From positions 41,620 through 105,619 of the forward strand of contig JAWBWS010000001.1 of the NCBI GenBank assembly GCA_038999725.1: a DNA stretch of 64,000 nucleotides. The letters run 5' to 3'. The notes under the pieces are model-generated. The model was not told where the DNA came from. It saw only the letters and a program-made list of their open reading frames with translations, and searched no databases. Shown here piece by piece: positions 1 through 64,000 of this stretch. The translations under genes were made by a program, and so were the position numbers. This DNA comes from Candidatus Aenigmatarchaeota archaeon (GTDB lineage: Archaea > Aenigmatarchaeota > Aenigmatarchaeia > CG10238-14 > SCSR01). How positions within the stretch are numbered: the stretch's first letter is position 1; each line of letters begins with the position of its first letter.

Positions 1-336
1 GAAATGACTTCTATTGTAGCTGCTATAAAGGCTATAAAAATTTCAAATACACTAAATATACCTGTTCTTGGAATAGTGATTAACAAAGTTACCAAAGGAA
101 AACATGAATTAAAAATTTCTGATGTGGAAGAGTTGTGTGAAGTGAAAGTGATTTCCACCATACCCTATGATAAAAAGATACCTGAAAGTATTAAAAAAAT
201 GACTCCAGTTGTTTTACTATATCCAAACTCACCCTCAAGTCTTGCCTTTAAATCTTTAGCAGCTTACATAATTGGAGAAGCCTATCCTAAGGAAACATTT
301 TGGGATAAATTAAGGAAAATTTTAAGATTGGGTTAA
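1..336 (+). CDS. minD: MinD/ParA-family ATPase, C-terminal part (gene starts before the window)
   Basis: VLGIVINKV...IPYDKKIPES...PVVLLYPNSPSS matches the C-termini of the two complete MinD paralogs here; ends in an amphipathic helix FWDKLRKILRLG. Confidence 0.85.
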   Translation, partial: EMTSIVAAIKAIKISNTLNIPVLGIVINKVTKGKHELKISDVEELCEVKVISTIPYDKKIPESIKKMTPVVLLYPNSPSSLAFKSLAAYIIGEAYPKETFWDKLRKILRLG

Positions 337-984
337 ACTTTTGGCTTCTTCTTTTTCTATCAAAATCTCGTGAGAAAGATCGTGTATTAAGCTAGACAAA
401 TCTTCCAACTCTTTCATAAACATAGATTTATTCGAATCGGCCAAACCTTTACCTAGAGAAGAAATTTTATAAATATTTTTAAATCTACCTTCTAGTCTCT
501 CCAATTTTTCTTTCTTAGCCACATCTACTTTATTTGCTACAAGAAGAAATGGATATCCGTCAAAAAATTTTCTAATATTTTCAAAATTCTTCAATTGATT
601 CTCTATAGGTTCGGAATTTTCAGAGACATCAAAAAGATAAATAAAATATTTTAAATTCATTTTTTTCAATTCTTGTAAAATATTTGGCTGTCCATCAACA
701 AGATGTGGAAGTTCTATGAATTGAAATTTTTGATCACCAAGAGTTGTTGTGGCAACATTCAAATTTTGGAACGGATGAAGTGAAGGATAAGATTTCGTTA
801 CCATGTTTATGAAAGAAGTTTTTCCACTTCCTTTCATACCTAAAACAACTATAGAGGGTAAGGATTTGAATTCCTTTATCAATTTCTCTCTGAACACATA
901 AAATCTCCAGAAGAAAATTGTAATAGAGGCTGCTAAAACTAAAGGGAGAGAGTGAAATATTGGGAAGCTTTCTGGAAGCAACAT
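322..984 (-). CDS. Membrane-anchored NOG1-like P-loop GTPase-like protein with degenerate G3
   Basis: N-terminal TM helix; G1 GMKGSGKT; G4 NKVD; G3 position reads ELPH instead of DxxG. Confidence 0.6.
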   Translation of the reverse strand: MLLPESFPIFHSLPLVLAASITIFFWRFYVFREKLIKEFKSLPSIVVLGMKGSGKTSFINMVTKSYPSLHPFQNLNVATTTLGDQKFQFIELPHLVDGQPNILQELKKMNLKYFIYLFDVSENSEPIENQLKNFENIRKFFDGYPFLLVANKVDVAKKEKLERLEGRFKNIYKISSLGKGLADSNKSMFMKELEDLSSLIHDLSHEILIEKEEAKSLTQS

Positions 985-988
985 TTCA

Positions 989-1432
989 TCACTTCATGAT
1001 AGATAGTAGCTTGTCAATTAATAATATCTCACCATAAATAATTAAGCATAAGCCAAAGAAAAAACTCAAAAATTGAAGGATTGTAAATGGGAAATCCACC
1101 ATAGCTATCGTGAAATTAAAACCCACTCCTATCCAGAATAAATTTTTCTCCAAGAAATCCTTAAAGAGTAAGAAGAGAAAAAGGAAAGGTAAAACTAAAA
1201 CAAATGCCCCTGCTACTGGAAAAAAGATTGAATGTTCTTTTGGACAATTCATCTCGGTATAAGTTCCGAGTTCGGAATCAAGAAGAACTAACTTTATTCC
1301 CTTGCACCCCATACCCATGCCCAGAAAAAAATGACCCATCTCATGCATTAACAAAGTGGAAGAACAAATAAGAAGGTTGAAAAGGGTGACAAAAAGCAGG
1401 GGAAGGATTATATATTTTTTGACTTTTTTCAT
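989..1432 (-). CDS. Small membrane protein with HExxH motif (M50-like metallopeptidase)
   Basis: LMHEMGH after TM1, several further hydrophobic helices. Confidence 0.6.
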   Translation of the reverse strand: MKKVKKYIILPLLFVTLFNLLICSSTLLMHEMGHFFLGMGMGCKGIKLVLLDSELGTYTEMNCPKEHSIFFPVAGAFVLVLPFLFLFLLFKDFLEKNLFWIGVGFNFTIAMVDFPFTILQFLSFFFGLCLIIYGEILLIDKLLSIMK

Positions 1433-1480
1433 AATTCTAATTTCTGTTACAATTAATTAAATCTTCACCAAATTATTATT

Positions 1481-4400
1481 ATGAAAAAATTTGCAGGTTG
1501 GTTATTTTTTGTACTTATTTCTTTATTGATAATCTACATCTTAAGAACAAGGCTTACTGGCTTTTTTGTAGGTTTTGGTCCACCTGCCGGCGAATTTGAG
1601 TGGTGGAATGTATCTTGGAGATACAGGCTTAGGTTAGAAGTGAATTCCACTACATACAACAGAGTTGATTGGCCGATAGAGTATCATATAAATTTTACCG
1701 AGTTATTGCCTTCTGGCACTTTTGATGAAAATTCTATAAGAGTGATAGAATACAGCCCTTCTGGTTCAATTCTATATGAAATACCAAGTCAGTTTGAAAA
1801 AGACGAAAACTTTGACGCTTCTTCCAATGCAGTAGGAACATTAGTTTTCCTTATGAATGGGACTACACAGGCCAACTCTAAAAGGATATATTTTGTTTAC
1901 TATGATACTCAAGAAAATGGACTCAAATCTCCTCCAAATTATCCAATAGGTTTGAGATATAGTTGGGATGGTCGAATTGTTAATGTTAACAACACTATAC
2001 TTAAATTCTATTTTGACACAAATAGAGGAGAGAACACTTCTGGAATTTATCATGTAGAAGATATGGGTGGTACTGTTGTTATAACAGCAAGTCCTTCAAG
2101 TAGAACTGCTGAATATCTTGAATACTCTAATGGTACAACTAACTTAACTTTTGATTTAAGAAACAGCGTGAGTTTTTTTGAAGGACCAATAAGACTAACT
2201 ATCAAACAAGTTGGAGATGAGGTAGTTTTTGGGGATCCTGAAGAAAAAACTGGTGAAGCTAGAGTGATTAAGAAATATCATATTTACAATAAGGTAGGAG
2301 CTCAAGAATATGGAACTTTCATAAAAATAGTACAAAAAATTGAAAACATAGCAGATTTTGCTATAGAAAGAAGATCTACACCAGCAGGAGCTTTAGCTTT
2401 TGACCTCGACAGAACACTCTCTTCAGGCTCTATATACACTCTAGACTTCAATTCTTCTGATCCATATTCTTGGGTGTGGGGCTCGGGATATGGTGGAGAG
2501 ATAGTTGGTATAATCAACCTTTTAGAAGAGGGAACTTCTAAGTATTTTTCAACAAACAGCACAAGTTATGGAAGAATAGGAATCCAGCTTGACACAGAAA
2601 CTATACCTTCTGGCTCTTACATCAAACAAGACTCTTTGATATATTTTGCTGCTTGGGGTGGAAGTGATGCTGTCTCAGAATTTTTAGCAATAAAAGACAG
2701 GTTTGTCAATCCTGTCAATATTGTAGAATATTTGCCTGAAGCTTGGTATGTCACAATATCCCCATCTACAAATGCTACAATCTACAACAGAAATGAAACT
2801 GTTTTAATACTTGGAAATATTTCTCTTGGTGATCCTTACCATTTGATAAAATACATGAATGCGACCTTAGACATGGGTACACCCTCACCAGAAGATGATC
2901 AAACTATAATTTTGTACGATGATGGGACTCATGGTGATTTAGAAGAAGGAGACATGGTATTCACAAATCTTTTCTATCTACCTAATTATGCAACTATTGG
3001 TACATGGACGATTAATTTCACAACTTTCACAGAAAATTTTGAATTCTTGAACTCAACAGTCCTTGCTTTCAATGTTACAAATGTGTTAAATGTTAGTGTT
3101 GTTGTCACAAATAAAAAACCTATGGTCGGCTCAATCGTGATCGCAAACATATACCTAAAAAATTACAGGCAAGACTCTTGGATTGCCGGAGCAACTATAA
3201 ACTGTAGTTTCGATTCAAATGAAGTGATAAATAAGACAGATTACAACAATGGAACTTATTCAGTTAATTTTACTGCTCCCGCCCAAGAGGGAGAATATAT
3301 CTTGGAATGCAATGCAACTAAAAATGGAAATTTCGGAAGTGGTACATATACATTCACAGCAGAACCCGCAAACACAAGCATGATTATAGCTGTTCAACCT
3401 CAAAATCCAATCGTCTCTCATGTAAGTTTGTATGAAAATGACAGCTTTGTGATAGAAGCGAACATGAGCAACATCGGAAATGCCACATCCTATTCCACAA
3501 ACATAACTCTGGAACTTTTGAGTGGATGGTATGCGAATATAACTTTAGAGCAGTGTGGAGATGTGGAAAAGAATAGCTATTGTTTGAAGGGATTCAACAT
3601 AACTGTCCCAAATGGTACCTTACCAGGAGATTATTACATAAATATAAGTGCGAGTTGGAAGAATCCTGACCAAACAATCTCGTCAAACAAAACTGATGTA
3701 AGAGTAACAGTTGAATCAAACCCAAAAGTAGATGTTAAGCAAGAAAGGGTTTCTTCTGAATGTGGAGATGGAATTTGGAGCATAGTAGGAAATTTCACAA
3801 TTTTGTCGATAGGAAATGATGCTTTAGAAGGTATTACATTCTCTTGCGTTTCTGGTGAAGTTTGTGAGAATTTTGTGGTTAAGTTTATACCAGAAAGTAT
3901 ATCTAGCATACCCGTGGGAGCAAATGAAAATGTCTCAATAAATGTTACAATACCCTTAGGCTTTACACCTGGAACTTATGAGGGAATTGTGAATGTTTCT
4001 GCTAGCAATGATGGTTTTGATACTTTTATTCTTGAAGTTCGTGTTCCACCAAAGACCAATGTTTCCATAGTATCAAACATATCAAGCTACACTGCAAGCA
4101 AAATAACGAAAGAGGATAATGAAACTTTTTATTTCGAGATTAATGCAACAAATATAGGAAATGGAAGTGCAAGATTTGTAAATATAAGTGTTTCTCCTCC
4201 TCTTGGTTGGCTTGTAATGCCAAGCTTAGAAGAATGTGGAAATCTTATAAAAGATGCTAGTTGCCAGAAAGAGTTCAATGTAACAATTCCTGGAGCCACG
4301 TCACCAGGAAATTATTTAGTAAATATTTCAATAAACTGGACCCAGTCAGACAATTCCATGGGAACAAATAAAACTTCTATAACAGTAGCTGTAACTTCAA

Positions 4401-7345
4401 ATCCTTTGATAAGTGTAAGTGAAGACGAAATTTCTGGTATAGTTCACGATGGTGCTGAAGAAATAGTAGGAAATTTCACCATTTTGTCGATAGGAAATGA
4501 TGCTTTAGAAGGTATTACATTCTCTTGTGTTTCTGGTGAAGTTTGTGAGAATTTTGTGGTTAAGTTTATACCAGAAAGTATCTTAATTCTTCCTGAAAAC
4601 TCAAACCAATCTATTATGGTTAATGTCACTGTACCATTAAATTATCCAAACGGAACTTATGAGGGAATTGTGAATGTTTCTGCTAGCAATGATGGTTTTG
4701 ATACTTTTATTCTTGAAGTTCGTGTTCCTGAAAACAGGACATGGGACCTACAACCAGAATATTGTGAACGATCAACACAACAACCTGAAGGTGTGGTTTG
4801 TGAGGTTAATGTAACAAATAAAGGAAATGTAAAAATAGGTTTTATTGTTCAGCCGGAAGAAGGCAACTATACAAAAGTCAATGAAACCAGCTTTGAAGTG
4901 GATAGACTGAGTTGGCATGCATTCAAAATAACTTACAATGTTACTGATGTGCCACCTGGAACTTATAATTCAACTTTTGTTGTAGATGCTGTACAAATAG
5001 ATGCAAATCCTGACAATAAAACTGTCGTAGTTTCCTTAGTTCCTTATATCCCACCTGTGATAAACATTTCTGTAACTCCAAATGAAACGGAGCAAAACAT
5101 GAGTGTTTTGATTTCTGCAAATGTCACGGATAGGTCAGGAAGTGGAATTGTTTGGACAAAAGTCAATATAACTAGACCAGATGGTATTATCGACTCTTTT
5201 GACATGTTTCTCTTGGAAACAAGCGGGAACTTAACAAGGTGGGAGATAACCTATCCCAATGGTATAAGCGGAAGCACTCTTGAAAGAGGAATTTACAATA
5301 TAACTGTTTATGCAAGAGATAACATAGGTAATGAAGGAAATTCTAATTCTTCTTTTTCGGTTTACATAAAGCTCAACATCTTGGTGTCCACACTTTCTGA
5401 TAAATATTATCAGGGAGATACAGGCTCTGTTTATTACAGTGTTAGAGATTTCACAAACAACCCAATCGAAAACTCTACTGTAAACTTCAGCATAATTGAT
5501 TCCCAAAGAAATATCACTTACCTTTCTCCAAACTTCCAAACAAATTCTGATGGTACCATAACTCCAATGCCAACTTTTTCTATTCCATCAGATGCTCCCT
5601 TGGGAAATTATACCCTTATCTCTAATTCAAAATTTTTTGATAAGGTTGCTAACAAGATTGTTGAAAAACAAGTCAATCAAACTTTCCAAGTTCTATCAAG
5701 AACGGTTACTGTTACCGGTCTATTTGCTGATATAGAGACTGCTATTGTATGGTATCCTGAAAATATAATGAAGTTTGGGATTTTGGTTTATAATGGTGAA
5801 GGTAAATCTGTTGATCCTACATCCATGAACCTAACAGTTTATGATCCTGCTGGCAATCTATACTTCACTGCCAATTTATCTCAAATGACCAAGCAAGCAA
5901 CAGGCTTCTACATTTATCAGTATGCCATGCCTGTTAACACTCCAAGTGGAATGTTTTTAGCTGTTTTAAATTTGAGTCAAAATGAATTCCAAACCATGAA
6001 GCTCAAAGCTTTTAGAGTTGCTCATGGCGGTCCATATGATGTGAGGATAACTCTTCTTGAAAATGAAGTTGAGCAAGGAAGCTACTTAGATTTTATTCTT
6101 GTGATAGAAAACAAAGGAGAAGTTTCTCAAGATGTTTTTATTCAGTATTGGGTTTCTTCTCAAAATACAACTTACTACACCACATCAGAAGCTGTTTACA
6201 CTCCAGCCTTGACAAATCAAAGTTTTACAAGAAGTGCTTATATTTATTCAAATCAGCCTTTGGGAAATTACTTTTTAAATGTGAAAGTTACTTATGATAC
6301 AGTCCAACCACCAATCTTGGCAAATGCAAGCTTTACTGTTATTGCAAGAACTTTAAACATTACTCCACCATCACCAGTTCATGTAAGTTATCCTTATCTA
6401 ACAGGTGCAATTCCCATCCCAACCCCAACTGAAAAAATAATTGCAAGTATTTTCATCTCCCGCTACAATAGTAACATAAGCTTGACAAGAGGTTTTTCTA
6501 GAATTGAAACTGTTATTATTGAGAACAATGGTCAAATTGATTTGGAAAATGTAAGCCTATTCTTGCTTGGGATACCAACAAGTTGGTTCAATGTGACTCC
6601 TGAAAATTACAAGCAACTTGAAAGGGGAAAATCAACACCCTTCTTAATAACATTCTACATCCCCAGAAATATTAATCCTGGCGAATATCATGCCACATTA
6701 GTAGCAACTTCTGGTGTCGTCAGTGACCAAAGAAAAATAACTCTAACAATCTTTCAATCAATGAAAGAGCTTCTGGCCCAAGAAATGAGTAAGATAGAAG
6801 AAGAACTGCAAGAGCTTATAATTGATACTAAAGTTGCAGAAAAAGAGGGAAAAGACGTCTCTGCCATTCTTTTGCTGATAGATGGGATAAAAACACAAAT
6901 GAAGCTTGCAAAGGAAAATATTGAAAATGAAAATTTTGAAGAAGCGCTAAAAAATATAAACACTGCTAGAGATTTGATTTTAAGAGCTAGGGAAGTGCTT
7001 AGTAAGCTTGAGGTTTTGAAGGCCAAGGCAGTTATTCCTTGGTGGCTCATACTACCAATTTTGCTTCCTGTTTTGATTTTTAGCTTGTATTTCATCTATA
7101 GGAGAAGACCAAACATCGTAAGACCCTGGCTGATTCAACTTGAGAGAGTTGTGAATTTGGCTAAAAAGGGAAGGGAAAGCAAAGAAGAGTTGATAAAGGA
7201 GAGGGAAAAATTGGCAAGAATGCTTGAAATTTTGGAGAAAGAGAGGAGGGAAAAAATAATAAGTCATAGTGCTTACGTTGAGATGAAAAAAGGAATAGAG
7301 AAGAAGATAGAGAGAATAGAGAAGAAAATTTTGAGCTTAAAATAG
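1481..7345 (+). CDS. Giant (1954 aa) cell-surface protein with multiple Ig-like/beta-sandwich domains, C-terminal TM and cytoplasmic coiled coil
   Basis: N-terminal hydrophobic segment; WWNVSWRYR (DUF2341-like start); LYDDGTHGD motif; very many NxS/T sequons; internal 227-aa repeat; TM near the C-terminus. Confidence 0.8.
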   Translation: MKKFAGWLFFVLISLLIIYILRTRLTGFFVGFGPPAGEFEWWNVSWRYRLRLEVNSTTYNRVDWPIEYHINFTELLPSGTFDENSIRVIEYSPSGSILYEIPSQFEKDENFDASSNAVGTLVFLMNGTTQANSKRIYFVYYDTQENGLKSPPNYPIGLRYSWDGRIVNVNNTILKFYFDTNRGENTSGIYHVEDMGGTVVITASPSSRTAEYLEYSNGTTNLTFDLRNSVSFFEGPIRLTIKQVGDEVVFGDPEEKTGEARVIKKYHIYNKVGAQEYGTFIKIVQKIENIADFAIERRSTPAGALAFDLDRTLSSGSIYTLDFNSSDPYSWVWGSGYGGEIVGIINLLEEGTSKYFSTNSTSYGRIGIQLDTETIPSGSYIKQDSLIYFAAWGGSDAVSEFLAIKDRFVNPVNIVEYLPEAWYVTISPSTNATIYNRNETVLILGNISLGDPYHLIKYMNATLDMGTPSPEDDQTIILYDDGTHGDLEEGDMVFTNLFYLPNYATIGTWTINFTTFTENFEFLNSTVLAFNVTNVLNVSVVVTNKKPMVGSIVIANIYLKNYRQDSWIAGATINCSFDSNEVINKTDYNNGTYSVNFTAPAQEGEYILECNATKNGNFGSGTYTFTAEPANTSMIIAVQPQNPIVSHVSLYENDSFVIEANMSNIGNATSYSTNITLELLSGWYANITLEQCGDVEKNSYCLKGFNITVPNGTLPGDYYINISASWKNPDQTISSNKTDVRVTVESNPKVDVKQERVSSECGDGIWSIVGNFTILSIGNDALEGITFSCVSGEVCENFVVKFIPESISSIPVGANENVSINVTIPLGFTPGTYEGIVNVSASNDGFDTFILEVRVPPKTNVSIVSNISSYTASKITKEDNETFYFEINATNIGNGSARFVNISVSPPLGWLVMPSLEECGNLIKDASCQKEFNVTIPGATSPGNYLVNISINWTQSDNSMGTNKTSITVAVTSNPLISVSEDEISGIVHDGAEEIVGNFTILSIGNDALEGITFSCVSGEVCENFVVKFIPESILILPENSNQSIMVNVTVPLNYPNGTYEGIVNVSASNDGFDTFILEVRVPENRTWDLQPEYCERSTQQPEGVVCEVNVTNKGNVKIGFIVQPEEGNYTKVNETSFEVDRLSWHAFKITYNVTDVPPGTYNSTFVVDAVQIDANPDNKTVVVSLVPYIPPVINISVTPNETEQNMSVLISANVTDRSGSGIVWTKVNITRPDGIIDSFDMFLLETSGNLTRWEITYPNGISGSTLERGIYNITVYARDNIGNEGNSNSSFSVYIKLNILVSTLSDKYYQGDTGSVYYSVRDFTNNPIENSTVNFSIIDSQRNITYLSPNFQTNSDGTITPMPTFSIPSDAPLGNYTLISNSKFFDKVANKIVEKQVNQTFQVLSRTVTVTGLFADIETAIVWYPENIMKFGILVYNGEGKSVDPTSMNLTVYDPAGNLYFTANLSQMTKQATGFYIYQYAMPVNTPSGMFLAVLNLSQNEFQTMKLKAFRVAHGGPYDVRITLLENEVEQGSYLDFILVIENKGEVSQDVFIQYWVSSQNTTYYTTSEAVYTPALTNQSFTRSAYIYSNQPLGNYFLNVKVTYDTVQPPILANASFTVIARTLNITPPSPVHVSYPYLTGAIPIPTPTEKIIASIFISRYNSNISLTRGFSRIETVIIENNGQIDLENVSLFLLGIPTSWFNVTPENYKQLERGKSTPFLITFYIPRNINPGEYHATLVATSGVVSDQRKITLTIFQSMKELLAQEMSKIEEELQELIIDTKVAEKEGKDVSAILLLIDGIKTQMKLAKENIENENFEEALKNINTARDLILRAREVLSKLEVLKAKAVIPWWLILPILLPVLIFSLYFIYRRRPNIVRPWLIQLERVVNLAKKGRESKEELIKEREKLARMLEILEKERREKIISHSAYVEMKKGIEKKIERIEKKILSLK
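3782..4728 (+). repeat. Internal direct repeat (period 681 bp) within the giant gene
   Basis: 3782-3900 vs 4463-4581: 119 bp with 2 synonymous mismatches; 3971-4047 vs 4652-4728: 77 bp identical. Confidence 0.9.
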
Positions 7346-7352
7346 CTGACTA

Positions 7353-8222
7353 TTATCCAGATGCGTAGACAGTTAGAGTTGCAACATTGAGGTTGCCACT
7401 TGGAATCCCATAGGGAGCGTAAACATTCAAGGTTAAAGTGTGAATATTGCCAGGAGGAAGACTATACTCTTGTATGTATCTAGAGTTTGCACAAGAAGTA
7501 AAACCACTTCTTTTATCGTATTTGTAAATGTAAATTTTTGTGCAGTCATAGTAGGCGGCAACACAGCTTCCGTAGAGCGGAGCAGTAGCTCGATTTACAC
7601 TGAAGTAACCCCAATTGACATCTCCACTATCAAGTTGTATGTTACTTGTTGTTGGGGTTCTTGTTTCTACAGTACCATTGTCAACATCATCTTCTATTGC
7701 AAATTGTGCTCCGGTATTGTTGCAATAGCCATTTGTACCGTTACCGAGAAGCCATATATACTCAAAACTTGTGTTCTTGAAGAAACCCCATGCTACCGGA
7801 GAATTCACATTATTTTTTTGTAGGTTTGATATTTCTTCTGTCCAGTTCCACTCTATTCTGCCTGCAAAGAAGAATTTGTTATATGTCTCGTTCTTAAGGA
7901 CTATTACTCCACCTGCTGCATACTCTGTTGCATTGCTCGAACCATAAGGTCTTTTAGTTTCGTCTGTTAAAGTGTCTACATAAGCATAGATCTGAGTGAC
8001 ATTCAAAGAGCCGATGTTAATGATGTCTAAAAGCTTGGTACCACCTGTCTGACCGGGCTGCACGTTTGTCCATGAAAGGACACTTGGTACTACAGATATT
8101 TGGGCAACAGTTTTTACACTAACATTTATTGTTGCTGTATCATTCACGTTTTCCGCTCTAACGTTTGTTAAAAATGCTAGAAAAGTTATCAATAGGGATA
8201 AGCACAAGGCTTTTTCATTCAT
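7353..8222 (-). CDS. Secreted pilin/fimbrial-like protein, paralog A
   Basis: Signal peptide, no C-terminal anchor; N-terminal strand TATINVSV then ISVVPSVLSWTNVQPG; C-terminal VYAPYGIPSG...TLTVYASG. Confidence 0.6.
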   Translation of the reverse strand: MNEKALCLSLLITFLAFLTNVRAENVNDTATINVSVKTVAQISVVPSVLSWTNVQPGQTGGTKLLDIINIGSLNVTQIYAYVDTLTDETKRPYGSSNATEYAAGGVIVLKNETYNKFFFAGRIEWNWTEEISNLQKNNVNSPVAWGFFKNTSFEYIWLLGNGTNGYCNNTGAQFAIEDDVDNGTVETRTPTTSNIQLDSGDVNWGYFSVNRATAPLYGSCVAAYYDCTKIYIYKYDKRSGFTSCANSRYIQEYSLPPGNIHTLTLNVYAPYGIPSGNLNVATLTVYASG

Positions 8223-8958
8223 TCTCTCCTATATATTATTGTTAATCATAGCATTTAAACATTAGTATTAAATATTAATTTAAAAGAAAAACAATATAAT
8301 AATGTGAAAAAAGATAAAAAAGAGGCCATACTTAATGTTTTGAAGGCAAACCCGGATGGTTTGACCATCCAGGAAATTTCCAAGCTTACTGGAATGAGTA
8401 GAATTACTACTACAATTTATGTTCATGAGCTTCTTGGGGAAGGAAAAATCACTGAAAGGAAGATTGGAGCCTACAGGCTCTTCTATCTGAAAGATAAGTA
8501 TTTGGAAGTGGTAAAAGAAAAGGAAATTCTAGAAAAAATAAAAGAAAAAATAAAGTAGTCTGGTTCTAGCCAGATGCGTATACTGTGAAGGTTGCTGTAC
8601 TGAGACTACCATCCGGAATTCCATATGGTACGTAAACTCTTAGTGTTAGTGTGTGAGTTTCACCTGGCACTAAGTTTGGTGCTTGTATGTATCTAGAGTT
8701 TGCACAAGAAGTAAAACCACTTCTTTTATCGTATTTGTAAATGTAAATTTTTGTGCAGTCATAGTAGGCGGCAACACAGCTTCCGTAGAGCGGAGCAGTA
8801 GCTCGATTTACACTGAAGTAACCCCAATTGACATCTCCACTATCAAGTTGTATGTTACTTGTTGTTGGGGTTCTTGTTTCTACAGTACCATTGTCAACAT
8901 CATCTTCTATTGCAAATTGTGCTCCGGTATTGTTGCAATAGCCATTTGTACCGTTACC
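7469..8958. repeat. 277-bp identical block shared by paralogs A and B
   Basis: 7469-7745 is identical to 8682-8958 (offset 1213); further identical patches at 7762-7802/8975-9015 and from 7834/9047. Confidence 0.9.
8304..8558 (+). CDS. Small winged-helix (HTH) transcription regulator, divergent from paralog A
   Basis: ILNVLKANPDGLTIQEISKLTGMSRITTTIYVHELLGEGKI plus wing; GTG start. Confidence 0.8.
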   Translation: MKKDKKEAILNVLKANPDGLTIQEISKLTGMSRITTTIYVHELLGEGKITERKIGAYRLFYLKDKYLEVVKEKEILEKIKEKIK

Positions 8959-9789
8959 TAAAGCCCAAAAATATTCAAAACTTGTGTTCTTGAAGAAACC
9001 CCATGCTACCGGAGAGTTTATATTTGAAAGATCTTTATTTCCCACATCTTCTGTCCAGTTCCACTCTATTCTGCCTGCAAAGAAGTAAGTAGAATCAGTC
9101 TCATTTTTGAAGACTATAACCCCACCAGCTGCATATTTTGTTGGGTCATCTTTTCCGTAAGGCCTTTCAGCTTCGTCCGTTAATGTGTCTACATAAGCAT
9201 AGATATTGGTCACATTTACAGAGCCTGTGTTTATTATGTTTAGATATTGTGCTGTTCCAGCACTCCCTGGATTAATATTAGACCAAGATAAGCTCTCGGG
9301 TATTACCGAGATTTGTGCGACAGCTGCAACACTTACGCTAACAGTAACTGTATCTTCTACCGCTAATGTTAATGGGGGAAAGAGGAGAAAGCTGATAATC
9401 ACTAGAAGAATTAGCTTCTCGCAACTTTTGATTTTAACATTACTGTAAACCTTCATATTTAATATTTTTGTTAATACTATTATTTAAATCTAATGTTTCA
9501 AATGATTTTTCGATTGGTATTTATTTAAAGAAGAAAAATTGATGATAAAAGCTAAAGCAACATTAATTTTAAATGCTAAGTTAATAAATACCCTTAAACA
9601 AAAATATTAAATATGGAAGATTTTAAGCAAAAAATTCTTGAAATTCTTAAAAAAGAACCAAGGGGTTTAACAATTCAAGATATTTCAAGGCTCGCTAAGA
9701 TGAATAGATTTAAAGCTACAATTTATGTTCATGAGCTTCTTGGGGAAGGAAAAATCACTGAAAGGAAGATTGGAGCCTACAGGCTCTTC
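8410..9789 (+). repeat. 74-bp identical block shared by the two HTH genes
   Basis: 8410-8483 is identical to 9716-9789. Confidence 0.9.
8566..9456 (-). CDS. Secreted pilin/fimbrial-like protein, paralog B
   Basis: Clear paralog of 7353-8222; signal peptide; TVTVSVSV...ISVIPESLSWSNINPG. Confidence 0.6.
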   Translation of the reverse strand: MKVYSNVKIKSCEKLILLVIISFLLFPPLTLAVEDTVTVSVSVAAVAQISVIPESLSWSNINPGSAGTAQYLNIINTGSVNVTNIYAYVDTLTDEAERPYGKDDPTKYAAGGVIVFKNETDSTYFFAGRIEWNWTEDVGNKDLSNINSPVAWGFFKNTSFEYFWALGNGTNGYCNNTGAQFAIEDDVDNGTVETRTPTTSNIQLDSGDVNWGYFSVNRATAPLYGSCVAAYYDCTKIYIYKYDKRSGFTSCANSRYIQAPNLVPGETHTLTLRVYVPYGIPDGSLSTATFTVYASG

Positions 9790-9807
9790 AAACTGAAAAA
9801 AGATTAA
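9613..9807 (+). CDS. Small winged-helix regulator, divergent from paralog B
   Basis: Paralog of 8304-8558. Confidence 0.8.
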   Translation: MEDFKQKILEILKKEPRGLTIQDISRLAKMNRFKATIYVHELLGEGKITERKIGAYRLFKLKKD

Positions 9808-10076
9808 ATGTAAATTATGAATCCTTCCTTTTCCAATTCCTCTAGAACTGGAGCCAAACCTACTTTTGCCTCTTCTGTTGAAATATTGGCCAACTTTGCC
9901 ACTTCCTCTGCTATTTGATCAAAAGTTTTTTTCCCATCACACATCATTATAAGTTTAACAAGCCATTTTTCTATCTTCCACATTTTACTTCCATCAAAAG
10001 TAGCATAGTAAGTACCTAAGTGATCTATAATCTTCAAATTCTTCGCTTTCAACGGTCTTTTTTCTTCCATAAACAC
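9804..10076 (-). CDS. PqqD-like / winged-helix small protein
   Basis: CDGKKTFDQIAEEVAK...LEELEKEGFI pattern. Confidence 0.5.
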   Translation of the reverse strand: MFMEEKRPLKAKNLKIIDHLGTYYATFDGSKMWKIEKWLVKLIMMCDGKKTFDQIAEEVAKLANISTEEAKVGLAPVLEELEKEGFIIYI

Positions 10077-10106
10077 TTATTTTAATTTTAAATAAATAGT
10101 TTAAAT

Positions 10107-11042
10107 ATGCGATTTGGCTTGGTCATGGTGTTTGTAATTTTGTTGTTTTCGATTCCTCAGGCCCTGGCTGTAGAATTTACTGTTGGTGTTTCTCCTAATA
10201 TTTTAGATTTGGGTGAAATAGAGGCCGGTTCTACAAAGTTGGTAAAATTTTTCCTAGTTACTCCTTCGTCCGAGCCTTTATTGGTTTATCTTGAACCTGA
10301 GAATGGTAATCTAGACTTCTTTTCCAGGGATCAATATAACCAGCTTCTCTTTAATTATTCGGAAGAGGAAGTAACAAGTTGGGTAGAATTTTTATCAAAC
10401 CCTATAGAGCTTAAACCAGCTAACGAGACTTTAAAAACTAGAGGAGGGGAAATAAGGGGATGGAGAGAAATTAGTTTTCTGTTGAATGTGCCAAGAGAAG
10501 CAGAGCCTGGATACCATTTGCTTAAGATAAAACCTTCCCCCTATGTTCCGTCTGAAACACTCGGCCAAGCTGGGGCAAGAGTTGTAGCTATAACTTCTGT
10601 TACCATTTTGTTCAATTTGCCAGGAGAGATTAGAAGGGAGGGTGTAATCCTTGATGTAACCCCAGGAAAACATCTTGGCGACAGGCTTGAAATAAACACA
10701 TATTTCAAAAATAGCGGTACAGTCACAATTTCCGCAAAAGCCTTTCAAGGCGTTTTTAAAGATGGTGAGTTAATAGAAAATCTAACCTCACCGATTCAAT
10801 TTGTTAAACCTGGTGAAGTTGCAATTTTAAAAACATTTCTACCTTCAAGCAAAATCTCATCTGGAGAGTTCTTGATTGCCACGACAGTGAGTTATACTAC
10901 AGGCTCAGCATCAAAAAATTCAACTTTAGTGATAAAAGCTGCTCCGCCTATAATAGAAAAGCCTGTAGAATTTCCTTTATGGATAGTGATAATTATTTTA
11001 ATAGTGTTGATAGCAGTCTTGATATACAAGTGGTATAAATGA
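10107..11042 (+). CDS. Membrane-anchored surface protein with two beta-sandwich domains (DUF916/DUF3324-like or chaperone-like)
   Basis: Signal peptide; VGVSPNILDLGEIEAG; FKNSGTV; VKPGE; C-terminal TM followed by basic residues. Confidence 0.55.
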   Translation: MRFGLVMVFVILLFSIPQALAVEFTVGVSPNILDLGEIEAGSTKLVKFFLVTPSSEPLLVYLEPENGNLDFFSRDQYNQLLFNYSEEEVTSWVEFLSNPIELKPANETLKTRGGEIRGWREISFLLNVPREAEPGYHLLKIKPSPYVPSETLGQAGARVVAITSVTILFNLPGEIRREGVILDVTPGKHLGDRLEINTYFKNSGTVTISAKAFQGVFKDGELIENLTSPIQFVKPGEVAILKTFLPSSKISSGEFLIATTVSYTTGSASKNSTLVIKAAPPIIEKPVEFPLWIVIIILIVLIAVLIYKWYK

Positions 11043-11554
11043 GGAAGAAGATTTGGTTACCGTTATTTATTTCAATTTTTTTAATTTTATTCACCTTGTT
11101 AACCAATCTTCCCTATCAGCCAAAAGGTTTAGTTGAAAACAGAACTTTTGAGAAATATTATGATCTCTTCTTCACATACGAAATAACAAGATATCCAACT
11201 TCAGCACAAGTTCTTCCTGCTCAACCAAATCATGAAAAGCTAACTTTAGGTGTTGTGGTTGATCCTTGGAACTTAAATTTTGGGATTGTTCCTGCTGGCA
11301 AAAATTTTGTTACTAGATTTGTTGATTTAACAAATCTGAAAGAAAAAGATGCTAAAATCATGGTTAGAGTTTATGGCAATATTTCACCTTTCGTCAATTT
11401 CACAAAAAACAATTTTATCCTCAAGCCAAATGAAAATGCCATGATAGAGGTTAAATTTTATGCTGAGAAAGCAGAAATTGGTAATTATTCTGGTGAAATA
11501 GATGTTGTTGTGCAGAGGCCAAGATATGATTTCTTGTATTACTTCTGGAAGTAG
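11039..11554 (+). CDS. Membrane-anchored Ig-like surface protein
   Basis: N-terminal TM; VVVDPWNLNFGIVPAG; GNYSGEI; ATGA overlap with the upstream gene. Confidence 0.55.
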   Translation: MRKKIWLPLFISIFLILFTLLTNLPYQPKGLVENRTFEKYYDLFFTYEITRYPTSAQVLPAQPNHEKLTLGVVVDPWNLNFGIVPAGKNFVTRFVDLTNLKEKDAKIMVRVYGNISPFVNFTKNNFILKPNENAMIEVKFYAEKAEIGNYSGEIDVVVQRPRYDFLYYFWK

Positions 11555-12299
11555 GGGAATTGTAATCTTTCTGCTTTTTTCCCTCTTATTTTTCTTTTCT
11601 CTATCGAGGGCAGCTATAATTGAAGTTGACGTCTCCAGAAATCTTGAAGGAAAAATAAGCTCTTTTTCCTGTGATTCATCTAAGGATTTGATTGCATTCT
11701 ATCTTGAATTTTACAACACTGGCAGCATAGCTTATAGAGCAAGGGTGAGAGTTGATATCATTAACAATTCTAAAATCGCTTTCACTGCATGGAGTGGAGA
11801 AAAAATTTTGATGCCAGGAGATAGAAAAAATTTTGAAGTTTATTTGTATGACAATTCCACAGGCAATATTACAGTGAGAGCAAGGATATACTTTGGAAAT
11901 GAAATTGAGGAAAGAATTTTATCTGTAAAAAAAGAAAGCTATTTTTTGTCGCAAGATATTTTTGAAATAAAAAATTTCAGAACTTATGATAATTTTGTTG
12001 TTTTCGATATCAAAGCTAGAAGAAATGTAAAGGATGTTGTGGTTATACCTCATGGCTTCCCTCAAAGCTGGATATTTGAACAGAAGAAAATTAAGTTCTT
12101 GAAGGAAAATGAAGAAAAAACCGTGGCTCTTAACTATAATCCAGCTGTTTGGAGCGAGGAGAAATTAACTTTAATCGTAGCTTCGGATGGGGGAAAGTAT
12201 AAAACTGAAAAAACTTTTGAAATGAGAAAAGAAGTTGGAATTATCTGGCTCATTCACTACCTCATTGATAAACTCAAGCTATTTTTCAACTCGGCTTGA
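11502..12299 (+). CDS. Secreted Ig-like surface protein (start possibly 11526)
   Basis: Hydrophobic signal; FYNTGS and LMPGD motifs; hydrophobic C-terminus. Confidence 0.55.
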   Translation: MLLCRGQDMISCITSGSRGIVIFLLFSLLFFFSLSRAAIIEVDVSRNLEGKISSFSCDSSKDLIAFYLEFYNTGSIAYRARVRVDIINNSKIAFTAWSGEKILMPGDRKNFEVYLYDNSTGNITVRARIYFGNEIEERILSVKKESYFLSQDIFEIKNFRTYDNFVVFDIKARRNVKDVVVIPHGFPQSWIFEQKKIKFLKENEEKTVALNYNPAVWSEEKLTLIVASDGGKYKTEKTFEMRKEVGIIWLIHYLIDKLKLFFNSA

Positions 12300-12321
12300 T
12301 TAAAGTTCTTAAGATTTTTTC

Positions 12322-12391
12322 ATATTGTAACAATATAGTAACCATAATAAAGTAATATTTAAATATCAATAAAACAATATTGTAACTATAT
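12322..12391. promoter_or_regulatory. Palindromic operator pair flanking a TATA box upstream of an HTH gene
   Basis: Perfect palindrome ATATTGT-A-ACAATAT at 12322-12336; one-mismatch copy at 12377-12391; TTTAAATA at 12358-12365 between them. Confidence 0.6.
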
Positions 12392-12605
12392 GGAAAAAGG
12401 GCTTGTAGACAAAAGTATAGAAGAAAAAATCATCCAAATTCTGAGCAAAAGGATTGTGTCAACTTCTGAGCTTGCGAAAGAGCTTGGGATTAAGAGATAT
12501 GTTCTTGTTGGTTACTTGGAAGCTATGAAGAATCAGGGTAAGCTTGAATTCCACAAGGTTGGTAAGGCTAATGTTTATACTGTTGCCAAAGGTGAGAAAA
12601 AATGA
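12390..12605 (+). CDS. Small winged-helix regulator heading an operon
   Basis: IIQILSKRIVSTSELAKELGIKRYVLVGYLEAMKNQGKL plus wing. Confidence 0.8.
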   Translation: MEKGLVDKSIEEKIIQILSKRIVSTSELAKELGIKRYVLVGYLEAMKNQGKLEFHKVGKANVYTVAKGEKK

Positions 12606-14953
12606 AGAAATTAACTTTAGTCACATTTTTGCTCGGGATTTTGGTTTTTTCCAGTTCGGCTTTAGCTTCTCCTACAATTAATGAAATAAAGTTCAGACCA
12701 TCATCGGAAATTTGGATAGAGGAAGCACTTGGAATTGAAGTGAATTGCACAAATGGTTTGAAAGTTAATGCAACCCTAATTGGAGAAAGTGGTAGCACAA
12801 TTTACATAGAAAATTTCACATACAATCCAACAAATAGTTTATTTACCACGAAAATAGATCCGACTTATTGGGGAGGCCAGCCCAATGTTTTCAGGACAAT
12901 TATCAGTTGCTTGGACGAATTTAACAACATCGCCCAAAATGAAACCAGATTTAGTGTTTCAAGCTTGAATGTAAAGATTAGTGGGATTCATCCAAGTACA
13001 ATATATCTTGGTGATGTAGTAGAAGTTGATATTTTAGTTGAAAGGAACGATGAACCAATTAACTCTACTGATGTTAAGTTTAAAATAATTGTTGATAACA
13101 ATGAAATTGAACAACCAGAAGTAAGGTTATATGACCCGTCTGTTGGTTGGAAAATCTTCTTCAATTCTTCAAAAATTCAAAACCCAATTGGAACGCACAA
13201 TTTACAAATAACTGTGTTTTATGGTAGAGTTAATCTCACAAAAACCGCAAGCTTTACAATTAATGAAACAATACAGTTTTCAATTGTAAATGTGGACAAA
13301 ACTTGGGTGAAGCCAAATGAAACAATTAATCTAAAAATTCAAGCTTTTGAAAAGGGAAATATAATACAATTAACCTCAGAAAATCTTGTAATTAAAATTG
13401 GTAATACTCAAGCAACAATTGTTGCTATATCTCCTCTTGCTAATTTCTTCAGTGTCACTATCCTTGCACCAAGCTTATCTCCTGATAGGTATTCTTTAAC
13501 TGCCTTTCTTTCACATAAGAATTATACTTACACCAGTAGTTCAACTATTTACTACATTGTTCAAATAACTGGAAAATTTGTGGATGAAAATGATAAAGGA
13601 ATTCCAACAAGAATTAGCTTTTTCTCTGATGGAGTAGAAAAACTTAGGATTTATACAGATGCATCAGGATCGTATTCAGGAAACTTATCGCCAGGAACTT
13701 ATGATATCGAGTTTGTTTTTCCACATTCCACTTTGCGCTTATATGAAGCCGAAATAAGCAACTTTGAAGACCCTGTGAAATATTATTATTTTGACTCAAT
13801 TGAGTTAGAAGGCTTAAACGTTGCTAGTTTGTTTGTTTATGAAACCGATTTGAACTATTACAAAGCTTCGATTGAAATGAAATATGATGAAAGAAATGTG
13901 TTGGATGAAAATTTGTTAAAAGTTTATAAATGTGAAAATTGGAACTCTGGCAGAAAGGAATGCTACGGTAAATGGAATGAAATTCCTGCAAGCGTTGACA
14001 AGATGAGAAACACAGTCTATGTGAACACAACAAGCTTGTCTGCCTATGCTATTGGAACTTTGGGAAAACTTTCAATTGATTTCAATTTGAATAAACAAAT
14101 CTTTTATCTTAAAGATTTGGTTAAGGTTAGGGGGATGGTTGTAGATGAGTATAGAAATCCTGTGAAAAATGCTAGCGTAAACATTCAAGTAAAAAACACT
14201 TCTATCAAACAAAAGGTTTTTTCAGATAGCAATGGTTTATTCACAATAGAATTCTTATCACCAGACCAAGAAGGAAATTATTCATTAATTTTAGTTGCAG
14301 AAAAGCATCCTTACATAAGTTTCAATTCCACCTTAACTTTGGGTGTGGTGAAAAGAAAAGAAATCTCAATCGTTTTTCCAGATACTATAAGAGTAAATCA
14401 AGGGGAGAATTTCACTCAAGAGTTTAGTGTGATAAACATAGGTCAAGCTGAACTTTACAATTTAAGTATTTCTTTGGAAGAAATACCAAGCAATTACTAC
14501 AAATTGCAAGAAAAAATAGAAAAGCTTGAAGTTGGTGAAGAGAAAAAGTTGCAAATAGAATTTTTCATTCCAGTTAATGCTTCTGCTGGGACTTCAAGCG
14601 GGAAGATAAAGGTTTTCAATGAAGAGGTTTCTAAAGAAAAATTGTTTGGCTTCACAATAATTGAGAGAAATGAGACTCGGGAAGCAAAAACGATGCCAGT
14701 TGGTTTCTTTGGAAGAATAAGTTTACCACAAATATCCCAAAACTACGCTTATCTTCTGCTTTTTGCTGCAATTTCTTTTTCTTTAGCCTTCTCGCTCAAA
14801 AAAAGGAAAATCAAATCTCAAAGCAGGGAAGAAATCAAAAATTCTCTTCTTGATATCAAAGAATTTTTGGAGGAGAGGAAAAATAGAGCTCAGTCGATGG
14901 AAACCCAACCTTCAGAAGAAATTTTGGAAGCAAATGAAAAAGGGGTTGGTTAA
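12602..14953 (+). CDS. Large membrane-anchored surface protein (Ig-like, carboxypeptidase-regulatory-like and PGF-pre-PGF-like domains)
   Basis: Signal peptide; TDASGSYS and SDSNGLFT repeats; W...VNTTSLSAYAIG; C-terminal TM. Confidence 0.65.
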   Translation: MKKLTLVTFLLGILVFSSSALASPTINEIKFRPSSEIWIEEALGIEVNCTNGLKVNATLIGESGSTIYIENFTYNPTNSLFTTKIDPTYWGGQPNVFRTIISCLDEFNNIAQNETRFSVSSLNVKISGIHPSTIYLGDVVEVDILVERNDEPINSTDVKFKIIVDNNEIEQPEVRLYDPSVGWKIFFNSSKIQNPIGTHNLQITVFYGRVNLTKTASFTINETIQFSIVNVDKTWVKPNETINLKIQAFEKGNIIQLTSENLVIKIGNTQATIVAISPLANFFSVTILAPSLSPDRYSLTAFLSHKNYTYTSSSTIYYIVQITGKFVDENDKGIPTRISFFSDGVEKLRIYTDASGSYSGNLSPGTYDIEFVFPHSTLRLYEAEISNFEDPVKYYYFDSIELEGLNVASLFVYETDLNYYKASIEMKYDERNVLDENLLKVYKCENWNSGRKECYGKWNEIPASVDKMRNTVYVNTTSLSAYAIGTLGKLSIDFNLNKQIFYLKDLVKVRGMVVDEYRNPVKNASVNIQVKNTSIKQKVFSDSNGLFTIEFLSPDQEGNYSLILVAEKHPYISFNSTLTLGVVKRKEISIVFPDTIRVNQGENFTQEFSVINIGQAELYNLSISLEEIPSNYYKLQEKIEKLEVGEEKKLQIEFFIPVNASAGTSSGKIKVFNEEVSKEKLFGFTIIERNETREAKTMPVGFFGRISLPQISQNYAYLLLFAAISFSLAFSLKKRKIKSQSREEIKNSLLDIKEFLEERKNRAQSMETQPSEEILEANEKGVG

Positions 14954-15733
14954 ATGGTGAGAATAATTGATGTTTGCTCTGGAAAGGGTGGTGTGGGTAA
15001 AACAACAATAGTAGCTAATTTAGGTTTAGCTTTAGTTGAGCTTGGAAAAAAAGTTGCTATTGTTGATTGTAACTTAACAACTCCACATTTAAGCTTGTTT
15101 TTTGGAACTTATTCCTATCCCCTGACCCTAAACGATTTTTTGAGGGGAGAAGCAAAATTTGAAGATATAGTTTATACTCATCTTTTTGGTTTAAAAATAG
15201 TACCAGCCTCCCTTGAGTTAAAAGATTTGATTGATATTGATGTTGGCAATTTAAGAGAAAAGTTAAGAGAAAACTTCAAAGATTTTGATATTGTTTTACT
15301 CGATTCTGCCCCAGGTCTGGGAAGAGAGGCCTTAATAGCATTGCAAGCAGCTGATGAAGTTTTATTTGTAGCAAATCCATTAATTACTTCTTTAATTGAT
15401 GTAGTTAAATGCAATCAATTAATTAATTCTTTGCACCCTAAACCAGTAGCTATAGGAGTTGTTTTAAACAGGGTGAAGAAAAAGACTTATGAGATATTGG
15501 TTGATGAAGCTAGACAGTTTACAGAATTGCCTGTTATCGGGACGATTCCTGAAGATGAAAAAGTTCTAGAAAGCACTAACAAAAGAACTCCTGTTTTGAT
15601 TTCACACAAAAATTCTCCTGCAAGTAAATCAATTTTTGAAATTGCCGCAAAGCTGGCTGGGATAGAACACAAGAAGCCCAAGCTTCTAGAAAGGTTTTTT
15701 GAAATTTTCAAAAGGTGGAAAAATGAGAGTTGA
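14954..15733 (+). CDS. minD: MinD-family ATPase
   Basis: Deviant Walker A SGKGGVGKTT; LLDSAPGLG; amphipathic C-terminal helix LLERFFEIFKRW. Confidence 0.9.
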   Translation: MVRIIDVCSGKGGVGKTTIVANLGLALVELGKKVAIVDCNLTTPHLSLFFGTYSYPLTLNDFLRGEAKFEDIVYTHLFGLKIVPASLELKDLIDIDVGNLREKLRENFKDFDIVLLDSAPGLGREALIALQAADEVLFVANPLITSLIDVVKCNQLINSLHPKPVAIGVVLNRVKKKTYEILVDEARQFTELPVIGTIPEDEKVLESTNKRTPVLISHKNSPASKSIFEIAAKLAGIEHKKPKLLERFFEIFKRWKNES

Positions 15734-17621
15734 AGTAAAATTTTTTTTGTTGGCTTTAATTTTCTTCTTTCTTGTCTTTAAATCGGTATCTTTTTCAGAA
15801 GGAATAGACCCAACATCACAATTCAATCAAACTTCTTCTACAAACATCACAGGAAATGCTTCTACTATAGACCAAGCAACAATAGACTCTTACTTGAATT
15901 TCAATGGGGATGGTTTAACTTGGGATGTTACAGAAGCACAAGTTGGAACCAATTATACTTACCCTGTCGCAAATCAAAATTTCACTTCTGGGGCTTATGG
16001 TTGGACTTATGGTGAAGAAAACGATGTTAACAATATGGCAACTGGTGCATGGGATCCAGATTCAGGGAGGATAGACCCAGGGAGTTATAACTTTAGTATT
16101 GTAGATACTTCAGCTACACTTATTGCACAGGTAAATCAATATATAAACTACTCTTTTACAGTTGATAATACAGCTGACCTAGTTTCAGCAACAGCTTATG
16201 CAAGCTTTCGTCTAACTTGCACGGATGACCAACTAGTTTATGCAAAACTCAATTTAATTTTGCCGAATGGTGAAGTTTCAAACCTTTGGACTTCTCAAAC
16301 CTGGCAAACTACCAATCCTTTAGACACAGGTTGGTTAAATGTAAGTGTTAATGTGCTTTCAAACTTTACTTCAAAAGGAATAGGTACTTATCAATTGAGT
16401 TTAATGATTCATACAGAAACAGATGATGCGGGTAAAAACGCTCAAAAAACTACATGCTATCATTACCTGGATGATGCAGGAGTTGAATTAAGTTATCCTG
16501 AATATCAAATTTCAATAGAACACAATGCAACAATAAGCTATTCCGGATCTTTAAACAGTATAAATGTTTCAGTAAACTTTACCTCCACGGTTGACGATGT
16601 ATATCAGTTATACATCTATAATTTTACGGATTCGACCTGGGATTCAAATCCATGTGAATCCCAGGTTGCTATTGCAAATACTTACTATACAAAATGGTGC
16701 AATGTCACAATAAACCCGCAAAACTACATTTCTGAAAATAAGGTGGTAAGGGTAAGACTCAATTCTACTGTTGATAGTGATAAAGGAACTTTAAAGGAAG
16801 AATATGTCCAATTTTATGTTGGTTATTCGGTAGGTTATTTGGAAGTTAGGCTAGTTCTGCCCAGTACAGAAACCATAAATAATGTGATTCAAAACTCTTC
16901 TTTTCTCGTTAACGCGACTGTTTTTTGTAGAAATGCTCCTTGTGGTAATATTTATGGTACTTTGTTGTATAACCTATCTTCTTCCTATCCAGACACGCCA
17001 ATAAATACAAGCTATGGAGATAAACCTTTTTTCGTCAATGAATCTCCAGCTTATGCAATAAAGCCTTGTCCAAACAATCCCTTGAATGCAAACGACTTTT
17101 GTAATTTAACTTGGGTTGTAAACGCTTCTGGTGAAATAAGTACTGATTGGAAAATTGGAGTCTATTTCAATTCTTCTTACACAGAAGTTCAACCAAATTC
17201 TACAAGCAATGCAACCCTCTCAATAGTTTCTTGTACAGTTGATTTCAGCTTAAGTTGGTCTTCCATAGATTTTGGTGAACTTTTGCCCAATACTCACAAC
17301 AATTCAGCTCCTGGGAATGCAAATAATGTTTACAACATAACAGTAAATCCAGGCAGCTGCAACTTAGACCTTTACATAAGAGGCACAGATTTGATTAACT
17401 CAACTTTTGGCTCAGTGATAAAAGTTGGGAACATAAGTTGGAGTAACATAAGCAGTAATTTACAAGACGGTTATTTCCAGTTAACAGAAACAAATTCTGT
17501 GATCAAACTTAATGTCCCAGAAAAAACCAACATTACAACTTGGTATTGGCTGAGTGTTCCTCCTGTGTATGCAGGCTTCTATACAGGAACAATCTACATC
17601 ATGGGGGTAAAACATGAATAA
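15723..17621 (+). CDS. Secreted adhesin-like protein with C-terminal pilin-like domain
   Basis: Signal peptide from ATG 15723; C-terminal domain FSLSWSSIDFGELLPN...YWLSVPPVYAGFYTGTI; no TM anchor. Confidence 0.6.
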   Translation: MRVEVKFFLLALIFFFLVFKSVSFSEGIDPTSQFNQTSSTNITGNASTIDQATIDSYLNFNGDGLTWDVTEAQVGTNYTYPVANQNFTSGAYGWTYGEENDVNNMATGAWDPDSGRIDPGSYNFSIVDTSATLIAQVNQYINYSFTVDNTADLVSATAYASFRLTCTDDQLVYAKLNLILPNGEVSNLWTSQTWQTTNPLDTGWLNVSVNVLSNFTSKGIGTYQLSLMIHTETDDAGKNAQKTTCYHYLDDAGVELSYPEYQISIEHNATISYSGSLNSINVSVNFTSTVDDVYQLYIYNFTDSTWDSNPCESQVAIANTYYTKWCNVTINPQNYISENKVVRVRLNSTVDSDKGTLKEEYVQFYVGYSVGYLEVRLVLPSTETINNVIQNSSFLVNATVFCRNAPCGNIYGTLLYNLSSSYPDTPINTSYGDKPFFVNESPAYAIKPCPNNPLNANDFCNLTWVVNASGEISTDWKIGVYFNSSYTEVQPNSTSNATLSIVSCTVDFSLSWSSIDFGELLPNTHNNSAPGNANNVYNITVNPGSCNLDLYIRGTDLINSTFGSVIKVGNISWSNISSNLQDGYFQLTETNSVIKLNVPEKTNITTWYWLSVPPVYAGFYTGTIYIMGVKHE

Positions 17622-18210
17622 ATTAAAATTAACTACACTCTTGCTTTTCCTCTTGATTTTACCACAGGCAAAAGCAATTAGCTTAGGAACAGTTTTGAAG
17701 AAAGATTATGCAACCATCAAAGCTAATGAGTCAACAAAATTTGAAATTTTATTTTGGAATGTAGAAGAAGAAACTTATGAAATTCAAGTTGAAGTTGATA
17801 AAGCCCTAAAGGATTGGTTCATCAAAATAGAACCTCAAAAATTCTTGCTCAATTCTTCAGCTGGGAAAGAATACATAAACTTGCCCAATTTTGAAAAACC
17901 TGTCAAGGCTTCTGTTGTTAACATTTTTGTGAAACCAGAAAATACAGAACCTGGGGAATATAAGATTTTGGTAAGAGCAAAAGCCGGTCTTCCCTCTCAA
18001 GGTATAGCCTTTTTTCAAGAAAGGGAATTTGAATTGAAAGTGAAGATAGAAGGTAAAACCCAAGAAGTTGAAAATAAAACTTTAGCTATGTCGGAAGAAA
18101 ATTTCTACTTTAAAGGAAAGTCTGTTGGAGAAATTTCTCCTACACTCTCTTACATTTTGGCCATCATCTGCATTTTAGTGATTTCTGCCCTAATATATAA
18201 ATATGCGTAA
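17614..18210 (+). CDS. Membrane-anchored Ig-like surface protein
   Basis: Signal peptide, PGEYKILVRA, C-terminal TM. Confidence 0.6.
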   Translation: MNKLKLTTLLLFLLILPQAKAISLGTVLKKDYATIKANESTKFEILFWNVEEETYEIQVEVDKALKDWFIKIEPQKFLLNSSAGKEYINLPNFEKPVKASVVNIFVKPENTEPGEYKILVRAKAGLPSQGIAFFQEREFELKVKIEGKTQEVENKTLAMSEENFYFKGKSVGEISPTLSYILAIICILVISALIYKYA

Positions 18211-19447
18211 GAATCTTTTAGCTGTAGTTTTAATTCTTCTCTTCATTTCAATCTTTCTTGCAAGGAATTTTCTTACAACTATTGGTCTGGGACTTTTGAG
18301 CATGATAAATGTCTCTATCCAAGAAAAAATAGGAGGAAAACTCCTCTTATCATACAAACAATTTATTGAAATTGGTAATCAGCAAGAAATCTACACAGAA
18401 TTCATAAACATTGGTACTTCTCCTCTAACAGAAAGAATTGAAGTTAAAGTTTACGGTTATGTGAATGGAACTCTTAAACCTTTAGCTTATTATTACGATA
18501 TTTCGGTTCCTCTTCCTTCTGGAGGTAGAAAAGGGTTTCTAAGTATTTTCATGCCACCAGACACAGGTTTATATTACATACAAGCAAAAGCAAGCTATGA
18601 TACAAAAGTCTTGGAAACTTGGGGGGCTTTTTTGGTCCATCTTCCACCCCCTCCCGTAATTTATGTACCAACACCTGTTTCTCTACCCACTCCTCCTACC
18701 CCCATTGTTGGTGTACCAGATTTGAGCTTAGAATACCCGAAGCTTATTGAGTTTTACCCCGGGGAGAAAAAGTTAATAAATATAACAATAAAAAGCGTGG
18801 GAACTGCTTCACTACACAATCTTAGGCTCTACACTTCCACATCTTCTTTGATAAATGTCTCTGTTTTTCCGAAACAAATTCTTGTATTGAGTCCAAATGA
18901 AACTTCAATTTTCATAGTTTCAATTGAGGTACCATCGACAACAGAAGATGGGATTTATCCACTTGAATTTGAAACAATGAACGATGAGGGGATAAAAAAG
19001 AAGGGAGAAATTTCTATCAAAGTTATATCTCTTCCACCTTCAGAAGAAGGAGAAATTTCTGAAAAAATTTTGAATTATGAATTCTTGATATCAGAAATTC
19101 AGAGAGAAATAAATTACGCCTCCTTTCAAGGCTATGATGTTGAGCTTGCAAACAAAAGTTTGAGTATGGCAAGAATTAGCCTTGAAAATGCAAAAGGTTA
19201 TCTTAAATTGAAAAGGATTCAAGATGCTAAATTGGAATTGAAAAAAGTTGAAAAATATATTGAAGATTCTGCACTCCAACTCGCAAGCTCCCTACTTTAC
19301 ATTTACAAACCACCAGCAATACTTTGGTGGTTAATTATCTCCATAATCATCTTGATAGCTTCGATAATTTTAGTTTACTTGTACTTTAAAAAGAGGAGGA
19401 GAAAAAGACCCAGGTTGTTAGAAGGGGTAGAGGAAATAGAAAAATAA
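18203..19447 (+). CDS. Membrane-anchored surface protein (CARDB/NEW3-like domains, Pro-rich linker, coiled coil)
   Basis: Signal/TM; FINIGT; Pro-rich stretch LPPPPVIYVPTPVSLPTPPTP; C-terminal TM followed by KKRRRKRPR. Confidence 0.6.
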   Translation: MRKNLLAVVLILLFISIFLARNFLTTIGLGLLSMINVSIQEKIGGKLLLSYKQFIEIGNQQEIYTEFINIGTSPLTERIEVKVYGYVNGTLKPLAYYYDISVPLPSGGRKGFLSIFMPPDTGLYYIQAKASYDTKVLETWGAFLVHLPPPPVIYVPTPVSLPTPPTPIVGVPDLSLEYPKLIEFYPGEKKLINITIKSVGTASLHNLRLYTSTSSLINVSVFPKQILVLSPNETSIFIVSIEVPSTTEDGIYPLEFETMNDEGIKKKGEISIKVISLPPSEEGEISEKILNYEFLISEIQREINYASFQGYDVELANKSLSMARISLENAKGYLKLKRIQDAKLELKKVEKYIEDSALQLASSLLYIYKPPAILWWLIISIIILIASIILVYLYFKKRRRKRPRLLEGVEEIEK

Positions 19448-19468
19448 TTCAAATGATAAAAATATTTC

Positions 19469-19717
19469 ATGGGACTATTTGGGCCCTTCGTTTACAAGTC
19501 CAAGAAAAATGGCCAAAAATTTTGGCTTCATATGAAGGTTAAAGGGAATGCAAAAATCTATTATTTTTCAAAAGACCCTACTGGAGCTATTTTCGATTTG
19601 CCTCTAGGCTATGAAGTTGTGGAGAATCCAAAAACTGGAATGCCTTTCTTAAGAAAAAAGACTTCTGGATTTTTTTCTTTTTTCAAAATAAAAAAAAGAG
19701 AAGTTGAGAAAAAATAA
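19469..19717 (+). CDS. Small basic hypothetical protein upstream of minD
   Basis: 82-aa ORF; IYYFSK...LPLGYEVVENPKTGMPFLRKK pattern; amphipathic GFFSFFK tail. Confidence 0.6.
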   Translation: MGLFGPFVYKSKKNGQKFWLHMKVKGNAKIYYFSKDPTGAIFDLPLGYEVVENPKTGMPFLRKKTSGFFSFFKIKKREVEKK

Positions 19718-19745
19718 GTAAATAGCAACACAATTATTAAATAGC

Positions 19746-20540
19746 ATGGCAAGAGTAATTGGAATAGTTTCTGGTAAAGGTGGTGTTGGAAAAACAACTT
19801 TAACCATCAATCTAGGTTCAGCCCTTTCCCATTTTTTCAAGAAGAAAGTTACTGTTATTGATTGTAACATAACAACTTCTCATTTAGGCTTATACCTTGG
19901 GATGTATTATTGCCCAATAACTTTAAACAAGGTCTTAAGAGGGGAGTCAACAATAGATGAAGCAGTTTATGATCACTACAGTGGAATGAAAGTTGTGCCA
20001 GCTTCGCTTTCTATTAGTGAGCTTGAAGGGGTGGATGTAACTTTATTAAGGGAAAGTATAAAACCATTAGAAGTGAAAAATGACATAATATTGCTTGATG
20101 GTAGTCCTGGATTGGGAAGAGAGGCTATGGCTTGTCTTAAGGCTTGTGATGAGGTATTATATGTCACAACACCCTATGTGCCATCTGTCATAGATATAGT
20201 AAAATATCAAGAGGTTGTGAGTGAGCTTGGTTTGAAGCCTGTGGGCATTGTTTTGAATGTAGTTGATAGAGCAAGATATGAAATGAATATAAAAGAAGTG
20301 GAAGAATTGACACGTTTACCTGTTCTTGCCTCTATTCCATATGATAAAAATATCAAAAAAGCCCTTTCGCTCAAGATGCCTGTTGTGTTGTTGAACAAAA
20401 ATTCTCCAGCCAGCAGGGAAATGATAAAATTTGCTGCAAGACTTGTAGGTGAAGAATATAAATCAGATAGCTCTTTCTATAGAATAATGGAAAGGTTGAG
20501 AAACTTCATGAAGTTTAGGGCTTCTCTAGGTCCTGTTTAA
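19746..20540 (+). CDS. minD: MinD-family ATPase
   Basis: SGKGGVGKTT; LLDGSPGLG; amphipathic C-terminal helix. Confidence 0.9.
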   Translation: MARVIGIVSGKGGVGKTTLTINLGSALSHFFKKKVTVIDCNITTSHLGLYLGMYYCPITLNKVLRGESTIDEAVYDHYSGMKVVPASLSISELEGVDVTLLRESIKPLEVKNDIILLDGSPGLGREAMACLKACDEVLYVTTPYVPSVIDIVKYQEVVSELGLKPVGIVLNVVDRARYEMNIKEVEELTRLPVLASIPYDKNIKKALSLKMPVVLLNKNSPASREMIKFAARLVGEEYKSDSSFYRIMERLRNFMKFRASLGPV

Positions 20541-20581
20541 CACTTATCTTTAAATATTTTAGTGTTTAAATAATCTAAAAT

Positions 20582-20923
20582 ATGGAAAAGAAAAAAGCTG
20601 TCTTAATAACATTCAGTGTAAACTCTGGAAAATTCGAGAATTATTACGAGAGGAATAAATTTTTCCGCAGTTTATATGGTTGGAAGCAAATCATCAAGAG
20701 AGAAATTTTTGTAAGTAAAAAACCAAAAGAAAAAGTTTATGTTTACCAGAGAGAGGGTTTGCTTAATACAATTCCTCACAAAAAAGTTGATCAAAGCAGC
20801 TTTATAGTTCCAGAAGATGAATTTGATAAAATAGAAAAGTTTATGAGAGAATGGGAAGAAAAAGTTATGTGGAAAGCTTTCAAAATATTATTAGAGGAAG
20901 ATGTTTTTGAAGAGGGAGGTTGA
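20582..20923 (+). CDS. Hypothetical protein, possible Cas2/VapD/PaaX-like ferredoxin fold
   Basis: AVLITFS...ERNKFFRSLYG...KVDQSSFIV pattern, judged by eye. Confidence 0.4.
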   Translation: MEKKKAVLITFSVNSGKFENYYERNKFFRSLYGWKQIIKREIFVSKKPKEKVYVYQREGLLNTIPHKKVDQSSFIVPEDEFDKIEKFMREWEEKVMWKAFKILLEEDVFEEGG

Positions 20924-23221
20924 ATGGTTGAAAAAGAAGAAAAAGAAATAAGGCTGAAAGTTGGTGAGCTTACAGCAAGAGAAGAAGCAGGGAGAGGAAT
21001 TGTTAGAATTGATTCTTCGAACATGAACAAAATTGGAGTGAAAGAAGGCGATGTGGTTGAAATTGAAGGTTCAAGAAAAACTGCTGCAATAGCTGTTAGA
21101 GCCTACCCTGCTGATATTGGTTTGAACATAATAAGAATGGATGGAATAGTGAGGAGAAATGCTGGCTCTGGTGTAGGGGAGTATGTAAAAGTGAGAAAAG
21201 CTGAAACGAAAGAAGCGAAAAGTGTGACAATTGCTCCTGCTGAAAGAGGATTTGTGGTTCATGTTTCCCCAGAGTTGGTTAAACAAAACCTTTACATGAG
21301 GCCTGTGGTGAAGGGTGATATTATTGTCCCCTCTCCTGTGGTAAGAAAGAGGTCTAGGGGAGGAGGTTTCTTTGAAGAATTTTTCGGCACAGACTTTTTT
21401 GAGGAATTCTTTTTCACACCATTTCCAGGAGAAACAAGATTTATAGTTACCAATACAGATCCCCCAGGGATAGTTAGAATTGGTGACATAACTGAGCTAG
21501 AGATTTTGCCAGAGCTTCCTGAAGGCTTGAAGTTGGAGGAAAAAGCAATACCTGCTGTAACTTATGAAGATATTGGTGGTATAAGAGATGTTATTGAGAA
21601 AGTAAGGGAAATGATTGAGTTGCCTTTAAGGCATCCGGAAATTTTTGAAAGACTTGGCATTGAACCTCCAAAAGGAATTTTGCTTTATGGACCTCCGGGT
21701 ACAGGTAAAACTCTGCTTGCAAAGGCTGTTGCAAATGAAAGTGGGGCAAACTTCTTCTCAATTTCCGGCCCAGAAATAATGTCGAAATTTTATGGTGAAT
21801 CTGAACAAAATTTAAGAAAAATTTTTGAAGAAGCTGAAAAAAATGCTCCTTCAATAATTTTCATTGACGAGATTGATGCCATTGCTCCAAAAAGAGAAGA
21901 AACTGCGGGAGAGGTTGAAAGAAGGGTAACAAGTCAACTTCTCACGCTTATGGATGGGTTGAAGAAAAGAGGAAAAGTTGTTGTTATTGCAGCAACAAAC
22001 AGACCGAATGCTATTGATCCTGCTTTGAGAAGGGGAGGAAGATTTGATAGGGAGATAGAACTCCCTGTTCCAGATAGAGATGGGAGACTTGAAATTTTGA
22101 AGATTCACACTAGAAACATGCCTTTAGACAAAGATGTTGATCTCAACTGGCTTGCTGACATAACTTATGGCTATGTTGGTGCAGATCTTATGGCTTTATG
22201 TAAGGAAGCAGCAATGTCAGCCCTAAGAAGAGTTTTACCAGAGATAAAGTGGAAGACTGAAGAGGAACTTCCAAAAGAGGTTATAGAAAAGCTTGTTGTT
22301 AAGAAAGAAGATTTCGAAAATGCTTTAAAGGTTGTCGAGCCTTCTGCAATGAGAGAAGTGCTGGTTGAAATCCCAAAAGTTAAGTGGGAAGACATAGGTG
22401 ATTTGGAAGAAGTGAAGCAACAACTTAAGGAAATGGTGGAATGGCCTTTGAAACATCCAGAAAGTTTTGAGAGACTTGGGATTACCCCTCCAAAAGGAAT
22501 TTTGCTTTATGGACCTCCAGGCTGTGGAAAAACTCTGCTTGCAAAGGCTGTTGCAAATGAAAGTGGGGCAAACTTCATAAGTGTTAAAGGGCCTGAAGTT
22601 TTTACGATGTGGTTTGGAGAATCTGAAAGAAAGATAAGGGATTTGTTCAGAAGAGCAAGACAAGTTGCTCCAGCCATAATTTTCTTGGATGAAGTAGATG
22701 CTTTGGCTCCGAGAAGAGGTTATTATAGGGGGAGCGCCGCAACAGAAACAGTTGTATCTCAACTTTTGACAGAGCTTTCTGGGATAGAAGAAACCAAGGG
22801 AGTTGTTGTTATTGCAGCAACAAACAGACCAGATATGGTCGATCCTGCTCTGCTCAGGCCTGGGAGAATTGATAGATTTGTTCTTATACCACCACCAAAC
22901 TTAAAGGCGAGACTTGAAATTTTGAAGATTCACACTAGAAACATGCCTTTGAAAGGAGTTGATCTTAAAGAAATTGCTGAGAGAACGGAAGGATTTTCCG
23001 GTGCCGACTTAGAAGCACTTTGTAGAGAGGCTGCCATGAATGCATTGAGAGAGGATATAAAAACAAAAGCTGTGGAGAAGAGGCACTTTGAAGAAGCTTT
23101 GAAAAAAATGACGCCAAGCTTGACGAAAGATGTTTTAGCTTATTATGAGAAGTTTGTTGAAAGGGCTAGGAAAGTAAGAAAGCCTGAAGAAGAAAGAGAA
23201 CAATTCGGCTACATAGGATAA
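20924..23221 (+). CDS. cdc48: CDC48/VAT family AAA+ ATPase
   Basis: N-domain plus two AAA domains ([16 protein letters not shown]; DEID, DEVD; [16 protein letters not shown]); C-terminal YIG HbYX-like tail. Confidence 0.97.
21665..22950 (+). repeat. Nucleotide-identical patches between the D1 and D2 domains of cdc48
   Basis: 21665-21696=22487-22518 (32 bp); 21707-21754=22529-22576 (48 bp); 21976-22005=22801-22830 (30 bp); 22084-22125=22909-22950 (42 bp). Confidence 0.9.
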
Positions 23222-23254
23222 AAATTTGAAAATTAAATTATTATAAGGAGAAAA

Positions 23255-23680
23255 ATGTTGATAAAAGACGTGATGAATAGGAGTGTTGTGGTAGTTAAAC
23301 CCAACATTAGCTTGAGGGGAGCTTCTAAACTCATGTGCGAGAAACATATAGGAAGCTTAATAGTTGTTGAAAATGAAGAGATAGTTGGAATCTTAACACA
23401 AACGGATATTTTGAAAGCAGTGGCGGAAGAAAGAGATTTGGATTTAACAACAGTAGAGGAAGTGATGAACAAAAAGGTCTTCACCATAGATTATGAAAAA
23501 ACTATAGAGGATGCTGTGGATCTCATGATGGAAAAGAAGATAAAAAGGCTGCCTGTGACAAAGGATGGTAAACTGGTGGGAATAATAACCGCAAGCGATA
23601 TAATAACGGTTGAGCCAAAACTGATAACAGGGATTGCAAGTTTGCTTTCGATGAAAATTCCTGGATATAAGGGCGGCTAG
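23255..23680 (+). CDS. CBS-domain pair protein
   Basis: IKDVMNR...IGSLIVVE...VGILTQTDI; RLPV...LVGIITASDI. Confidence 0.92.
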   Translation: MLIKDVMNRSVVVVKPNISLRGASKLMCEKHIGSLIVVENEEIVGILTQTDILKAVAEERDLDLTTVEEVMNKKVFTIDYEKTIEDAVDLMMEKKIKRLPVTKDGKLVGIITASDIITVEPKLITGIASLLSMKIPGYKGG

Positions 23681-23836
23681 GTGAGAAAGATTCTGGCAAG
23701 ATGCTTTTGTCCAAAACACGGTAAGCTAACCCTTGAAGAGATAGTGATTAAGAATGGAATTCCTATTTGCTCTAAGTGCTCCAGTGAACTCCAGTTTGGT
23801 AATGTGAGACCTAGATTTAACTTCAAGAAGAGATAA
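23681..23836 (+). CDS. 51-aa Zn-ribbon microprotein (not in ORF track)
   Basis: GTG directly after the CBS stop; MRKILARCFCPKHGKLTLEEIVIKNGIPICSKCSSELQFGNVRPRFNFKKR. Confidence 0.6.
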   Translation: MRKILARCFCPKHGKLTLEEIVIKNGIPICSKCSSELQFGNVRPRFNFKKR

Positions 23837-23837
23837 A

Positions 23838-23978
23838 ATGGTGGAATGCCCAAACTGTAAGTCAAAGAACATAAAGTTTATGCCCTGGCTTGGAATAATT
23901 TACGAGTGTAAAGATTGTGGATACAGAGGACCTATAATAATCAAGAGGAAGACCAAATCCCAATCTTCCTTTCCCTAG
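23838..23978 (+). CDS. 46-aa Zn-ribbon microprotein (not in ORF track)
   Basis: MVECPNCKSKNIKFMPWLGIIYECKDCGYRGPIIIKRKTKSQSSFP; two CxxC motifs. Confidence 0.7.
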   Translation: MVECPNCKSKNIKFMPWLGIIYECKDCGYRGPIIIKRKTKSQSSFP

Positions 23979-24387
23979 CTTCTTGCTCTGCTTTTTGAAG
24001 GCAATTATAATATTTGCTGTTTTCCCTTCCTACATTCTTGGCAAACCCAAGCCTAACCAACTCACAATTGACAAGCTTTCCATCTGAAAAAACATATCTC
24101 AAGAGTCTCCCATACTTATCTCTCTCCAAAAAAGGGTCTTTCTCTAGGACAATTTTTCCTCCCTCAACCATTTCTCTTAAAGCAAGGGTAGCTTCTTGGT
24201 AAAAAGGTTCTGAAGCCTCTGGGGCATCTATATCAAGAAGCCTTATTCTCTCACCGTTTTTCAACTCTATTGTATCCCCATCTATAACTAGAATATATTC
24301 TTCCCCAGCATCTAGGTAAATTGACTTCATTAGCCAAAAAAAGATTAAGAGGATTGTTGGGAGAAAGTAGATTATTCTCCTAAGCAT
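23941..24387 (-). CDS. Thermonuclease (staphylococcal nuclease-like), membrane-anchored
   Basis: VIDGDTI; RIRLLDIDAPE; DKYGRLLRYV; N-terminal TM. Confidence 0.93.
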   Translation of the reverse strand: MLRRIIYFLPTILLIFFWLMKSIYLDAGEEYILVIDGDTIELKNGERIRLLDIDAPEASEPFYQEATLALREMVEGGKIVLEKDPFLERDKYGRLLRYVFSDGKLVNCELVRLGFAKNVGRENSKYYNCLQKAEQEARERKIGIWSSS

Positions 24388-24503
24388 GTTCCATTTCTAT
24401 CTTTTGATGCAATTAATCTTTCTTCACCTACTCTATAAGATAGGAAAAATAACCACTTTACAGTAGAGTCAGAGATAGGTTTTTAAATACAGTCCTACAA
24501 AGT

Positions 24504-24626
24504 ATGGTTAAGATGAGTATGACATTACCACAACTTAAACTATGGCAATGGGCCGTTGTTGCAATAGTAGTAATAGTTCTTCTAGTGCTGCTGGCCCAGT
24601 ATATGGGATGGATAACCCTATTCTAA
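24504..24626 (+). CDS. 40-aa single-TM microprotein (not in ORF track)
   Basis: MVKMSMTLPQLKLWQWAVVAIVVIVLLVLLAQYMGWITLF; TTTTAAATA at 24481-24489 upstream; T-rich tract downstream. Confidence 0.55.
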   Translation: MVKMSMTLPQLKLWQWAVVAIVVIVLLVLLAQYMGWITLF

Positions 24627-24662
24627 ACAAACTTTCCAAACCTTTTCTTTCTTTTTTTAAAA

Positions 24663-24894
24663 CTAGCTAGCTATGTTTTTCTCGAATTTTATTCCCCTCT
24701 CGAAAGCTTTCTCATCTACATGCCCATATTTTTCTATGACTTCAGAAGATCGTGTTTCCCCAAGCTTTTTTGAACAATCCTCACAAACCGTCACAACCCT
24801 TTTTACTATCTTCATCCCCAAGGGTGAAAACCTTCCCATTTCCTCCACATAAGTCACATTTGCCTTCAAAAGTGGCCGAAAGCTTTATTCTCAT
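24663..24894 (-). pseudogene. CxxC...CxxC Zn-finger protein with one frameshift (or sequencing error)
   Basis: MRIKLSATFEGKCDLCGG...DSK in one frame continues as RVVTVCEDCSKK in the next; one extra base in the AAAAAGGG run at 24797-24804. Confidence 0.6.
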
Positions 24895-24925
24895 TATCAC
24901 TATTTGTTCCCCATCCTATTTAAAC

Positions 24926-25393
24926 TCAGAGTCTATCCAGGAGCAAGTGAAGGGAATAGAGGGAGTAAATTAAAGAGAAAGAAAGGAGAGAATCATGAAA
25001 GTTAAAGTTAAAGGTTAGACAAAGGAAAAAAGTTGCTAGGAGTGAAAAGATGAGGGAAAAGGCAAAAGTGTGAGTAATTCCTCTATGTTTGCTTGGCCAG
25101 AGGGTTATTAAGAAGTAGGAGAGAAAAAAATAGGGAAAAGCGTAGTACCATGTGTTTGGAAAAAGGATAAAATAAACTAAGGCAAGAAGTGATGAAAAAA
25201 ATAGGGAAAAGGTTTTTCTTGATTTGGATTTTCTCATATCTATATCTGGAAAAATGCTTACAATTAGAGTAAGTAAAATGAAAACAAGGATTTTTCGGAA
25301 GCTTAGGTTAAAGATGGGAAGAAGTTGATTGAAAGCAATAAAAAGAGAAAATAGAAGGAGACCAAAAATCAAATGAACTTTCCAATCTGGCAT
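24926..25393 (-). CDS. Membrane metal-dependent hydrolase (YdjM-like)
   Basis: H near the N-terminus, PDID, HRGITH, HLLLD motifs; 4 TM segments. Confidence 0.85.
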   Translation of the reverse strand: MPDWKVHLIFGLLLFSLFIAFNQLLPIFNLSFRKILVFILLTLIVSIFPDIDMRKSKSRKTFSLFFSSLLALVYFILFPNTWYYAFPYFFLSYFLITLWPSKHRGITHTFAFSLIFSLLATFFLCLTFNFNFHDSLLSFSLIYSLYSLHLLLDRL

Positions 25394-25406
25394 CCAACCA
25401 CAAAAA

Positions 25407-25518
25407 TAGCCCCGGGCAGATTCGAACTGCCGTGTTCAGGTTTCTTTCTTCATCTTTTATCCGAGCTTTAGACTTTAAGTCCAAAGCCTGACATCCTTGA
25501 CCGCTAGATGACGGGGCT
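25407..25518 (-). tRNA. tRNA-Gln(TTG) with 39-nt intron at 37/38 (25442-25480)
   Basis: Cloverleaf AGCCCCG/CGGGGCT, GTTCGAATC T-loop, strict BHB (CTTT/AAAG helix; GGA and AAA bulges); no encoded CCA. Confidence 0.93.
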
Positions 25519-25554
25519 GTCTAAAAATAATTTAATCTTTTTATAAAATTTATT

Positions 25555-25785
25555 CTATTTATCCATTCCCACGACTTTAATCCCCTTTGTTGTCACCACA
25601 TAACTGCTTGAACCAAGGGGTGAAACTTTAGCTAAATAGCCCTTCTCTTCCAGGGATTTAAGTACATTCTCTAAAACAACAAGATCAGCTTTACCTTCAA
25701 CCAACTTGAAAAGCTCCTCCTTGCTCATCACAAGCTTTTTAGCAATTTCCTCAAGAATTTCTTTTTCTATTCCATCAACTTCCAT
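25555..25785 (-). CDS. Small winged-helix protein
   Basis: LENVLKSLEEKGYL...YVVTTKG pattern. Confidence 0.65.
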   Translation of the reverse strand: MEVDGIEKEILEEIAKKLVMSKEELFKLVEGKADLVVLENVLKSLEEKGYLAKVSPLGSSSYVVTTKGIKVVGMDK

Positions 25786-26319
25786 TCAAGCCACCAGCTG
25801 CTCTTTAAGCTCCCAGGCTTTTTCCCTTCCCAAAAGCTTTTCAACTATAGCTAAAGCGAATTCGAGGGCAGTTCCTGGCCCTTGGGAAGTTATAATATTT
25901 GCATCTACAACAACCCTTTCATCTCTTGGGTATGGTAATTCTTTTTCCATTCCAGGATAAATTGTTGCCTTTTTATTATCTAACAAATGGTATTTTGCTA
26001 AGATTGAGGGAGCAGCGCAAATAGCTGCTATAAGCTTTCCCTTTTCATTCATTTTTTCCAAGAATTCTTTGACTTTGCTTGATTTCAAAAGATTGGCAAC
26101 ACCTTTCGAGCCTCCTGGCAACACAATTCCATCGTATTTTTCCAAATCAACTTCATTCATCTTCTTATCGGCCATTACTCTTATATTATGACTCCCTGTA
26201 ACCCAGCCGGCTGTTATGCCAACTGTATCAACCTCCATACCAGCTCTTCTCAGCACGTCTATTACAGTAATTGCTTCTATCTCTTCAAAACCATCTGCAA
26301 GCAAAACAAGAATTCTCAT
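25786..26319 (-). CDS. DJ-1/PfpI (ThiJ/YajL) family protein
   Basis: GFEEIEA; LPGG; AICAAP nucleophile elbow; TSQGPGT. Confidence 0.95.
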   Translation of the reverse strand: MRILVLLADGFEEIEAITVIDVLRRAGMEVDTVGITAGWVTGSHNIRVMADKKMNEVDLEKYDGIVLPGGSKGVANLLKSSKVKEFLEKMNEKGKLIAAICAAPSILAKYHLLDNKKATIYPGMEKELPYPRDERVVVDANIITSQGPGTALEFALAIVEKLLGREKAWELKEQLVA

Positions 26320-26350
26320 AAATTAATTTTTGTTTTCATTTTATTTATTT

Positions 26351-26698
26351 ATGAGAAAATTCAAGCAGGTGATTCTTGTAAGAACAGATTTGAAAATGGG
26401 AAAGGGAAAGATAGCAACTCAAGTCGCACACGCTGCCATAGGTGCTTTAAAGCTGGTGAATGAAGAAATAATAAAAAAATGGGAAAGAGAGGGGAGCAAA
26501 AAAGTTGTGTTAAAGGTTAAAAATGGGAAAGAATTGGAAGAAATTTGGAAGAAAGTAAAGAAAGAAAGAATTCCTTGTTTTCTTGTGAAAGATGCTGGTT
26601 TAACTCAAGTCGAGTCAGGAACTATAACAGCTTTAGGAATTGGGCCTGTAGAAGAGGAAAAAATTGACAAGATAACTGGTAAATTAAAGTTGCTATAG
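26351..26698 (+). CDS. pth2: Peptidyl-tRNA hydrolase Pth2
   Basis: KQVILVRTDLKMGKGKIATQVAHA; DAGLTQ; TALGIGP. Confidence 0.96.
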   Translation: MRKFKQVILVRTDLKMGKGKIATQVAHAAIGALKLVNEEIIKKWEREGSKKVVLKVKNGKELEEIWKKVKKERIPCFLVKDAGLTQVESGTITALGIGPVEEEKIDKITGKLKLL

Positions 26699-26706
26699 AT
26701 GATTAA

Positions 26707-28182
26707 ATGATAAGTGGAAAATCAGTTGAAAGGGTAAATCTGAGAGAAAATGCAATGATTCTCATTATTTTTTTTCTTTCCACAATTTGGTTTATTTTTC
26801 AGCACCGTGTTTGTGTAGGTTGGGATTTTGCCGCCTATGTTCTTAACGCAAAATATTGGTTTGGTGAAAGAATTTATTTTGAACCTTTAAGGCCACCTCT
26901 CACGCCTTTCATCATTGGTGTTTTTGGTTCTGTTTTTGGTTGGAAGGCATCAGAATATTTATACATAATTTTAACTTCTTCCATTTTTCTTTTCTCAACC
27001 CTCAAATTGGCTAAAAGTTTGAATTTAAACAGACTCTGTTTTTATGCAATTTCCTTAAATATTTATGTTTTATTAACTGGTCTTTTCGTTGGCACCGAAT
27101 TGCTCTCTTTTGCTTTTCTTCAACTCTTTATAGCAGGTTTGATTGAAGGGAAAAATTCTGGCCACTTTCTAGCATTATCTTCCTTGACAAGATATAATCT
27201 TTTGTCAATGCTTCCTTTATTAATTTGCTATAAAAAACCGAGGAAAATTATAAAAAATTTTCTCTTATTCTTTTTTGTTTGGCTTCCTTGGCTCATTTAC
27301 AACTATTTTTCATATGGAAACATTTTAGCTAGTTTCTTTGATAATTACTTGCTTAATATAAAAGAGAGGCAGTATATGTATCAAACATTTAATCCAACTC
27401 ATATTCTACTTGTTACAAATTTTTTAACTCCCTTCTTCTTCCTTAGTTTGTTCCATTTCCTGCTCAGCTTGAGAAGGAAACCCATCACGCTGAAATTTTT
27501 ATTGAGCAAAAAAATTGAATTTTTAATGTTGTTAATTTTTATAATCACAATCCTTCTCTACATTAACACGCCCCTCAAAGATCCTAGATTTTTGTTTAAC
27601 CTAACCCTTCCTGTAGTTTATTTTTCTAGTATTGCCTACCCCTTCAAAAAATTCAGGAAAAGCCTCATGTTATTTTCTATAACAATATTCATATTTTCAT
27701 TGATATCTTCATTGCTTTTGTCTCCCCAAGAAACTGATTCTTGTCTACAACCTTATAAGGCGGCAGTTGAAAGAATAGAAAATTTAAATCTGAAAAACTG
27801 CTCGATGATGTCCAATGGTTGGGTATACCTCAACTATTTAGGTCAAGCTTCTAAACCAAGCCTGAGAAAAGAATTAGTTTTGCCTTTGATTCAAGAAGGA
27901 GAATTGATCCTACTTTTTTACCACATAAGTGAGCCAGAATATACTAAAAACTCCACATTTATTGAAAACCTACCAATAATTTATAAGGACAACAGATATG
28001 TCTTGATTGGGAATTCCAGATGTAAAGAAAAAGAAATTTTCGATATGTCATACTTAAACCAATTGGCCCAAATCATTCAGAAGATTTACAACTATTCTAT
28101 CGATGAAAACTATTGCAAACTTATATTTGATAATGATGTTTTAGCGAAACTTTGCAATCTAGCCACTTACCTAAAAAACTAA
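26707..28182 (+). CDS. GT-C fold polytopic membrane glycosyltransferase (PMT/ArnT-like)
   Basis: WD...EPLRPPL; TRY; KDPRF; many TM helices plus a C-terminal soluble domain. Confidence 0.75.
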   Translation: MISGKSVERVNLRENAMILIIFFLSTIWFIFQHRVCVGWDFAAYVLNAKYWFGERIYFEPLRPPLTPFIIGVFGSVFGWKASEYLYIILTSSIFLFSTLKLAKSLNLNRLCFYAISLNIYVLLTGLFVGTELLSFAFLQLFIAGLIEGKNSGHFLALSSLTRYNLLSMLPLLICYKKPRKIIKNFLLFFFVWLPWLIYNYFSYGNILASFFDNYLLNIKERQYMYQTFNPTHILLVTNFLTPFFFLSLFHFLLSLRRKPITLKFLLSKKIEFLMLLIFIITILLYINTPLKDPRFLFNLTLPVVYFSSIAYPFKKFRKSLMLFSITIFIFSLISSLLLSPQETDSCLQPYKAAVERIENLNLKNCSMMSNGWVYLNYLGQASKPSLRKELVLPLIQEGELILLFYHISEPEYTKNSTFIENLPIIYKDNRYVLIGNSRCKEKEIFDMSYLNQLAQIIQKIYNYSIDENYCKLIFDNDVLAKLCNLATYLKN

Positions 28183-28814
28183 ATTAGCTTCTTTATTTTT
28201 TCCATATCCTGAAATCCTGGATAAACCTTCTCATTGATTACCAATGTAGGCACAAAAGTTATTCCATACTTTTTCTTTAAAGCAGCTATGGCTGGGTTTT
28301 CTATATCAAAATCAAAGGCGTAAATTGTAACTTTTTCTGGATATTTTTCATAAATGTGATCCAACACAAATCCCTGATTCTCGCTTTCTGTGACATTTTC
28401 GCGATTTGAATAGAAAAAAATTATAATCGTGACATTTTTACCACATTTTTCTTTCCATGTTTGTATAAGCAAAAGATGATTAATTAAAAGTAATTCATAC
28501 TCTTCTTTCAACCTCAACACATACACATCGTTTTTTCCTCTCAAGTTTTCTAGCATTGCAACTTCTCTTCCCAATTCAAGTTTTTCTTTACCCATTTCTT
28601 TCAAAACATCATAATTACAAATCTCTCCCTCCAAAATTTTTGCTTGAAGTATAGCACCACTTATCTTGTTTTTTATTTCATCATAGGTCGAAAACATCTC
28701 TTTTATCCTAAAATCTGATATATAATAACCCAAGAAAATTCCTAGGAGGAATATGGAAAGTGTTATTATTAAAGCTTCCACATACCTTCCTGTGCTCAAT
28801 TTTCTTTTTTGCAT
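28179..28814 (-). CDS. Membrane-anchored protein with C-terminal thioredoxin-like fold (no CxxC)
   Basis: N-terminal TM; IIFFYS...QGFVL...KKYGITFVPTLVIN. Confidence 0.6.
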   Translation of the reverse strand: MQKRKLSTGRYVEALIITLSIFLLGIFLGYYISDFRIKEMFSTYDEIKNKISGAILQAKILEGEICNYDVLKEMGKEKLELGREVAMLENLRGKNDVYVLRLKEEYELLLINHLLLIQTWKEKCGKNVTIIIFFYSNRENVTESENQGFVLDHIYEKYPEKVTIYAFDFDIENPAIAALKKKYGITFVPTLVINEKVYPGFQDMEKIKKLI

Positions 28815-28839
28815 ATTATTAATTGTAATTAAAATAAAT

Positions 28840-30051
28840 TTACCATTTTGGTTTTTTCCTGAAGAAGAGTCTAGAAAGAGTTATAATTTCAAATAAAGAC
28901 AAAACCCAAGAATAGAAAAGAATATGGACTAGAAATCTCTTAAACTTAATTTTTCTATTCTTTCCTCTTATTAGAAGAAAAAACAAAATCGAAATCAAGA
29001 ACATGAAAATAAATGCAAAAGTTCTTATGTCAAGTAGTGTGTAAAACAATACTGTGCTTGAGAAAATAGATTTAGTATTGATTTCATAATTCACAAGTTG
29101 TAATAATTCAAGTGATCTCAGAGTGGTGGTAATAGTGTTGAGGATATTTAAGAAAATTACTAGCAAGAGTGCTCCAATGCATATTAAAATTTGGGGTAGG
29201 ATGAAAGCTCCCAAATCACCGTATTCAAGTCCTAGCAACTTTCTATATTTTATCAATTCAACAAAAGTGCCGTACCTCCATCTTACCCTTTGTCTCATCA
29301 AACCTCTGAAATTATTTGGGACTACTGTGTGAACTTTAGCATCATAAGCATGCGCGATGTTGAAACCATGAAGATTTATTCTCAAACCAATCTCAAAATC
29401 TTCCGTGAGACTATTTTCATCAAACCCACCGTATTTTTTGAAAAATTGAGATTTGAAGAGTACTGCGGCCGGTGCAACTGGAATTGAGTAAATTGAGGCT
29501 GTGAGCTTTCTGAAGAAATTCATGATGATGTATTCTGTCTCTTGTATTTTTTCTAAGAGATTTCTAGGCTTATAAACTTCTATTGAAGGCAATACAGCAA
29601 CCGTATCTTTATCTTGAATTTCTGAAACCATTTTAATCAAAGTGTTTTTTTCAAGAAAGCAATCTGCATCCATAGTCAAAACAAACTCACTTTTTACCTT
29701 TTTAAGACCATAATTTAAAGCACTTGCCTTTCCTCCCTTTTCTTTCCTATATACTCTTACACCCTGCTTTCTAAATTTACTTACAATCTCATAAGTTCTA
29801 TCGGTAGAGCCATCATCCACAACAATTATCTCTAGCTTATTTTTGGGATAGTTTGAATTCAAAATGGATTTAATTGCTTTTCCTATGTTTTTTTCTTCAT
29901 TGTAAGCTGGAATTATCACAGAAATCTTTGGAAATTTTCCACTAAATTTCTTACCATCAAAATCACTAGATTTTTGGATAAAAAGAAGAAAAAACCAAAT
30001 TGCTATGTAAGTGTAAATGAAGCAAACTGCTAGTATGATAAACAACATCAC
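28840..30051 (-). CDS. Processive-type GT2 glycosyltransferase (cellulose synthase/PgaC-like)
   Basis: IPAYNEE; VDDGSTD; DADC; TED; RQRVRW; flanking TM helices. Confidence 0.9.
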   Translation of the reverse strand: MMLFIILAVCFIYTYIAIWFFLLFIQKSSDFDGKKFSGKFPKISVIIPAYNEEKNIGKAIKSILNSNYPKNKLEIIVVDDGSTDRTYEIVSKFRKQGVRVYRKEKGGKASALNYGLKKVKSEFVLTMDADCFLEKNTLIKMVSEIQDKDTVAVLPSIEVYKPRNLLEKIQETEYIIMNFFRKLTASIYSIPVAPAAVLFKSQFFKKYGGFDENSLTEDFEIGLRINLHGFNIAHAYDAKVHTVVPNNFRGLMRQRVRWRYGTFVELIKYRKLLGLEYGDLGAFILPQILICIGALLLVIFLNILNTITTTLRSLELLQLVNYEINTKSIFSSTVLFYTLLDIRTFAFIFMFLISILFFLLIRGKNRKIKFKRFLVHILFYSWVLSLFEIITLSRLFFRKKPKW

Positions 30052-30082
30052 TCCAATCTAAATCTTATTTGACTGTAAAAAA

Positions 30083-30661
30083 TTAAACTTTTATCTCAAG
30101 TATAGACATTAAGAATTTAACTACAGCCAAATCAAAATTTTTCAACTGCTCCCTTAGGCTTGTCGCATTCCTGCCTTGAATGTAAACAACATGATCTTCC
30201 AGTTTTACTGAAGTTTCATTTGAAAAGACTGGATGAACGAGGGCAATTATCGGATTTTCTCTTCTTCCTCTTAGATTTTCATAACTTGTAACATTAACAA
30301 CTTTGAAGTTTGGCATGTAGGCAAAATTAAGCTTGTAAGCTATTGCAAGCTTGTTCACTATTTCAAAAACTTCAATTGCATAATGGGCATTGGTTTGGTT
30401 TTCACCTGGTTTAAAAACTATTGTTATGTTTTCTACAAGCTGATTCATAATTTCTTTGCGAATCGTTTCTTCGCTTGGATAAACTACCACATCTTTTACA
30501 TCTCTTAAATTAACTCTGAATCTCATCTTGACTCCCATATAGTTTACGGAATAGATTGGAAATGGTATATAGGGGTATAGTGTTATAAGTAATAAGATTG
30601 CTAGCAAGAAAAATGTCAAAACTATAATCTTTCCTCTTGTTATAATTACCTTAACTTTCAT
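30083..30661 (-). CDS. Membrane-anchored hypothetical protein
   Basis: 192-aa ORF with N-terminal TM. Confidence 0.6.
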   Translation of the reverse strand: MKVKVIITRGKIIVLTFFLLAILLLITLYPYIPFPIYSVNYMGVKMRFRVNLRDVKDVVVYPSEETIRKEIMNQLVENITIVFKPGENQTNAHYAIEVFEIVNKLAIAYKLNFAYMPNFKVVNVTSYENLRGRRENPIIALVHPVFSNETSVKLEDHVVYIQGRNATSLREQLKNFDLAVVKFLMSILEIKV

Positions 30662-30732
30662 AGAATTAGAATTTGTTTTTCAAAAATAAAAAGAAAGGGA
30701 AAGCTGTCAAAGATTCCAGCAAGGCATCAGCC

Positions 30733-32823
30733 TTAAATCGGCGTGATACCTGCTGTTGTGGCTGCAGTGACCTTAACAGCTTTAGCTGTCTGGTCTTTAA
30801 GTAATGTATCGTATTGTTGAACCACAGAGCATGCTGTTCTTGTGTTAGCTGCTTCCCATCCTGCCACAACTATTGTGAACTTGCCTTTGGCAGGATAGTC
30901 TTCAACTACTTTTATTATAGCAGCATTCTCTGGTATTGTTGAAGCTGCTCCACAAGCTGGGAATGTTAGACCCAAAGCTGCGGCAGCTTCCTTGTTGACA
31001 CATGGTCCACCAACTACGACAAGATTCTTTGTCTTGTCTGTAGCAGTAAGCTCAGTGTCAAGTCTTGCTATTGGCATTGTAACTGAGACATATTTCTTGT
31101 AAGTTTGTCCTTCTACTGCTGCTCCCAGCTTACCAACATAGACTTTTGCCTTTTGTTGGTCAGCCGGAAGGCTTATTACAACCTTGTTTGTTACTGAGTT
31201 GGACTTAATTCCCTCTATCACTGTTCCATAGTCAAGAGTTTCTTTCCATTCTTGTGCTCCTTTTTCACTCGTTCCTACTATTACATCTACTCCTTCAGCT
31301 TCTGATTCTTTATAACCAAGGATGAACTTCTTTGCTGTTGCATCGTAAGTGAATAGAGATTTTATGAGGTCTGTGTCTTGTGTATCTATCGTTAATGTAG
31401 CCACAGTTGGTGGTAATGATGCACTTGTAGCATTGTTGTATAGTATGTTGAATGTATGCTTGTCATATTTTCCTGAAAGTGCTATACCATTATCTAGTGA
31501 AGTATTGGTCCAGGCGCTACCACTCACTATCTTACCAAGCGAATCATCATAGTATGCCAATCGTAAGTGTTCAGAACCACTAGTGTAATTGTAAGCAATG
31601 TATGCCTTGCTATATTGCTCTCCATAAAATACTGGCTTGTCAGCTGTAATAACAATAGCCGGCAATTCTGCCTCCAGCTTTGTATCTGGATTAGCTATGT
31701 TGTAAATTCCACCATATGTCTTTCCTGGTGTAATTGTTAACTTGACGAAATCTTTAACTGCTAACTCATGGAAGCCTAAGTCGAAGTAATCATTTGGAAC
31801 AATTACTTTCTCTCCAGCCTTTAGATATTTGTTCGTCTCGTTTATTAGGGAATAAGTCAAAGCTATGTAATCTAGATTTTGTGTTGATTTTGTGGCTTCT
31901 ATGTCAAATGTCCAATAGTCGTTCAATGGGAAGGCGTCTCCGTCACCATATTCCTTGAGGGTCTTGCCTTTTGGTCCTACAACAATATCTGCTTTTACCA
32001 CAACATTGTCACTTGTAGCAATCACGTCCAGGAGCATTACCTCTAAGCCGGTGACCGAACTTGTAGCTGCAGTAGATCCTTTTCTAGGCCAGACTGTGTC
32101 AACTCTACTGTCTCCTTTCATTATGTTTATTTTCGCCCAATCAGTACCACCCATCTCTGCGTAAAATGTGTACTCACCGTATGTTAGTCCAGTTTTTCCA
32201 TCAATCGATCCTGTTACACCTGTCAACACTTTGATTTTATCATCATCTGTAACATTCACGATTGAGAACTCTTGACCAAACAGCTTTACTTTGAACAACT
32301 TGTCATAACTTCCTGCCAATTTTATTGGTGTCGTGAACTTTACCTTGTATGTTAGTAGGGTTGTCGCAGAGGAAAGATCTACATATACAGTTCCATTTAG
32401 CTCTGCATCATGTTTAACTACAGCATTAGGAATTGTAATTTCTTCTACTAGCCAAGAGCTTTGGTCTTCATAGGTTATTGTTTCTCTTCTCAAGAGGGGT
32501 ACTTGAGTTTGTGTCAAAGGATCTGTACCGAATTGGGTTGTTAGATCAGCATCGAATGCTACTGATACCTCTTTTCCTGTCACCGCTGCAGCTGCTCCTG
32601 GTAATGTAACCTCTTCTGTTGATAGCCCTGCCAAAGTTATTGCTATGTCTGCTGCTCCTACAACATCCTCAGGCTTGGCAGTTGCTCCAATTACTATTAG
32701 CCAATCTTCCACTGGCGTACCAAGTGAGGGTATGGCATCGCCAAGGGTTACTGCCAAGACCGGATAAACTGTTGTAAGAGCGGTCAATGCAGCCATAAGG
32801 CCTGCAATCAACTTTTCTTTCAT
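30733..32823 (-). CDS. S-layer protein (Methanococcales/Thermococcales S-layer N/C-type)
   Basis: Signal peptide; IVIGATAKPEDVVGAADIA at the N-terminus and NLVVVGGPCVN...VAGWEA at the C-terminus; distinct codon usage typical of high expression. Confidence 0.88.
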   Translation of the reverse strand: MKEKLIAGLMAALTALTTVYPVLAVTLGDAIPSLGTPVEDWLIVIGATAKPEDVVGAADIAITLAGLSTEEVTLPGAAAAVTGKEVSVAFDADLTTQFGTDPLTQTQVPLLRRETITYEDQSSWLVEEITIPNAVVKHDAELNGTVYVDLSSATTLLTYKVKFTTPIKLAGSYDKLFKVKLFGQEFSIVNVTDDDKIKVLTGVTGSIDGKTGLTYGEYTFYAEMGGTDWAKINIMKGDSRVDTVWPRKGSTAATSSVTGLEVMLLDVIATSDNVVVKADIVVGPKGKTLKEYGDGDAFPLNDYWTFDIEATKSTQNLDYIALTYSLINETNKYLKAGEKVIVPNDYFDLGFHELAVKDFVKLTITPGKTYGGIYNIANPDTKLEAELPAIVITADKPVFYGEQYSKAYIAYNYTSGSEHLRLAYYDDSLGKIVSGSAWTNTSLDNGIALSGKYDKHTFNILYNNATSASLPPTVATLTIDTQDTDLIKSLFTYDATAKKFILGYKESEAEGVDVIVGTSEKGAQEWKETLDYGTVIEGIKSNSVTNKVVISLPADQQKAKVYVGKLGAAVEGQTYKKYVSVTMPIARLDTELTATDKTKNLVVVGGPCVNKEAAAALGLTFPACGAASTIPENAAIIKVVEDYPAKGKFTIVVAGWEAANTRTACSVVQQYDTLLKDQTAKAVKVTAATTAGITPI

Positions 32824-32846
32824 ATTTTTACCTCAATTTTTCCTTT

Positions 32847-32878
32847 CTGTTCAGTACAGCAAGGGCTATACTGAACAG
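32847..32878 (-). promoter_or_regulatory. Stem-loop in the predicted 5' UTR of the S-layer mRNA
   Basis: CTGTTCAGTA/TACTGAACAG perfect inverted repeat, extending to about 14 bp with a 4-nt loop on the minus strand; TTTATATA box at about 32918-32925; GAGGT SD before the ATG. Confidence 0.6.
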
Positions 32879-33067
32879 TCTCGGGATTTTTCTTAAATAA
32901 AAATTAATTTTTGTGGCTATATATAAATTTCCTGAAACAATTTATAAGAAATTGAAACTGTTTCACCAAACCCATAAAAACAGGTTTATAGCCAATTATA
33001 AAATCGCTAATTGTTTCTAGAGTAAAAATATGACAAAAAATATAAAAATAAAGCTTTATTTAGACTT

Positions 33068-33973
33068 TTAGAAAAACTTAAACTTTTTCTTCACAATTTT
33101 CAGCTTGTTTGTCCTCCCAAGTCTCTTGATTTCTATTAACCCACGATCTGCCAAGCTTCTAACAACCCTTGAGACCTTTGCTTTTGATAAGTTTGTGATC
33201 TGAACCACTTTCTTCTGGTTAACTTCTCCACCTGCAGCAATTATAGCGTCCATAACTTTTCTCTCAAATTCATCCAAAACAGAAAGAATTATCTTCTCCG
33301 ACTTCTTGAAAAATCTGAAGTAAATCAAAACTGAAGCGAAAATTGTAACAAAAAGGGAAATGCCCAAGTAAAATAAAGCTTGTGAGAATCGATCTTCCTT
33401 AAATTTTTCATAAATTATCCTAAACCTTAGCTCTTGATCTTCAGAAATATTCAGCAACTTCCAAGTTACTATGTGATGCCTGCCATCACTAAATATTGTC
33501 ACGTTCTGTGGAAAAGAAAGCCTTCCTTTTACTTCCTCACCAACCAAAGAAAATCCCTCTGGGAGTTTGACCGAAATAAAGACGCTTGTTATTTTTCTAC
33601 CCAAACTAAAATCTGCATCAAAGATGTGATTTTTATCAATAACTTTAACAAAGTCACTTGTCTCGAAATTCAGCTCAATTGTTCTTCTCTCTTGTGTTAA
33701 GTTTAGTTTACATTTAACAACACTTATGGCTCCTGAATTTAAACTGCAATCGATTGGCAAACCCATGCTACTTGCATTCAACTTTTCCATTCTCCCTATC
33801 AAACTCAATTCAAATTCTCCTTCGGGTTGAAGGAAAGTTATTGTTAATTTGGTTTTAGTTCTTCCCCTTTCGTCTATTACAGCATCTATACCATAATATT
33901 GAATTTGAGCAAAAACTGTGGAAGAAAGCAAAGCTAAAACCAAAAAAAATGATGTTAAAGCTAAAAGTTTCAC
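33068..33973 (-). CDS. Membrane protein with extracellular domain, TM and cytoplasmic winged HTH (COG2512-like)
   Basis: Signal peptide; TM; C-terminal QKKVVQITNLSKAKVSRVVRSLADRGLI. Confidence 0.75.
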   Translation of the reverse strand: MKLLALTSFFLVLALLSSTVFAQIQYYGIDAVIDERGRTKTKLTITFLQPEGEFELSLIGRMEKLNASSMGLPIDCSLNSGAISVVKCKLNLTQERRTIELNFETSDFVKVIDKNHIFDADFSLGRKITSVFISVKLPEGFSLVGEEVKGRLSFPQNVTIFSDGRHHIVTWKLLNISEDQELRFRIIYEKFKEDRFSQALFYLGISLFVTIFASVLIYFRFFKKSEKIILSVLDEFERKVMDAIIAAGGEVNQKKVVQITNLSKAKVSRVVRSLADRGLIEIKRLGRTNKLKIVKKKFKFF

Positions 33974-34008
33974 AAATAAAATGAGTTTTCTTGTTAATTT
34001 ATATTTTC

Positions 34009-35007
34009 CTATTTCAACACAAGATTAATCCCGAGTCCACACTTTGGGCATCTCCCATCTACCAAGTTTATCTTCTTTGTGGAAAGGTTTTCCCTTATTA
34101 TTAAAGGTTCTTGACAATTGTAACAATAGGTGTTTTGATTTGGATTTTTCGATACATTGCTTATGTAAACGAACCTTAAACCTGCAGCCCTAGCAACATC
34201 GGCACATCTCTCTAAAACACTAATTGGCGTGGCAGGCAAGCCTGGAAATTTTGGACTTGGATGAAATTGCAACACGTGAAAGGGAATTTCTGAACCAAAC
34301 TCCATGTTTATGAGCTCGGCAAGCTTTCTACATTCCTCTAAATCATCCCCCACTTGTGGAATTATTGTATTGGCAATTTCAAGGAATATCCTGTGTTTTT
34401 TCATTTGTTTAAGTGTATCTATAACTGGAGAAATCTCAGGAATCAAACCGTATTGTGTCATGAATTGTTTAGAGCCAGAAGCTTTAAATCTTACGCTTGC
34501 TGCATCAAGATATTTTGCTATTTTCTTTACAGCATCTTCTGTCACATAGCCGTTAGTCACGAAAATATTTTTTATATTGGCTCTGTGAGCATATTTTGCT
34601 ATCTTGAATGTAAACTCAAAAGATATTGTAGGTTCTGTAAAAGAATAGGATATGCTCTTACACCCTTTCTTTTCTGCAGCCTCCGCCACATCTTCTGCTG
34701 AAATCTCCTTGGCTTCTAAATTTTCCAAAGCAGAACCATTTATACAAAAATTATCATTCAGCTCACAACCTGGAAGTGAAACAAAAAGGCTTTTGGACTT
34801 TGGTAAGAAGTGAAATAAAAGGCTTTTTTCTACCCAATCAACATTTAAACCTAAAACTTTCTCGTAGTTAAGGGTGTAAAGTTTATTGTTTTCATTTTTT
34901 CTAACTTGGCAAAGGCCAAATTTTTCTTTAGAGATAAAGCATCTTGCATGGCAAAGGTCGCAACGCACACCATTTCTTTCCTTGTGCCAAAGCATAGCTT
35001 CTTGCAT
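34009..35007 (-). CDS. AmmeMemoRadiSam/PFL-activase-like radical SAM protein with altered cluster motif
   Basis: N-terminal CDLCHARC; GCELNDNFC in place of CxxxCxxC; TEP; VTNG; C-terminal CYNC...CPKC. Confidence 0.8.
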   Translation of the reverse strand: MQEAMLWHKERNGVRCDLCHARCFISKEKFGLCQVRKNENNKLYTLNYEKVLGLNVDWVEKSLLFHFLPKSKSLFVSLPGCELNDNFCINGSALENLEAKEISAEDVAEAAEKKGCKSISYSFTEPTISFEFTFKIAKYAHRANIKNIFVTNGYVTEDAVKKIAKYLDAASVRFKASGSKQFMTQYGLIPEISPVIDTLKQMKKHRIFLEIANTIIPQVGDDLEECRKLAELINMEFGSEIPFHVLQFHPSPKFPGLPATPISVLERCADVARAAGLRFVYISNVSKNPNQNTYCYNCQEPLIIRENLSTKKINLVDGRCPKCGLGINLVLK

Positions 35008-35067
35008 TCTCTTCCCCTTAAAAAATCTACAAATATAATATTAGTCGTGTAAAGAAATATAGATTAG

Positions 35068-35151
35068 GCCCCAGTAGCTCAGCCTGGAAGAGCAACTACC
35101 TCGTAAAGTCGAAAAAGTAGTGGGTCGAGGGTTCAAATCCCTCCTGGGGCT
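35068..35151 (+). tRNA. tRNA-Thr(CGT) with 10-nt intron at 37/38 (35106-35115)
   Basis: GCCCCAG/CTGGGGC acceptor; ACTAC/GTAGT anticodon stem around a 17-nt loop. Confidence 0.88.
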
Positions 35152-35225
35152 TTATTTAATCCAAATCATTAAACCTGCACTAGCAAATAGAATGAATTAA
35201 AGGTTTTATAAGTTAATTCAATCTT

Positions 35226-36167
35226 ATGATAAGAATACTATTTTTCTCCAGTAAAGAATACTTTAGCTATGGTTTTGAAAACCATCCTTTCTCTAGAGAG
35301 AGATATGAAGAAACCATTAAAGAAATGGAAAGAAGGAATTTGTTCGATAGAGAAAATTTAAAAATAATTGAACCGAAAAGAGCAAGCGAAAAAATTTTAA
35401 GGCTGTTTCATTCTCAAGATTACATAAATATAGTGAAAGAGCTTTCTGAAAAGGGGGAAGGTTATTTAGATCCAGACACACCTGCTTTCAAAGGAATGTT
35501 TGAAGTAAGTAGCACAGTCGTAGGGGCTTCTGTGGAGGCTGTTGAAAGAGTTTTAAAAGGCGAAGCTGACAAAAGCTTTAACTTGGTTGGTGGATTACAT
35601 CACGCAAAGAGGCAAGGAAGCTCGGGATTTTGTATTTTTAATGATGTGGCAATTGCAATAAGTTATGCTTTGGATAAGTTAAAAGCCAAAAGAATTTTTT
35701 ATGTTGATGTAGATGCTCACCATGGGGATGGAGTCTTTTATAGTTTTTATGAGGATGAAAGAGTTTGGATTGCTGACATTCACCAAGATGGTACAACTTT
35801 ATTTCCTGGGACAGGATTTGAGTTTGAAGTTGGGGGAGGAAAAGCCTATGGGACAAAGAGGAATTTTTCCCTACCTCCTTATTCTGGAGACAAAGAATTG
35901 ATGGAAGCTTTATGTAAAATTTTAGAGTTCGGTGAAAAAGCTGAACCTGAAATAATCCTGCTTCAAGCAGGAGCTGATGGAATAAAAGGAGATCCTTTAA
36001 CTCAATTGCAATATTCTTTGAAAGCCCACTCAAAGTTTGTGAGAGAAATAAATGAATTGGCAGAAAAAATTTGTGAAGGTAAGCTTATAATTTTTGGAGG
36101 AGGAGGCTATAACATAACCAATTGTAAGAAGGCTTGGTCTAATGCATTAGAGATATTGTTGAAGTGA
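35226..36167 (+). CDS. Histone deacetylase / AcuC family protein
   Basis: GGLHHA; GFCIFND; DVDAHHGDG; QAGAD; GGGGY. Confidence 0.95.
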   Translation: MIRILFFSSKEYFSYGFENHPFSRERYEETIKEMERRNLFDRENLKIIEPKRASEKILRLFHSQDYINIVKELSEKGEGYLDPDTPAFKGMFEVSSTVVGASVEAVERVLKGEADKSFNLVGGLHHAKRQGSSGFCIFNDVAIAISYALDKLKAKRIFYVDVDAHHGDGVFYSFYEDERVWIADIHQDGTTLFPGTGFEFEVGGGKAYGTKRNFSLPPYSGDKELMEALCKILEFGEKAEPEIILLQAGADGIKGDPLTQLQYSLKAHSKFVREINELAEKICEGKLIIFGGGGYNITNCKKAWSNALEILLK

Positions 36168-36226
36168 ATTTAAACTTGCAATCATCAGGCTTAAGAATTA
36201 AAATTGCAAAATAAAAATGAGGTGAA

Positions 36227-36553
36227 ATGATGGAAATCCTGCTTTGGATAGAGCAAAAGAATTTGCAAAAGGTTAAGGATATTTTGCTTAAAGATGATGT
36301 TGTGTCAAGAGCTAGTATAACTTTCAAAGAAGCAAAAATAATGACTAACAAAGAAGGTTACTATTCTTATATTTCTGGTACAGAAGAGCAATGTGTGAGG
36401 GCTTTAGAGATAGTAAAACTTAAAAATGAAAAAACAGGTGAAATAGTTGAATTAGCCAGAGAGGTAAAAGAAGAAGAAAGGAAGGAAGTGATAAATAAAA
36501 TTAAAGAAGAAGAAAGGAAGGCAATGGAAGGATTTGGGGGTATATTTGGATAA
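36227..36553 (+). CDS. Hypothetical protein
   Basis: 108-aa ORF with GAGGTG SD upstream; ends GFGGIFG. Confidence 0.7.
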   Translation: MMEILLWIEQKNLQKVKDILLKDDVVSRASITFKEAKIMTNKEGYYSYISGTEEQCVRALEIVKLKNEKTGEIVELAREVKEEERKEVINKIKEEERKAMEGFGGIFG

Positions 36554-36568
36554 ATTGCATTTCAACTC

Positions 36569-36685
36569 GCGCTGGTAGTCCAGTCGAGAATGACTCTGGA
36601 TTGGTCTAAGACGTCGATTTAAGCGGAACCCTGCCAACCAGAGGACAGAGCGGCGGAGACCCGGGTTCAAATCCCGGCCAGCGCA
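36569..36685 (+). tRNA. tRNA-Gly(GCC) with three introns (36586-36601 in D-loop; 36617-36628 at 29/30; 36637-36650 at 37/38)
   Basis: Removing 16+12+14 nt leaves a 75-nt canonical cloverleaf; each junction forms a BHB-like motif. Confidence 0.85.
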
Positions 36686-36820
36686 TTTAACTTTTTTCTT
36701 CAATTCTCCTTTCTTGGAAGCTTGAGTAGTAAGCCAACTGACGATGTTGCTGGGTTTGGAGGGCTAGAGTGCATTTAAGCTTATATTTCTGAATTCTAAA
36801 TAATTTTATTGTTGATTTCC

Positions 36821-37330
36821 ATGATTTTTGGAAAGAAAAAAGATGAAAAAGAAGAACAAAAAATTTTTTCAAAAATTGAAGAGATTAAGCTCCCTACACT
36901 TGAAGAAATTAAATCACAAGAAACTCTAAAAGAGCAAGAAAGGAAGATTGAATCCAAGCCCTTGATTGAAGAACCTATACATCCTCAGCCATTGCCACAA
37001 AAAAGTGAAATTGTGAGAAAATTGCCCCTTTTTGTAAAACTTGAAAATTACGAAGAACTTATTACAGCGATAAGTGAACTAAAAGAAGTTTTGAGTTTGA
37101 TTAAAACCTCTTTTTCTTTGCTTGAAGAGGGTGAAAGAACAAAAATTGAAGCTATGGGAACAATCAAAGAAAACTTAAGCAAGGTAGAAGAAAAAATTTC
37201 CTATTTGAATTCAAGTTTGCTGGCTTCCGTACAAGAAGAAAAGAAATACCAAACTGAAGAAATCAAGAATTCTCTTTTAGAATTGAAAGCAAAAATTGAA
37301 AAACTTAAACAAGAAATGCAGAGAATTTGA
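36821..37330 (+). CDS. Coiled-coil hypothetical protein
   Basis: LPLFVKLENYEEL motif followed by long heptad-like helices. Confidence 0.7.
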   Translation: MIFGKKKDEKEEQKIFSKIEEIKLPTLEEIKSQETLKEQERKIESKPLIEEPIHPQPLPQKSEIVRKLPLFVKLENYEELITAISELKEVLSLIKTSFSLLEEGERTKIEAMGTIKENLSKVEEKISYLNSSLLASVQEEKKYQTEEIKNSLLELKAKIEKLKQEMQRI

Positions 37331-37368
37331 TAAATTTTTTTCTTTTCTTTTTAAAAATAATTAATTGG

Positions 37369-37486
37369 GCAGGGGTAGCCAAGCGGTTAAAGGCGGCAGG
37401 CTCAAGTTTGGTTGAGCTTTGATCTGAGATGAAAGAAGGAACCTGCTGGCTTAGTGCCTTCGTGGGTTCGAATCCCACCCCCTGCA
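37369..37486 (+). tRNA. tRNA-Leu(CAA) with 34-nt intron at 37/38 (37407-37440)
   Basis: GCAGGGG/CCCCTGC acceptor; long variable arm; GCAGG/CCTGC anticodon stem; 84 nt mature. Confidence 0.92.
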
Positions 37487-37540
37487 TGATTTTTCTAACG
37501 TGCACCAGTCTTAATGAAATCGAAAAACTGAGTACAGAAT

Positions 37541-37700
37541 ATGAGAGTTGATATACACAATTATGAGAAGAGATTACAATATTTTCTAAATAGACTGAAT
37601 GGAATAGACAAAGAAAATAAAGAGGATATTTTTAAAATTTGTTAAGTATCTTTTTGCTGAAGGAATTTCAAAGGGAAGGATTGCCAAGTATGTTTTTTGA
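37541..37700 (+). pseudogene. Truncated, frameshifted N-terminal fragment of an archaeal tyrosine integrase
   Basis: MRVDIHNYEKRL...KENKEDI then (frameshift at T5, 37629-37633) LKFVKYLFAEGISKGRIAKYVF*; lies 55 bp downstream of tRNA-Leu. Confidence 0.6.
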
Positions 37701-37735
37701 TAATAAATAATCAATCTATAAAGCAATATTAAATT

Positions 37736-38446
37736 ATGTTCAATCGGAAATCACTAAGAGAAATAGAAATTGATGCATACAGAAATTGTCAACTCAAAAT
37801 TTTGTCTTTGCTAGATCCTCCAGAGGGAGAGAAAAATTTAAAACTTCTTGACATTGGTTGCGGTGATGGTAGCTTTTCACTTGAAGTAGCTAAAAAATGT
37901 AATGCAAAAGAAATTCATGGATTGGAAATAAATAAAGATGTTTTAGAAAAAGCGAAAAAGAAAGGAATTAAAATACACGAAGGGGATGCAAATAAAAAAT
38001 TTCCTTTTAAAGACAATTTCTTTGATGTGATTATAGCCAATCAAGTTGTTGAACATTTATTAAATCCTGACAATTTTTTTGAAGAAATTCACAGGATATT
38101 GAAACCAAATGGATATTGTATAATATCCACCCCCAATTTATGTTCACTACATAATAGAATTTTTATATTGCTTGGGTGGCAAATCACGAATATTTCACCA
38201 AGCACAAAAGTTGTTTTTGGTAATCCTAACAGAGGTGCCCAAAGTAATATGTGGGGTCCATATAGACATTTAACTATATTCTCCCCACCTGCATTAAAAG
38301 AAATGTCCGAGTTTTATGGACTTAAGGTGGAAAAAATTACTGGAAGTGGGTTCCATCCCTTTAAGTCTCCAATGTCAAATTTCCTATCGACAATTTTTCC
38401 AAAATTGTCTGTCTTTCTCCTCGTAAAAGCGAGAAAACTAAAGTGA
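37736..38446 (+). CDS. Class I SAM-dependent methyltransferase
   Basis: LLDIGCGDG; FPFKDNFFDVI; VVEHL; LKPNG...STPN. Confidence 0.92.
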   Translation: MFNRKSLREIEIDAYRNCQLKILSLLDPPEGEKNLKLLDIGCGDGSFSLEVAKKCNAKEIHGLEINKDVLEKAKKKGIKIHEGDANKKFPFKDNFFDVIIANQVVEHLLNPDNFFEEIHRILKPNGYCIISTPNLCSLHNRIFILLGWQITNISPSTKVVFGNPNRGAQSNMWGPYRHLTIFSPPALKEMSEFYGLKVEKITGSGFHPFKSPMSNFLSTIFPKLSVFLLVKARKLK

Positions 38447-38617
38447 TTTTGTTGATTCTTCTGCTAAAGTCTGTTAAAAATTTTGTTAATATGTGTTATG
38501 GTAATTACTGGAATTTACCGTTGCTTAGCTTTTTAAGCTCCTTAACTATTTCCTCTTTAAACGAAAAGTCTATTGTGGAAAATAAAAAAAAGAAAGAAAT
38601 ACTAAAGTTTGTTCCTT

Positions 38618-38914
38618 CTAGAACACTTCTACCAATGTTTCATAGATTATGAGCAAGGCCCCAAGCAAAGCTAAGAGCCAGGCTACAAGCTCAAAAGCCT
38701 CTTTGATCAATCCAATTTGTGGTGAGACGTACATTGTAACGGCCGGAACTGACCATGCTGCTACAGACAAGAAAAGAGCGGCAGCAACGGCTATGAGTTG
38801 CCATCCTTTTGTCATCTTTATTTTTGCGTACTGTGCCAAAGCTACTGCTAGAAGGAACCCTACACCCAAACCAAGAGCTCCTTCAAATATTACCATAGCT
38901 TCACCTAATTTCAA
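38618..38914 (-). CDS. Small 3-TM membrane protein
   Basis: Three hydrophobic helices; GGTGA SD before an internal ATG. Confidence 0.65.
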   Translation of the reverse strand: MKLGEAMVIFEGALGLGVGFLLAVALAQYAKIKMTKGWQLIAVAAALFLSVAAWSVPAVTMYVSPQIGLIKEAFELVAWLLALLGALLIIYETLVEVF

Positions 38915-39025
38915 TTAAAGTAAGACAAGTATTAAAAGCTTTCTTCATCACCCAACATAAACTATTGTCTAGTGATAAAAACTCTTCAGCTGTTTAATAG
39001 AATTTAAAAACAAGATTTTAATTAG

Positions 39026-39568
39026 ATGAGAATAGAACCTTCAAAGGCTTACAAACTTCTATCTCCAAGGATTGTTGTTTTACTTACAACAATAAACTCA
39101 AGGCATGGAATGAATGTTATACCGATTGATTTCATCAGTCAAGTAAACCATTCTCCTCCCATAATTATGGTGGCAATTCAAATAGGTAGCCAAACTTACA
39201 AGAACATAAAAGAAAATGGAGAGTTTGTAATAAACATTATGAGTAGAAAGCATTTTAATGAAGTGATGAGGTGTGCAACAAGATATCAAGAAGGAATAAA
39301 CAAGATACAACAAGTTGGCTTACACCATTTTTCTTCTCAATTAGTCAAGGCGCCTAGAATAAAAGAAGCAAAAGCTTGGTTGGAATGTAAATTTGTGGAT
39401 GAAATCCTTTTTAAAGATCATGCAGCAATCTTTGCTGAGATAATTTCTGCAGAGGTTTCTGACGAAATTGTGGTTAATGGTGAGATAGAATTCTCAAAAA
39501 TTAATCCAATTCTCTATATTACAAAAGACTACAAAATAGAGTTCAAAGTTATGAAAAAGAAAAAATAA
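39026..39568 (+). CDS. Flavin reductase-like (DIM6/NTAB family) FMN-binding protein
   Basis: VVLLTT; TYKNIKENGEFVIN; KAPRIKEAKAWLEC; DH. Confidence 0.88.
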   Translation: MRIEPSKAYKLLSPRIVVLLTTINSRHGMNVIPIDFISQVNHSPPIIMVAIQIGSQTYKNIKENGEFVINIMSRKHFNEVMRCATRYQEGINKIQQVGLHHFSSQLVKAPRIKEAKAWLECKFVDEILFKDHAAIFAEIISAEVSDEIVVNGEIEFSKINPILYITKDYKIEFKVMKKKK

Positions 39569-39582
39569 AAAATAATGAATCG

Positions 39583-39666
39583 CTACTCTTCTTCTGTTTC
39601 CTCTTCTTCCTCTTCTTCCCACTCTTCCTCTTCATTCCAAGTCTCATCAAATTCTTCAAACTCCAT
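39583..39666 (-). CDS. 27-aa hyper-acidic micropeptide (not in ORF track)
   Basis: MEFEEFDETWNEEEEWEEEEEEETEEE; GGTGA SD 5 nt upstream; TTTAAATA box at about 39705-39712. Confidence 0.6.
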   Translation of the reverse strand: MEFEEFDETWNEEEEWEEEEEEETEEE

Positions 39667-39812
39667 TTTTTTCACCTATATGTCTAAGTAAAGAAACGTC
39701 AAAGTATTTAAATCTTTACTATTTTTTAAAAAATCACCACTTTAGAGTGATTTTTCTGGATTGAAAAAAAAAATATAAAAGCTTAAATTTACTATTTCCT
39801 TATTTCTTTTTT

Positions 39813-40098
39813 GCAGGAGGTCCCTGGTCGGAGAGCTAGGCCCTCTCTACTGGCCTTGCCAGTGGCAAATGGTCTATATGGCCGACCAAAGCTCGAGGGC
39901 GGTGTAGCTCAGTGAACTATTCCAAGCTTGTCGACTGAGAAGTCTTGTCCCACAGGACCGACTTCCCATCAAACCCAGCCAGGCGAGGAATCGAGCAACT
40001 GTAAGATGGGTTGATCGGTGCTTGTGGCAAACAGGATGGAGAAGACGGCTTGGGTTAAATAGTTTGTTGAGTTACATCCACCGAGAGCGACCTCCTGC
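39813..40098 (+). ncRNA. Archaeal signal recognition particle (7S) RNA
   Basis: 10-bp terminal helix GCAGGAGGTC/GACCTCCTGC; helix 8 motif GCCAGG-CGA-GGAA-TCG-AGCA; GC-rich island of about 286 nt. Confidence 0.92.
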
Positions 40099-40130
40099 TT
40101 TTTTATTTTGAAAAAAACAAGTGATTTAAT

Positions 40131-40871
40131 ATGAAACGTTTATCTTTGCTTTTAATTTTTGTTTTTTTGATTAGCCTAATCATCTTGAATTTTTTCACTA
40201 TAAGCTTCATACCAACAAAAACTGAAACAATAACGATAACTCCCGCTGAAAAAAATCTCTCTTCAAAAAATGTAATTAAACTAAAAGTGCCAGCAATTGA
40301 TGAAAATGGAAATGGTGTTTTAACTATTTTGATAGTGGAAGCTGTTCCTGGAAAAGGAAGGGTCCTTACAGATATAGATCACCTCATCTTCTTCATCGAT
40401 ACTCAAAATTCAATTCAAATAGCAAAAGCCGTTGCACAAAATATAACTGGAATAGATACTTCAAAGGTTGATTTGATTTATCAGATAGAGACGAATGCCT
40501 CGGCAATAGGTGGGCCTTCTGCAGGGGCCGCTCTCACTATAGCGACTATAGCAGCTTTGGAAAATAAGACATTGAACGAAAAAGTTGGAATAACTGGAAC
40601 AATAAATCTTGATGGTAGTATTGGCCCTGTGGGGGGAATAGAGGAAAAAGCCAAAGCATCAAAAGAAGCTGGAATAGAAATTTTCTTGGTTCCAAAAGGT
40701 CAAGGTACAGGCATTACATACATACCAAAAAGGGAATGTAGAAAAATAGGACCCATTCTATTTTGCACTACTGAATATTCAATAAAAAAGGTTGATGTAA
40801 GTGAAAGTGTTGGCATCAAGGTTAAAGAGGTTAGCAACATTCAAGAAGCCTTAAAATACTTTTTAGAATAA
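40131..40871 (+). CDS. Membrane-anchored Lon (S16) proteolytic-domain protein lacking AAA+
   Basis: GGPSAGAA catalytic Ser; TGTI...GPVGGIEEKAKA catalytic Lys; N-terminal TM. Confidence 0.88.
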   Translation: MKRLSLLLIFVFLISLIILNFFTISFIPTKTETITITPAEKNLSSKNVIKLKVPAIDENGNGVLTILIVEAVPGKGRVLTDIDHLIFFIDTQNSIQIAKAVAQNITGIDTSKVDLIYQIETNASAIGGPSAGAALTIATIAALENKTLNEKVGITGTINLDGSIGPVGGIEEKAKASKEAGIEIFLVPKGQGTGITYIPKRECRKIGPILFCTTEYSIKKVDVSESVGIKVKEVSNIQEALKYFLE

Positions 40872-40872
40872 A

Positions 40873-41442
40873 GTGATTATCATGAGTTTGATAAAACTTT
40901 TCACAAAAGATGAAATAAAGGATTTAACCATTTCGGTGTTAGCAATTTCTCTGATTTTAGCTTTTCCCAGGTTTGAGCTTTTTTTATTATATCTAATTGT
41001 GGTTGTCATAGCTTTTGTTTTTCATGAACTAGCTCACAAGTTTGTAGCAATGAAATTTCATTGTGCAGCATTTTATGAGATGTGGCCTCTTGGTTTATTC
41101 TTTGGACTTTTACTCATGATCTTTGGAATCAAAATTCTTGCTCCTGGTGCTGTGATGATAATGCCATATAGATTTGGGAGATGGGGATTTAGAATAGCAA
41201 GATTAACTATTCCTGAAATTGGAATAATAGCTTTAGCAGGACCTGCTGTAAACCTTGCTTTTGCTTTAATTTTCTACCCCTTTCCTAGTTTGAGTTTTCT
41301 TTCAGATGTAAATGCTTGGCTCGCTTTTTTCAATCTACTTCCAATTCCTCCCTTGGATGGAAGTAAAGTTGTGCAATGGAAACCTTGGCTTTGGCTTTTG
41401 CTCATAATCTTTGCTTTTATTCTTGTTTCAAGATTCTTTTAA
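40873..41442 (+). CDS. Site-2 protease (M50 family)
   Basis: FHELAH; ALAGP; NLLPIPPLDG. Confidence 0.93.
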   Translation: MIIMSLIKLFTKDEIKDLTISVLAISLILAFPRFELFLLYLIVVVIAFVFHELAHKFVAMKFHCAAFYEMWPLGLFFGLLLMIFGIKILAPGAVMIMPYRFGRWGFRIARLTIPEIGIIALAGPAVNLAFALIFYPFPSLSFLSDVNAWLAFFNLLPIPPLDGSKVVQWKPWLWLLLIIFAFILVSRFF

Positions 41443-41451
41443 GTGAATTGA

Positions 41452-42717
41452 ATGAAAATTGTGACTGACTTCCATTTACATTCATTTTGGAGTAAAGCAA
41501 CAAGCAAAGAGATGAACCTTGATGGAATAGCTAAAGGTGCGAAAATCAAGGGTTTAAATCTCGTGGGCACCGGTGATTTCACACATCCCATGTGGTTGGC
41601 TGAGCTAAAAAGGAAATTGCAACCTGTGGAGGGTAGTGGCCTATTCAAGTATAAGGATATTTGGTTCATGCTTACAACAGAAGTAGGTACAATCTTTGAA
41701 TTTAAAGGAAAAATAAAAAATATTCATCACATCATCCATACATCATCTTTTGAGATTGTAGAACAAATAAATGAAGCTTTATCAAAGTATGGAAACTTGA
41801 AAGCAGACGGAAGACCAAATCTTAATCTTTCTGCACCCGAACTTGTCGAAATTTTGATGAACATTTCAGAAGATATTATGATAACAAGTAGCCATGCATG
41901 GACACCATGGCGGTCTGTTTTAGGAAGCAAGTCAGGATTTAATTCAATAGAAGAATGTTACCAAGATCAAACTAGATATATTTTTTCAATAGAAACAGGT
42001 CTAAGCAGCACTCCTGACATGAACTGGAGATTGTCTTCTTTGGATAAATTCACTTTGGTTTCCAATAGTGATAGCCATTCTCCTCATCCTTGGCGTTTGG
42101 GAAGGGAAGCAAATGTCTTTGATTTAAAAGATGTAAATTATTGGGAAATTATAGATGCGATAAAAAAGAAAGACAAAAAAAGGTTTTTGTACACGATTGA
42201 AGTTGATGCAAATTATGGTAAATATCACTGGGATGGTCATCGTAATTGTGGAATATCTTTGCACCCAAGAGATGCGGTTAAATTGAATAACATTTGCCCA
42301 AAATGTGGGAAAAAATTAACTATTGGAGTTCTGCATAGAGTTGAAGAATTAGCTGATAGGCCAGAAGGCTTTATTCCAAAAGATGCGATACCTTTTAAAA
42401 CTCTTTTACCTTTGTATGAAATAATTTCTTTTGCTTGGGGTATTGGAGAGCTTTATTCAAAAAAAGTTTTGGAAGAGCATGATAAGTTGATAGAAAAATT
42501 TGGGAGTGAGTTGAATGTTTTGCTAAATGTAACAAAAGAAGATTTACTAAAAGTTACGAATGAAAAAATTGCTGAAGCAATAATAAAGGTTAGAGAGGGA
42601 AGAGTTAAATATAAACCTGGTGCAGATGGGGAATATGGCACCCCTATATTTGATGAAAATTTTAAAAGAGAAAAAGAAAGTTTTCAATCTCAAAAGAACT
42701 TAAGACAATTTACCTAG
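41452..42717 (+). CDS. Endonuclease Q family (PHP domain plus Zn ribbon)
   Basis: DFHLHS; GTGDFTHP; ETGLS; SNSDSHS; GKYHWDGHRNC; CPKCG. Confidence 0.9.
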   Translation: MKIVTDFHLHSFWSKATSKEMNLDGIAKGAKIKGLNLVGTGDFTHPMWLAELKRKLQPVEGSGLFKYKDIWFMLTTEVGTIFEFKGKIKNIHHIIHTSSFEIVEQINEALSKYGNLKADGRPNLNLSAPELVEILMNISEDIMITSSHAWTPWRSVLGSKSGFNSIEECYQDQTRYIFSIETGLSSTPDMNWRLSSLDKFTLVSNSDSHSPHPWRLGREANVFDLKDVNYWEIIDAIKKKDKKRFLYTIEVDANYGKYHWDGHRNCGISLHPRDAVKLNNICPKCGKKLTIGVLHRVEELADRPEGFIPKDAIPFKTLLPLYEIISFAWGIGELYSKKVLEEHDKLIEKFGSELNVLLNVTKEDLLKVTNEKIAEAIIKVREGRVKYKPGADGEYGTPIFDENFKREKESFQSQKNLRQFT

Positions 42718-42929
42718 TTTAAATTGATTTAATGAAAGAAATCATGAAATTGAAATTCCATCCTTTTGGACCTTTTGAAATTTGCAATCGGGAATAAGAC
42801 GTGAAAGTTGTGTTAAAACTAAGGAGAAATGAAAAATAGGAAAACCTATTAATTAAAAAGAAATTCATAAATTTTCGTTTAATTTAGAAGCTACTCAAAT
42901 TAAATTTATGAATGTAATAAATTATTAGT

Positions 42930-43011
42930 GGGTCCGTGGTCTAACGGTAGGACGCCAAGAAAGCGGAACCCTCACACGGTGGAGAATTGGGTTCAACTCC
43001 CAACGGACCCA
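42930..43011 (+). tRNA. tRNA-Val(CAC) with 11-nt intron at 29/30 (42958-42968)
   Basis: GGGTCCG/CGGACCC acceptor; CCACC/GGTGG stem restored on intron removal; 71 nt mature. Confidence 0.88.
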
Positions 43012-43043
43012 CAAATTTAAACAAATAAAATAATTTATTCTAT

Positions 43044-43817
43044 ATGTTTGAAATCCTGAAAGAGTTTTTTCATTTCATGTTCCTACCCCAACCAGAATAC
43101 ACTTTTTTGAATACTCTTGTTTATTCAATTGGCTTTGTTATTGCGTCCTATCTTTTCTTCCTATTTTTAAGAAGAATGAAAATTAAAATAGATAAAAAGT
43201 TTGCGATTTCTATCTTTCCCTTCTTGATTCTTGGTAGCAGCTTAAGGGTTTTTGTGGATGATAAAATTTTTGAAAGCATTTTTCTTGTAACTCCATTGAT
43301 CTACCTAACAATTGGCTTCATTTTCACTCTTGTTTTATTATTTTCAATTTTCTTGGAAAGAAAATGTAAAATACCCTACTTTAAAATAGTTTTTTGTACA
43401 GGAATTTTATTATCTCTACCATTTCTCCTAATTCTTTTGATTAAAGCCGTAAATCTCCCTGCTTTCCTTCTTGTATTGCTTTTTCTCTCGCCTTGGCTTA
43501 TCTTGCTAAAAATTATAAAATGGAAAAATGAAAATAAAATTACATTTCTTGCCCAAATTTTTGACGCAACTGTTACCTTTGTTGGCATAACTTTTTTCGG
43601 TTATAAAGAAATGCATGTCCTGCCAAAAATTTTAATTCAATCATTTGGCCCCCTCTCTTTCATATTTTTGAAAGCTCTTGTGATTTTTTCTATTCTAGCT
43701 TTGCTTGAAAAGGTAAAGGGAAAGAAAGAGATCAAAAGCTTCATCAAGCTGATGATAAGTATTCTTGGTGCTTCAACCGGGATTAGAGATTTTTTAAGGA
43801 TTTTACTCTTAGTTTAA
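43044..43817 (+). CDS. DUF63-family polytopic membrane protein
   Basis: YTFLNTLVY; GSSLRVFVD; QIFDATVTF; GIRDFLR. Confidence 0.8.
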   Translation: MFEILKEFFHFMFLPQPEYTFLNTLVYSIGFVIASYLFFLFLRRMKIKIDKKFAISIFPFLILGSSLRVFVDDKIFESIFLVTPLIYLTIGFIFTLVLLFSIFLERKCKIPYFKIVFCTGILLSLPFLLILLIKAVNLPAFLLVLLFLSPWLILLKIIKWKNENKITFLAQIFDATVTFVGITFFGYKEMHVLPKILIQSFGPLSFIFLKALVIFSILALLEKVKGKKEIKSFIKLMISILGASTGIRDFLRILLLV

Positions 43818-44917
43818 TATTGAGAAATCGTTAGAGTGACATCTTCAAGTGAATAGGATCCTCCCTTTTCTGTGGAAAATGAAATTGTGTTTATGCCGGC
43901 TTTAAGCTCAACTTCCTCCCCAAACCTTTTAACAAGGTAGTATGGTGGCACTTCATTGTAAATTATCTTATCATTTATTTTGATGATTAGATTTGTTGAT
44001 TTTGGTGGTGAAATTATTTCATGTGTCTTTGTGAATAGAGAAATTTTCCCTTCTTTGAAATTTTTAACCTCAAAATCTTCGAGAGAAAAATTAAATTCTC
44101 TGAAAATTGTTCCATTGTATTCTACCATGAATTTAACTAAAGGTATTTTGTAAAAAGAGGTTGACCAAAATACAAAACCTGGTGAACCTGCCCTCAAAAC
44201 TATTGAATTAGACTTTTTGATTAAATCTTTTGGAATTTCTACAATCACTTCACCAACTCCAACTTTTTTGTCAAAAATTTTGTTGTTATTAAACTCAACT
44301 ATCAAACTCCCTAAAGAATTTGTTTGGTCGATTACCATTTGCAAGTAAGCATTTAAAATTAAAGGCAACTTCTCTTCAGGAACTATTACTGCAAAACTTG
44401 AATAAAACTCTGAAAAGTAGCCTTTTTCCACTTTGAGATTTTCCACTTCCCTTATAACTTCCTCACCAACGATATAGCCAACATTAAAATCATCAAAAGA
44501 GAATGAAATTTTCTTTTCTTCTGTTTTCATCGAAACATTCACTGAGATTGGAATTACTTTTTTAAAACCAAGCGTTTCAACATAAATTTCTCCCCAATGT
44601 ACACCGTAAGATGCCCAGAATGGGACATTTACAAAAACTCTAACCTTTTCCTCTTTTTCCACGTTAAGTCTATCTCTCTCAAAACTTATCCAATTTGCAA
44701 TTTCTCCAGAACTTCTTAAAGTCACATTAGAAGCTGTGCCATTCATGAAGATGTAAAAAGAGGAAGAAGACCCTCTCTCTATGGTTAAATACTTTGACTC
44801 TGGCATGACTGTTATTTGAGTTGAGGCCTGTGAACTCCAAACAATAACCAAAATACCTATCAATATCAAACCTGCCATGAGAACAAACGCAAATTCATCA
44901 ATTTGAGCTTTCATCAA
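43814..44917 (-). CDS. Class III signal-peptide (type IV pilin-like) surface protein
   Basis: MMKAQIDEF followed by a hydrophobic stretch. Confidence 0.6.
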   Translation of the reverse strand: MMKAQIDEFAFVLMAGLILIGILVIVWSSQASTQITVMPESKYLTIERGSSSSFYIFMNGTASNVTLRSSGEIANWISFERDRLNVEKEEKVRVFVNVPFWASYGVHWGEIYVETLGFKKVIPISVNVSMKTEEKKISFSFDDFNVGYIVGEEVIREVENLKVEKGYFSEFYSSFAVIVPEEKLPLILNAYLQMVIDQTNSLGSLIVEFNNNKIFDKKVGVGEVIVEIPKDLIKKSNSIVLRAGSPGFVFWSTSFYKIPLVKFMVEYNGTIFREFNFSLEDFEVKNFKEGKISLFTKTHEIISPPKSTNLIIKINDKIIYNEVPPYYLVKRFGEEVELKAGINTISFSTEKGGSYSLEDVTLTISQY

Positions 44918-44955
44918 AAGCCCCTTAATTTTAATTATGTTTTAAAAAGAATAAG

Positions 44956-45153
44956 TTATTTTAACTTCTCTTCCCTCTTTTTTATAGAAGTTATATAGCC
45001 TGCAATTATATTCCTTATCCTTTTTGAGTTTATGTCAATAAGTTGACCAACAATTTTCTTGTTTGTCTCAAAATCTGTAGAAAATTTATCTCCATTTTTT
45101 TCAAGTAAATATCTTGCCACTCTCTTGACAAAAGAAGTTTTAATTCTTCCCAT
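44956..45153 (-). CDS. rps17e: 30S ribosomal protein S17e
   Basis: MGRIKT...DFETNKK...RNIIAGYIT. Confidence 0.97.
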   Translation of the reverse strand: MGRIKTSFVKRVARYLLEKNGDKFSTDFETNKKIVGQLIDINSKRIRNIIAGYITSIKKREEKLK

Positions 45154-45168
45154 CGAATCACTGAATCT

Positions 45169-45735
45169 CTATGGAGTAAGGCGCTTAATTTCGTAATAAG
45201 TGCAATCATTCTCTCTGTCTACAACCGCCCACACGAAAGTCGCCCTTATATTATGTGCAAGTCTCACTGCCCTCGACATTTCTGGTAAAGAAAAGGCTGC
45301 TTCTTCTGGAACAGCATGAACTACAAATTTTGTGTGTTCATGTGGGGCTTTTGGTCCTCTTACAAGCTTTACTCCTCTTTCGTAAACTCTGAAATGGGCA
45401 CCAAATTTAAAACCAGTTTTCACCAGATAGCCTCTCTCCCTCAAGTCGCGATAAACTACAAATTGAGGATGAAATTGGTTTACTATTTTTGTTGCAATTT
45501 CTAAAAACTCCTTCAAGTCTACATATCTCCTCTTTTCTCCCTCTTTTAAAAAAACTTTCATTCTCCCTTTCTCTAAAAGATAGGCTGCCTCCACGAGCTC
45601 CAATTCAAGCCTACTGGGATTTTCTTCAGGAACTGGTTTACCAAAACCAGAATCATCATAAAGTCTAACAGCATCCTTATCCCAAATTATTACTCTGTTT
45701 TCCACTAATTCTCCTTCCCAAATTTTCTCTGCCAT
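45169..45735 (-). CDS. endA: tRNA-intron (splicing) endonuclease, single-unit type
   Basis: LELVEAAYL; YRDLRERGY; KTGFKFGAHFRVY; RLAHNIR. Confidence 0.93.
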   Translation of the reverse strand: MAEKIWEGELVENRVIIWDKDAVRLYDDSGFGKPVPEENPSRLELELVEAAYLLEKGRMKVFLKEGEKRRYVDLKEFLEIATKIVNQFHPQFVVYRDLRERGYLVKTGFKFGAHFRVYERGVKLVRGPKAPHEHTKFVVHAVPEEAAFSLPEMSRAVRLAHNIRATFVWAVVDRENDCTYYEIKRLTP

Positions 45736-45780
45736 ACAACTATTTTTATTTTACTAGGTTTTAAAAACTTTTCTTAAAAA

Positions 45781-46293
45781 CTACACCCAAACTTTTTTAC
45801 GACAACTTTGGCAAAGCTCTTTATTTTTCCTGTCCACATCACCAATAGTGTTTGAAAAACTCATCACACATGTTGAAATTGAGCAATGACCTAAACCAAG
45901 CATATGACCAACCTCATGAATTGCTTCTTTGACTGCTCTTTCTATCAGAAGGTTTTTATCTGGTTTTTGTCTATAGAAAGTTGGATCAAGTCTATGGATT
46001 GAAACAACACCATAATTTCCATGATAATAAGCTTGACCAAAAACAAAATTCAAATTTTCGGCATAAAGATCTTTATCTGTAACCCCTAAAGTTTTATTTT
46101 GAAATTTTTCCGATAAAAATTTAAGTACAAGAGGAGCGGGATATTGGTGCCGAATCTCATTGTAAATTTCCTTCGGAATCTCTATTGGTCTTGTTGTCTC
46201 TGTACTCAACTCAAATTTTTCTCTTAATTCCGAAGCTATCGCCGTAAGTACCTCCTCGGGAATTTTTCCAAGCTGAACAATTGTGATTTTCAT
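45781..46293 (-). CDS. amzA: Archaemetzincin Zn-metalloprotease
   Basis: NFVFGQA; HEVGHMLGLGHC...CVMSFS. Confidence 0.93.
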   Translation of the reverse strand: MKITIVQLGKIPEEVLTAIASELREKFELSTETTRPIEIPKEIYNEIRHQYPAPLVLKFLSEKFQNKTLGVTDKDLYAENLNFVFGQAYYHGNYGVVSIHRLDPTFYRQKPDKNLLIERAVKEAIHEVGHMLGLGHCSISTCVMSFSNTIGDVDRKNKELCQSCRKKVWV

Positions 46294-46476
46294 AAAGATA
46301 ATTTAAGTTTAAAAAAAGAAAAAACAAGAGGATACATTAAAATTCAATTAACTCCACATTTTGTATTTTTATCATTCTTTATAGACTTTATTTAACCTTC
46401 TTCTGTGATTGTAAATGTCTATATTTTCGCTTTTTTGATTGCCATTAAAGAAGATGAATTTAAATTGAGTTTCTTG

Positions 46477-46581
46477 TGGGGCGGGTGGGATTTGAACCCA
46501 CAACACATCGCTCTTCAGGCGATCTAGAGCCAAATGGTTGCTCTCCCGGGTTGAGCTTGCGGTAATTAACATTACCGCCCC
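46477..46581 (-). tRNA. tRNA-Phe(GAA) with two non-canonical introns (46557-46572 at 9/10; 46524-46538 at 26/27)
   Basis: Removing 16+15 nt gives a 74-nt cloverleaf with ATCGC-CTGAAGA-GCGAT; both junctions have perfect 4-bp central helices (GCGG/CCGC, AGAG/CTCT). Confidence 0.87.
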
Positions 46582-46697
46582 GCTCCGCCCCATTTTTTAA
46601 TATTTTATTTTTAATAATTTATCTTGTTTATACTTTGAATAATTCTGGATCAAATCTCTGTAATTTCCAATAAAATTATAAAGATTAATTCTACACT

Positions 46698-47384
46698 TCA
46701 ATTTATTCTTAACCTATATTTTATTCCTTCTTTAATCACAAAAATCAAAACCCCAAAAACCATCCTGATTCCTCTTAAAAATCCTGATTTTTTCTTGTAA
46801 GTTATTGTTACAGGGACTTGAGCAATTTTAATTTTATTTTTCACTGATGAAATCAACATTTGATCTTCGAGGATATACCCCCCATGGATGTCATCTTTAA
46901 TCTTTTCCATGGCTTTTCTAGAAAATGCAACAAAACCGCAATTCGTGTCTTCCAATTTTTGCTTAAACAAGAGATTAAAACTTGTCTTCCAGATAAAATT
47001 ACCAAGCCTGTGCCTCAATGGCACTTTTGACCAATCTCTCTTCCCCATGACAAAATCCGCCTTTCCCTCTTTTAGAGGCTTAAGAAGATTTATCGCTTCA
47101 TCTGGTAAATATTGCATGTCGGCATCAACAATAACAACATTCTCAGTAGAAGGATATTTTTTGATTAAAAAATTGATGCCTGTTTTGATAGCTTCACCTT
47201 TCCCTTTATTTTTCTCATGTCTCAAAACAAGTGCTCCAGCTTTCTTTGCCAACTCAAATGTTCTATCTTTTGAGCAATCGTCAATTACAATCACCTTTAA
47301 GCCAATTTTTTTCAATCTATAAACAACCTCACAAATAGTTTTTTCTTCATTATAGGCTGGTACGAGTGCTATTTGCATAATCAA
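46698..47384 (-). CDS. GT2 glycosyltransferase (dolichol-phosphate mannosyltransferase-like)
   Basis: VPAYNEE; IDDCSKD; NKGKG; DADMQ; DTNCGF. Confidence 0.9.
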   Translation of the reverse strand: MIMQIALVPAYNEEKTICEVVYRLKKIGLKVIVIDDCSKDRTFELAKKAGALVLRHEKNKGKGEAIKTGINFLIKKYPSTENVVIVDADMQYLPDEAINLLKPLKEGKADFVMGKRDWSKVPLRHRLGNFIWKTSFNLLFKQKLEDTNCGFVAFSRKAMEKIKDDIHGGYILEDQMLISSVKNKIKIAQVPVTITYKKKSGFLRGIRMVFGVLIFVIKEGIKYRLRIN

Positions 47385-47437
47385 TCTTTGAAATTTAAAA
47401 TTATTTAAAAACAGCTAAAACCTTTCAATTTCTAACA

Positions 47438-48523
47438 CTAATCGAGGAAGTCCTTATTTTTGATTTTTTCTGGAATGTATTTATCTGAAATGAATGTTAT
47501 ACCTTTAGAGGAAAGTGCAGCCAATTCTACTTTCCCATTTAATTCTTTTAACATTTTGAATTGCCTTTGCCAATCTTTGTTATTTTTAAACCATGGGTAT
47601 TGTTCTACCTGTTTCATTCTTTTGATATCAGCTTCTTCAAATTTTATCAAATGTCTCTTCAACTCATATTTTATCACATCATCAACAGTAAGACCCAAGA
47701 ATTTTGCATTTGGTATAGCCAACTTTTCTGATATATGAGATAAACTTATACTCCCATACTTTATCACAGAATAAATATAGAAACCCCAAACATCAAGATC
47801 CGTTAAAACATAAATCGGCAATTTGTGTTCCAAATGAAGCCTTTGTAAAAGTCTTCTAACCCCTCTTGTAGCCTGACCTTGAGAACTAACTATCACACAA
47901 TTCAATTTTTCCCAGACTCGATCTTCATGTAACCTTTCCCACTCAGCAGCTTTCTCCATATATATCACAAATTTTGCATCCACCTTCTTGAAAATTATAT
48001 CTTCGACATTGGAAGGAATGCTCCAACCTCCGGAACCAAGCTTGCTCCAGTCAATCACATCACCCTTATCTTCAATCACAACCTTTCCAGCAACGGAACC
48101 CATCTTGTTTGCATTTATGTGGAGCTGCTCTCTAGAAGCATTTGCTATAAGCTCCAAATCTTCTATAGCTTCATTCGATTCTGTTTGCTCATCAACAAGA
48201 TTTATGTTCGAATTTGGTAAAGTCCTCTTCATCCTATAGAAAGCTTCTCTCAAGCTCAAATGCTTATCCATCTCAATTAATTCTTTTGAAAGTGCGGCCG
48301 CCTCTATTGTTTGAACAAACTTCCTCACATGTGCTATGTTGAAGAAATACCTTTTTGCTGTAGCATTTCCCAAAACGAGCATTTTTGTTTGTTCATCAAA
48401 CCTGACGTTACTTAAAGCTCTTATAGGTATCTCTAAGCATGGGTTTCTCATGGCTTTTATATCCTCCAAGATCTTTTCCCCTATTTTCTCAAGATTCCTC
48501 TTTACTTCCTTCTTCTTTTCCAC
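47438..48523 (-). CDS. top6A: DNA topoisomerase VI subunit A (probable GTG start 48523)
   Basis: SLREAFY catalytic Tyr; EK; TDLDVWG Toprim motif; KVELAAL. Confidence 0.96.
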   Translation of the reverse strand: MEKKKEVKRNLEKIGEKILEDIKAMRNPCLEIPIRALSNVRFDEQTKMLVLGNATAKRYFFNIAHVRKFVQTIEAAALSKELIEMDKHLSLREAFYRMKRTLPNSNINLVDEQTESNEAIEDLELIANASREQLHINANKMGSVAGKVVIEDKGDVIDWSKLGSGGWSIPSNVEDIIFKKVDAKFVIYMEKAAEWERLHEDRVWEKLNCVIVSSQGQATRGVRRLLQRLHLEHKLPIYVLTDLDVWGFYIYSVIKYGSISLSHISEKLAIPNAKFLGLTVDDVIKYELKRHLIKFEEADIKRMKQVEQYPWFKNNKDWQRQFKMLKELNGKVELAALSSKGITFISDKYIPEKIKNKDFLD

Positions 48524-50072
48524 CCACACCACCCTTCTCCAATATTTTTTCCAAACCTTCAATTATTTTTTGCTTTTTCTCATTTGTTAGCTTTTCTAGA
48601 GATTCAGCAAACTCTGGTATATACTTCTCAAATAACTCCCTCCTTAATCGAGATTCTCTTGCTTTCTTTATTTGTCTCACATAGCTAGCAAGCCTCCTTC
48701 CAGCCTCTTGTAAAGCAAGTTTTACCTCACGCAGGATCTCTGGGTATTTTGCTATTGCTTGTTTTCCTTCAGAAGTGAAAGGAACCCAAACTGAAGCAAA
48801 ATGAATGAAGATTACCAATGGTCCAACGGGAAGTTGACCTTGAGATTGTGATAAACCATAACGACGAAAATCTGTTTCTATCGTAGCTTCAGTCAAAGCA
48901 CAATCACCTTGGTGATATAGCAAAGGAACTTTATTAGCAAACCTCAACAGCTCAGCTGTTTGATCTTCTGGTAAATTTCCCCCATAAGCTAAACCCACTT
49001 CCACCAAAAATGGGTTGCCACGATAAACTGCAGGTGACCTGGTGACTGCAACCACGTATTCGGCACCTGTCTCTTTTTCCAGCCCTTCCCTTATCAGTTT
49101 TTCACCAAGAGGGGAAAGACAATCTGTGGGCGGTGCTTTTAGTTTAACAAGCTGCATAGCTTTATGTAACCTCTCAGACTCTTCATGAGTAAGTTGACTT
49201 GGCTTTTTGTTCGGTTCAAGCTTTGCAAGCCTACAAATTTGCTCAGCAGACCTTTTTCCAACTCTAGAAAATTCAGAAGTCAAAAATTGTAAAATATTTC
49301 TTGTTTTAGTTGAAGAGAGCATTCTTCTGAGCAAACCAATTTCAACACCGTAAGGATGTGGTTTGATTTCCCTTGGTTCTCTTGGCATCTCTTCAACAGC
49401 TCTTTCAAAAGTTGTTTTACCACTTGGTCCGTCAAAGATTATTTTAGCATATGGATTTGCTATTGCTGTTTGCCTTAGATATTCAGTTATTGATTGTGCC
49501 CTTTCCACATATTTACCTTCGATTTCCATTTCTACTTTAACACCATGCCACTTACTTGGATTTTTTTCTACTGTATGGGAAACAATTATAGGCTCATTTT
49601 TAACTACATCAATCATAAGTTCAAAGATGTGAATATCTTTGCCTATGCTTGTTGTGATTTTTGTTGGTTTTCCTGTTGTGAGTTGAGAATAAAGAACTGC
49701 ACCATGAATTCCCAGGCCCTGGATTCCTCGAGACTGTTTTAGCCTATGGAATTTTGAGCCATACAAAAATTTACCAAAAGCATAAGGCACTTTCGATTCA
49801 ACAACCCCAGGACCATTGTCTTCAACCATAACTCTAAATCTTTCCCCACTTGTCGGTTTAACAACAACTTTTATTTCTGGTAAAATTCCGGCTTCACAGC
49901 AAGCATCTAGAGAATTGTCAACCGCTTCTTTAACTACAGTCAACAAAGCTTTTGTTGGATTCTCGTATCCAAGCAAATGCCTGTTCTTCTCGAAAAATTC
50001 GGCTACCGAAACTTCTTTCATCTCTTTTGCCATTTTTTCAGCTATACTTTCTTCAACCATACCTACCCTCAA
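48489..50072 (-). CDS. top6B: DNA topoisomerase VI subunit B (probable start 50060)
   Basis: KEAVDNSLDA; EDNGPG; SRGIQGLG; RFANKVPLL; VPFTSEGK. Confidence 0.97.
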   Translation of the reverse strand: MRVGMVEESIAEKMAKEMKEVSVAEFFEKNRHLLGYENPTKALLTVVKEAVDNSLDACCEAGILPEIKVVVKPTSGERFRVMVEDNGPGVVESKVPYAFGKFLYGSKFHRLKQSRGIQGLGIHGAVLYSQLTTGKPTKITTSIGKDIHIFELMIDVVKNEPIIVSHTVEKNPSKWHGVKVEMEIEGKYVERAQSITEYLRQTAIANPYAKIIFDGPSGKTTFERAVEEMPREPREIKPHPYGVEIGLLRRMLSSTKTRNILQFLTSEFSRVGKRSAEQICRLAKLEPNKKPSQLTHEESERLHKAMQLVKLKAPPTDCLSPLGEKLIREGLEKETGAEYVVAVTRSPAVYRGNPFLVEVGLAYGGNLPEDQTAELLRFANKVPLLYHQGDCALTEATIETDFRRYGLSQSQGQLPVGPLVIFIHFASVWVPFTSEGKQAIAKYPEILREVKLALQEAGRRLASYVRQIKKARESRLRRELFEKYIPEFAESLEKLTNEKKQKIIEGLEKILEKGGVGGKEEGSKEES

Positions 50073-50541
50073 TCAAGGCCTTGAAGACCGTTGAATGTTT
50101 TCTCCCTTGAATCAAACTTTCTATGGCTCTCCTTGCTTTTTGAACCTCGTCCCACTTACCTATCATTGAAACTGTTTTACCATAAATTGCAATTTTAACA
50201 TTTGTATATTTCTCTATTAATTTTTTTGCTTTACCTTCTCTCCCAATTACTCTACCTTTTACCACAATCATTCTTTTCCTCGATTTACCCAAAATTTGTT
50301 GGAGATTTATGGTCTCTAAGCAATATTCCTCATCCAACAAATTTAATGCAACGTCCAAATCAAAACCTCTTCCAAAAGCATTCACCACTTCTTTTATTCT
50401 CATCAGTAACAGCGAATTCTCTGCTTCAATTGAAATTTCTTCATTTATTTTGATTTTGCAACCCAAAAGCTTTTCTAATTTATCTACATAATTCCTAAAA
50501 ATTTTCAACCTTTCTTCAGGAATTTTCACAAAATCTATCAT
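50053..50541 (-). CDS. KH-domain rRNA-processing protein (Pno1/Dim2-like)
   Basis: AFGRGF; GRVIGREGKAK; GRKHSTVF. Confidence 0.9.
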   Translation of the reverse strand: MIDFVKIPEERLKIFRNYVDKLEKLLGCKIKINEEISIEAENSLLLMRIKEVVNAFGRGFDLDVALNLLDEEYCLETINLQQILGKSRKRMIVVKGRVIGREGKAKKLIEKYTNVKIAIYGKTVSMIGKWDEVQKARRAIESLIQGRKHSTVFKALIEGRYG

Positions 50542-50542
50542 A

Positions 50543-50878
50543 CTACTCTATCTGAATGTTTTTAATAAACCCCTTTTTCTTGAGCCAACCAGCTTGGGTT
50601 GGGGTGTACTTGAAGATTACATCCCCTTTCTCATTGCTTTGAACTTTCCATGGTTGTATGAGAACCAAATCGCCTGCACCTATCCAAACCTTCTTCCTCA
50701 GTCTGCCAGGAATCCTGCATATTCTTGTATTTCCATCATCACATACAACCTTGAGCTTATCCCCTCCCAGCATCATTTCAACCGCACCTAAGACTTCACC
50801 TTCTCTTGGAATTCTAATTCTAGCTATCTCAAGTTCTTCTTGTGTTGGCTCATATTTTTTTGTCATGTTACCACTCAT
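50543..50878 (-). CDS. eif1a: Translation initiation factor aIF-1A
   Basis: MLGG...CDDG...CRIPGRLRKKVWI...DLVLIQPW. Confidence 0.96.
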   Translation of the reverse strand: MSGNMTKKYEPTQEELEIARIRIPREGEVLGAVEMMLGGDKLKVVCDDGNTRICRIPGRLRKKVWIGAGDLVLIQPWKVQSNEKGDVIFKYTPTQAGWLKKKGFIKNIQIE

Positions 50879-50890
50879 TTAATTTTTCAT

Positions 50891-51565
50891 TCAAGAAATA
50901 GAAATTAGTATCGTATCTCTATAAACTTTTTTCCCTCTAACTCTTCCTCCTATTTTTCTGGTGATCTTGACTTTAGCCATAAACTTAGATTTGAGGATTC
51001 TTGCTATTTGGTGAGCAGAATTTTTAGAACCTATAAAAACATCGAAGCCATTTTTAGTTTCTTTTAGACTTGAAATAAACGCTAACCTATCATATTGATT
51101 TAGATAATTGATTTGACTTTCAATCTCATCTTTAATTTTTTCTAACAAATCTTTAGGTGCTCTCACTTGAAGAACTGCTTGAAAATATCCGGAGCTCTTC
51201 ATGAAGCAAGCTTGGCAAGTTATCTTCTTTATCTTCAAATCTATTACCTTCTCCTCACTTTTTTCCAAATCATTTGTTTTTAAATTAAGCGTTAGGTAAA
51301 TTTTACCGTCAGCTATCCTGTAGAAAAGAGAGTTTAATTCTTCTTCCCTAAAAAGCTGTTGGAAAAACCCTTCAATCAACTCTTCTATATTTGAAGAAGA
51401 ATAGCTTCTAAAGAAAAATCTTCCACATGATACACATTCTTTAACTTCCAATCTTTCTGACAGTTTACCCAAAAAAGAAAATTTTGAGAGGAAACATACT
51501 TCACAAAGTCCTTCATACAACTTTTCAGTTTTCTTTCCACATTTTGGACAAAACTTTTCTCTCAC
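50891..51565 (-). CDS. nmd3: NMD3-family ribosome biogenesis protein
   Basis: CPKC...CEVC...CVSC...CQAC; YFQAVLQVR; GFDVFIGS; YRDTILI. Confidence 0.9.
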   Translation of the reverse strand: MREKFCPKCGKKTEKLYEGLCEVCFLSKFSFLGKLSERLEVKECVSCGRFFFRSYSSSNIEELIEGFFQQLFREEELNSLFYRIADGKIYLTLNLKTNDLEKSEEKVIDLKIKKITCQACFMKSSGYFQAVLQVRAPKDLLEKIKDEIESQINYLNQYDRLAFISSLKETKNGFDVFIGSKNSAHQIARILKSKFMAKVKITRKIGGRVRGKKVYRDTILISIS

Positions 51566-51615
51566 AAAAAGAAAATTATTTTTAAATTAGTTAAGCTTAA
51601 ATAAAATTTTAGGAA

Positions 51616-51709
51616 GCCTCGTTAGCTCAGTTGGTAGAGCATCCGAAGAGTTAAAACTCTGGTGAACCTTGTAAGCGGAGGGTCGTGGGTTCAAATCCCA
51701 CACGAGGCT
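51616..51709 (+). tRNA. tRNA-Thr(TGT) with 21-nt intron at 30/31 (51646-51666)
   Basis: GCCTCGT/ACGAGGC acceptor; strict BHB with CATC/GGTG helix and inner AGAG/CTCT stem; 73 nt mature. Confidence 0.92.
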
Positions 51710-51721
51710 TTCAAGCAAATT

Positions 51722-52756
51722 TTACAATAGATCTATGTCTAGTAATCTCGCCAAGTTTGAGAGATTTAAATTTTTTATTAGAGAAAAAAGGAATGGTTTA
51801 TCAGAAATTTTTGATAAAAACCATTTCACCAACAATCCTTTTTTTATGGGCCAGGCAAGTCTTCCTTTCCATTTTTTATCATAATTCTCCATCAAAAAAT
51901 CTCTTGAGAAATTGTTTGTTTCTATAGCTTTTACTATAGCATCTCCAGCAATCTCTGCGCAAATCTTATTGTACACCAGACCACCTGCAGAAAAAGGTTT
52001 AACCTGACAAGCAGCATCTCCTACAAGCAAAACATTATCAGAAACTGACTCTTCAATTAAACCATATCTTATCACATCACCTATCCTATTAGAAAAAATT
52101 TTTTTATCAAACCTTAATTTTAGGAAATTTTCCAAATAGTTGTTTGGGTTTTTGTTTGTCATTAAACCAACTCTAGCGATTTTTTCATTTTCGGGAACAA
52201 CCCAAGCAAAGGAGCCTGGAGCAATTTTGGAACCAAAATGGAGTTCAACACTCCTAGCTTCAAAATTTGACTCCACCTTCACTTGTAAAGCAAATAGAAA
52301 ATTTTTGGGCTGGTTTATTCCAGCTTTTTTGGCAACAGTTGAATTTGGGCCATCTGCACCTACTAGAACCTTACATTTAAATTTTCCCTTGTTAGTAAAA
52401 ATTGTGTTGCCTTTGAAATCTAAAAATCTTGTTGATGTTTTAATTTCAGCTCCAGCTTTTTCAGCCCTTCTTGCAAGCCATAAATCATATTTTCTCCTAT
52501 CTAAAACAAACATTCTTTCTCTTGAGTTAATTTCAAAAAATTTATCTCCAGAGAAAAATCTTGCTTTATCAATTTTGTTTAAAATCATATCTTTTGGAAT
52601 TTTACCTATCCTTTTACTAACCAAGCCTGTGCATTGAACAGGCTCTCCAATTTTTGAGTGCTCTTCTAATATTAAGACTGTGTACCCTTTTCTGGCAACA
52701 TTCTCACCTGTGATACAACCAGCAGGGCCTGCGCCAACAATAATACAATCGAACAA
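51722..52756 (-). CDS. Geranylgeranyl reductase family FAD oxidoreductase
   Basis: GAGPAG; CTG; VGADG; FAWVVP; VGDAA...GG. Confidence 0.9.
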   Translation of the reverse strand: MFDCIIVGAGPAGCITGENVARKGYTVLILEEHSKIGEPVQCTGLVSKRIGKIPKDMILNKIDKARFFSGDKFFEINSRERMFVLDRRKYDLWLARRAEKAGAEIKTSTRFLDFKGNTIFTNKGKFKCKVLVGADGPNSTVAKKAGINQPKNFLFALQVKVESNFEARSVELHFGSKIAPGSFAWVVPENEKIARVGLMTNKNPNNYLENFLKLRFDKKIFSNRIGDVIRYGLIEESVSDNVLLVGDAACQVKPFSAGGLVYNKICAEIAGDAIVKAIETNNFSRDFLMENYDKKWKGRLAWPIKKGLLVKWFLSKISDKPFLFSLIKNLNLSNLARLLDIDLL

Positions 52757-52901
52757 ATCAATCCCCTAAACAAATATAATATCCAAAAATTAAAATCCAT
52801 CTAGAAGATCTTGGCATAACGAAACATTAGAATAAAAGATGATTGGAAACATTCACTAAAATAATAGTTGATTAATTTTACTCTGTTCAATAATTCTCAT
52901 C

Positions 52902-53647
52902 TTACCTACCAAAATTCCTTTGTATAGAGTTATACCATTTAATTGCCTTAATCAAATCTTTTTTGGAGAAATCTGGCCAAAGCTTTTTGGTAACATAAAT
53001 TTCTGCATAAGATGCTTGTATCAACATGAAGTTTGAAAGTCTGGAAAAGCCCCCAGTCCTTATCACAAGGTCAAGAGGAGCAGGAACAAGCAAATTAGCT
53101 TCTATGTCTTTTTCTGTTACTTCTACTTTACCAATTTTTATCGCTTTTTCTACAATTTTTTTTATCGCTTGAGTTAATTCAAATTTGCTTCCGTAGGCTA
53201 TCATTATGTTTAAAACCCTTTCCTGATATTTTGCGGTATTTTGCATTATTTTCCCCATAAGCTTAACGAGCTTTGGTGGTAATTTTTCAAGGTCGCCAAT
53301 AAACCTAACTTTGACTTGATATTTATCCAAAAATCCCCCTTCCTTCTTTTTCCCCCTCTCCCACTTTTTCAAATAATTGTAGAAAATCTTGAAAATTTCT
53401 TCCAATTCCCTTTTTGGTCTATTCAAGTTTTCTGTAGATAAAACATATGCCGAAACTTGTGGTATTCCTAACTCTAGACACCAGTTCAAAAACTCTTCAA
53501 ACTTTTTTGTGCTTGTGAGAGTTTATCCTCTCAACAATTTGCACCATATTTATGTCCTTCCCAAGGTTGTAAACCATGAAGTCTTGCCCATCTTCTGTTT
53601 CCATCCAAAATTATTCCTAGATGATTTGGGAGTGTCAACTCGTTCAT
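52902..53647 (-). CDS. uppS: cis-prenyltransferase UppS, split by a 32-nt BHB intron (exons 53647-53539 and 53506-52902; 237 aa spliced)
   Basis: Exon 1 carries PNHLGIILDGNRRWA...GH with GGAGGTG SD; exon 2 carries LSTEN, LDLVIRTGG, RLSNF, RNFGR; exon lengths sum to 714 nt. Confidence 0.92.
53507..53538 (-). other. Predicted archaeal BHB intron in uppS pre-mRNA
   Basis: GTGC-AA|A-[TTGT T GAGAG GATAAA CTCTC ACAA]-GCAC-AA|A; contains an in-frame TGA; excision restores GGT GCA AAA AAG TTT. Confidence 0.85.
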
Positions 53648-53716
53648 CGATACACCTCCATTTTTTCATAAATTTTAAATAATATAAATATTTTTAAAAA
53701 CAAAAAAGTTTGAAAT

Positions 53717-53820
53717 GGGGTCGTCGTCTAACCAGGTAGGACAGCAGGCTCCAGGTTCAATGGAGCTCTGACAAAAGATGAAGAAACCTGTATGTGAGGG
53801 TTCAAATCCCTCCGACCCCA
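53717..53820 (+). tRNA. tRNA-Trp(CCA) with 31-nt intron at 37/38 (53755-53785)
   Basis: GGGGTCG/CGACCCC acceptor; GCAGG/CCTGT stem; 73 nt mature. Confidence 0.92.
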
Positions 53821-53873
53821 TCTACTTTCATTTTTCAATTATTGATAAAAATTCTAATTGATAAACACTATTT

Positions 53874-54842
53874 ATGTCAATAGATGTGATTGGAGGGGGA
53901 CCAGCTGGTTCTGCTGCTTCGATTTTCTTAGCTAAAAGAGGATTTGATGATATAAGGCTATATGAAAAATCTCCTAAATTAAGAAAACCATGCGGTGGTG
54001 GTTTAACTTGGAGAGTTTTTGAAAGATATGGCTATCTCTTAGAGGGTTTGAAAACAAATCCAATCAAAACAATTATTGTTGATCTTGAGAATACTATGGT
54101 GAAATTTGAGTTCAAAAAAGCGGTGTTAAAAATAGTAGATCGCCTAAGACTCGACAAACATTTAAGAAAAATTGCCAAGAGCTTTGGTGTTAAAATAATT
54201 AAAAAAATGTTGAACCAAAAGAATTGAACAGTAAACTTGTGATTGATGCTAGAGGATTTGATTCAGAACAAGATTTTTCAATCGCAAAGGTTGCCATTTG
54301 TAAAATAAAGAATTCTGTCGCTACTTTTGTCTTTAGGGAAAAAACTCATAAGTAGAGGTTACTTTTGGATTTTTCCAATAAATAGAAAATTAGCTAACAT
54401 TGGTTGTGCTGGAACTAGAAATGGTCTTAAAACCACCTTAGATAAAGCTTTTGAATGGTTTCTTGAGGAAACTGGTGCTAAACCCTTAGTCATCATGAAG
54501 TATCCTGTGACTATGTACAATAAAATCAGCAATTTGATTTACAGAGATGGAGATAAAATTGTGGTTAAAGTTGGGGAGAGGGCTGGTCTTGTTAACCCGC
54601 TGACCGGAGAGGGAATTTATCATGCGATAAGAAGTTCAGAAATATTGAGTGAATGTATAGGGGACGATATTTTTTCATACCAGAAAAAGGTTGAGGATGA
54701 ATTTAGAAAAGAACTCACGATTTCCAAATTCTTGGTCGGTTCTTTTCCAATAATACCAAATTCTCTAAAAATTTTTTTATTAAAACACACCGTGAAAATT
54801 ATGTTCCCGTCTACTAAAATCATTGAAGAGTCTAGAAATTAA
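53874..54842 (+). pseudogene. Second geranylgeranyl reductase family gene with two compensating homopolymer frameshifts (or sequencing errors)
   Basis: GGGPAG and KPCGGG in ORF1; LVIDARG in the -1 frame between A7 (54201-54207) and A6 (54339-54344); GYFWIFP and GERAGLVNPLTGEGI in ORF2. Confidence 0.75.
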
Positions 54843-54843
54843 A

Positions 54844-55518
54844 TTATTTTTCTATCAATTCAACAAAAACCACTGGTCCCAAATTTTTCTTGATTATTCT
54901 TCCGTCTTTAGCTTTTTCCAGACAAATCAAATCTTGTTTGTAAGTTGGCCCCAAAGGTGTGACTAAAATTCCTCCCGGCTTAAGCTGATCAATCCAAGCT
55001 TTTGGTATTCTTTCCTTGGGAGCAGCACTTGAAACTATTTTATCAAATGGAGCATACTTTGGTAAGCCTTTTGAACCATCTCCCAAGATAAGCTTGACTT
55101 TGTCCCAATATCCTGTTCTCTTCAAATTTTTCTTTGCAAACTCGTAGGTTTCTGGGATTATTTCTATTCCATAAACTTCCCCCTTTTCACCAACAATTTC
55201 TTTCATGTAAGCTAATAAAATTCCTGAACCAGCACCAATCTCAAGGACTTTTTCTCCAGGCTTGAGCTTTAAGGCCGAAAGGAAGATTGCATGTATATGC
55301 TCTGCCGAAATTGTAACATTCCCCGGAATTGGTAGAGGTGTGTTTGAATAGGTTTGATCTCTATATTCTGGAGGAACAAAATCTTCCCTTTTAACCTTAA
55401 GCATTGCCCTCTTAACAGCAGGATATTTTATGTAGCCACAATTCTCCAAGAATTGAATCATCTCCTTTCTCTGTTTATCCAAGTCCACATTTATTATTTG
55501 GAAAAAAATAAATTTCAT
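54844..55518 (-). CDS. pcm: Protein-L-isoaspartate O-methyltransferase
   Basis: VKREDFVP; TISA; VLEIGAGSG; GDGSKG...APFDKI. Confidence 0.93.
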   Translation of the reverse strand: MKFIFFQIINVDLDKQRKEMIQFLENCGYIKYPAVKRAMLKVKREDFVPPEYRDQTYSNTPLPIPGNVTISAEHIHAIFLSALKLKPGEKVLEIGAGSGILLAYMKEIVGEKGEVYGIEIIPETYEFAKKNLKRTGYWDKVKLILGDGSKGLPKYAPFDKIVSSAAPKERIPKAWIDQLKPGGILVTPLGPTYKQDLICLEKAKDGRIIKKNLGPVVFVELIEK

Positions 55519-55520
55519 TT

Positions 55521-56339
55521 ATGCAGAGCCCTGAGCAAGTTGTTAACAGAATAAAGTCTGTCCAAGTTCAAGGTGCAAAAGAAATAGCTCTTTATTCTTT
55601 AAGATATTTAAGAAAGTTTTGTGAAAAATATGGTTTTGGATTGAAGTTTGAAGTCGTTGCTATGATGCTTGAAAATGCTAGACCAACCGCTGTTGTTTTA
55701 CACAATTGCTTAGAAATTCTCAAAAAAGAGAGGAAACTTAGAACAATCGACAAGCTTATAAAAGAATTACAAGAATCCACAAAAAAAATAGCAAAGATTG
55801 GACAAAAAATAGTAAAGAATAATCAAAAAATTTTGACTCATTGCCACTCGGGAGAAGCCTTATCTATAATAAAAGAAGCTGCAAGACTTGGTAAAAAAAT
55901 CTCTGTTTATGCAACAATTACAGAACCTTTAAAGCAAGGTATCAAAACAGCCCGAGAGCTGGCAAGAGAAAAAATTCCTGTAACTTTGGGTGAAGACATA
56001 GCTGTAGGTCATTTGATGTATTATGCTGATATTATAATCGTGGGCTCTGACGCCATCAGGAAAGAAGGTTTTGTCAATAAAGTTGGTACTTGGTTAATAG
56101 CAGAAGAAGCTAAAAGACATAAAAAACCTTTTTATGTGGTCGGGAGCCATTTCAAGTTCGACTCTAGAAAGAAGCTTGTACTTGAAGAAAGACCTGCTTC
56201 TGAAATTTTACCAAAACCGATAAGAGGGGTGAAGGTTAGAAATCCTGCTTTTGATCTTGTACCTTGGAGTTATGTCACAGCTGTAATAACTGATAAAGGG
56301 ATTTTTAAACCGGAAAAAATAAAAGAGATGATAAGATGA
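55521..56339 (+). CDS. Ribose-1,5-bisphosphate isomerase (eIF-2B family)
   Basis: VQGA; RPTAV; THCHS; VGSD; NKVGT; NPAFD; directly upstream of rbcL. Confidence 0.9.
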   Translation: MQSPEQVVNRIKSVQVQGAKEIALYSLRYLRKFCEKYGFGLKFEVVAMMLENARPTAVVLHNCLEILKKERKLRTIDKLIKELQESTKKIAKIGQKIVKNNQKILTHCHSGEALSIIKEAARLGKKISVYATITEPLKQGIKTARELAREKIPVTLGEDIAVGHLMYYADIIIVGSDAIRKEGFVNKVGTWLIAEEAKRHKKPFYVVGSHFKFDSRKKLVLEERPASEILPKPIRGVKVRNPAFDLVPWSYVTAVITDKGIFKPEKIKEMIR

Positions 56340-57556
56340 AATATTCAGACTATCTGGACTTCAAATATAAGCCTGGAAAAAATGATTTGATTTGTTGTTT
56401 TAGAGTTGAACCTGAAAAGGGAGAAAGTATAAAAGAGGTGGCAGGAGCTATTGCTGCTGAAAGTAGCATAGGAACTTGGACTGAAGTTTCAACAAAACCA
56501 TATGTAAAGAAATTAGCTGCAAGAGTTTTTGAAATAAAAGAAGATTTTGTGAAAATAGCTTACCCGCTTGACTTGTTTGAACCAGGAAACTTACCAAGCA
56601 TCTTGAGTGGAATTGCTGGGAATATTTTTGGTATGAAGCATCTGAAAAATTTAAAGTTGGTTGATGTGAAATTTCCAGAAAAAATTTTAAAAAGTTTTAA
56701 AGGACCTAAGTATGGGATAGAAGGAATAAGAAAGATTTTAAAAGTGAGGGGAAGACCATTGATAGGAACTATAATCAAGCCTAAGATTGGTCTTAAAAGT
56801 GACGATCATGCAAAAGTTGCTTACGAAGCTTGGGTTGGTGGTTGTGATCTTGTCAAGGATGATGAAAATTTGAGCTCTCAAAAATTCAATAAATTTGAAG
56901 AGAGGTTGAAAAAGACTTTTAAGATGAAGGAAAAAGCAGAAAGAGAAACTGGAGAAAAGAAGGCTTACATGATAAACATAACAGCTGAAACTGAAGAAAT
57001 GATCAAAAGGGCAAAAATTGTTGAAGAAATTGGAAATGAATATGTGATGATTGACGTTATTACAGTTGGGTGGTCTGCCTTACAGACTTTAAGAAATAAA
57101 GATTTTGATCTTGTGCTTCACGGTCATAGAGCTGGACATGCTATCATAACAAAAAACCCAAAACATGGGATTTCTATGAAGGTTTTGGCAAAGCTTATGA
57201 GGATTATTGGCATTGATCAATTACATGTTGGTACTGGAGTTGGAAAGATGTTTGAAAGTAAAGAAGAAGTGTTGGAAAATTGTAGGGTTTTGAAAGAAAA
57301 GATGTGGAAATTTAAGCCTGTGATGCCTGTTGCTTCTGGTGGTCTTCATCCTGCCTTAATTCCAAAAATTGTTGAAATTTTTGGAAAAAATGTTGTTATT
57401 CAAGCTGGTGGTGGAATACATGGTCACAAGCTCGGTACAAGAGCAGGGGCGATTGCCATGAGACAAGCAATTGATGCTGTAGAAAGAGGAATTCCTTTGA
57501 AAAAATATGCGGCAAGCCATAAAGAGCTTAAAGTTGCCTTAGAGGGGTTTAAATGA
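56336..57556 (+). CDS. rbcL: RubisCO form III
   Basis: AESSIGTW; GTIIKPKIGL; KDDEN; HRAGH; HVGT; GKM; SGG; QAGGG - all catalytic motifs present. Confidence 0.96.
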   Translation: MKYSDYLDFKYKPGKNDLICCFRVEPEKGESIKEVAGAIAAESSIGTWTEVSTKPYVKKLAARVFEIKEDFVKIAYPLDLFEPGNLPSILSGIAGNIFGMKHLKNLKLVDVKFPEKILKSFKGPKYGIEGIRKILKVRGRPLIGTIIKPKIGLKSDDHAKVAYEAWVGGCDLVKDDENLSSQKFNKFEERLKKTFKMKEKAERETGEKKAYMINITAETEEMIKRAKIVEEIGNEYVMIDVITVGWSALQTLRNKDFDLVLHGHRAGHAIITKNPKHGISMKVLAKLMRIIGIDQLHVGTGVGKMFESKEEVLENCRVLKEKMWKFKPVMPVASGGLHPALIPKIVEIFGKNVVIQAGGGIHGHKLGTRAGAIAMRQAIDAVERGIPLKKYAASHKELKVALEGFK

Positions 57557-57831
57557 AAAAACATCTATTTATATTGGTGTTACTTTTTGTGTCGGCTTTT
57601 TCAGTTATAGTTTTCCATAAACTAACAAAAAATATTTGTGTTTTTGACTTGGAGTGTAAGTGGAAAATAACAAATTGCTGCCCTGAGAGTATGGGAGCAA
57701 AATGGGAATGTGTAAACATAAAATCTTTTAATGAACTTGAATGCCCAAAATATGTGATTTGCCCGCAATTTTTATCTCCAAAACCAAATTTATCTTGTAA
57801 GTGTGAAAGGGGAGGTTGTGTGGTAAGATGA
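57553..57831 (+). CDS. Small secreted 10-Cys protein
   Basis: Signal/TM followed by 10 Cys in about 65 aa; ATGA overlaps at both ends. Confidence 0.75.
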   Translation: MKKHLFILVLLFVSAFSVIVFHKLTKNICVFDLECKWKITNCCPESMGAKWECVNIKSFNELECPKYVICPQFLSPKPNLSCKCERGGCVVR

Positions 57832-59369
57832 AAGTGAAGGTAAAAATCTTGGAGCTTGAAACAGGTGGCAAACCCATACTCATAGTTAACAAGGAAGATG
57901 CTGAAGAGTTGGGGATAAGAAGCTTGTCTAGAGTTGTGATAAAAAAGGGGGGAAGAAAGTTAACTGGAATAGTCAACATAACCACAAAACTTGTTGATCA
58001 AGGGAAGATTGGTGTTAGTGAAAGTGTTGCCAAAAATTTGAATTTAACCAACAGGGATGAAGTAGAAATTGAAGTTGCAAGATTTCCCTCTTCCCTCCAA
58101 CACATTAAAAATAAACTCAAGGGAAAAAAGTTGAGTTATGAAGAAATTTTTGAAATAGTTAGGGATGTTGTTGAAGGAAATTTGAGTGAAGCTGAAATTG
58201 CCTCTTTTGTTGTTGCTTTGGAAACAAAAGGTTTAGATTTGGATGAAGCAGCAAGCTTATCTTTAGCAATGGTTGAAACTGGAAGAAAGCTTGAACTTAA
58301 GAAGAAAGTTATAGTTGATAAACATAGCATAGGGGGGATTGCTGGGGATAAAACTACTCTGCTTGTTGTGCCTATTGTTGCAGCTGCTGGCTTAACTATA
58401 CCGAAGACTTCCTCTCGAGCTATAACAGGAGCTGCTGGAACTGCTGATAGGGCTGAATGTTTGATGCCTGTCAATTTAAGCATAGAGGAGATGAAGAAGG
58501 TTATCGAAAAAACAAATGGTTGTATAGCTTGGGGTGGAGCTCTGCATTTAGCTCCTGCTGATGATGTGTTCATCCAAGCAGAATATTCTTTAACCATAGA
58601 CCCATTACTTTTACCTTCTATAATGGCAAAGAAAAAGGCTGTTGGCGCCAAATTCTTGGTTGTTGACATACCAACAGGAAGAGGAGCAAAGATGAAAACC
58701 ATAGGGGATGCTAGCTTGCTTGCAAAAGACTTCATCGAGCTTGGTAAACGATTGGAAATAAAAACTAGATGTGCTATAACAGATGGTGAGCAACCTCTAG
58801 GCTATGCAATTGGTCCTGCCTTGGAAGCAAAAGAAGCTCTAGAAGTTTTAATGGGAAGAAAAGTTCAAGATCTTGTAGATAAAGCTGCTCACCTAGCAGG
58901 AATTTTGTTTGAGATGGTTGGGAAGAAAAATGGTTATAAGTTAGCTCTTGAAATCTTGAAATCTGGAAAAGCTGAAAGAAAGATGAGGGAAATAATTGCA
59001 GTTCAAGGAGGGAATGAAAATATAAAACCAGAGGAAATTCAGGTAGGAGCAAACAAACTTGATATAATAGCTGAAAAAAGTGGTATAGTCCTTTGGCTTA
59101 ATAATGCTGGAATAAATGAAGTTGCAAGAGCTGCAGGATCACCAAAAGATAAAGGTGCTGGCATATTGCTTTATAAGAAGCTGAATGACAAAGTCTCTAA
59201 AGGCGAAAAATTGTTGACAATATATGCAGAAAAATCAAGAAAGCTGGAGAGGGCGAGAGAAGTTTTTGAAGAGGGGAATGTAATTGGTATTGGTGATAGG
59301 AGAGAAATGTTAATTCAACAAATAGAAGAAATTCCAGTACACAAAAAGACTTTCATCCTTGAAAGATAA
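57828..59369 (+). CDS. AMP phosphorylase (thymidine phosphorylase family)
   Basis: DKHSIGGIAGDKT; KTSSRAITGAAGTAD; QPLGYAIGPALEA; N-terminal double-psi-barrel-like extension. Confidence 0.95.
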   Translation: MKVKVKILELETGGKPILIVNKEDAEELGIRSLSRVVIKKGGRKLTGIVNITTKLVDQGKIGVSESVAKNLNLTNRDEVEIEVARFPSSLQHIKNKLKGKKLSYEEIFEIVRDVVEGNLSEAEIASFVVALETKGLDLDEAASLSLAMVETGRKLELKKKVIVDKHSIGGIAGDKTTLLVVPIVAAAGLTIPKTSSRAITGAAGTADRAECLMPVNLSIEEMKKVIEKTNGCIAWGGALHLAPADDVFIQAEYSLTIDPLLLPSIMAKKKAVGAKFLVVDIPTGRGAKMKTIGDASLLAKDFIELGKRLEIKTRCAITDGEQPLGYAIGPALEAKEALEVLMGRKVQDLVDKAAHLAGILFEMVGKKNGYKLALEILKSGKAERKMREIIAVQGGNENIKPEEIQVGANKLDIIAEKSGIVLWLNNAGINEVARAAGSPKDKGAGILLYKKLNDKVSKGEKLLTIYAEKSRKLERAREVFEEGNVIGIGDRREMLIQQIEEIPVHKKTFILER

Positions 59370-59387
59370 AAAAAGAAAGGGAAAAGC

Positions 59388-59669
59388 TTACTTTGCAAGA
59401 GTTATTGTTATTGTTGAAACATTGATCTTCGTCTTGTCTTCAAGCTCCTTTTCTTCAGTCCCTATTTCAATGTGTTTGACTTTTGCATCTGGAACAAATC
59501 TCTTGGTAACAATCTCTGCTACATCCACTGCTCTAGAAATAGCCTTTCCTCTTGCTTTTACCTGTACTTCCTTCTTGCCGTTGTTGAACTGGGTTATCAC
59601 AGCCAACACATAAGCCATGGAAGGCTTCTTACCGACGAAGATCACATTGTCTTCTGACTTTTCTGCCAT
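59388..59669 (-). CDS. albA: DNA/RNA-binding protein Alba
   Basis: [11 protein letters not shown]; [15 protein letters not shown]; NVSTITI. Confidence 0.97.
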
Positions 59670-59741
59670 TCAATCACACCTCCTGTTTTTGAGAGTTGTT
59701 TATTTAGGTTAATTAAATTTAGTTTAGAAATATTTAAAAGC

Positions 59742-60989
59742 TTATTCACAACCTGTACACCAATCTCCATGTGGGCATATACAATTACCATTGGACTCTA
59801 TGCAAGATGTTTCCTTATAACAGTTACTTGACTTTAGCTTAACCATAGCGTGAACGCTGAAAGTCAAATGTCTGTCACCTGAAACTGAAAGCAAATATTT
59901 ATTATCGGTGCAAGAGAAAACTGCCTCCATTGAGCCTTTTGTCTCGGCCCAAGCTTTACACTTTTTGTTCGAACAAATGTCAGAAAAATAAATTTGGCTT
60001 TTCGGTTTTTGGAAGAAAGAAATTGATAATGGGATATAACCTAAGCTCTTACTCTCCCTCATTCCAAAGAGAATGGATTTAGAGCATAGTTCTCCTGATG
60101 CTTCTACAAAACAATTGTTGCAAGCAGGTGCATCTTCCCAATTCATGCATCCAAATGTGGTAGAACAAGGTACAAGCTCATGATAGCAACCTATCAGATT
60201 TGTTGTACATTTAACATACTCATCAAAAGAATCTTGCAAAATTTTTCTCGCATCTTCAATCACATTCTCCAAACATAACTGAAATTCTGGGCAAGTTGAT
60301 GAGCAAAATGCACAACCTCCAATATAATTAGAATTTCCACAAGCACATATTTCTGAAAGACAGTTACACACACCTCTAACCAAAATTTCTGACCCAAGAG
60401 GTAACCACTCCCTAAATTTCCTGTACATGTACCAAAACCTGTTCTGTGCTATTTGCTCATAAACCTCATTTGAAGATGTGACAGAATTTTCTTCAAGTGT
60501 TATGTTAATTTTACTGCCGTAAGCACCAACACTAAATTTTTCATCATTATCTCCAGAAAGCACAGAAATTTCATTTACATCATAATCAACACAAGTTGAG
60601 CTTGTTATGTTTATGACTGGTAAATCTTGAAGCTTAAAATTTCTCAGGTATTCATTTAAACTCCTCCTTGTTTCTTCTGAAAGGAAAAATCTTACTTCAT
60701 CCACTTTTGGCGAAACATCACCATTGCAGATCCAACTTCTTGGAAAGCCTGAACTGCTTGTCTGTCCACCTTGACCTGCAACATATTTTGTCTCAGCATA
60801 GACAGCAAAGATAAGGGCATTTCTCGTGAATCCCTTAACATAATCCAGATATTTTGAAATTTTGGAAAGTATTGTCTCTTGAATAATCCTTTGGGATGAA
60901 GTTGTGGTAGAAAATGTTGATATCAACCAAAAGATGAAAAAAACTGCTACAAGAAAAACCAAAACTAACAGACTCGATTGAGATTTCAT
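59742..60989 (-). CDS. Cys-rich class III signal-peptide (pilin-like) protein
   Basis: MKSQ followed by a hydrophobic stretch; numerous Cys in the C-terminal half. Confidence 0.65.
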   Translation of the reverse strand: MKSQSSLLVLVFLVAVFFIFWLISTFSTTTSSQRIIQETILSKISKYLDYVKGFTRNALIFAVYAETKYVAGQGGQTSSSGFPRSWICNGDVSPKVDEVRFFLSEETRRSLNEYLRNFKLQDLPVINITSSTCVDYDVNEISVLSGDNDEKFSVGAYGSKINITLEENSVTSSNEVYEQIAQNRFWYMYRKFREWLPLGSEILVRGVCNCLSEICACGNSNYIGGCAFCSSTCPEFQLCLENVIEDARKILQDSFDEYVKCTTNLIGCYHELVPCSTTFGCMNWEDAPACNNCFVEASGELCSKSILFGMRESKSLGYIPLSISFFQKPKSQIYFSDICSNKKCKAWAETKGSMEAVFSCTDNKYLLSVSGDRHLTFSVHAMVKLKSSNCYKETSCIESNGNCICPHGDWCTGCE

Positions 60990-60990
60990 C

Positions 60991-62523
60991 TCACCACACC
61001 TTTAAATGTAAGTAAATTATTTCTCCTCTCCAACTTGGTATTGGGATTGGGGCGAAAAATGTTGTAATCCTGTCTGTAGGCTTTGGTTTATAGCCAAACT
61101 CAACACTCTTTCCTGTTGTTATTGGAGGAGTATTGTAACTAGTGAAAAAGTTGTAAACATAGTGCCCTGAACCAAATTTATTACTTATTTCAAGTTTAAG
61201 GTTCCTATCAAATCTTTGAATCTCGGTATTTAAACATGTAACCCAAATTTTGCCCAAGATGTCTATCCCCACCCCCGTTGGTTCTCTGCAAGTTTTGCTC
61301 CTGTCCAATTCATTACCATCTTTATCATATTTCACTATCAAGTCTTTTTCTGAAGAAACTGCATAGATGTTTTCCTCACCATCTACCATTACTCCTCTAC
61401 CTTTCCTTAATTCTGGTTTTTCTAGATTAAAGATGACTGAGCCTGTAGTTGTGTTGAGTTTTATTAGTCTTGAATCAGTCCAAGAATTAATTACAATACA
61501 ATCTTCAGAATAGCATGGTGCTATTCCATACACCATATACCCTATATCTATTGGCTTAAAAATCTCAGTTGAAGGATTAAACCCAAGTAATTTTTTTTGG
61601 TTAACAGCAGAAATCCAAACTATTCCATCTTTATCAACAAAACAACCATAAGGATTGACCCAAAGCTGAGCTAAATCCCATTCATCTAAAATTTTACCGT
61701 CAATCGAAACTTTGAAGAATTTTTTCTCTCTATACAAACCAACATAAACAACATTTTCTTTTTCACTGAAACAAACTGCTCTAACACCTTCTGCCCCGAA
61801 ATTTCCATAATCATTGCCCCCTAAAAAAACTTCTGCCAAAAGACATTCGTCCTCACCAAAGGGAAGAACCTCATTATCATCTATGATGCCATTGTTATTC
61901 AAATCTTCTGAAGTTTCAATTTTTCCATCACCATTCCTATCAACACATTGACCATTCTCTTTTAGACCAATCTTCACCAAAGTTCTTGTTCCTCTGTTAC
62001 CAACCCACACATTCCCCTCTTTGTCTATAGATACTCTAGAGGGATTGCCATTTTTACCTTTTGGTACAGTATAATATCTCCCAAGCTCTCTTCCGTCAAG
62101 AATAGAAACTTTTGAAACAGAGTTACCAGAATCGGAATTTGGTATCCAGAGTACATGAAAAACTTCGGTCTTTGCTGTAAGATTTAAGTTCCACTTATCT
62201 TGAAAGTGGAAATCGAAATACTCGTAAATCAATTTTGTCACATTTATTCCACCGTATTTTTCCCCGTAATTCACAATATCTTCTCCACCGTTAACAATCA
62301 TATCACCAAGCATTTGGCCATAAGTTTTGTCGAATTTTGGAATTTTTATGTAAAAGAAGTTTCTTACAGCTTCAACCACCCTTTCATATTGGTATTGGGC
62401 GGAAACCATAGCCATAGATTCTTGACTCCTTGAAGAAGAAAAAAAGTAAGTGATGAAAAATAAGATTGAAACACCAACAACTAAAATTAATAGATCCATT
62501 AATTCTGTGGTCTGGGCTTTCAC
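60991..62523 (-). CDS. Pilin-like protein with inserted beta-propeller (Vgb/NHL-like) and Ca-binding loops; GTG start 62523
   Basis: MKAQTTE plus hydrophobic stretch; repeats IDKEGNVWV, VDKDGIVWI, VDGEENIY, IDILGKIWV; DRNGDG and DLNNNG loops; GGTGA SD. Confidence 0.7.
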   Translation of the reverse strand: MKAQTTELMDLLILVVGVSILFFITYFFSSSRSQESMAMVSAQYQYERVVEAVRNFFYIKIPKFDKTYGQMLGDMIVNGGEDIVNYGEKYGGINVTKLIYEYFDFHFQDKWNLNLTAKTEVFHVLWIPNSDSGNSVSKVSILDGRELGRYYTVPKGKNGNPSRVSIDKEGNVWVGNRGTRTLVKIGLKENGQCVDRNGDGKIETSEDLNNNGIIDDNEVLPFGEDECLLAEVFLGGNDYGNFGAEGVRAVCFSEKENVVYVGLYREKKFFKVSIDGKILDEWDLAQLWVNPYGCFVDKDGIVWISAVNQKKLLGFNPSTEIFKPIDIGYMVYGIAPCYSEDCIVINSWTDSRLIKLNTTTGSVIFNLEKPELRKGRGVMVDGEENIYAVSSEKDLIVKYDKDGNELDRSKTCREPTGVGIDILGKIWVTCLNTEIQRFDRNLKLEISNKFGSGHYVYNFFTSYNTPPITTGKSVEFGYKPKPTDRITTFFAPIPIPSWRGEIIYLHLKVW

Positions 62524-63917
62524 ACAATCACCTTTAAAGTATCGTCTTGATTTTTGGTGTAAACCTTGTATTTCCCAGGCGAAAGATTGAAAGATTCTAT
62601 TTTTTTGTTGCAACCAAGTCTTTGGCAAATTTTCTTTCCCCCAATTTCTAGACATATTTTATTTACAGAAGATTCAAAAGAAAGTGGATAATGAAAGGTG
62701 AATGTATCTTGAAAATCTGTGTTTGTTAAACAACTCTTGTCTAAGAAACCTCTGAACTCTTCTAGCTCTCCGTCCACAATTGTTATAGTTATCTTTCCGG
62801 GGATTATCGTTGTTTCATCGACTAGAACATTTATTGGAGAGGAAATCGAAATAACTTGCCTTAAAGCTTCCTTTTCTGAAAATTCCTCATCACCAAAACT
62901 CCATATCATGGGGGGAATTTCCACATCAAGATATTCTTTTGATTTTGAGACAAGCTCTTCACATGTTCTTGCATCAAAGAATTGGCCATTGGTTAGTGAT
63001 GCTATTTCTTCTAGTATTACCACATCCGCATCTGAACCATATGCAACTGTGTAAACTGGAATACCTGTGAATATATAGCTCTTCGAAACTTGGATGCTCG
63101 AGCCACATATGTTTTCTATTCCGTCAGTGAGCAAAACTATGGCTTGACCGCCATTTGATGTAGCATATTCGAACCCCTTTTTAAGGCCAGAAGCCATGGG
63201 CGTGGAATCGAGGGGATTGAGTGAAGAAATTTTAGCTTTAAGACTATTCCTTATTTGCAAGTTATTCAATTTTGTGAAGGGGAAAAGCAATTTTGGATTA
63301 CAACTATTTTCATCTCCATAAGGAATTACGGCAATTTCACTTTCATCACTCATTTTTTCAATAAAGCCATACATGAAAAGTTTTAAACAACAGATTTTTG
63401 TGTCTTTAAGCACATCAGCATCACATTTACCACCAAAGTCAAACATACTTCCCGAGACATCTAGAACAAAAACCACTTTTTTACCATCTATTAGAGAAAA
63501 TAATTTTTTGAAGACAGCTCCCTCGAAATTACTCCCTCTTATAAGTTCAAAAGAACTTATGTTTAAAGGAAGTGTCTCTATTTTAACCTTATACCCAAAC
63601 TCAAAATCCCTTGCACATGTGGGTTGCATGTCTTTGAATTTCAAGAAGTAGTCGAGTTTTTCCTTATCTAAAATTCTATGGGAACTAAGGTTTATTGCTC
63701 TTTTCTCCACACCACCTTTTTCCTTGTAGGCTAAGCAATTGATATTGCCTGTAAGAATATCCAACAATCTATTTGCCCTTTCTGTGAGCAACAGGCTCTT
63801 TTCTTGTTTAACAGAAATGAGGTTGGAGTAAAAAATTTCGTTGAGAAAAATTGCTATGGTAACTAAAACCAAAATAATGTAAATTCCCTTTATGAGCAAA
63901 CTTGTTTGACCCCTCAT
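62520..63917 (-). CDS. Pilin-like protein with von Willebrand A domain
   Basis: MRGQ plus hydrophobic stretch; MIDAS DVSGS...TP...LLTDG. Confidence 0.85.
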   Translation of the reverse strand: MRGQTSLLIKGIYIILVLVTIAIFLNEIFYSNLISVKQEKSLLLTERANRLLDILTGNINCLAYKEKGGVEKRAINLSSHRILDKEKLDYFLKFKDMQPTCARDFEFGYKVKIETLPLNISSFELIRGSNFEGAVFKKLFSLIDGKKVVFVLDVSGSMFDFGGKCDADVLKDTKICCLKLFMYGFIEKMSDESEIAVIPYGDENSCNPKLLFPFTKLNNLQIRNSLKAKISSLNPLDSTPMASGLKKGFEYATSNGGQAIVLLTDGIENICGSSIQVSKSYIFTGIPVYTVAYGSDADVVILEEIASLTNGQFFDARTCEELVSKSKEYLDVEIPPMIWSFGDEEFSEKEALRQVISISSPINVLVDETTIIPGKITITIVDGELEEFRGFLDKSCLTNTDFQDTFTFHYPLSFESSVNKICLEIGGKKICQRLGCNKKIESFNLSPGKYKVYTKNQDDTLKVIV

Positions 63918-64000
63918 CTCACAACCTTTATCTTATACATAAGAAAAATTATTAGCACAGCCATACTGCCAATAAGAATCAAGTATAGGTAAGTTGGAGT
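63914..64000 (-). CDS. 3' end of a membrane-anchored protein (starts beyond the window)
   Basis: TPTYLYLILIGSMAVLIIFLMYKIKVVR*; ATGA overlap with the vWA gene. Confidence 0.6.
   Translation of the reverse strand, partial: TPTYLYLILIGSMAVLIIFLMYKIKVVR

Follow-up and report, generated by a model that had tools for sequence, protein, structure and literature searches.

In Enterococcus faecalis and other Bacillota, the Elr/WxL pilus (ElrA-E) has a membrane-anchored chaperone of the WxLIP type, ElrE, with the architecture DUF916-DUF3324-TM (WxLIP structures 9i1y and 9i25; bioRxiv 10.64898/2026.10.17.759780). Similarly anchored two-domain chaperones were described for the Pam pili of CPR bacteria, which in Ca. 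Mycosynbacter amalyticus comprise the pilins PamA/B/E, the chaperones PamC/D, the tip PamT and the anchor PamR (bioRxiv 10.64898/2026.03.03.709456). These two 2026 preprints are the basis for a chaperone role of WxLIP-type proteins; the first confines the Elr system to Bacillota and the second reports Pam pilins to be exclusive to CPR bacteria. In chaperone-usher pili (PapD/FimC chaperones; Fim/Pap/Csu pilins), a two-domain chaperone is paired with Ig-like subunits whose fold is incomplete, and the donor strand is N-terminal. Strand donation between beta-sandwich subunits, which are exported by Sec or Tat and often glycosylated, also underlies TasA fibres, archaeal bundling pili, Sulfolobus threads, Pyrodictium cannulae and haloarchaeal Tafi.

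Here, we analyzed 64,000 nucleotides of DNA (the window) from a tiny, uncultivated archaeon of the Candidatus Aenigmatarchaeota, in which a single locus combines genes for ten beta-rich exported proteins with those for MinD ATPases and for three small regulators of the winged-helix type (Table 1). Most likely, the cluster builds a glycosylated surface fibre or adhesin display with the aid of a membrane-anchored chaperone-like protein. We tentatively regard it as an archaeal variant of the chaperone-assisted donor-strand systems that lack an outer-membrane usher, a reading to which we give somewhat less than an even chance. If true, it would represent a chaperone-assisted assembly route not yet described in archaea.

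Table 1. Features of the locus, with positions in the window.
Feature	Position	Strand	Basis or description
Third MinD-type ATPase gene, 3' end	1..336	+	BLASTP with MinD1/MinD2; contig 41200-41955; gene start outside window
Membrane-tethered small GTPase-like protein, 220 aa	322..984	-	N-terminal TM; Pfam NOG1 33 bits, above cut-off
147-aa three-TM protein	989..1432	-	Invariant HExxH; candidate intramembrane metalloprotease
Giant glycoprotein, 1954 aa	1481..7345	+	N-terminal signal or anchor; many Ig-like domains; coiled coil; TM helix
Subunit paralog 1, 289 aa	7353..8222	-	Secreted glycosylated beta-sandwich with 170-aa insert; AF2 pLDDT 87
Candidate donor strand, subunit 1	8109..8141	-	Residues 28-38, DTATINVSVKT
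Winged-helix regulator 1, 84 aa	8304..8558	+	HTH_24 28.4 bits, above cut-off; syntenic
Subunit paralog 2, 296 aa	8566..9456	-	75% identity to paralog 1
Candidate donor strand, subunit 2	9322..9354	-	Residues 35-45, DTVTVSVSVAA; same conserved columns as paralog 1
Winged-helix regulator 2, 64 aa	9613..9807	+	HTH_24, IclR HTH weak; 72% identity to regulator 1
PqqD-like cytoplasmic protein, 90 aa	9804..10076	-	PqqD E 2.8e-4, below cut-off; position kept in 12 loci
WxLIP-like two-domain protein, 311 aa	10107..11042	+	Membrane-anchored; candidate chaperone/anchor of subunits
Hinge strand of 311-aa protein	10578..10616	+	Residues 158-170, RVVAITSVTILFN; candidate chaperone donor strand
171-aa protein	11039..11554	+	N-terminal membrane anchor and one ASH/PapD-like Ig domain; 30 loci
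265-aa exported two-domain protein	11502..12299	+	Domain 1 homologous to 414-aa domain 1, hhalign 98.8%
Winged-helix regulator 3, 71 aa	12390..12605	+	HTH_11, pRN, FaeA-like weak; 51-94% identity among loci with the gene
783-aa multi-Ig glycoprotein	12602..14953	+	CarboxypepD_reg 52.7 bits; NEW3-like domain; charged C-terminal tail
Archaeal MinD-type ATPase 1	14954..15733	+	TIGR01969 226.7 bits (cut-off 201.75)
640-aa secreted protein, candidate adhesin	15699..17621	+	Variable N-terminal head; conserved C-terminal ~260 aa; 31 sequons
198-aa protein	17614..18210	+	Signal peptide; one domain resembling 311-aa domain 1; C-terminal TM helix
414-aa protein, candidate base anchor	18203..19447	+	Subunit-like N-terminal strand and Ig, Pro-rich linker, NEW3-like domain, coiled coil, TM
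82-aa small protein	19469..19717	+	Always paired with MinD2; adjoins MinD2 in 11 loci
Archaeal MinD-type ATPase 2	19746..20540	+	CbiA, ParA, AAA_31; 45% identity to MinD1

Extent and Conservation of the Locus

All open reading frames of the original prediction were confirmed at their positions. Ten of the proteins carry an N-terminal hydrophobic signal or anchor (the giant, the two subunit paralogs and the 311-, 171-, 265-, 783-, 640-, 198- and 414-aa proteins), in agreement with the roughly ten exported beta-rich proteins proposed earlier. Class-III-like, LPxTG and PGF-CTERM motifs are absent from all ten, and each of the four T2SSE ATPases detected in the genome is encoded away from the locus; the description as a non-type-IV surface-assembly locus was thus borne out. 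The MinD ATPases and dedicated regulators were likewise confirmed, with TIGR01969 above its cut-off and winged-helix domains found by Pfam. C-terminal TM anchors, also predicted, were detected with a hydrophobicity scan in the giant, 311-, 198- and 414-aa proteins, whereas the 783-aa protein, in whose translation a hydrophobic segment can be seen close to the C-terminus, stays under the scan threshold. The assumed extent of 18 kb (1481-19447) proved too small: the locus continues to at least position 20540 and past the 5' end of the window, where the remainder of the third MinD gene and, upstream, a 12,990-aa open reading frame are located.

In relatives, the gene order is giant, subunit, (HTH, PqqD-like), 311, 171, 265, HTH, 783, MinD, 640, 198, 414, 82, MinD, and it persists even where subunit identity falls to 38%. 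Subunit and 311-aa genes are both present in 30 of 41 non-redundant Aenigmatarchaeota loci, and a contig end interrupts most of the remaining 11. A lack of synteny in relatives had been named beforehand as an argument against the proposal; since synteny proved strong, that argument falls away.

The 311-aa Protein Resembles WxLIP

In the AF2 model of the 311-aa protein (pLDDT 86.8), a signal peptide precedes two beta-sandwich domains, and a TM helix lies at the C-terminus. The top three Foldseek matches are WxLIP structures (9i25_C and 9i1y; E 6e-12 to 1e-10, TMt 0.49-0.55), and WxLIP in complex with a long WxL protein is one of these three (E 6e-12, TMt 0.55). They are followed by RbmA, the fold of PamR, and by the chaperones FimC, CupB2 and CfaA, which are significant matches (E ~1e-7). 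The profile of the 311-aa family retrieves a 354-aa PF06030-positive protein (E 5.5e-5 against 5.8e9 sequences), which passes the Pfam WxLIP_PGBD cut-off and aligns with the family in hhalign at 98.3% over 251 columns. The family itself stays under the Pfam thresholds: of 27 members, none matches PF06030 and one matches PF11797, weakly. The comparison with WxL/DUF916 clusters drawn in the original prediction is apt, given this best structural match and the remote DUF916 relative. Judged by profile and model, the 311-aa protein appears to be a remote relative of the pilus chaperones of Gram-positive and CPR bacteria. Its gene adjoins a subunit gene in 30 loci.

At the domain junction, a loop with pLDDT <50 (residues 151-157) is followed by strands 159-171. 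The hinge is conserved in the family as GQVG..VVA.TSV..LF.VPG...R.G, with R177 invariant. In position, the hinge strand would correspond to the ElrE donor strand 139-153.

The Subunits Carry a Conserved N-Terminal Strand

Subunit paralog 1 has no sequence match in Pfam, NCBIfam or PDB; its relatives comprise 256 homologues and 400 cluster representatives, with four invariant cysteines in the family and 38-82% identity across related genomes. By family and profile searches, the subunit is not a member of the TasA/camelysin, Csu or WxL families, with which the original prediction had compared the locus. A family-level relation to TasA, bundling pili, threads, cannulae or Tafi was not found, nor was a sequence relation to P0382, the secreted neighbour of the DUF916-positive protein P0381. 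Pam pilins were rejected as relatives, the subunit matching no Pam family.

The alternating strand that the original prediction described after the signal peptide of both paralogs does exist, and 235 homologues show it to be strongly conserved. It follows the pattern D-T-[VA]-T-[VI]-x-V-x-[VI] with an occupancy of 100% and begins in most homologues 2-6 residues past the AxA cleavage site. Positions 30/32/34/36 alternate as hydrophobic residues (1.9-3.5 bits), a conservation equal to that of the core strands. In the AF2 monomer of subunit 1 the strand is unpaired according to DSSP; its covariation with residues 275-280 is weak (z 3-4). At the other end, the subunit C-terminus falls 1-3 residues past the last strand in 199 of the 235 homologues. 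A similar N-terminal strand is present in the anchored 414- and 265-aa proteins, the latter opening with IEVxV after the signal peptide. The strand could also be no more than the first strand that Ig domains of this type regularly have.

The motif reported for five proteins was recovered by pattern search in all five, each at the expected place; its use as a donor-strand signature did not stand. A single 2737-aa protein of ASH/HYDIN/Cep192/CARDB Ig repeats contains 20 matches to profile region 43-80, which therefore represents the generic first strand of ASH/PapD/CARDB-type Ig domains and alone does not mark a donor-strand subunit. Once the 170-aa insert had been removed, the subunit core aligned in hhalign at 93% with domain 1 of the 414-aa protein, the N-terminal strand being part of the alignment, at 76% with the Ig domain of the 171-aa protein, at 72% with domain 2 of the 311-aa protein and, weakly, at 20% with the C-terminal domain of the 640-aa protein.

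Secreted and Anchored Partner Proteins

The giant contains three NPCBM_assoc domains and MG2 (Pfam), 82 sequons, a TM helix at residues 1851-1869 and an 85-aa cytoplasmic coiled-coil tail, and may act as a base protein. Its gene lies tail-to-tail with a subunit gene in most loci. In related loci, giant orthologues share homology in their C-terminal region with the 414-aa protein, whose TM helix spans residues 373-391 and whose domain 2 is homologous to the NEW3-like domain of the 783-aa protein (hhalign 97%). The Ig domain of the 171-aa protein matches HYDIN_VesB_CFA65-like_Ig (E 4.8e-5) and, weakly, PapD-like and ASH domains.

For the 640-aa protein a tip-adhesin-like architecture had been predicted, and a variable N-terminus joined to a conserved C-terminal region was indeed found across orthologues. 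These range from 339 to 1880 aa; residues 380-640 of the query alone are conserved in all, and some heads hold PQQ or BNR propellers. The 198-aa gene follows directly wherever a locus has both, and its product aligns with the 311-aa protein at 94% over the full length and 81% for the ectodomain alone (hhalign).

Comparison with Known Systems

As in Elr/WxL clusters, two paralogous Sec-exported subunits with an amphipathic strand of ~11-15 residues right after the signal peptide are encoded beside an anchored two-domain protein with a C-terminal TM helix, a large protein joins a variable N-terminal payload to a conserved C-terminal module, and an usher is lacking. Unlike Elr, the host is an archaeon, the subunit has no WxL domain, the strand consensus has no Phe14-type residue, the 311-aa family falls under the Pfam DUF916 and DUF3324 thresholds, and TM-anchored proteins take the place of LPxTG/sortase anchoring; giant anchored proteins, MinD ATPases, winged-helix regulators and an HExxH membrane protein are additional here.

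Features shared with the Pam system are an ultra-small, presumably symbiotic cell without an outer membrane, chaperone-like proteins in which two beta domains are followed by a C-terminal TM helix, paired cysteines in the subunits and a terminator with a C-terminal TM helix and one additional N-terminal strand, which is the layout of the 414-aa protein; RbmA among the top 311-aa matches adds to this. Pam pilins differ in having two domains with an internal linker as donor strand, whereas here a single sandwich with a large insert carries the candidate strand at its N-terminus. In contrast to Elr and Pam tip subunits, the C-terminal domain of the 640-aa protein has no detectable homology to the subunit by hhalign (0.6-20%).

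The likeness to chaperone-usher pili is purely architectural: usher, periplasm and a PapD_N Pfam match are lacking here, and the chaperone-like protein is membrane-anchored. TasA fibres, bundling pili, threads, cannulae and Tafi are likewise non-type-IV surface systems but have no WxLIP-like chaperone gene, and Tafi loci encode a signal peptidase and a DUF5305 protein, neither family being found among the locus proteins in Pfam scans.

Strand Exchange or Surface Display

In the proposed mechanism, the two mature subunits of ~265 aa would pass through Sec, undergo cleavage after AxA and receive N-glycans. The hinge strand of the 311-aa protein would bind each new subunit and keep it assembly-ready, and subunits would then join head-to-tail, the conserved amphipathic strand (D-T-V-T-V-x-V-x-V) inserting into the preceding subunit. 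The 640-aa protein would act as the adhesin through its variable head, with the DUF916-like 198-aa protein as its partner, and might mediate host attachment. A subunit-like strand would bring in the 414-aa protein and perhaps also the 265-aa protein; with its TM anchor in addition to that strand, the 414-aa protein would therefore terminate the fibre at the membrane. The anchored giant and 783-aa proteins and the MinD ATPases may, from the cytoplasmic side, organize the structure or set its position.

The main rival is a non-polymerising surface display complex, in which the WxLIP-like 311- and 198-aa proteins would be solely membrane anchors that keep the subunits and the 640-aa adhesin on the cell surface, monomeric or in small oligomers, amid anchored Ig-stalk proteins. 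It fits an earlier model of WxLIP, outlined in PMC10599100, as a linker binding WxL proteins and host surfaces, and an anchored DUF916-like neighbour is encoded beside each secreted protein. The subunit core is moreover of the same Ig kind as the complete domains of the anchored proteins, and all fold matches of the subunit to pilins are below significance. Left unexplained are the strong conservation of an 11-residue amphipathic strand that is unpaired in the monomer and the tightly constrained C-terminus, and newer experimental work recasts WxLIP as a polymerisation chaperone (bioRxiv 10.64898/2026.10.17.759780). We consider display rather unlikely.

Strand exchange could also proceed without a chaperone, by extracellular self-assembly into a matrix fibre like those of TasA, archaeal bundling pili or cannulae, the anchored neighbours then being unrelated surface proteins or nucleators. 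The conserved N-terminal strand is compatible with this, and descriptions of known archaeal strand-donation filaments mention no chaperone. Among the PDB folds the TasA fibre ranks first for the subunit, weakly (prob 0.84, E 0.008), and five of the 50 matches listed, all weak, are donor-strand fibre subunits (TasA fibre, CanA twice, CfaB and 9fy9_F, a chain of a FimD-tip pilus complex), TasA and CanA being the nearest; these matches equally favour the chaperone-assisted reading. However, no fold match reaches E 1e-3 and the best TM-scores are just 0.26-0.31; Peptidase_M73/TasA matches neither the subunit nor any other part of the genome, and Pfam scans of the locus proteins revealed no signal-peptidase family. 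Self-assembly also disregards the strict adjacency of the WxLIP-like gene, and we judge it improbable.

An S-layer-like envelope, with the 290-aa glycoprotein as outer lattice and the anchored Ig/coiled-coil proteins as stalks (cf. SlaA/SlaB of Sulfolobales), would suit strongly conserved, glycosylated, Ig-rich proteins, two of which (giant and 414-aa) end in a stalk-like coiled coil and TM helix, and a DPANN S-layer protein is reported to have Ig folds without known homologues, but it is more improbable still, as it leaves the WxLIP-like partner without a role, 38-82% identity is unusually high for S-layer proteins, and the subunit family, recorded in 33 of 98 high-quality genomes from the phylum and in 48 of 151 genera, is too patchily distributed for a main envelope layer, a distribution that suits an accessory appendage.

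Flanking and Regulatory Genes

The 220-aa GTPase-like protein also matches MMR_HSR1, Arf and Ras and is syntenic in four related loci (L001, L006, L032 and L042), in the first of which a MinD gene occupies the position equivalent to that of the third MinD gene. Pfam searches gave no match for the 82-aa and 147-aa proteins. In 12 orthologues of the latter, HE[MILFS][GS]H is invariant and an Asp in TM3 is conserved, and its gene adjoins the giant gene in at least 11 loci.

A candidate chaperone-assisted fibre locus

Four parts of chaperone-assisted donor-strand systems were found in the locus. A WxLIP-like anchored protein of 311 aa adjoins the genes for two paralogous subunits, and the subunits carry a conserved N-terminal strand. 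A 640-aa candidate adhesin with a variable head and a conserved tail is followed by a DUF916-like anchored partner of its own (198 aa), and an anchored 414-aa protein begins with a subunit-like strand. Because these parts occur together, the reading that we favour, tentatively, is a chaperone-assisted donor-strand fibre or adhesin stalk, for which we infer strand exchange itself. A fuller reading is rather more doubtful: an archaeal, chaperone-dependent donor-strand-exchange pilus with an unnamed pilin family, a WxLIP-type membrane-anchored chaperone and a head-variable adhesin, positioned by MinD on an ultra-small DPANN cell and possibly serving host attachment.

Gene content and gene order

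The open reading frames listed in the original prediction were all present between 1481 and 19447; the locus itself is larger than this range, and also takes in a third MinD gene that ends at 336, the GTPase-like and HExxH genes behind it and a 12,990-aa ORF just upstream of the window. It occupies about 20 kb of the 730-kb source genome (93% complete), or about 60 kb or more together with the gene for a 12,990-aa protein.

Features of the locus and of related sequences (window positions unless a contig is named; G000 is the source genome, C1 and C2 are its contigs, L049 is a metagenome contig)
Feature	Position (strand)	Length (aa)	Remarks
Single ORF	G000:C1:758-39730	12,990	Just upstream of the window
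Third MinD	..336		3' end
GTPase-like and HExxH genes	322-1432	220 and 147	Membrane-tethered; membrane protein
HExxH protein alone	989-1432 (-)	147	
Giant protein	1481-7345	1954	Exported
Subunit paralog 1	7353-8222 (-)	289	Exported; divergently oriented
Subunit paralog 2	8566-9456 (-)	296	Exported; divergently oriented; 75% identical to paralog 1
Small winged-helix genes			Three genes
PqqD-like protein	9804-10076 (-)	90	
WxLIP-like protein	10107-11042	311	Exported
171-aa protein	11039-11554	171	Exported
265-aa protein	11502-12299	265	Exported
783-aa protein	12602-14953	783	Exported
MinD1	14954-15733		Archaeal MinD ATPase; TIGR01969 above cut-off
Candidate adhesin	15699-17621	640	Exported
198-aa protein	17614-18210	198	Exported
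414-aa protein	18203-19447	414	Exported
82-aa protein	19469-19717	82	Pair with MinD2: 19469-20540
MinD2	19746-20540		Archaeal MinD ATPase; TIGR01969 above cut-off
Paralog of 82-aa protein	C1:209021-209212		
PF06030 sub-threshold match	G000:C2:149657-149791		14 bits
P0381 region	L049:1480-4752	354 (P0381)	

A hydrophobic signal or anchor is present at the N-terminus of all ten beta-rich proteins, and none of the ten exported proteins has a class-III-like, LPxTG or PGF-CTERM motif. Four T2SSE ATPases are encoded in the genome outside the locus, in agreement with the proposal that the system is not of type IV. A hydrophobicity scan detected C-terminal TM helices in the giant, 311-, 198- and 414-aa proteins; the 783-aa protein has a near-C-terminal hydrophobic stretch, seen in the translation, that is below the threshold of the scan.

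The comparison of gene order covered species-representative genomes (40 loci) and metagenomes (four loci). The order giant, subunit, (HTH, PqqD-like), 311, 171, 265, HTH, 783, MinD, 640, 198, 414, 82, MinD was retained even where the subunits are only 38% identical. Of the 41 non-redundant loci, 30 contained the subunit gene together with the 311-aa gene, and contig ends cut most of the others. Gene order is thus conserved, and the lack of synteny in relatives that would have spoken against the original prediction was not observed.

The subunit carries a conserved N-terminal strand, unpaired in its model

The AF2 model of the subunit (pLDDT 87) shows a beta-sandwich with a large insert flanked by the first and last strands. 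Directly after the AxA cleavage site lies the segment D-T-[VA]-T-[VI]-x-V-x-[VI], which alternates between hydrophobic and polar residues and is fully occupied. In 235 homologues this N-terminal strand (residues 28-38 of paralog 1) is conserved to the level of the core strands, and it is unpaired in the AF2 monomer (DSSP). The C-terminus lies 1-3 residues past the last strand in 199 of the 235. Mutual-information covariation gave weak hints of an antiparallel contact linking residues 275-280 to this strand (z 3-4; 173 sequences, Meff 134).

Neither the subunit sequence nor its family profile retrieved anything meaningful from the PDB sequences. No Pfam or NCBIfam family was found for the subunits, and none of their 256 close homologues is named (400 cluster representatives at 50% identity). 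PDB fold matches at E 1e-3 or better were absent. The best of the 50 matches listed was the TasA fibre 8aur_A (E 7.8e-3, prob 0.84, TM 0.26/0.31), and the others included CanA twice, 9fy9_F, a chain of a FimD-tip pilus complex, and CfaB. In the models, the likeness to fibre subunits is suggestive only. The main rival to a fibre is a display complex that forms without polymerisation, and we consider it somewhat less likely than the fibre.

The 311-aa protein resembles WxLIP in fold

In the AF2 model of the 311-aa protein (pLDDT 86.8), two beta-sandwich domains lie between a signal peptide and a C-terminal TM helix. A low-confidence loop (151-157) leads into the hinge strand 158-170, long and alternating, where the two domains join. 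With Foldseek, WxLIP of Enterococcus faecium took the first three places among the PDB matches (E 6e-12 to 1e-10, TMt 0.49-0.55), in one case in complex with a long WxL protein. Next came RbmA and HYDIN-type Ig proteins, together with three pilus chaperones, FimC, CupB2 and CfaA (chaperones E ~1e-7). At the sequence level, PF06030 (DUF916/WxLIP_PGBD) and PF11797 (DUF3324/WxLIP_HBD) gave no match in the window's protein; among the 27 family members PF06030 was found in none and PF11797 in one (E 0.006), and the family profile found nothing meaningful among PDB sequences. No Pfam or NCBIfam family was assigned to the 311-, 265-, 198- and 640-aa proteins.

The same profile does find P0381 (E 5.5e-5; 5.8e9 sequences), a metagenomic protein with the same architecture, whose score lies above the WxLIP_PGBD cut-off. 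In hhalign the family and P0381 matched at 98.3% over 251 columns, with the common motifs ISP..DL, IP.EAEPG and N.GT. Direct comparison showed no homology between the 198-aa protein and P0381; the two are tied only via the 311-aa family (81-94%).

P0381 is encoded between a 374-aa secreted Thr/Ala-rich protein without a family match and a TIG-repeat protein, which looks like another chaperone-plus-subunit cassette. P0382, the secreted neighbour of P0381, showed no relation to the subunit. A genome-wide PF06030 search gave no match in the 311-aa gene; a sub-threshold WxLIP_PGBD match was seen inside another surface protein, which is glycosylated and 1,224 aa long.

The locus proteins share Ig domains

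The original prediction had read a motif common to five of the proteins as the mark of a donor-strand module. All five instances are real. The part of the profile in which the motif lies matched 20 times in one 2737-aa protein of ASH, HYDIN, Cep192 and CARDB Ig repeats, and the 171-aa protein gave weak HYDIN/PapD-like/ASH matches; it follows that the motif is simply the strand with which ASH/CARDB-type Ig domains ordinarily begin, and its meaning as a donor-strand marker was rejected.

Profile-profile comparisons linked domain 1 of the 265-aa protein to domain 1 of the 414-aa protein (98.8%), domain 2 of the 311-aa protein to both of these (96%), domain 2 of the 414-aa protein to the NEW3-like domain of the 783-aa protein (97%), and domain 1 of the 311-aa protein to the 198-aa protein (81-94%). 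Once the 170-aa insert was taken out, the core of the subunit matched domain 1 of the 414-aa protein (93%), the Ig domain of the 171-aa protein (76%) and domain 2 of the 311-aa protein (72%). In BLASTP, the 414-aa protein also matched the C-terminal region of orthologues of the giant protein. These comparisons show a web of paralogous Ig domains.

Comparison with known filament systems

Usher-free chaperone-assisted strand exchange was described only in 2026. It was reported for Gram-positive bacteria and for CPR bacteria, in each case as a lineage-restricted system. In the Elr/WxL system, found by its authors in Bacillota only, WxL pilins are primed by the WxLIP-type chaperone via donor-strand complementation and polymerise through a 15-residue N-terminal strand, and tip adhesins join a variable payload to an invariant C-terminal module (bioRxiv 10.64898/2026.10.17.759780). 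For the Pam pili of CPR bacteria, PapD-like chaperones anchored in the membrane are described, as is an anchored terminator with an extra N-terminal strand (preprint first posted March 2026, bioRxiv 10.64898/2026.03.03.709456). In the literature searched, archaeal strand-donation filaments were described without chaperones, and no paper linked DUF916 to archaea.

The locus shares with Elr/WxL the domain layout and WxLIP-like model of the 311-aa protein, and a subunit with an amphipathic candidate donor strand directly after the signal peptide. For a system of this kind, chaperone and pilin genes are expected within 10 kb of each other; the 311-aa and subunit genes are adjacent and divergent, both in the window and in 30 loci of relatives. 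However, the 311-aa protein falls short of both Pfam families, the Elr strand consensus [S/T]-x-[G/A]-x-[V/I]-x-F is missing, and the subunit is not a WxL domain, a membership that was rejected after a genome-wide PF13731 search at E<=10 gave no match; no WxL chain was among the 50 fold matches listed. The Elr tip adhesin joins a variable payload to a C-terminal domain of the pilin's fold. The 640-aa protein does have a variable head on a conserved tail (residues 380-640); homology of this tail to the subunit is unsupported (hhalign 0.6% for the whole region and a weak 20% for the subunit core against the last domain). Elr uses an LPxTG terminator and sortase; here, anchoring would be via TM helices.

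Like the Pam chaperones, the 311-aa protein is membrane-anchored and PapD/FimC-like. The Pam pilin consists of an N-terminal sandwich, a linker donor strand and, at the C-terminus, an Ig domain that is truncated; the modelled subunit has one sandwich with a large insert and its candidate strand at the N-terminus, not inside the chain. The likeness to classical chaperone-usher pili is one of chaperone fold only, and Pfam scans of the locus proteins found no usher or PapD_N family.

At the family level, the proposed TasA-type comparison did not hold. Peptidase_M73 (PF12389) is absent from the subunits and, at E<=1, from the genome, so membership was rejected, and the TasA-like fold match, although ranked first, is weak; chaperone-free TasA-like fibres are less likely than a chaperone-assisted fibre or a display complex. 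On several tested features, the locus stands outside the Elr, Pam, TasA and chaperone-usher families proper, since it has no WxL domain, Pfam-level DUF916, LPxTG, usher or M73 family.

Distribution and significance

Public homologues carry the label Candidatus Aenigmatarchaeota. The subunit was present in 97 of 301 sampled genomes of the phylum, in 33 of 98 high-quality genomes and in 48 of 151 genera. The locus is an accessory system and not a universal envelope layer; an S-layer-like lattice, also among the less likely readings, is improbable given this patchy distribution.

To our knowledge, little has been established about how DPANN archaea attach to a host or a surface, and we know of no cultured representative of Aenigmatarchaeota. 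Given its size and its conservation in roughly one in three of the genomes sampled from the phylum, the locus is a concrete, testable candidate for an attachment apparatus. If it does encode an archaeal donor-strand pilus, an usher-free membrane-anchored-chaperone route would be common to Bacillota, CPR bacteria and DPANN archaea, through ancient descent or transfer between lineages of similar lifestyle. Such a counterpart would extend the usher-free strand-exchange principle across domains and supply a defined protein pair, the 290-aa subunit and the 311-aa ectodomain, for co-expression and imaging.

Accessory genes

The MinD ATPases, the HExxH protein, the regulators and the giant anchored proteins, whose tails are cytoplasmic, are conserved parts; their roles we only infer. 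The 12,990-aa ORF contains 608 N-glycosylation sequons, is partly similar to the 1954-aa giant and is syntenic with a 13,738-aa product in the related locus L001. The 147-aa protein has three TM segments and gave no Pfam match; across 12 orthologues its HExxH, located in or at TM1, is invariant and an Asp of TM3 is conserved. This miniature signature resembles that of a site-2 protease. The protein is conserved as a neighbour of the giant gene and could be a processing protease of the locus.

Several related genomes contain 2-5 subunit copies, and in the window (7353-9807) each subunit gene faces a small wHTH gene of its own. In 12 loci the PqqD-like protein, cytoplasmic and peptide-binding/wHTH-like, has kept its place between the subunit genes and the operon. 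The 82-aa protein has an amphipathic basic tail, occurred with MinD2 every time in 11 loci and may be a MinD partner; a shorter paralog is encoded elsewhere in the genome.

Follow-up and report, generated by a model that had tools for sequence, protein, structure and literature searches.

A Predicted Splicing Endonuclease of Candidatus Aenigmatarchaeota with Alanine at the Catalytic Lysine Position and Its Lys-Less Relatives in DPANN Archaea

The gene for an RNA-splicing endonuclease, endA, was found in a stretch of 64,000 nucleotides of the Candidatus Aenigmatarchaeota contig JAWBWS010000001.1 (assembly GCA_038999725.1), herein referred to as the window, which has a G+C content of 34%. The gene occupies positions 45169..45735 of the reverse strand, on which all the features of this gene and its two neighbors given below are also located, and comprises 188 codons and a stop codon. 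The alpha-type subunit that it encodes was recognized by Pfam, TIGR00324, HMMER alignments, and AlphaFold2. Both domains of archaeal EndA (tRNA-intron lyase, EC 4.6.1.16) were found above their curated cut-offs: an N-terminal domain in residues 7-71 (45523..45717; Pfam PF02778 tRNA_int_endo_N, E 6.6e-18) and a C-terminal catalytic domain in residues 88-180 (45196..45474; Pfam PF01974 tRNA_int_endo, E 9.4e-27). Against the TIGR00324 endA profile, the 188-aa protein scores 116.9 bits (cut-off 59.6). The upstream neighbor encodes an archaemetzincin (Peptidase_M54; 45781..46293; Pfam E 1.4e-31) and serves as a synteny marker, and the downstream neighbor encodes ribosomal protein S17e (44956..45153; Pfam PF00833, E 4.7e-17).

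The nearest database relatives of the window EndA are annotated as tRNA-intron lyases, share 71-91% identity with it, and belong to metagenome-assembled genomes (MAGs) of Candidatus Aenigmatarchaeota; the top GTDB matches are hot-spring MAGs (90%). The AlphaFold2 monomer model has a pLDDT of 90.3 and a pTM of 0.87. In a Foldseek search with this model against the PDB, approximately 40 top matches were all chains of splicing endonucleases, as expected for an EndA fold. The best of them was the alpha4 enzyme of Methanocaldococcus jannaschii (1a79_A; TM 0.79/0.86, E 4e-18, 35% identity).

Seven tRNA genes were detected in the window, each of them intron-bearing; their bulge-helix-bulge (BHB) motifs were graded as strict or relaxed by simple heuristic scoring. 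Strict motifs were found for tRNA-Gln, with a canonical intron, and for tRNA-Thr(TGT), with an intron at 30/31. Relaxed motifs were found for tRNA-Thr(CGT) (canonical intron of 10 nt), tRNA-Val (intron of 11 nt at 29/30), and tRNA-Trp (canonical intron). For the canonical intron of tRNA-Leu, detected by ARAGORN, no good motif was found, and tRNA-Gly probably contains two introns. Additionally, an intron of 32 nt, the motif of which is of the HBh' type, interrupts uppS. The relaxed and non-canonically placed introns reported by the first-pass annotation are thus present among the tRNA genes of the window. With seven intron-bearing tRNA genes out of seven and a split uppS, an endonuclease is needed by this organism.

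The active-site residues were located by HMMER alignments of the window EndA to five solved enzymes: M. jannaschii 1a79, M. kandleri 5x89, ARMAN-2 4fz2, A. pernix 3p1z_B, and N. equitans 3iey_A. For residue equivalences, chain positions counted in the printed alignments were matched to the residue numbers given in the structural studies (PMC5829648, PMC3488258). The catalytic Tyr, presumed to be the general base, is Tyr118 (TAC, 45382..45384), aligned to MKA Y295 and ARMAN-2 Y236. The catalytic His, presumed to be the general acid, is His134 (CAC, 45334..45336), aligned to MKA H303 and ARMAN-2 H251. Both of the ARMAN-2 counterparts have been tested experimentally (PMC3488258).

The third member of the triad is the Lys of the A-H-x-x-[RK]-K motif. 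In each of the five pairwise alignments, the 'AHNIRA' of the window EndA faces 'AHSVRK' or 'AHSTRK', so that Ala165 (GCG, 45241..45243) occupies the position of the catalytic Lys (MJ K156, AFU K287, ARMAN-2 K282, MKA K334). The first-pass annotation had read this position by eye as a missing Lys with a GCG codon, and the five alignments agree with it; the segment that it marked, 45241-45384, spans exactly Tyr118 to Ala165. The proper alignment that it called for shows the Lys to be absent rather than shifted, with no Lys within three residues of position 165 on either side (N-I-R-A-T-F-V). Among the EndA features tested, this Lys is the only one absent. According to reviews, Tyr, His, and Lys are conserved across all four types of EndA (PMC6379350), and the triad is treated as invariant from the archaeal enzymes to human TSEN2 and TSEN34. 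The K282A substitution in ARMAN-2 EndA abolishes intron cleavage (PMC3488258), a result that makes activity of a Lys-less enzyme unexpected.

The remaining apparatus is preserved. The bulge-nucleotide clamp Arg158 (45262..45264) aligns to MKA R327 and ARMAN-2 R275 and is conserved in 100% of sequences in all classes. A probable second clamp is Arg185 (45181..45183), the equivalence of which to AFU R302 comes from alignment only; Arg was found at this position in 91-98% of sequences per DPANN class and Trp in the remainder, and Arg/Arg and Arg/Trp are the two known forms of the clamp pair. The acidic L10 loop, which serves tetramer assembly, corresponds to D173-R-E-N-D177 (45205..45219) and aligns to the 'DADGD' of M. 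jannaschii. Thus, the catalytic residues and an acidic L10 (D173-E175-D177 versus D-A-D-G-D) are located on one polypeptide, as in alpha4 enzymes. Across an alignment of 149 sequences reaching down to 34% identity, Tyr118, His134, Arg158, and Asp173 are invariant, and Arg185 and Glu175 are conserved in at least 90% of sequences. The first three of these residues are also kept in every sequence class.

The loop between the catalytic Tyr and His (residues 119-133, ERGVKLVRGPKAPHE; 45337..45381) is longer than that of M. jannaschii. The Tyr-to-His spacing is 16 residues versus 10, and a six-residue gap was found in the alignment, as the first-pass annotation had described together with the basic character of the insert. 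The placement of this gap assigns the six extra residues to VRGPKA (125-130; 45346..45363), including Lys129 (45349..45351); the basic residues of the whole loop are K123, R126, and K129. The loop can be aligned without gaps to residues 90-98 of the N. equitans alpha subunit: YERGVKLVRGPKAPHEH and YDIGVIPKKGKRSEREH have the same length, with basic residues at matching places. This Lys/Arg-rich insert between Tyr and His, superposable on N. equitans 90-98, places the window EndA in the NEQ-specific, or L3, class (defined in PMC3488258 and PMC5829648). The confidence of the model is lowest in this loop (pLDDT ~74).

The insert is therefore an already described DPANN feature and comprises 6-7 residues in the group of DPANN EndAs to which the window EndA belongs. 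Hirata et al. (2012) defined the 'specific loop' as NEQ 90-98 and ARMAN-2 240-247, noted that it adjoins the triad and carries the catalytic His, and suggested a role for its basic residues in broad specificity (PMC3488258). Kaneta et al. (2018) renamed this loop L3, found L3-bearing alpha4-type EndAs in several DPANN lineages, and associated the presence of L3 with larger numbers of disrupted tRNA genes (PMC5829648). By correlation and by the enzymology of N. equitans, L3 has been linked to the cleavage of relaxed or misplaced BHB motifs. Judging from the tRNA genes of the window, the host is rich in disrupted tRNA genes, as are L3-bearing lineages; this observation fits the published link and is not a test of it.

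The first-pass annotation had likened the insert to the crenarchaeal and ARMAN loops (CSL and ASL), the Lys of which has been shown to matter. This likeness was not borne out, since these loops are located at a different site. Its general background was upheld: enzymes with a lineage-specific, Lys-carrying loop accept a broader range of substrates, and those of the plain alpha4 and alpha'2 types are limited to strict BHBs (PMC5829648, PMC3488258). An outcome that it had named as counting against its own reading, that the insert should be common in ordinary enzymes, was found for the DPANN enzymes (N. equitans and the library proteins P0172 and P0194). The basic Tyr-His insert was already known; the loss of Lys is, as far as we found, new.

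The loss of the Lys is not restricted to the analyzed genome. In total, 273 non-identical Lys-less relatives were found among all sequences pooled for the analysis, with Ala, Ser, Thr or, once, Ile at this position. These forms span Aenigmatarchaeota, Nanohaloarchaea, Iainarchaeum/Diapherotrites, and Micrarchaeota; the named genomes include the complete chromosome CP070804.1 (Aenigmatarchaeota) and Candidatus Nanosalina J07AB43 (Nanohaloarchaea). The Lys is retained in the relatives from Undinarchaeota and Hydrothermarchaeota. A library clustered at 50% identity contained 141 representative catalytic units with both Tyr and His, 129 of them having Lys and 12 having Ala, Thr, or Ser. The AHNIRA motif was found in 119 of the 120 closest homologs, and all of GCA, GCT, GCG, and GCC were found at codon 165 across the GTDB genomes. 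The dN/dS ratio against the five closest orthologs (L001-L005) is 0.04-0.08, with dS saturated. Three hot-spring metagenome runs contain the endA stretch at 97-99% of words. In three metatranscriptomes of the same study, sampled at 3-5%, no reads on endA, uppS, or the tRNA genes were found.

In a neighbor-joining tree built from the unmasked alignment, every Lys-less representative falls within one clade of 14. Masking of the Lys column and the loop lowers the bootstrap support to 0.02, and the tree then supports neither monophyly of the Lys-less forms nor a loss that preceded the insert. A literature search for Lys-less EndAs returned no report, within a searchable literature that is itself incomplete. 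Judged from these comparisons, the loss of Lys is real, ancient, and widespread and, as far as we found, undescribed.

Known enzymes resemble the window EndA in different respects. The M. jannaschii EndA (alpha4, PDB 1A79) is likewise a two-domain subunit of ~180 aa, in which the Tyr, the His, the first Arg clamp, 'YERG', and the acidic L10 all align; unlike the window EndA, with its Ala165 and spacing of 16, it has the Lys (AHSVRK) and the short spacing. This enzyme cuts only strict BHB motifs (PMC3488258). The alpha subunit of N. equitans (PDB 3IEY_A) shares the identical, gap-free Tyr-His loop length, and its host has disrupted tRNA genes that need broad specificity (PMC3488258, PMC5829648). 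However, it keeps the Lys (AHSTRKK), consists of 154 aa without the N-terminal domain, and functions together with a beta subunit that is a separate protein (PDB 3IEY_B, NEQ261); its alignment to the window EndA stops before L10.

The epsilon2 EndA of ARMAN-2 (Candidatus Micrarchaeum acidiphilum; 4FZ2, 9W2K) is likewise a DPANN enzyme with broad specificity, and its Tyr-His loop (240-247) is long at the corresponding site. In contrast to the window EndA, it is a three-unit fusion with the catalytic K282 present (PMC3488258, PMC12397907), and its broad specificity stems from another loop, the ASL with K161 (PMC3488258, PMC12397907). The crenarchaeal (alpha-beta)2 enzyme of A. pernix (3P1Z/3AJV) has a homologous alpha subunit (E 2.8e-21; 3p1z_B TM 0.77) and shares the principle of a lineage-specific loop that widens specificity. 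It differs in having the CSL in the N-terminal part of the subunit and all three triad residues, Lys included, and in its need for a separate beta subunit.

Taking these data together, we infer, at slightly better than even chances, that the window EndA is an active alpha4-type enzyme with a remodeled, Lys-less active site. It would be the working catalytic endonuclease of the organism and most likely a homotetramer as in M. jannaschii, because the assembly loop lies on the same polypeptide as the catalytic residues. Cleavage would proceed in an RNase-A-like manner, with Tyr118 activating the 2'-OH and His134 protonating the leaving group; in the EndA family, cleavage of BHB motifs yields 2',3'-cyclic phosphate and 5'-OH ends. 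The phosphate contact of the lost Lys may have been taken over by a re-packed pocket. Three substitutions co-occur with the loss of Lys in both Lys-less classes: Ser/Ala135 to Thr, Leu138 to Val or Ile, and Val163 to Ile or Leu; these positions would be part of the re-packed pocket.

The charge of the Lys would perhaps come from a neighboring basic group, with Arg120 of the Y-x-R-G motif (45376..45378) as a candidate chosen by its conservation and the loop Lys129 as a less likely one. A basic residue (Arg or Lys) at position 120 was found in 100% of the Lys-less forms, in 97% of the nearest Lys-keeping relatives, and in ~27% of other EndAs; Arg120-Gly121 is invariant in the Lys-less forms and is also present in M. 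jannaschii. Since the Lys-keeping enzymes share Arg120, this residue is at best permissive and not a specific replacement. As features specific to the Lys-less forms, Asn162 and Arg120/Gly121 were rejected, being common to the nearest Lys-keeping relatives. Alternatively, the Lys contact may have been dispensed with at some cost in rate.

Extended to the whole group, this interpretation is about as probable as its opposite. It states that in a large DPANN group, including Aenigmatarchaeota, Nanohaloarchaea, Iainarchaeum/Diapherotrites, and some Micrarchaeota, all BHB splicing of tRNA, rRNA, and mRNA may be performed by a Lys-less endonuclease with a rewired active site, for which Thr135, Val138, Ile163, and Arg120 or a loop Lys are the candidates. 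The Lys-less state would then be older than the independent beta-alpha split found in one lineage. If true, such DPANN-wide Lys-less splicing would be a natural counter-example to the model of the Tyr/His/Lys triad. Several hundred Lys-less sequences, strong purifying selection, and intron-rich hosts challenge the view of an invariant triad, the Lys-to-Ala change having abolished activity in the one DPANN enzyme tested, that of ARMAN-2. Such sequences would mean either that certain active sites can do without the Lys or that another residue can assume its role. Lys-less EndAs thus bear on the share of each triad member in catalysis.

A more specific form of such a move, which we regard as possible but doubtful, is that the catalytic residue has migrated: Lys129 or Arg126 of the loop would reach the scissile phosphate and replace the Lys, and the loop would also broaden specificity. 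In the 241 insert-bearing Lys-less sequences, G127 and K129 are conserved in 100% and P128 in 95%, which speaks for this explanation. However, the same loop is found alongside the canonical Lys in N. equitans, in which R97 is the basic residue at the equivalent of position 129, and in P0172 and P0194, which combine the insert and a basic residue at this position with the catalytic Lys; the conservation of the loop can thus be explained without any takeover. Moreover, 32 non-identical Lys-less relatives (31 with Thr and one with Ile) have no insert and the ordinary spacing of 10 residues; the Lys can thus be lost in the absence of the insert.

In most of these insert-less forms, the short loop contains one more Lys than in their Lys-keeping neighbors ('YPRGKKPG' versus 'YxRG[ED]KPG'), which hints weakly at a role for a loop Lys. 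Two others, P0193 ('YPRGQALEEAH') and P0243 ('YPRGSTIDTAH'), are Lys-less with neither the insert nor any loop Lys, and no single universal replacement Lys was found across all the Lys-less forms compared. For the counterpart loop of ARMAN-2, the study reports that no part in activity or specificity was shown (PMC3488258), and nowhere is the model less confident than in this loop. Therefore, the proposal in the first-pass annotation that the insert supplies a replacement Lys, for which the conserved Lys129 would be the candidate, is possible but not favored by the comparison, given the insert-less Lys-less forms and the coexistence of the loop with Lys.

According to another explanation, the window EndA is a structural or auxiliary partner in a heteromer, the canonical subunit with Tyr, His, and Lys being encoded elsewhere in the genome. 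[quoted passage not shown] The upstream gene of this tandem pair encodes a beta unit without the His, the insert, or Arg158 and with a strongly acidic L10. The downstream gene encodes an alpha unit with the His, the insert, and 'AHNIRAN', with a weakened L10 and the C-terminus 'FFKP'. Both units lack the Lys; thus, even at the locus of these heteromeric relatives, the only His-bearing unit is Lys-less. Structural units, whether N-terminal repeats or beta units, lose exactly the His, but in the window EndA His134, Tyr118, and both clamps are conserved.

Searches for a second endA gave the same picture. With phmmer and a family HMM against the six-frame translation of the 64-kb window, only the known gene was found; a weak match at 25555-25785 (E 0.01-0.03) was rejected as a second endA, being a 76-aa ORF without EndA motifs. 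Among the 46 Lys-less GTDB loci, no second copy was found in the 3-kb flanks of 45, the exception being L068 of the tandem-pair lineage. No assembly recurred among the best 80 of the 544 GTDB matches. The beta-like family is small (27 proteins), with none on the long contigs of the clade of the window, nor did any Lys-keeping EndA lie on a contig matching these in length, and a metagenome scan with this family gave no additions among the matches listed. Thus, the heteromer alternative raised by the first-pass annotation gained no support in the window or beside the gene in 46 genomes, save for one lineage. Judged from these sequences, a hidden canonical partner subunit is unlikely, and the heteromer as a whole is improbable to a much greater degree than the migration of the catalytic residue.

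It is less probable still that the window EndA is a degenerate or repurposed protein that binds BHB RNA with little or no cleavage, another nuclease removing the introns. The loss of detectable cleavage in the Lys-to-Ala mutant of ARMAN-2 EndA would agree with this explanation (PMC3488258). Against it, the remaining catalytic apparatus is under strong purifying selection, and introns are abundant rather than scarce in the window. We also know of no other enzyme class that cuts archaeal BHB introns. Finally, an error of sequencing or assembly, or a private mutation, is ruled out by the closest homologs with Ala, the four Ala codons, and the metagenome support.

The tandem pair itself suggests that a two-subunit enzyme arose once more, independently. 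It shares with the window the place downstream of Peptidase_M54 and a Lys-less alpha unit with the insert; in the sister lineage the gene has been duplicated and its roles split, whereas the window contains one undivided gene. In the library protein P0122, in which two units are fused, Ser was found at the Lys position in both units.

All seven tRNA genes found in the window contain introns, each 10-39 nt long. These genes include tRNA-Gln (25407-25518, minus strand), tRNA-Leu (37369-37486), and tRNA-Trp (53716-53822), together with those at 35067-35152, 36569-36685, 42930-43011, and 51615-51710. In two genes, the introns are located in the anticodon stem, at positions 29/30 for tRNA-Val and 30/31 for tRNA-Thr(TGT). 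The bulge-helix-bulge (BHB) motifs were graded by heuristic scoring, and relaxed forms were found at several introns. The gene at 36569-36685, for which no Rfam match was found at the gathering score, probably holds two introns. By eye, the long introns of tRNA-Gln, tRNA-Leu, and tRNA-Trp (n = 3) have a common motif at the 3' end, ...AGCTnnGA(n)4-6 AGATGAAGAA. This shared sequence suggests a common origin of the three introns; the motif may be a box C/D-like element, like that of the euryarchaeal tRNA-Trp intron.

An intron was also found in a gene of the undecaprenyl-diphosphate synthase family, uppS (52902-53647, minus strand; intron at about 53507-53538). Exon 1 ends with ...GHKYGA, and reading on into ...KKFEEFLNWCLELGI requires the removal of 32 nt with a GAGAG/CTCTC hairpin. 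The motif that fits this intron best is the relaxed form HBh', in which a central helix of 4 bp is accompanied by an inner helix and the outer helix is missing.

In the SRP RNA (39814-40097, plus strand), position 40011 was joined to 40076 in 39 reads of the metatranscriptome X10, with 64 nt skipped. No BHB was found at the ends of the skipped stretch, its loss would disrupt the long SRP helix, and about half of the junction reads are just 90-95% alike. These reads may represent a shorter RNA of a related strain or an artefact.

Alignment of the window EndA with the M. jannaschii enzyme and three EndAs of the sister Aenigmatarchaeota lineage with beta/alpha pairs revealed about four extra residues in the window protein, at the same insertion site as the specificity loops of Crenarchaeota (CSL) and ARMAN (ASL). 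The N-terminal stretch at this site is PVPEENPS (residues about 34-41; 45613-45636, minus strand), and the extra residues include no Lys.

Two-unit EndAs were found in relatives. In a small Aenigmatarchaeota lineage, a tandem pair of endA genes, for a beta-like (His-less, structural) and an alpha (His-bearing) unit, follows the archaemetzincin gene (Peptidase_M54), at the same locus as the single endA gene of the window. This pair is present in L068 (826-1873), L081 (3001-4064), L082 (1939-2990), L083, and L084, and both of its units lack the catalytic Lys. In this lineage, a splicing endonuclease of two subunits seems to have arisen independently. Another EndA, P0122, is a 360-aa fusion of two units, encoded on contigs of up to 46 kb; both units retain Tyr and His, and in each the position of the Lys is occupied by Ser (ANNIRSK in one, ALNIRSK in the other).

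Adjoining rpS17e in the window, a 367-aa ORF (43814-44917, minus strand) has a hydrophobic N-terminus and matched no Pfam family. Two EndA-bearing contigs, L025 (JADFIX010000162.1) and L075 (JAIVYC010000058.1), are filed under the bacterial MAG names Planctomycetota and Sulfurovum, respectively; most likely, these are contigs of DPANN or other archaea introduced by binning contamination.

Follow-up and report, generated by a model that had tools for sequence, protein, structure and literature searches.

The only tRNA-Phe gene found in the genome of this DPANN-type archaeon (0.73 Mb, 35% G+C, 93% complete) is a tRNA-Phe(GAA) gene of three exons and two introns, located at 46581-46477 on the minus strand of the window, that is, the whole 64,000-nucleotide stretch of DNA analyzed here. 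Its 5′ leader carries an exact copy of tRNA nt 1-7. We consider it probable, with some reservation, that this leader copy would act as a stand-in acceptor strand, permitting splicing at site 9/10 of a functional two-intron tRNA-Phe gene. The 9/10 splicing motif needs the tRNA's own 5′ strand, and the 7-bp, G/C-rich acceptor stem would normally outcompete the motif. The gene and its upstream region are composed of the following features.

46592..46635, minus strand: AT-rich upstream region with TATA-like boxes
46585..46591, minus strand: GGGGCGG, leader copy identical to tRNA nt 1-7
46582..46584, minus strand: spacer AGC, separating the leader copy from tRNA +1
46573..46581, minus strand: exon 1, GGGGCGGTA (nt 1-9; equal to GGGGCGGUA)
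46557..46572, minus strand: intron 1, ATGTTAATTACCGCAA, 16 nt, at site 9/10
46539..46556, minus strand: exon 2, GCTCAACCCGGGAGAGCA (equal to GCUCAACCCGGGAGAGCA), nt 10-26, the D-arm and A26
46524..46538, minus strand: intron 2, ACCATTTGGCTCTAG, 15 nt, at site 26/27
46477..46523, minus strand: exon 3, 47 nt, nt 27-73

Exon 3 comprises the anticodon arm (GAA), the variable loop, the T-arm, the 3′ acceptor strand CCGCCCC, and the discriminator A73; CCA is not encoded at the 3′ end of the gene. Removal of both inserts in silico produced a 74-nt RNA that ARAGORN identified as tRNA-Phe(gaa) with a flawless cloverleaf, its stems of 7/4/5/5 bp being paired throughout. The core and identity bases U8, A14, G18-G19, G20, the T-loop UUCAAAU, and A73 were all read from the spliced sequence; G20, A73, and the anticodon are identity elements for PheRS. 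Intronless relatives match the exon junctions, in agreement with the preliminary description, which had proposed a tRNA-Phe with introns at 9/10 and 26/27. That standard tRNA scans would miss such a gene, as also proposed there, is borne out by the unspliced sequence, which received no ARAGORN call and no Rfam match (RF00005) at the gathering threshold or at E<=10. The Rfam miss is expected, since the two introns disrupt the acceptor/D and D/anticodon junctions.

A search of the assembly for a GAA arm in a tRNA context, a Phe-like D-arm, or an interrupted GAA loop disclosed no second tRNA-Phe, in a genome that is 93% complete. As the sole tRNA-Phe gene found in the genome, it must work; judged from its sequence, the locus is the functional, sole tRNA-Phe(GAA) gene found here. 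A 73-aa open reading frame (46372..46593, minus strand), whose ATG overlaps the leader copy, spans the entire gene and is almost certainly spurious, as previously suspected. Elsewhere, the window encodes an SRP RNA of archaeal type and numerous tRNA genes with introns. Rfam detected six tRNAs in the window, 82-118 nt long and all probably intron-bearing, and ARAGORN called two tRNAs with impossible anticodons ('cgta' and 'aa') at 35067-35152 and 51615-51710 on the plus strand.

Both introns display two 3-nt bulges around a 4-bp helix. In intron 1, nt 4-7 of the exon (GCGG) pair with CCGC at the intron's 3′ end, leaving the bulges U8-A9-A and A-A-G10; in intron 2, A21-G24 (AGAG) pair with CUCU, leaving the bulges C25-A26-A and A-G-A27. 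The 9/10 motif thus borrows acceptor-stem bases for its central helix, as noted before. Intronless relatives alone leave each boundary ambiguous by 1 base (8/9 or 9/10, and 25/26 or 26/27), and the bulge rule decides between them. Because the 2′-OH of the central bulge base attacks (PMC12397907), the cut falls after the second bulge base, which places the sites at 9/10 and 26/27 and yields exact exons from both introns. The resulting A26 agrees with the closest intronless relative (L044). A GAGC/GCUC register for the central helix of intron 2 was considered and rejected; it would leave two surplus bases between the D and anticodon stems.

The two motifs had been described as near-perfect BHBs. 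The proposed elements, GCGG/CCGC with UAA and AAG and AGAG/CUCU with CAA and AGA, are present, but the minimum-energy fold is not the textbook one. In intron 1, this fold zips the 5′ bulge UAA into a perfect 8-bp hairpin, GCGGUAAU/AUUACCGC, and G1-G3 pair with the D-loop CCC, giving an 8-nt bulge at the 3′ site; an outer helix G1-G3:C11-C13 is possible, but its folding probability is approximately 0. In intron 2, the minimum-energy fold puts the 5′ site in a hairpin loop. The inner flanking helix h′ of the window gene has only 2-3 bp, and a proper h′ occurs in relatives with longer introns (L002, L059). Since the motifs appear minimal in the window gene, with the zipped UAA bulge in one and the 5′ site of the other in a hairpin loop, both are, as far as predicted folds can tell, best called relaxed rather than strict hBHBh′.

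To describe the distribution of the introns, we compared approximately 80 tRNA-Phe genes of the same order. Every one of the nine genomes of the genus carries the 26/27 intron, as do several other genera, and the intron's inner helix h′ co-varies among relatives (CCGAT/ATCGG, CTGAT/ATCAG, and CCAAT/ATTGG). The 9/10 intron is found in two of the nine genomes of the genus and is polymorphic for presence or absence in at least six genera, a patchiness that suggests rapid turnover. Wherever it occurs, its central helix follows the gene's own acceptor stem: GCGG/CCGC, ACGG/CCGT, ACAG/CTGT, or GCAG/CTGT. Neither site is named in a review of archaeal tRNA introns that lists 3/4, 20/21, 22/23, 25/26, 29/30, 30/31, 45/46, 53/54, 56/57, and 59/60, followed by an open-ended 'etc.' (PMC4090602). 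The earlier suggestion that 9/10 and 26/27 are uncommon sites is consistent with that list but does not extend to this lineage, where 27 tRNA-Phe genes were seen to carry the 9/10 intron and the site is not rare.

In the comparison set, some tRNA-Phe genes carry three or four inserts (L035, at G059:C7, and L086, L088, and L094), located at 9/10, in the D-loop, at 26/27 or 30/31, and in the T-loop. In L049, L054, L060, L062, and L084, a further D-loop intron contains a CUGAUGA / AAUGAG / AUGAUGA stretch. The same kind of stretch, which is similar to a box C or K-turn motif, is present in the 26/27 introns of L050, L060, and L062, and the window's own 26/27 intron is without it.

The repetition of nt 1-7 upstream of the gene, reported in the preliminary description, is confirmed: GGGGCGG at -10 to -4 is an exact copy and could form seven Watson-Crick pairs with the 3′ acceptor strand CCGCCCC (nt 66-72). 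Within the order, an exact copy lies 2-10 nt upstream in 9 of the 15 genes with a 9/10 intron versus none of about 60 genes lacking it. A pattern search across the phylum (371 genomes; copy, exon 1, 10-30 nt, and GCTCA) disclosed a copy together with a 9/10-intron tRNA-Phe in 21 genomes, of which three or four belong to other families of the class, outside the order (f25, f36, f38), and the same pattern without the intron matched none of the 371; as the genomes are related, such counts overstate independence. This distribution indicates that the upstream repeat at 46591-46585 is no chance event.

One other interpretation of the repeat was discarded. If the upstream copy were the real exon 1, it should continue as the downstream copy does, which is always followed by UA; the bases after the upstream copy are AG here and vary in relatives (TC, AA, AT, CA, and others). 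The genome's other tRNA genes were also examined for leader copies, and none was convincing, the matches at C4:63179 and C3:61030 being due to chance or to the D-loop.

The gene and its introns could be genuine and the copy a neutral by-product, generated by tandem duplication through slippage or left as a scar of 9/10-intron insertion. We regard this as unlikely, although slippage does make such copies: three tandem 10-nt units, GGGACAGTAA, precede the tRNA-Phe body of L059 (G085:C20:25500-25551). The upstream stretch of L016, in addition, resembles a decayed copy of nt 1-17, and the copy is missing from six genes that carry a 9/10 intron. Against a neutral origin, no copy stands beside a gene lacking the intron in any of the 371 genomes. 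Among the 21 copies, 18 are exact, while the spacers (17 different ones, unrelated in sequence) and the intron loops have diverged; in genus g6 alone, seven different spacers accompany exact copies. The copies also track three acceptor variants. The three inexact copies (L093, L094, and L095) keep or improve the pairing with the 3′ strand. For L093, the U of the copy retains a wobble pair with G68. L094 and L095 have A4 in the copy where the exon has G4. In L095, whose 3′ strand was recovered, the copy can thereby form seven Watson-Crick pairs with that strand, including A4-U69, where the exon's G4 could form only a G.U pair; with the C of the intron, it is the exon's G4 that pairs, and the copy's A4 would be a mismatch. 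These substitutions suggest that the copy is matched to the 3′ acceptor strand, whereas the exon is matched to the intron. The six copy-less genes, moreover, have another G/C-rich leader with the same predicted effect (see below). Taken at the level of sequence, this conservation pattern argues against a neutral relic and is consistent with a copy retained as a stand-in acceptor strand.

The three units of L059 correspond to exon 1 plus the first intron base, multiplied by slippage. L019 (G020:C35), a gene with the 26/27 intron and no 9/10 intron, has an exact copy of nt 1-9 (GGGAACGTA) at a distance of 69 nt upstream. This distant copy could be the relic of a lost intron or a copy with a long spacer. 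The genome of L019 holds a second, intronless tRNA-Phe (L063).

To evaluate the effect of the leader on folding, we computed pairing probabilities for 20 leader-copy genes at 37 °C and 65 °C. The controls were transcripts with the copy replaced by AAAUAAA and transcripts with the leader removed. Medians are given below.

37 °C, native leader: P(copy:3′ strand) 0.99, P(native acceptor stem) 0.00, P(central helix) 0.98
37 °C, copy replaced by AAAUAAA: P(native acceptor stem) 0.78, P(central helix) 0.34
37 °C, no leader: P(native acceptor stem) 0.92, P(central helix) 0.12
65 °C, native leader: P(copy:3′ strand) 0.96, P(native acceptor stem) 0.00, P(central helix) 0.91
65 °C, copy replaced by AAAUAAA: P(native acceptor stem) 0.94, P(central helix) 0.06
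65 °C, no leader: P(native acceptor stem) 0.95, P(central helix) 0.03

For the window gene with its native leader at 37 °C, the corresponding probabilities were 0.98 for the copy with the 3′ strand, 0.00 for the native acceptor stem, and 1.00 for the central helix. A shuffled-leader control discriminated poorly, since shuffles rich in G can still bind the C-rich 3′ strand, and it was replaced by substitution of the copy alone. In the predicted folds, the copy occupies the 3′ strand, which leaves nt 1-7 available to the splicing helix. The repeat had previously been suggested to compete for the 3′ acceptor strand; its co-occurrence with the 9/10 intron, its tracking of the acceptor sequence, and its capture of the strand in predicted folds all speak for that suggestion.

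The six 9/10-intron genes without a copy have a G/C-rich leader that is complementary to exon 2, the D-arm. AGCUCUCCUGCU, for instance, precedes +1 in one gene and pairs with C11-C16 and G19-C25. The median energy of the leader:exon 2 duplex was -14.4 kcal/mol in these six genes versus -2.0 kcal/mol in 62 other genes. In five of the six, the leader switched the predicted fold to the intron helix; no switch was predicted for the sixth, L017. In these structure models, the D-arm-complementary leader appears to extend the outer helix of the splicing motif.

The promoter is probably contained in 46592..46635, which would put transcription initiation at the leader copy or slightly ahead of it. In ordinary tRNA-Phe genes of the order, a TTTAAAAA-type (TTTAAA) box lies approximately 27-34 nt before +1, and leader-copy genes have a TTTAAA-type box approximately 29-38 nt before the copy, all boxes having been read by eye. 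L059 and L060 have one promoter in common, with the copies inserted downstream of it. The similarity of the box-to-copy distance to the box-to-+1 distance of ordinary genes suggests that the copy is probably at the 5′ end of the transcript; this is uncertain for the window gene, whose nearest TATA-like box could put the start within the copy. The A+T profile was uninformative for promoter placement, because all of the upstream sequence is A+T-rich.

The same placement of the copy, where ordinary genes have +1 relative to the promoter box, would also suit a copy selected for some other use, such as an RNA polymerase initiator or G-rich start, a determinant of RNase P or 3′-end processing, or a shield against integrases or homing endonucleases. 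We consider such uses quite improbable. An initiator need not match each gene's own acceptor sequence, and a shield acting at the DNA level leaves the partition of A-U and G.U pairs in L095 unexplained. The genes adjacent to tRNA-Phe also speak against a shield; they encode a family 2 glycosyltransferase and an archaemetzincin, with no LAGLIDADG gene among these neighbors. The neighboring genes, including the endonuclease discussed below, are as follows.

46698-47384, minus strand: family 2 glycosyltransferase, neighbor of tRNA-Phe
45781-46293, minus strand: archaemetzincin (Peptidase_M54), neighbor of tRNA-Phe
45169..45735, minus strand: tRNA-splicing endonuclease, 188 aa, a single alpha-type unit (PF02778 and PF01974)

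That the locus is a decaying pseudogene or a mis-assembly with unspliced inserts is scarcely credible and is rejected by the data: standard tRNA finders do give no call, but it is the only tRNA-Phe found in a 93%-complete genome, its exons are perfectly conserved with a flawless cloverleaf, and the same introns recur with compensatory changes across many independent assemblies.

The splicing endonuclease gene, located 0.75 kb downstream of tRNA-Phe, encodes the presumed enzyme for both introns. A six-frame search of the genome with PF02778 and PF01974 gave one match each, disclosing neither a second (beta) subunit nor a three-unit chain. The closest full-length match was the M. jannaschii alpha4 enzyme (1a79). 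Compared with 1a79, the protein contains two inserts: one of 4 aa (GKPVPEENP) at the site aligned with the CSL, where the A. pernix loop is longer, and one of 6 aa preceding the region of the catalytic His. The single-unit alpha type has been described as strict for canonical motifs, and relaxed introns have been tied to (alpha-beta)2 or epsilon2 enzymes (PMC3239211); the combination of an alpha-type enzyme with relaxed introns is for this reason unexpected. The genome as a whole is full of relaxed, non-canonical introns, and this single alpha-type endonuclease is the only one detected in it.

Our model of the stand-in acceptor strand builds on how the gene is organized, how it is conserved and co-varies, how strictly the copy is linked to the 9/10 intron, and which folding switch is predicted; that the copy is transcribed, in which order the steps occur, and that cleavage takes place are inferred. 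The primary transcript would start at or near the leader copy of nt 1-7, and the copy would pair with nt 66-72 and stack on the T-arm as a substitute acceptor stem. The real 5′ strand would meanwhile be held in the intron hairpin, where the endonuclease (45169-45735) would cut after A9 and before G10; the 26/27 intron would be cut separately. Upon ligation, the 5′ strand would lose its intron partner and displace the copy, allowing the cloverleaf to form, and RNase P would then trim off the leader copy and the spacer. The genome encodes an RNase P RNA (123.6 bits). Several points weigh against the model. The window gene's minimum-energy fold departs from the textbook motif, its nearest TATA-like box could put the start within the copy, L017 shows no predicted switch, and the endonuclease resembles a type described as strict for canonical motifs. 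The motif is transcribed ahead of the 3′ strand, so that co-transcriptional folding might make a stand-in needless, and the copy could pair with the intron itself.

A broader proposal, to which we assign even chances, is that 5′-proximal introns of archaeal tRNA genes, when they borrow the acceptor strand, depend on a cis leader acting as an RNA chaperone, either as a spare acceptor strand or as a D-arm clamp, which would be removed after splicing by strand exchange and RNase P. This would constitute a general, undescribed layer of tRNA maturation that has arisen repeatedly. If true, it would explain the persistence of introns in the acceptor/D junction. It would also suggest that intron position is limited by competition from the tRNA's own fold, besides the endonuclease, and that a programmed conformational switch encoded in the 5′ leader is the cells' solution. 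A repeat of nt 1-7 upstream of a tRNA could serve tRNA finders as the signature of a hidden 5′ intron. The proposal further bears on intron gain and retention in tiny DPANN genomes with a single alpha-type endonuclease.

We found no published description of a leader stand-in strand, or of a leader element required for motif formation; in the Asgard preprint, the word 'leader' is absent. In other respects, the window gene is a further example of the known multi-intron archaeal tRNA genes, and its interest lies in the leader. Like those genes, it has short introns outside the anticodon, with two 3-nt bulges and a 4-bp helix that is partly exonic, and it shares with them the presence of more than one intron per gene, the failure of standard finders to detect it, and patchy gain and loss among close relatives. 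It differs in its sites (9/10 and 26/27), which the reviews consulted do not name, in belonging to a DPANN lineage, and in the single alpha-type endonuclease. The split and permuted tRNAs of Nanoarchaeum equitans, Caldivirga, Staphylothermus, and Thermofilum pendens offer a second comparison, as their leaders and trailers pair to build or extend the helix on the motif side (PMC3218864, PMC4390854). The D-arm-pairing leaders described here would do likewise, in cis. In contrast to the split and permuted tRNAs, the gene here is contiguous, and its leader copy, which would hold the 3′ acceptor strand as a competitor or placeholder, has no intron-side pairing and forms no part of the motif.

Follow-up and report, generated by a model that had tools for sequence, protein, structure and literature searches.

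The window analyzed here, a 64-kb stretch of archaeal DNA, carries on its minus strand an uppS gene split at 53538..53507 by a 32-nt insert. This essential gene encodes a cis-prenyltransferase, and its product makes the polyprenyl glycan carrier. In sequence searches, the best matches were UppS proteins of Aenigmatarchaeota, in agreement with the DPANN-type archaeon proposed in an earlier reading of the letters alone (the sequence-only reading). A tblastn search with the spliced UppS as query located both exons and detected no second uppS in the 64 kb. The gene and its insert comprise the following features.

53653..53659, minus strand: Shine-Dalgarno sequence GGAGGTG of uppS, read from the sequence; ATG 5 nt downstream
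53539..53647, minus strand: uppS exon 1, from ATG (53647-53645) to ...GGTGCAA; 36 full codons and the opening two bases of codon 37
52902..53506, minus strand: uppS exon 2, from the last base of codon 37 to the TAA stop (52904-52902); PF01255 on homologues
53507..53538, minus strand: predicted mini-intron of bulge-helix-bulge (BHB) type, 32 nt, designated uppS intron 2, with the sequence A UUGU U GAGAG GAUAAA CUCUC ACAA GCAC AA; in-frame TGA at 53533-53531
53541..53544, minus strand: 5' strand of the central helix, GUGC, exonic; 4 bp with 53509-53512, one G-C to G.U change among five variants
53509..53512, minus strand: GCAC, within the intron, as the 3' strand of this helix; from fold and covariation
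53538..53540, minus strand: 5' bulge AAA; predicted 5' cut between 53539 and 53538, from geometry
53506..53508, minus strand: 3' "bulge" AAA; predicted 3' cut between 53507 and 53506, with a weak, mismatched outer helix next to it

Exon 1, which holds the catalytic motif DGNRRW, translates as MNELTLPNHLGIILDGNRRWARLHGLQPWEGHKYGA and then runs on into AAT TGT TGA, while the C-terminal part of UppS forms a 195-aa ORF (53489..52902) in a different frame. Excision of the 32 nt yields GGTGCAA|AAAAGTTT and a 237-aa protein (...GHKYGA-KKFEEFLNW...); the predicted spliced junction is GGUGCAAAAAAGUUU, and the predicted junction peptide, GHKYGAKKFEEF, lies in the GHKYGAKKFEEFLNWCLELGIPQVSAYVLSTENLNRPK region. 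This product is 81–86% identical to full-length Aenigmatarchaeota UppS proteins carrying PF01255, and its N-terminal DGNRRW and its length, within about 230–250 aa, fit that family. The sequence-only reading had described an N-truncated UppS ORF whose 36 missing codons, with DGNRRW and a Shine-Dalgarno sequence, lie upstream in another frame, and had proposed that cutting after the second base of each bulge removes 32 nt, including the TGA, to give a 237-aa UppS; the coordinates held, and we reproduced the excision.

Structure of the insert

RNAfold of 53565..53490 (minus strand) gave an MFE of -15 kcal/mol, and the fold together with the sequence returned all the elements named previously: GUGC/GCAC, two AAA bulges and a 9-bp inner stem. 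The inner stem (UUGU-U-GAGAG / CUCUC-ACAA) pairs 53537-53528 with 53521-53513 as 4+5 bp, with one bulged U. RNAfold predicted no outer helix in the window. Among the distinct variants compared, 62.5% of outer-helix cells were paired and the pair at the 3' bulge was G.A in 5/5; with such a first pair and no predicted outer helix, the 3' cut falls in a position that does not form a well-defined bulge of 3 nt. As modeled, the window motif is a relaxed BHB on the outer-helix side, as its weak outer helix had already led the sequence-only reading to propose. Full canonical motifs occur in relatives, namely in intron 1 of locus L017, with outer, central and inner helices of 6, 4 and 5 bp, respectively, and in the intron of L045, with an outer helix of 5 bp.

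Judged from the window sequence alone, the intron exceeds chance only weakly. The fold z-score was -2.05, with 6/200 shuffles as stable, and a generic scan for a BHB that rescues an ORF returned 30–32 candidates per strand vs. 19–26 with shifted cut sites. Such a scan operates at background level and needs a homology filter; in the strict, homology-filtered scan of the window, uppS alone passed. The sequence-only reading had proposed a search for further split ORFs with BHB-bounded inserts; PCMT is such a case in relatives. Once relatives are compared, the intron appears overwhelmingly beyond chance.

Splicing endonuclease and tRNA introns

The window also encodes a putative enzyme for this substrate, and its tRNAs served as controls for the cut rule.

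45169..45735, minus strand: EndA, alpha-type tRNA-intron (splicing) endonuclease, 188 aa; Pfam PF02778 and PF01974
25407..25518, minus strand: tRNA-Gln(UUG), from Rfam, whose canonical BHB intron is 39 nt long; parse ucagg CUUU gg|a...AAAG aa|a ccuga, giving a 73-nt tRNA
51616..51709, plus strand: tRNA-Thr(UGU) with a 21-nt BHB intron, from Rfam; parse gag CAUC cg|a AGAGUUAAAACUCU GGUG aa|c cuu, giving a 73-nt tRNA

An EndA had been named at 45169-45735 from the letters alone, and both Pfam domains bear this out. The protein matches M. jannaschii EndA (1a79) and M. kandleri EndA (5x89) over its full length, with 4fz2 and 3p1z as further PDB relatives, and alignment to the solved structures revealed short insertions relative to M. 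jannaschii EndA (GKPVPEENPSR; VKLVRGPKAPHEH). No second EndA subunit or paralog was found in the 64-kb window by tblastn, and a Pfam scan of 20 window ORFs revealed no RtcB. Relaxed BHB motifs are reported to require (alpha-beta)2 or epsilon2 endonucleases (PMC6379350). All six window tRNAs contain introns, and the cut rule was validated on two of them, tRNA-Gln and tRNA-Thr; these calls come from Rfam, as ARAGORN in bacterial mode misses or misreads intron-containing tRNAs. The tRNA-Thr intron occupies a non-canonical position, inside the anticodon stem, which hints at a broad specificity of the window endonuclease.

Inserts in relatives

The sequence-only reading had pointed to relatives for the presence or absence of the insert; there it recurs, and an intronless allele exists. 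In the intronless locus L008, an allele with 86% aa identity, the site has the sequence GGTGCAAAAAA, equal to the predicted junction; GGTGCAAAAA lies within this region of intronless uppS (L008 or L010). At this GA|K-codon site (intron 2), inserts in other Aenigmatarchaeota measure 13, 29, 30 and 52 nt, next to 32 nt in the window. The 30-nt form was found in L001-L007 and L035-L038 (several JGI samples and one ENA sample), the 29-nt form in L014/L015, the 52-nt form in L016 and the 13-nt form in L045-L047. Modulo 3, the lengths of 30, 29, 52 and 13 nt and of the window insert leave 0, 2, 1, 1 and 2, and the inserts are therefore not translatable; the 30-nt form is closed by an in-frame TGA, and those of 29, 52 and 13 nt shift the frame.

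A second uppS site (intron 1) lies within DGN|RRW, with inserts of 14, 17, 19, 20, 21, 21, 26 and 33 nt, and removal by the cut rule restores DGNRRW in every variant. Some relatives carry both introns in uppS. A third site, in PCMT, holds inserts of 15 and 14 nt in L004/L006 and L009, respectively, again exact under the cut rule. Across the three sites, 15/15 insert length variants were resolved exactly by this one rule. Self-splicing group I or group II introns, which have a ribozyme core of hundreds of nucleotides, were rejected as candidates: the inserts are 13–52 nt long, and there is no Rfam match at the site.

Full-length proteins identical to the predicted spliced products were not present among the top protein-collection matches, all of which came from lineages other than the intron-bearing ones; one of them, P0002, is an intronless genomic relative and not a transcript. 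A scan of metagenome DNA for the pattern AAGGNCAYMRNNNNGGTGCAAATTG returned two loci of the existing set and 10 chance matches. The second uppS site, the PCMT site and the homing-endonuclease link described below, all of them in relatives, were absent from the sequence-only reading.

Covariation and selection

In intron 2, the central and inner helices were 100% paired in five distinct variants, with three pairs altered on both sides; 85% of cells were paired vs. 29–49% in slid controls, and 1/500 shuffles gave covariation as good. In intron 1, 86% were paired vs. 32–53% when slid, and the covariation score was 0.342 vs. at most 0.124 (0/500 shuffles). The synonymous third base of an Asp codon (GAU/GAC) covaries with an intron 1 base as U-A, U.G or C-G. 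These comparisons lend significant covariation support to the predicted central and inner helices.

Both uppS exons are under strong purifying selection. Across comparisons with relatives, dN/dS was 0.03–0.2 in both exons (0.05–0.2 in exon 1), for instance 0.045 in exon 1 and 0.033 in exon 2 for L001 vs. L006, and 0.07 and 0.09, respectively, for the window vs. L014. Eleven loci share the 30-nt intron without any difference, and a twelfth shows one loop change, at dS values from 0.3 to above 1; the intron is more conserved than synonymous sites, which approach saturation. Because the insert is kept at the same codon even where dS is saturated, the helices change in compensatory fashion and the exons remain constrained, the intron is probably functional rather than a pseudogene lesion, which supports the earlier proposal of a functional intron.

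The opposing view, that of a pseudogene or DNA-level lesion, takes the insert for a palindromic insertion or an assembly or sequencing artefact that is never removed. The neighbouring GGR-like gene (53874-54842, plus strand) does have two frameshifts at A-runs, the intron 3' end lies within an A6 run, and DPANN genomes are reduced. This view is nonetheless strongly disfavoured: beyond the selection and covariation just described, the insert recurs at this codon across assemblies made independently from several JGI, ENA, NCBI and Logan samples, the start codon, Shine-Dalgarno sequence and catalytic motif are retained, and long window ORFs are intact, e.g., one of 1954 aa. A model of two homopolymer errors (AAA to AA and A6 to A5), which in the window could mimic an in-frame insertion of 30 nt encoding the 10-aa IVERINSHKH, was rejected on the other variants, which are of 13, 29 or 52 nt, or of 30 nt with an in-frame TGA.

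Recoding at translation, with the insert kept in the mRNA and overcome by bypass of the T4 gene 60 type, by frameshifting or by stop read-through, draws on a stable hairpin directly past the break with a stop two codons on, as in gene 60, and on the 30-nt variant, which would stay in frame by an AAU to AAU hop or by UGA read-through. We consider it highly improbable, given that the window has no matched landing codon (of the two take-off candidates, GCA is repeated only in another frame, and the landing site AAA AAG has no AAU) and that none of the three frames stays open across the insert short of two shifts. The 13- to 52-nt variants and the DGN|RRW and PCMT sites share no take-off and landing pairs; what all sites do share is the 4-bp helix and the cut register, and the tRNA introns of this genome follow that very rule. 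Least probable of all is a split enzyme assembled from a 38-aa N-terminal peptide and the 195-aa C-terminal ORF made apart: although gene callers start that ORF at TTG and phage genes split by endonuclease insertions can yield working enzymes (PMC2988022), no Shine-Dalgarno sequence precedes TTG 53489, which is the conserved Leu of FLNW, two-intron loci would have the N-terminal part in three pieces (17 and 20 codons) cut through DGNRRW, and the conserved helices and exact cut register would be left unexplained.

Proposed splicing

We therefore read the 32 nt at 53538..53507 as an archaeal BHB-type intron within the uppS coding sequence, with a probability of roughly 0.85, because of the geometry, the exact ORF restoration, the covariation, the selection on the exons and the presence of EndA. 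In this reading, uppS would be transcribed with the insert included, and the pre-mRNA would fold around the 4-bp GUGC/GCAC helix, with the AAA bulge and 9-bp inner stem on the 5' strand and AAA with a weak exon-exon helix on the 3' side. EndA would then cut after the second base of each AAA, and an RNA ligase (RtcB in archaea) would join the exons to GGUGCAA|AAAAGUUU, the mRNA of the 237-aa UppS; unspliced RNA would give only a 38-residue peptide ending at the intronic UGA. We infer that EndA cuts this substrate, that the exons are ligated and that the organism depends on both.

Association with a LAGLIDADG endonuclease

A free-standing LAGLIDADG gene lies just upstream of intron-2-bearing uppS in 6/6 distinct loci of its ortholog group (L007/L031, L014, L015, L016, L045 and L046/L047), with uppS starting 100–140 nt downstream. 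Three of these loci were found blind, through the endonuclease alone, and each had an intron-2-bearing uppS; beside uppS in the intronless loci compared, no LAGLIDADG gene was found. In L016, whose uppS has no canonical start codon, positions 634-2181 (endonuclease gene, promoter, exon 1 and both introns) replace 1941-2103 of the intronless L010. The flanks of the two loci are 90–95% identical, the right breakpoint falls within about 3 nt of the intron-2 site, and dS is 2.1 in exon 1 and 0.28 in exon 2. Between L045 and L007, the endonucleases are 57% identical and the UppS proteins 36%.

The 6/6 linkage and the L016 tract ending at the intron-2 site suggest a mobile endonuclease-plus-intron cassette. 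We put at about even odds that the window intron is the surviving half of such a cassette, the other half being the free-standing LAGLIDADG gene. The fuller proposal, which we hold tentatively and rate a little short of even, is that uppS mini-introns form one of the two parts of a selfish element, a novelty in Archaea: a double-motif LAGLIDADG endonuclease would cut intronless uppS at the GA|K codon, and repair would copy both gene and intron. The intron would act as immunity because it breaks up the target site, and it would be free of cost to the host, whose own tRNA-splicing endonuclease would take it out of the mRNA; the window copy would have lost the endonuclease gene. If true, this offers a concrete route for protein-coding genes to gain endonuclease-spliced introns. 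Scans of IMG/VR for the endonuclease and for the intron gave no match and no sign of viral carriage of the cassette.

The same spliced insert could instead have been shaped by vertical inheritance and drift only, as assumed for cbf5, with the LAGLIDADG gene a coincidental neighbour or a regulator. This possibility deserves serious weight, even if we would not quite bet on it. No LAGLIDADG homolog was found in the 64-kb window; there, as in L001-type loci, intron 2 is present without an endonuclease gene, and many intron 1 loci have no LAGLIDADG gene in their flanks. Inheritance and drift sit less well with the consistent linkage, with the three blind finds and the intronless loci that lack the gene, with a replaced segment that stops at the intron-2 site, and with endonucleases that resemble each other more than their neighbouring UppS proteins do.

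Comparison with known systems

The closest known counterpart is the cbf5 pre-mRNA BHB intron of Crenarchaeota (Watanabe, 2002; Yokobori, 2009; PMC2738675). Like the uppS intron, it is short, BHB-bounded and located in coding sequence, is a substrate of the tRNA splicing endonuclease (predicted for uppS), is gained or lost among relatives and is annotated as a split or truncated gene. In contrast to cbf5, the hosts described here are uppS (PF01255) and PCMT, in DPANN Aenigmatarchaeota rather than Crenarchaeota, with up to two introns per gene, micro-introns down to 13–14 nt and, in relatives, a homing-endonuclease link. The uppS intron appears to be of the cbf5 mechanism class but a separate intron family. 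Cbf5 was given as the sole reported mRNA case of this kind besides the authors' own 5'-UTR intron in Haloferax HVO_1309 (Schwarz, 2020; PMC7714728).

Archaeal pre-tRNA BHB introns, including relaxed ones and ones at non-canonical positions, have been described (Marck and Grosjean, 2003; reviewed in PMC6379350 and PMC4090602). They share the 4-bp helix, the cut register and the 3-nt bulges with the uppS inserts, of which the window copy is relaxed on its 3' side, and relaxed forms missing one flanking helix are known. Unlike them, the uppS substrate is an mRNA without a tRNA body, its exonic helix halves are codon-constrained, and synonymous choice covaries with the intron.

Archaeal rRNA BHB introns carry LAGLIDADG homing endonucleases such as I-DmoI and home into intronless alleles. 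The uppS genes of relatives likewise combine a BHB intron with a LAGLIDADG association, mobility being proposed here. The I-DmoI-type ORF lies inside a long rRNA intron, whereas the introns described here are 13–52 nt, ORF-less and in a protein-coding host, which a free-standing endonuclease gene precedes by about 120 nt. This arrangement resembles "collaborative homing", for which the free-standing F-CphI by the intron-containing psbA of cyanophage S-PM2 is an example according to the outline in PMC6083498 (Zeng, 2009), and the T4 mobE trans-homing case (PMC2790892). There too, a free-standing endonuclease gene adjoins an intron-bearing gene, and endonuclease-less intron copies exist; the intron interrupts the endonuclease target and both parts move together, which for uppS is only proposed. 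The phage introns are self-splicing group I introns, in contrast to the predicted EndA-dependent intron in an archaeal host.

Implications

In the literature searched, coding-sequence introns cut by the tRNA splicing endonuclease are known only from cbf5, within one phylum, apart from a case located in a 5'-UTR (PMC7714728, PMC5829648, PMC12397907). Our results suggest that in DPANN archaea such introns interrupt two housekeeping genes unrelated to each other, at a total of three sites and with lengths down to 13 nt; exon codon choice appears to co-evolve with the intron. Synthesis of the glycan-carrier lipid would become dependent on EndA and an RNA ligase. The LAGLIDADG link provides a testable mechanism for the entry of protein-dependent introns into coding genes, and bears on the old question of intron origin and on the archaeal ancestry of eukaryotic non-spliceosomal mRNA splicing of the HAC1/XBP1 type.

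The sequence-only reading had also anticipated that introns of this kind would be misannotated, and database gene calls in the relatives are indeed N-truncated "UppS" proteins of 190–198 aa. Public collections contain a dozen or more N-truncated UppS entries that are such genes, annotated as truncated or broken, a misannotation that distorts metabolic reconstructions in which supposed gene losses argue for symbiotic dependence.

A predicted intron in uppS

The cis-prenyltransferase gene uppS begins with a good Shine-Dalgarno sequence and an ATG, and its first frame encodes MNELTLPNHLGIILDGNRRWARLHGLQPWEGHKYGA, a cis-prenyltransferase N-terminus that includes the catalytic DGNRRW, before ending in AAT TGT TGA. 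As the sequence-only reading had claimed, the annotated ORF is N-truncated and the missing N-terminus lies upstream in another frame.

Features of uppS in the window
53659-53653, minus strand: Shine-Dalgarno sequence GGAGGTG, read from the sequence
53647, minus strand: start codon ATG, read from the sequence
53538..53507, minus strand: predicted 32-nt intron
Ending at 52902, minus strand: 195-aa ORF in a different frame, the remaining UppS

Folding of the minus strand reproduced the 4-bp helix, two bulges and inner stem described earlier: GUGC (53544-53541) pairs with GCAC (53512-53509), an AAA bulge after GUGC leads into the stem UUGU-U-GAGAG / CUCUC-ACAA, and GCAC is likewise followed by AAA. 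With each AAA cut behind its second A, the 32 nt drop out and GGTGCAA is joined to AAAAGTTT, which gives the anticipated 237-aa UppS reading ...GHKYGAKKFEEFLNW.... The fold z-score of this region was -2.05, and a generic scan of the window for bulge-helix-bulge (BHB)-like motifs fusing two open frames returned as many matches in the correct cut register as in shifted registers. From the window alone the case for the predicted intron is thin; it is the comparison with relatives that decides.

Several UppS database matches were also N-truncated (82% coverage), and all those retrieved bear an insert at the identical codon (hereafter intron 2).

Variants of intron 2 in the window and in loci of relatives, with length modulo 3
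Window: 32 nt (2), inner stem GAGAG/CUCUC
L001-L007 and L035-L038 (several JGI samples, one ENA sample): 30 nt (0), ATTGTTGAGGCATAGACCTCACAAGCACAA
L014/L015: 29 nt (2), inner stem GGGC/GCCC, central helix GUGC/GCAU
L016: 52 nt (1), UUGC/GCAA replacing UUGU/ACAA
L045-L047: 13-nt micro-intron (1), without inner stem, with a perfect 5-bp exon-exon helix GCACG/CGUGC

Because these lengths differ modulo 3, the inserts are untranslated. One cut rule restores a collinear full-length UppS in every variant. The alignment of uppS from relatives, which the sequence-only reading had proposed, thus revealed inserts of 30, 29, 52 and 13 nt at one codon, and the intronless relative L008 reads GGTGCAAAAAATTTC there, identical to the predicted ligation product. 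In a trimmed alignment of five distinct variants with an inner stem, 100% of cells were paired in the central and both inner helices, three pairs had changed on both sides, and the observed covariation was reached by 1 of 500 shuffles; pairing fell from 85% to 29-49% when the partner was slid. The outer helix pairs poorly (62.5%, with G.A as first pair in 5/5 variants), so the motif is relaxed on its 3' side in this clade, in agreement with the relaxed BHB originally described. We consider the insert an endonuclease-spliced intron with a probability of 0.85, held below certainty in part because of this relaxed 3' side.

Other explanations fared poorly. Reinitiation would proceed without a Shine-Dalgarno sequence and would split DGNRRW itself in loci with two introns. 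For a gene-60-like hop the window offers no matched pair of take-off and landing codons, and the variants have none in common. Neither an assembly error nor two homopolymer errors could account for the 13-, 29-, 30- and 52-nt variants or for the TGA that the 30-nt form has in frame, and a self-splicing intron is excluded by insert size and the absence of an Rfam match.

Selection on intron-bearing uppS

Purifying selection on both exons is strong between intron-bearing lineages: L001 and L006 differ in exon 1 by 9 synonymous and 2 non-synonymous changes (dN/dS 0.045; exon 2, 0.033), and the window and L014 give 0.07 (exon 1) and 0.09 (exon 2). Given that dS between intron-bearing lineages ranges from 0.3 to >1 and that eleven loci have the very same 30-nt intron, a twelfth differing by one loop base, the intron is more constrained than synonymous sites. 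Intron-bearing uppS retains its start codon, Shine-Dalgarno sequence and catalytic motif. A second intact uppS, which the sequence-only reading took as a sign that this copy is a pseudogene, was not found within the 64-kb window, and a genome-collection scan, which reaches close relatives only, found one uppS per MAG. Intron-bearing uppS is thus predicted to be functional and not decaying. The two-intron uppS of L016 (~2004-2010) is without ATG, GTG or TTG between the upstream stop and DGNRRW, with only CTG or ATA after the Shine-Dalgarno sequence GAGGTGAT; the explanation may be a non-canonical start codon, a defective copy or another feature that went unrecognised.

Further introns in relatives

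A second insert (intron 1) lies between DGN and RRW in L014/L015, L016, L017, L039-L044 and L045-L047, with lengths of 33, 26, 21, 17, 21, 19, 20 and 14 nt. All cases have a central helix AYGG/CYRU, a 5' bulge AAA or AAU and the cut register of intron 2, and removal restores GAY GGA AAY MGN AGR TGG every time; that of L017 is a textbook helix-bulge-helix-bulge-helix. The Asp codon (GAU/GAC) pairs through its third position with an intron base, as U-A, U.G or C-G, never C-A. Across nine variants, 86% of cells were paired versus 32-53% in slid controls, and the covariation score of 0.342 (controls, <=0.124) was reached by 0/500 shuffles.

The search for other BHB-split ORFs suggested at the outset was run as a homology-filtered scan of the window and the relatives' loci retrieved, and found only uppS introns 1 and 2 and one intron in the protein-L-isoaspartate methyltransferase (PCMT) gene; within the window nothing besides uppS passed the filter, the PCMT case occurring in relatives only.

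PCMT micro-introns
L004 168-182 and L006 1309-1323: 15 nt
L009 582-595: 14 nt

Their motif is CCCC AU^A ... GGGG AA^A UGCA (^, cut), with outer helix UGCA/UGCA. The insert includes a stop or frameshift, and its excision is exact relative to intact PCMT genes, among them the window's own (54844-55518).

Splicing endonuclease and tRNA introns of the host

The window is archaeal. It encodes an Archaea_SRP RNA, introns occur in all of its tRNA genes (6/6), and its spliced UppS shares 81-86% identity with the UppS proteins of Aenigmatarchaeota (DPANN) MAGs.

Splicing enzyme and internal controls for the cut rule
45169-45735: tRNA-intron endonuclease (EndA)
25407-25518, minus strand: tRNA-Gln(UUG), canonical 39-nt BHB intron
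51616-51709: tRNA-Thr(UGU), 21-nt BHB intron inside the anticodon stem

The EndA assignment held: both Pfam domains are there, and the alignment to the enzyme of M. jannaschii runs end to end. Applied to the two control tRNAs, the cut behind the second base of each bulge leaves a tRNA of 73 nt whose anticodon arm is normal. Relaxed BHB motifs have been reported to need (alpha-beta)2 or epsilon2 type enzymes (PMC6379350); one alpha-type subunit is encoded within the window, and the non-canonical tRNA-Thr intron suggests that its specificity is broad. Long introns (35-39 nt) occur in tRNAs read from their anticodon loops as Trp-CCA (53717-53820, plus), Leu-CAA (37369-37486, plus) and Gln-UUG (25407-25518, minus). 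Their BHB motifs are partly mismatched, and all three share a AGAUGAAGAA-like sequence near the 3' end, preceded by CUGA in two, that resembles box D'/C' (K-loop) elements.

A LAGLIDADG endonuclease beside uppS

A free-standing gene for a protein of 401-411 aa, in which HTH motifs accompany a double LAGLIDADG core (ILGVLCGDG ... LRGFFDSEG; PF14528, LAGLIDADG_3), lies immediately upstream of uppS in L007/L031, L014, L015 and L016. Among the loci compared, it was absent from all intronless loci, the window and L001-type loci.

LAGLIDADG genes
L007 277-1497; L014/L015 735-1907; L016 735-1910
L045 1658-2863; L046 2501-3727; L047 1013-2239

Searched with the endonuclease alone, the ortholog group was small (56-71% identity, next matches 35%). 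When orthologs P0200 and P0201 were looked up blind, the next gene on all three contigs returned, 115-137 nt downstream, coded for an N-truncated UppS with both introns. Intron 2 was present in 6/6 distinct loci with this endonuclease, a figure inflated by shared ancestry. Both flanks of L016 match those of intronless L010 at 90-95% identity, and L010 1941-2103 is replaced in L016 by 634-2181, comprising the endonuclease gene, promoter, exon 1 and both introns. Nucleotide identity rises from ~65-70% to ~95% within ~3 nt of the intron-2 junction, with dS of 2.1 in exon 1 and 0.28 in exon 2. The L010 exon 1 is common to its intronless relatives L011 and L012, which makes L016 the recipient. Between L045 and L007 the endonucleases share 57% identity, the UppS proteins only 36%. 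Intronless P0002 and intron-bearing L006 UppS differ at 5 of ~200 residues in exon 2 and 4 of 32 in exon 1, the same mosaic pattern as L016 versus L010.

Such a pattern would be expected if a free-standing homing endonuclease targeted the intron insertion site and moved together with the intron, which the host's own tRNA-splicing enzyme would then remove. We consider such co-mobility at uppS an even bet at best, given that intron 1 often occurs without a nearby endonuclease gene and that shared ancestry inflates the 6/6. A free-standing endonuclease paired with an intron is also found in a cyanophage, where F-CphI accompanies a group I intron of psbA, an arrangement named collaborative homing (PMC6083498); the uppS intron, by contrast, is proposed to be removed by the host tRNA-splicing enzyme. 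A different LAGLIDADG_3 protein (L044 346-930, minus strand; 194 aa) adjoins a uppS with intron 1 only and may be a second endonuclease-intron pairing, in one case only. Downstream of uppS and the geranylgeranyl reductase (GGR) gene in L045, a polyprenyl synthase (4845-5363 and beyond) called as 799 aa has Intein_splicing and LAGLIDADG_3 matches; an adjacent isoprenoid gene of that cluster would then hold an intein.

Relation to known introns

According to Schwarz et al. (2020; PMC7714728), cbf5 was the sole further case of a BHB intron reported in an mRNA, apart from their own in a 5'-UTR, and for pre-mRNA, NAR articles from 2018 and 2025 refer to the cbf5 work alone (PMC5829648, PMC12397907). 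We found no report of uppS, PCMT or DPANN mRNA introns in the searchable literature, subscription-only papers being outside this scope, and an earlier report is possible. The mechanism class, an endonuclease-spliced BHB intron, is already known; the host genes, lineage, micro-intron forms and endonuclease linkage are new.

Other genes in the window

A second GGR-like FAD oxidoreductase gene (53874-54842, plus strand) lies in three frames (53874-54227, 54224-54355, 54327-54842), with one-base frameshifts at two A runs (A7, ~54206-54212; A6, ~54332-54337), and no BHB motif was found in it. It is likely a decaying paralog of the GGR gene, which is intact at 51722-52756, although its frameshifts may instead reflect transcriptional slippage or homopolymer error.

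Downstream genes, plus strand
55521-56339: IF-2B-family protein
56336-57556: RuBisCO large subunit
57816-59369: glycosyl-transferase-3/PYNP_C protein

Lying together, these three (55521-59369) make up the gene set of archaeal AMP/nucleoside salvage with form III RuBisCO, a pathway often noted in DPANN.
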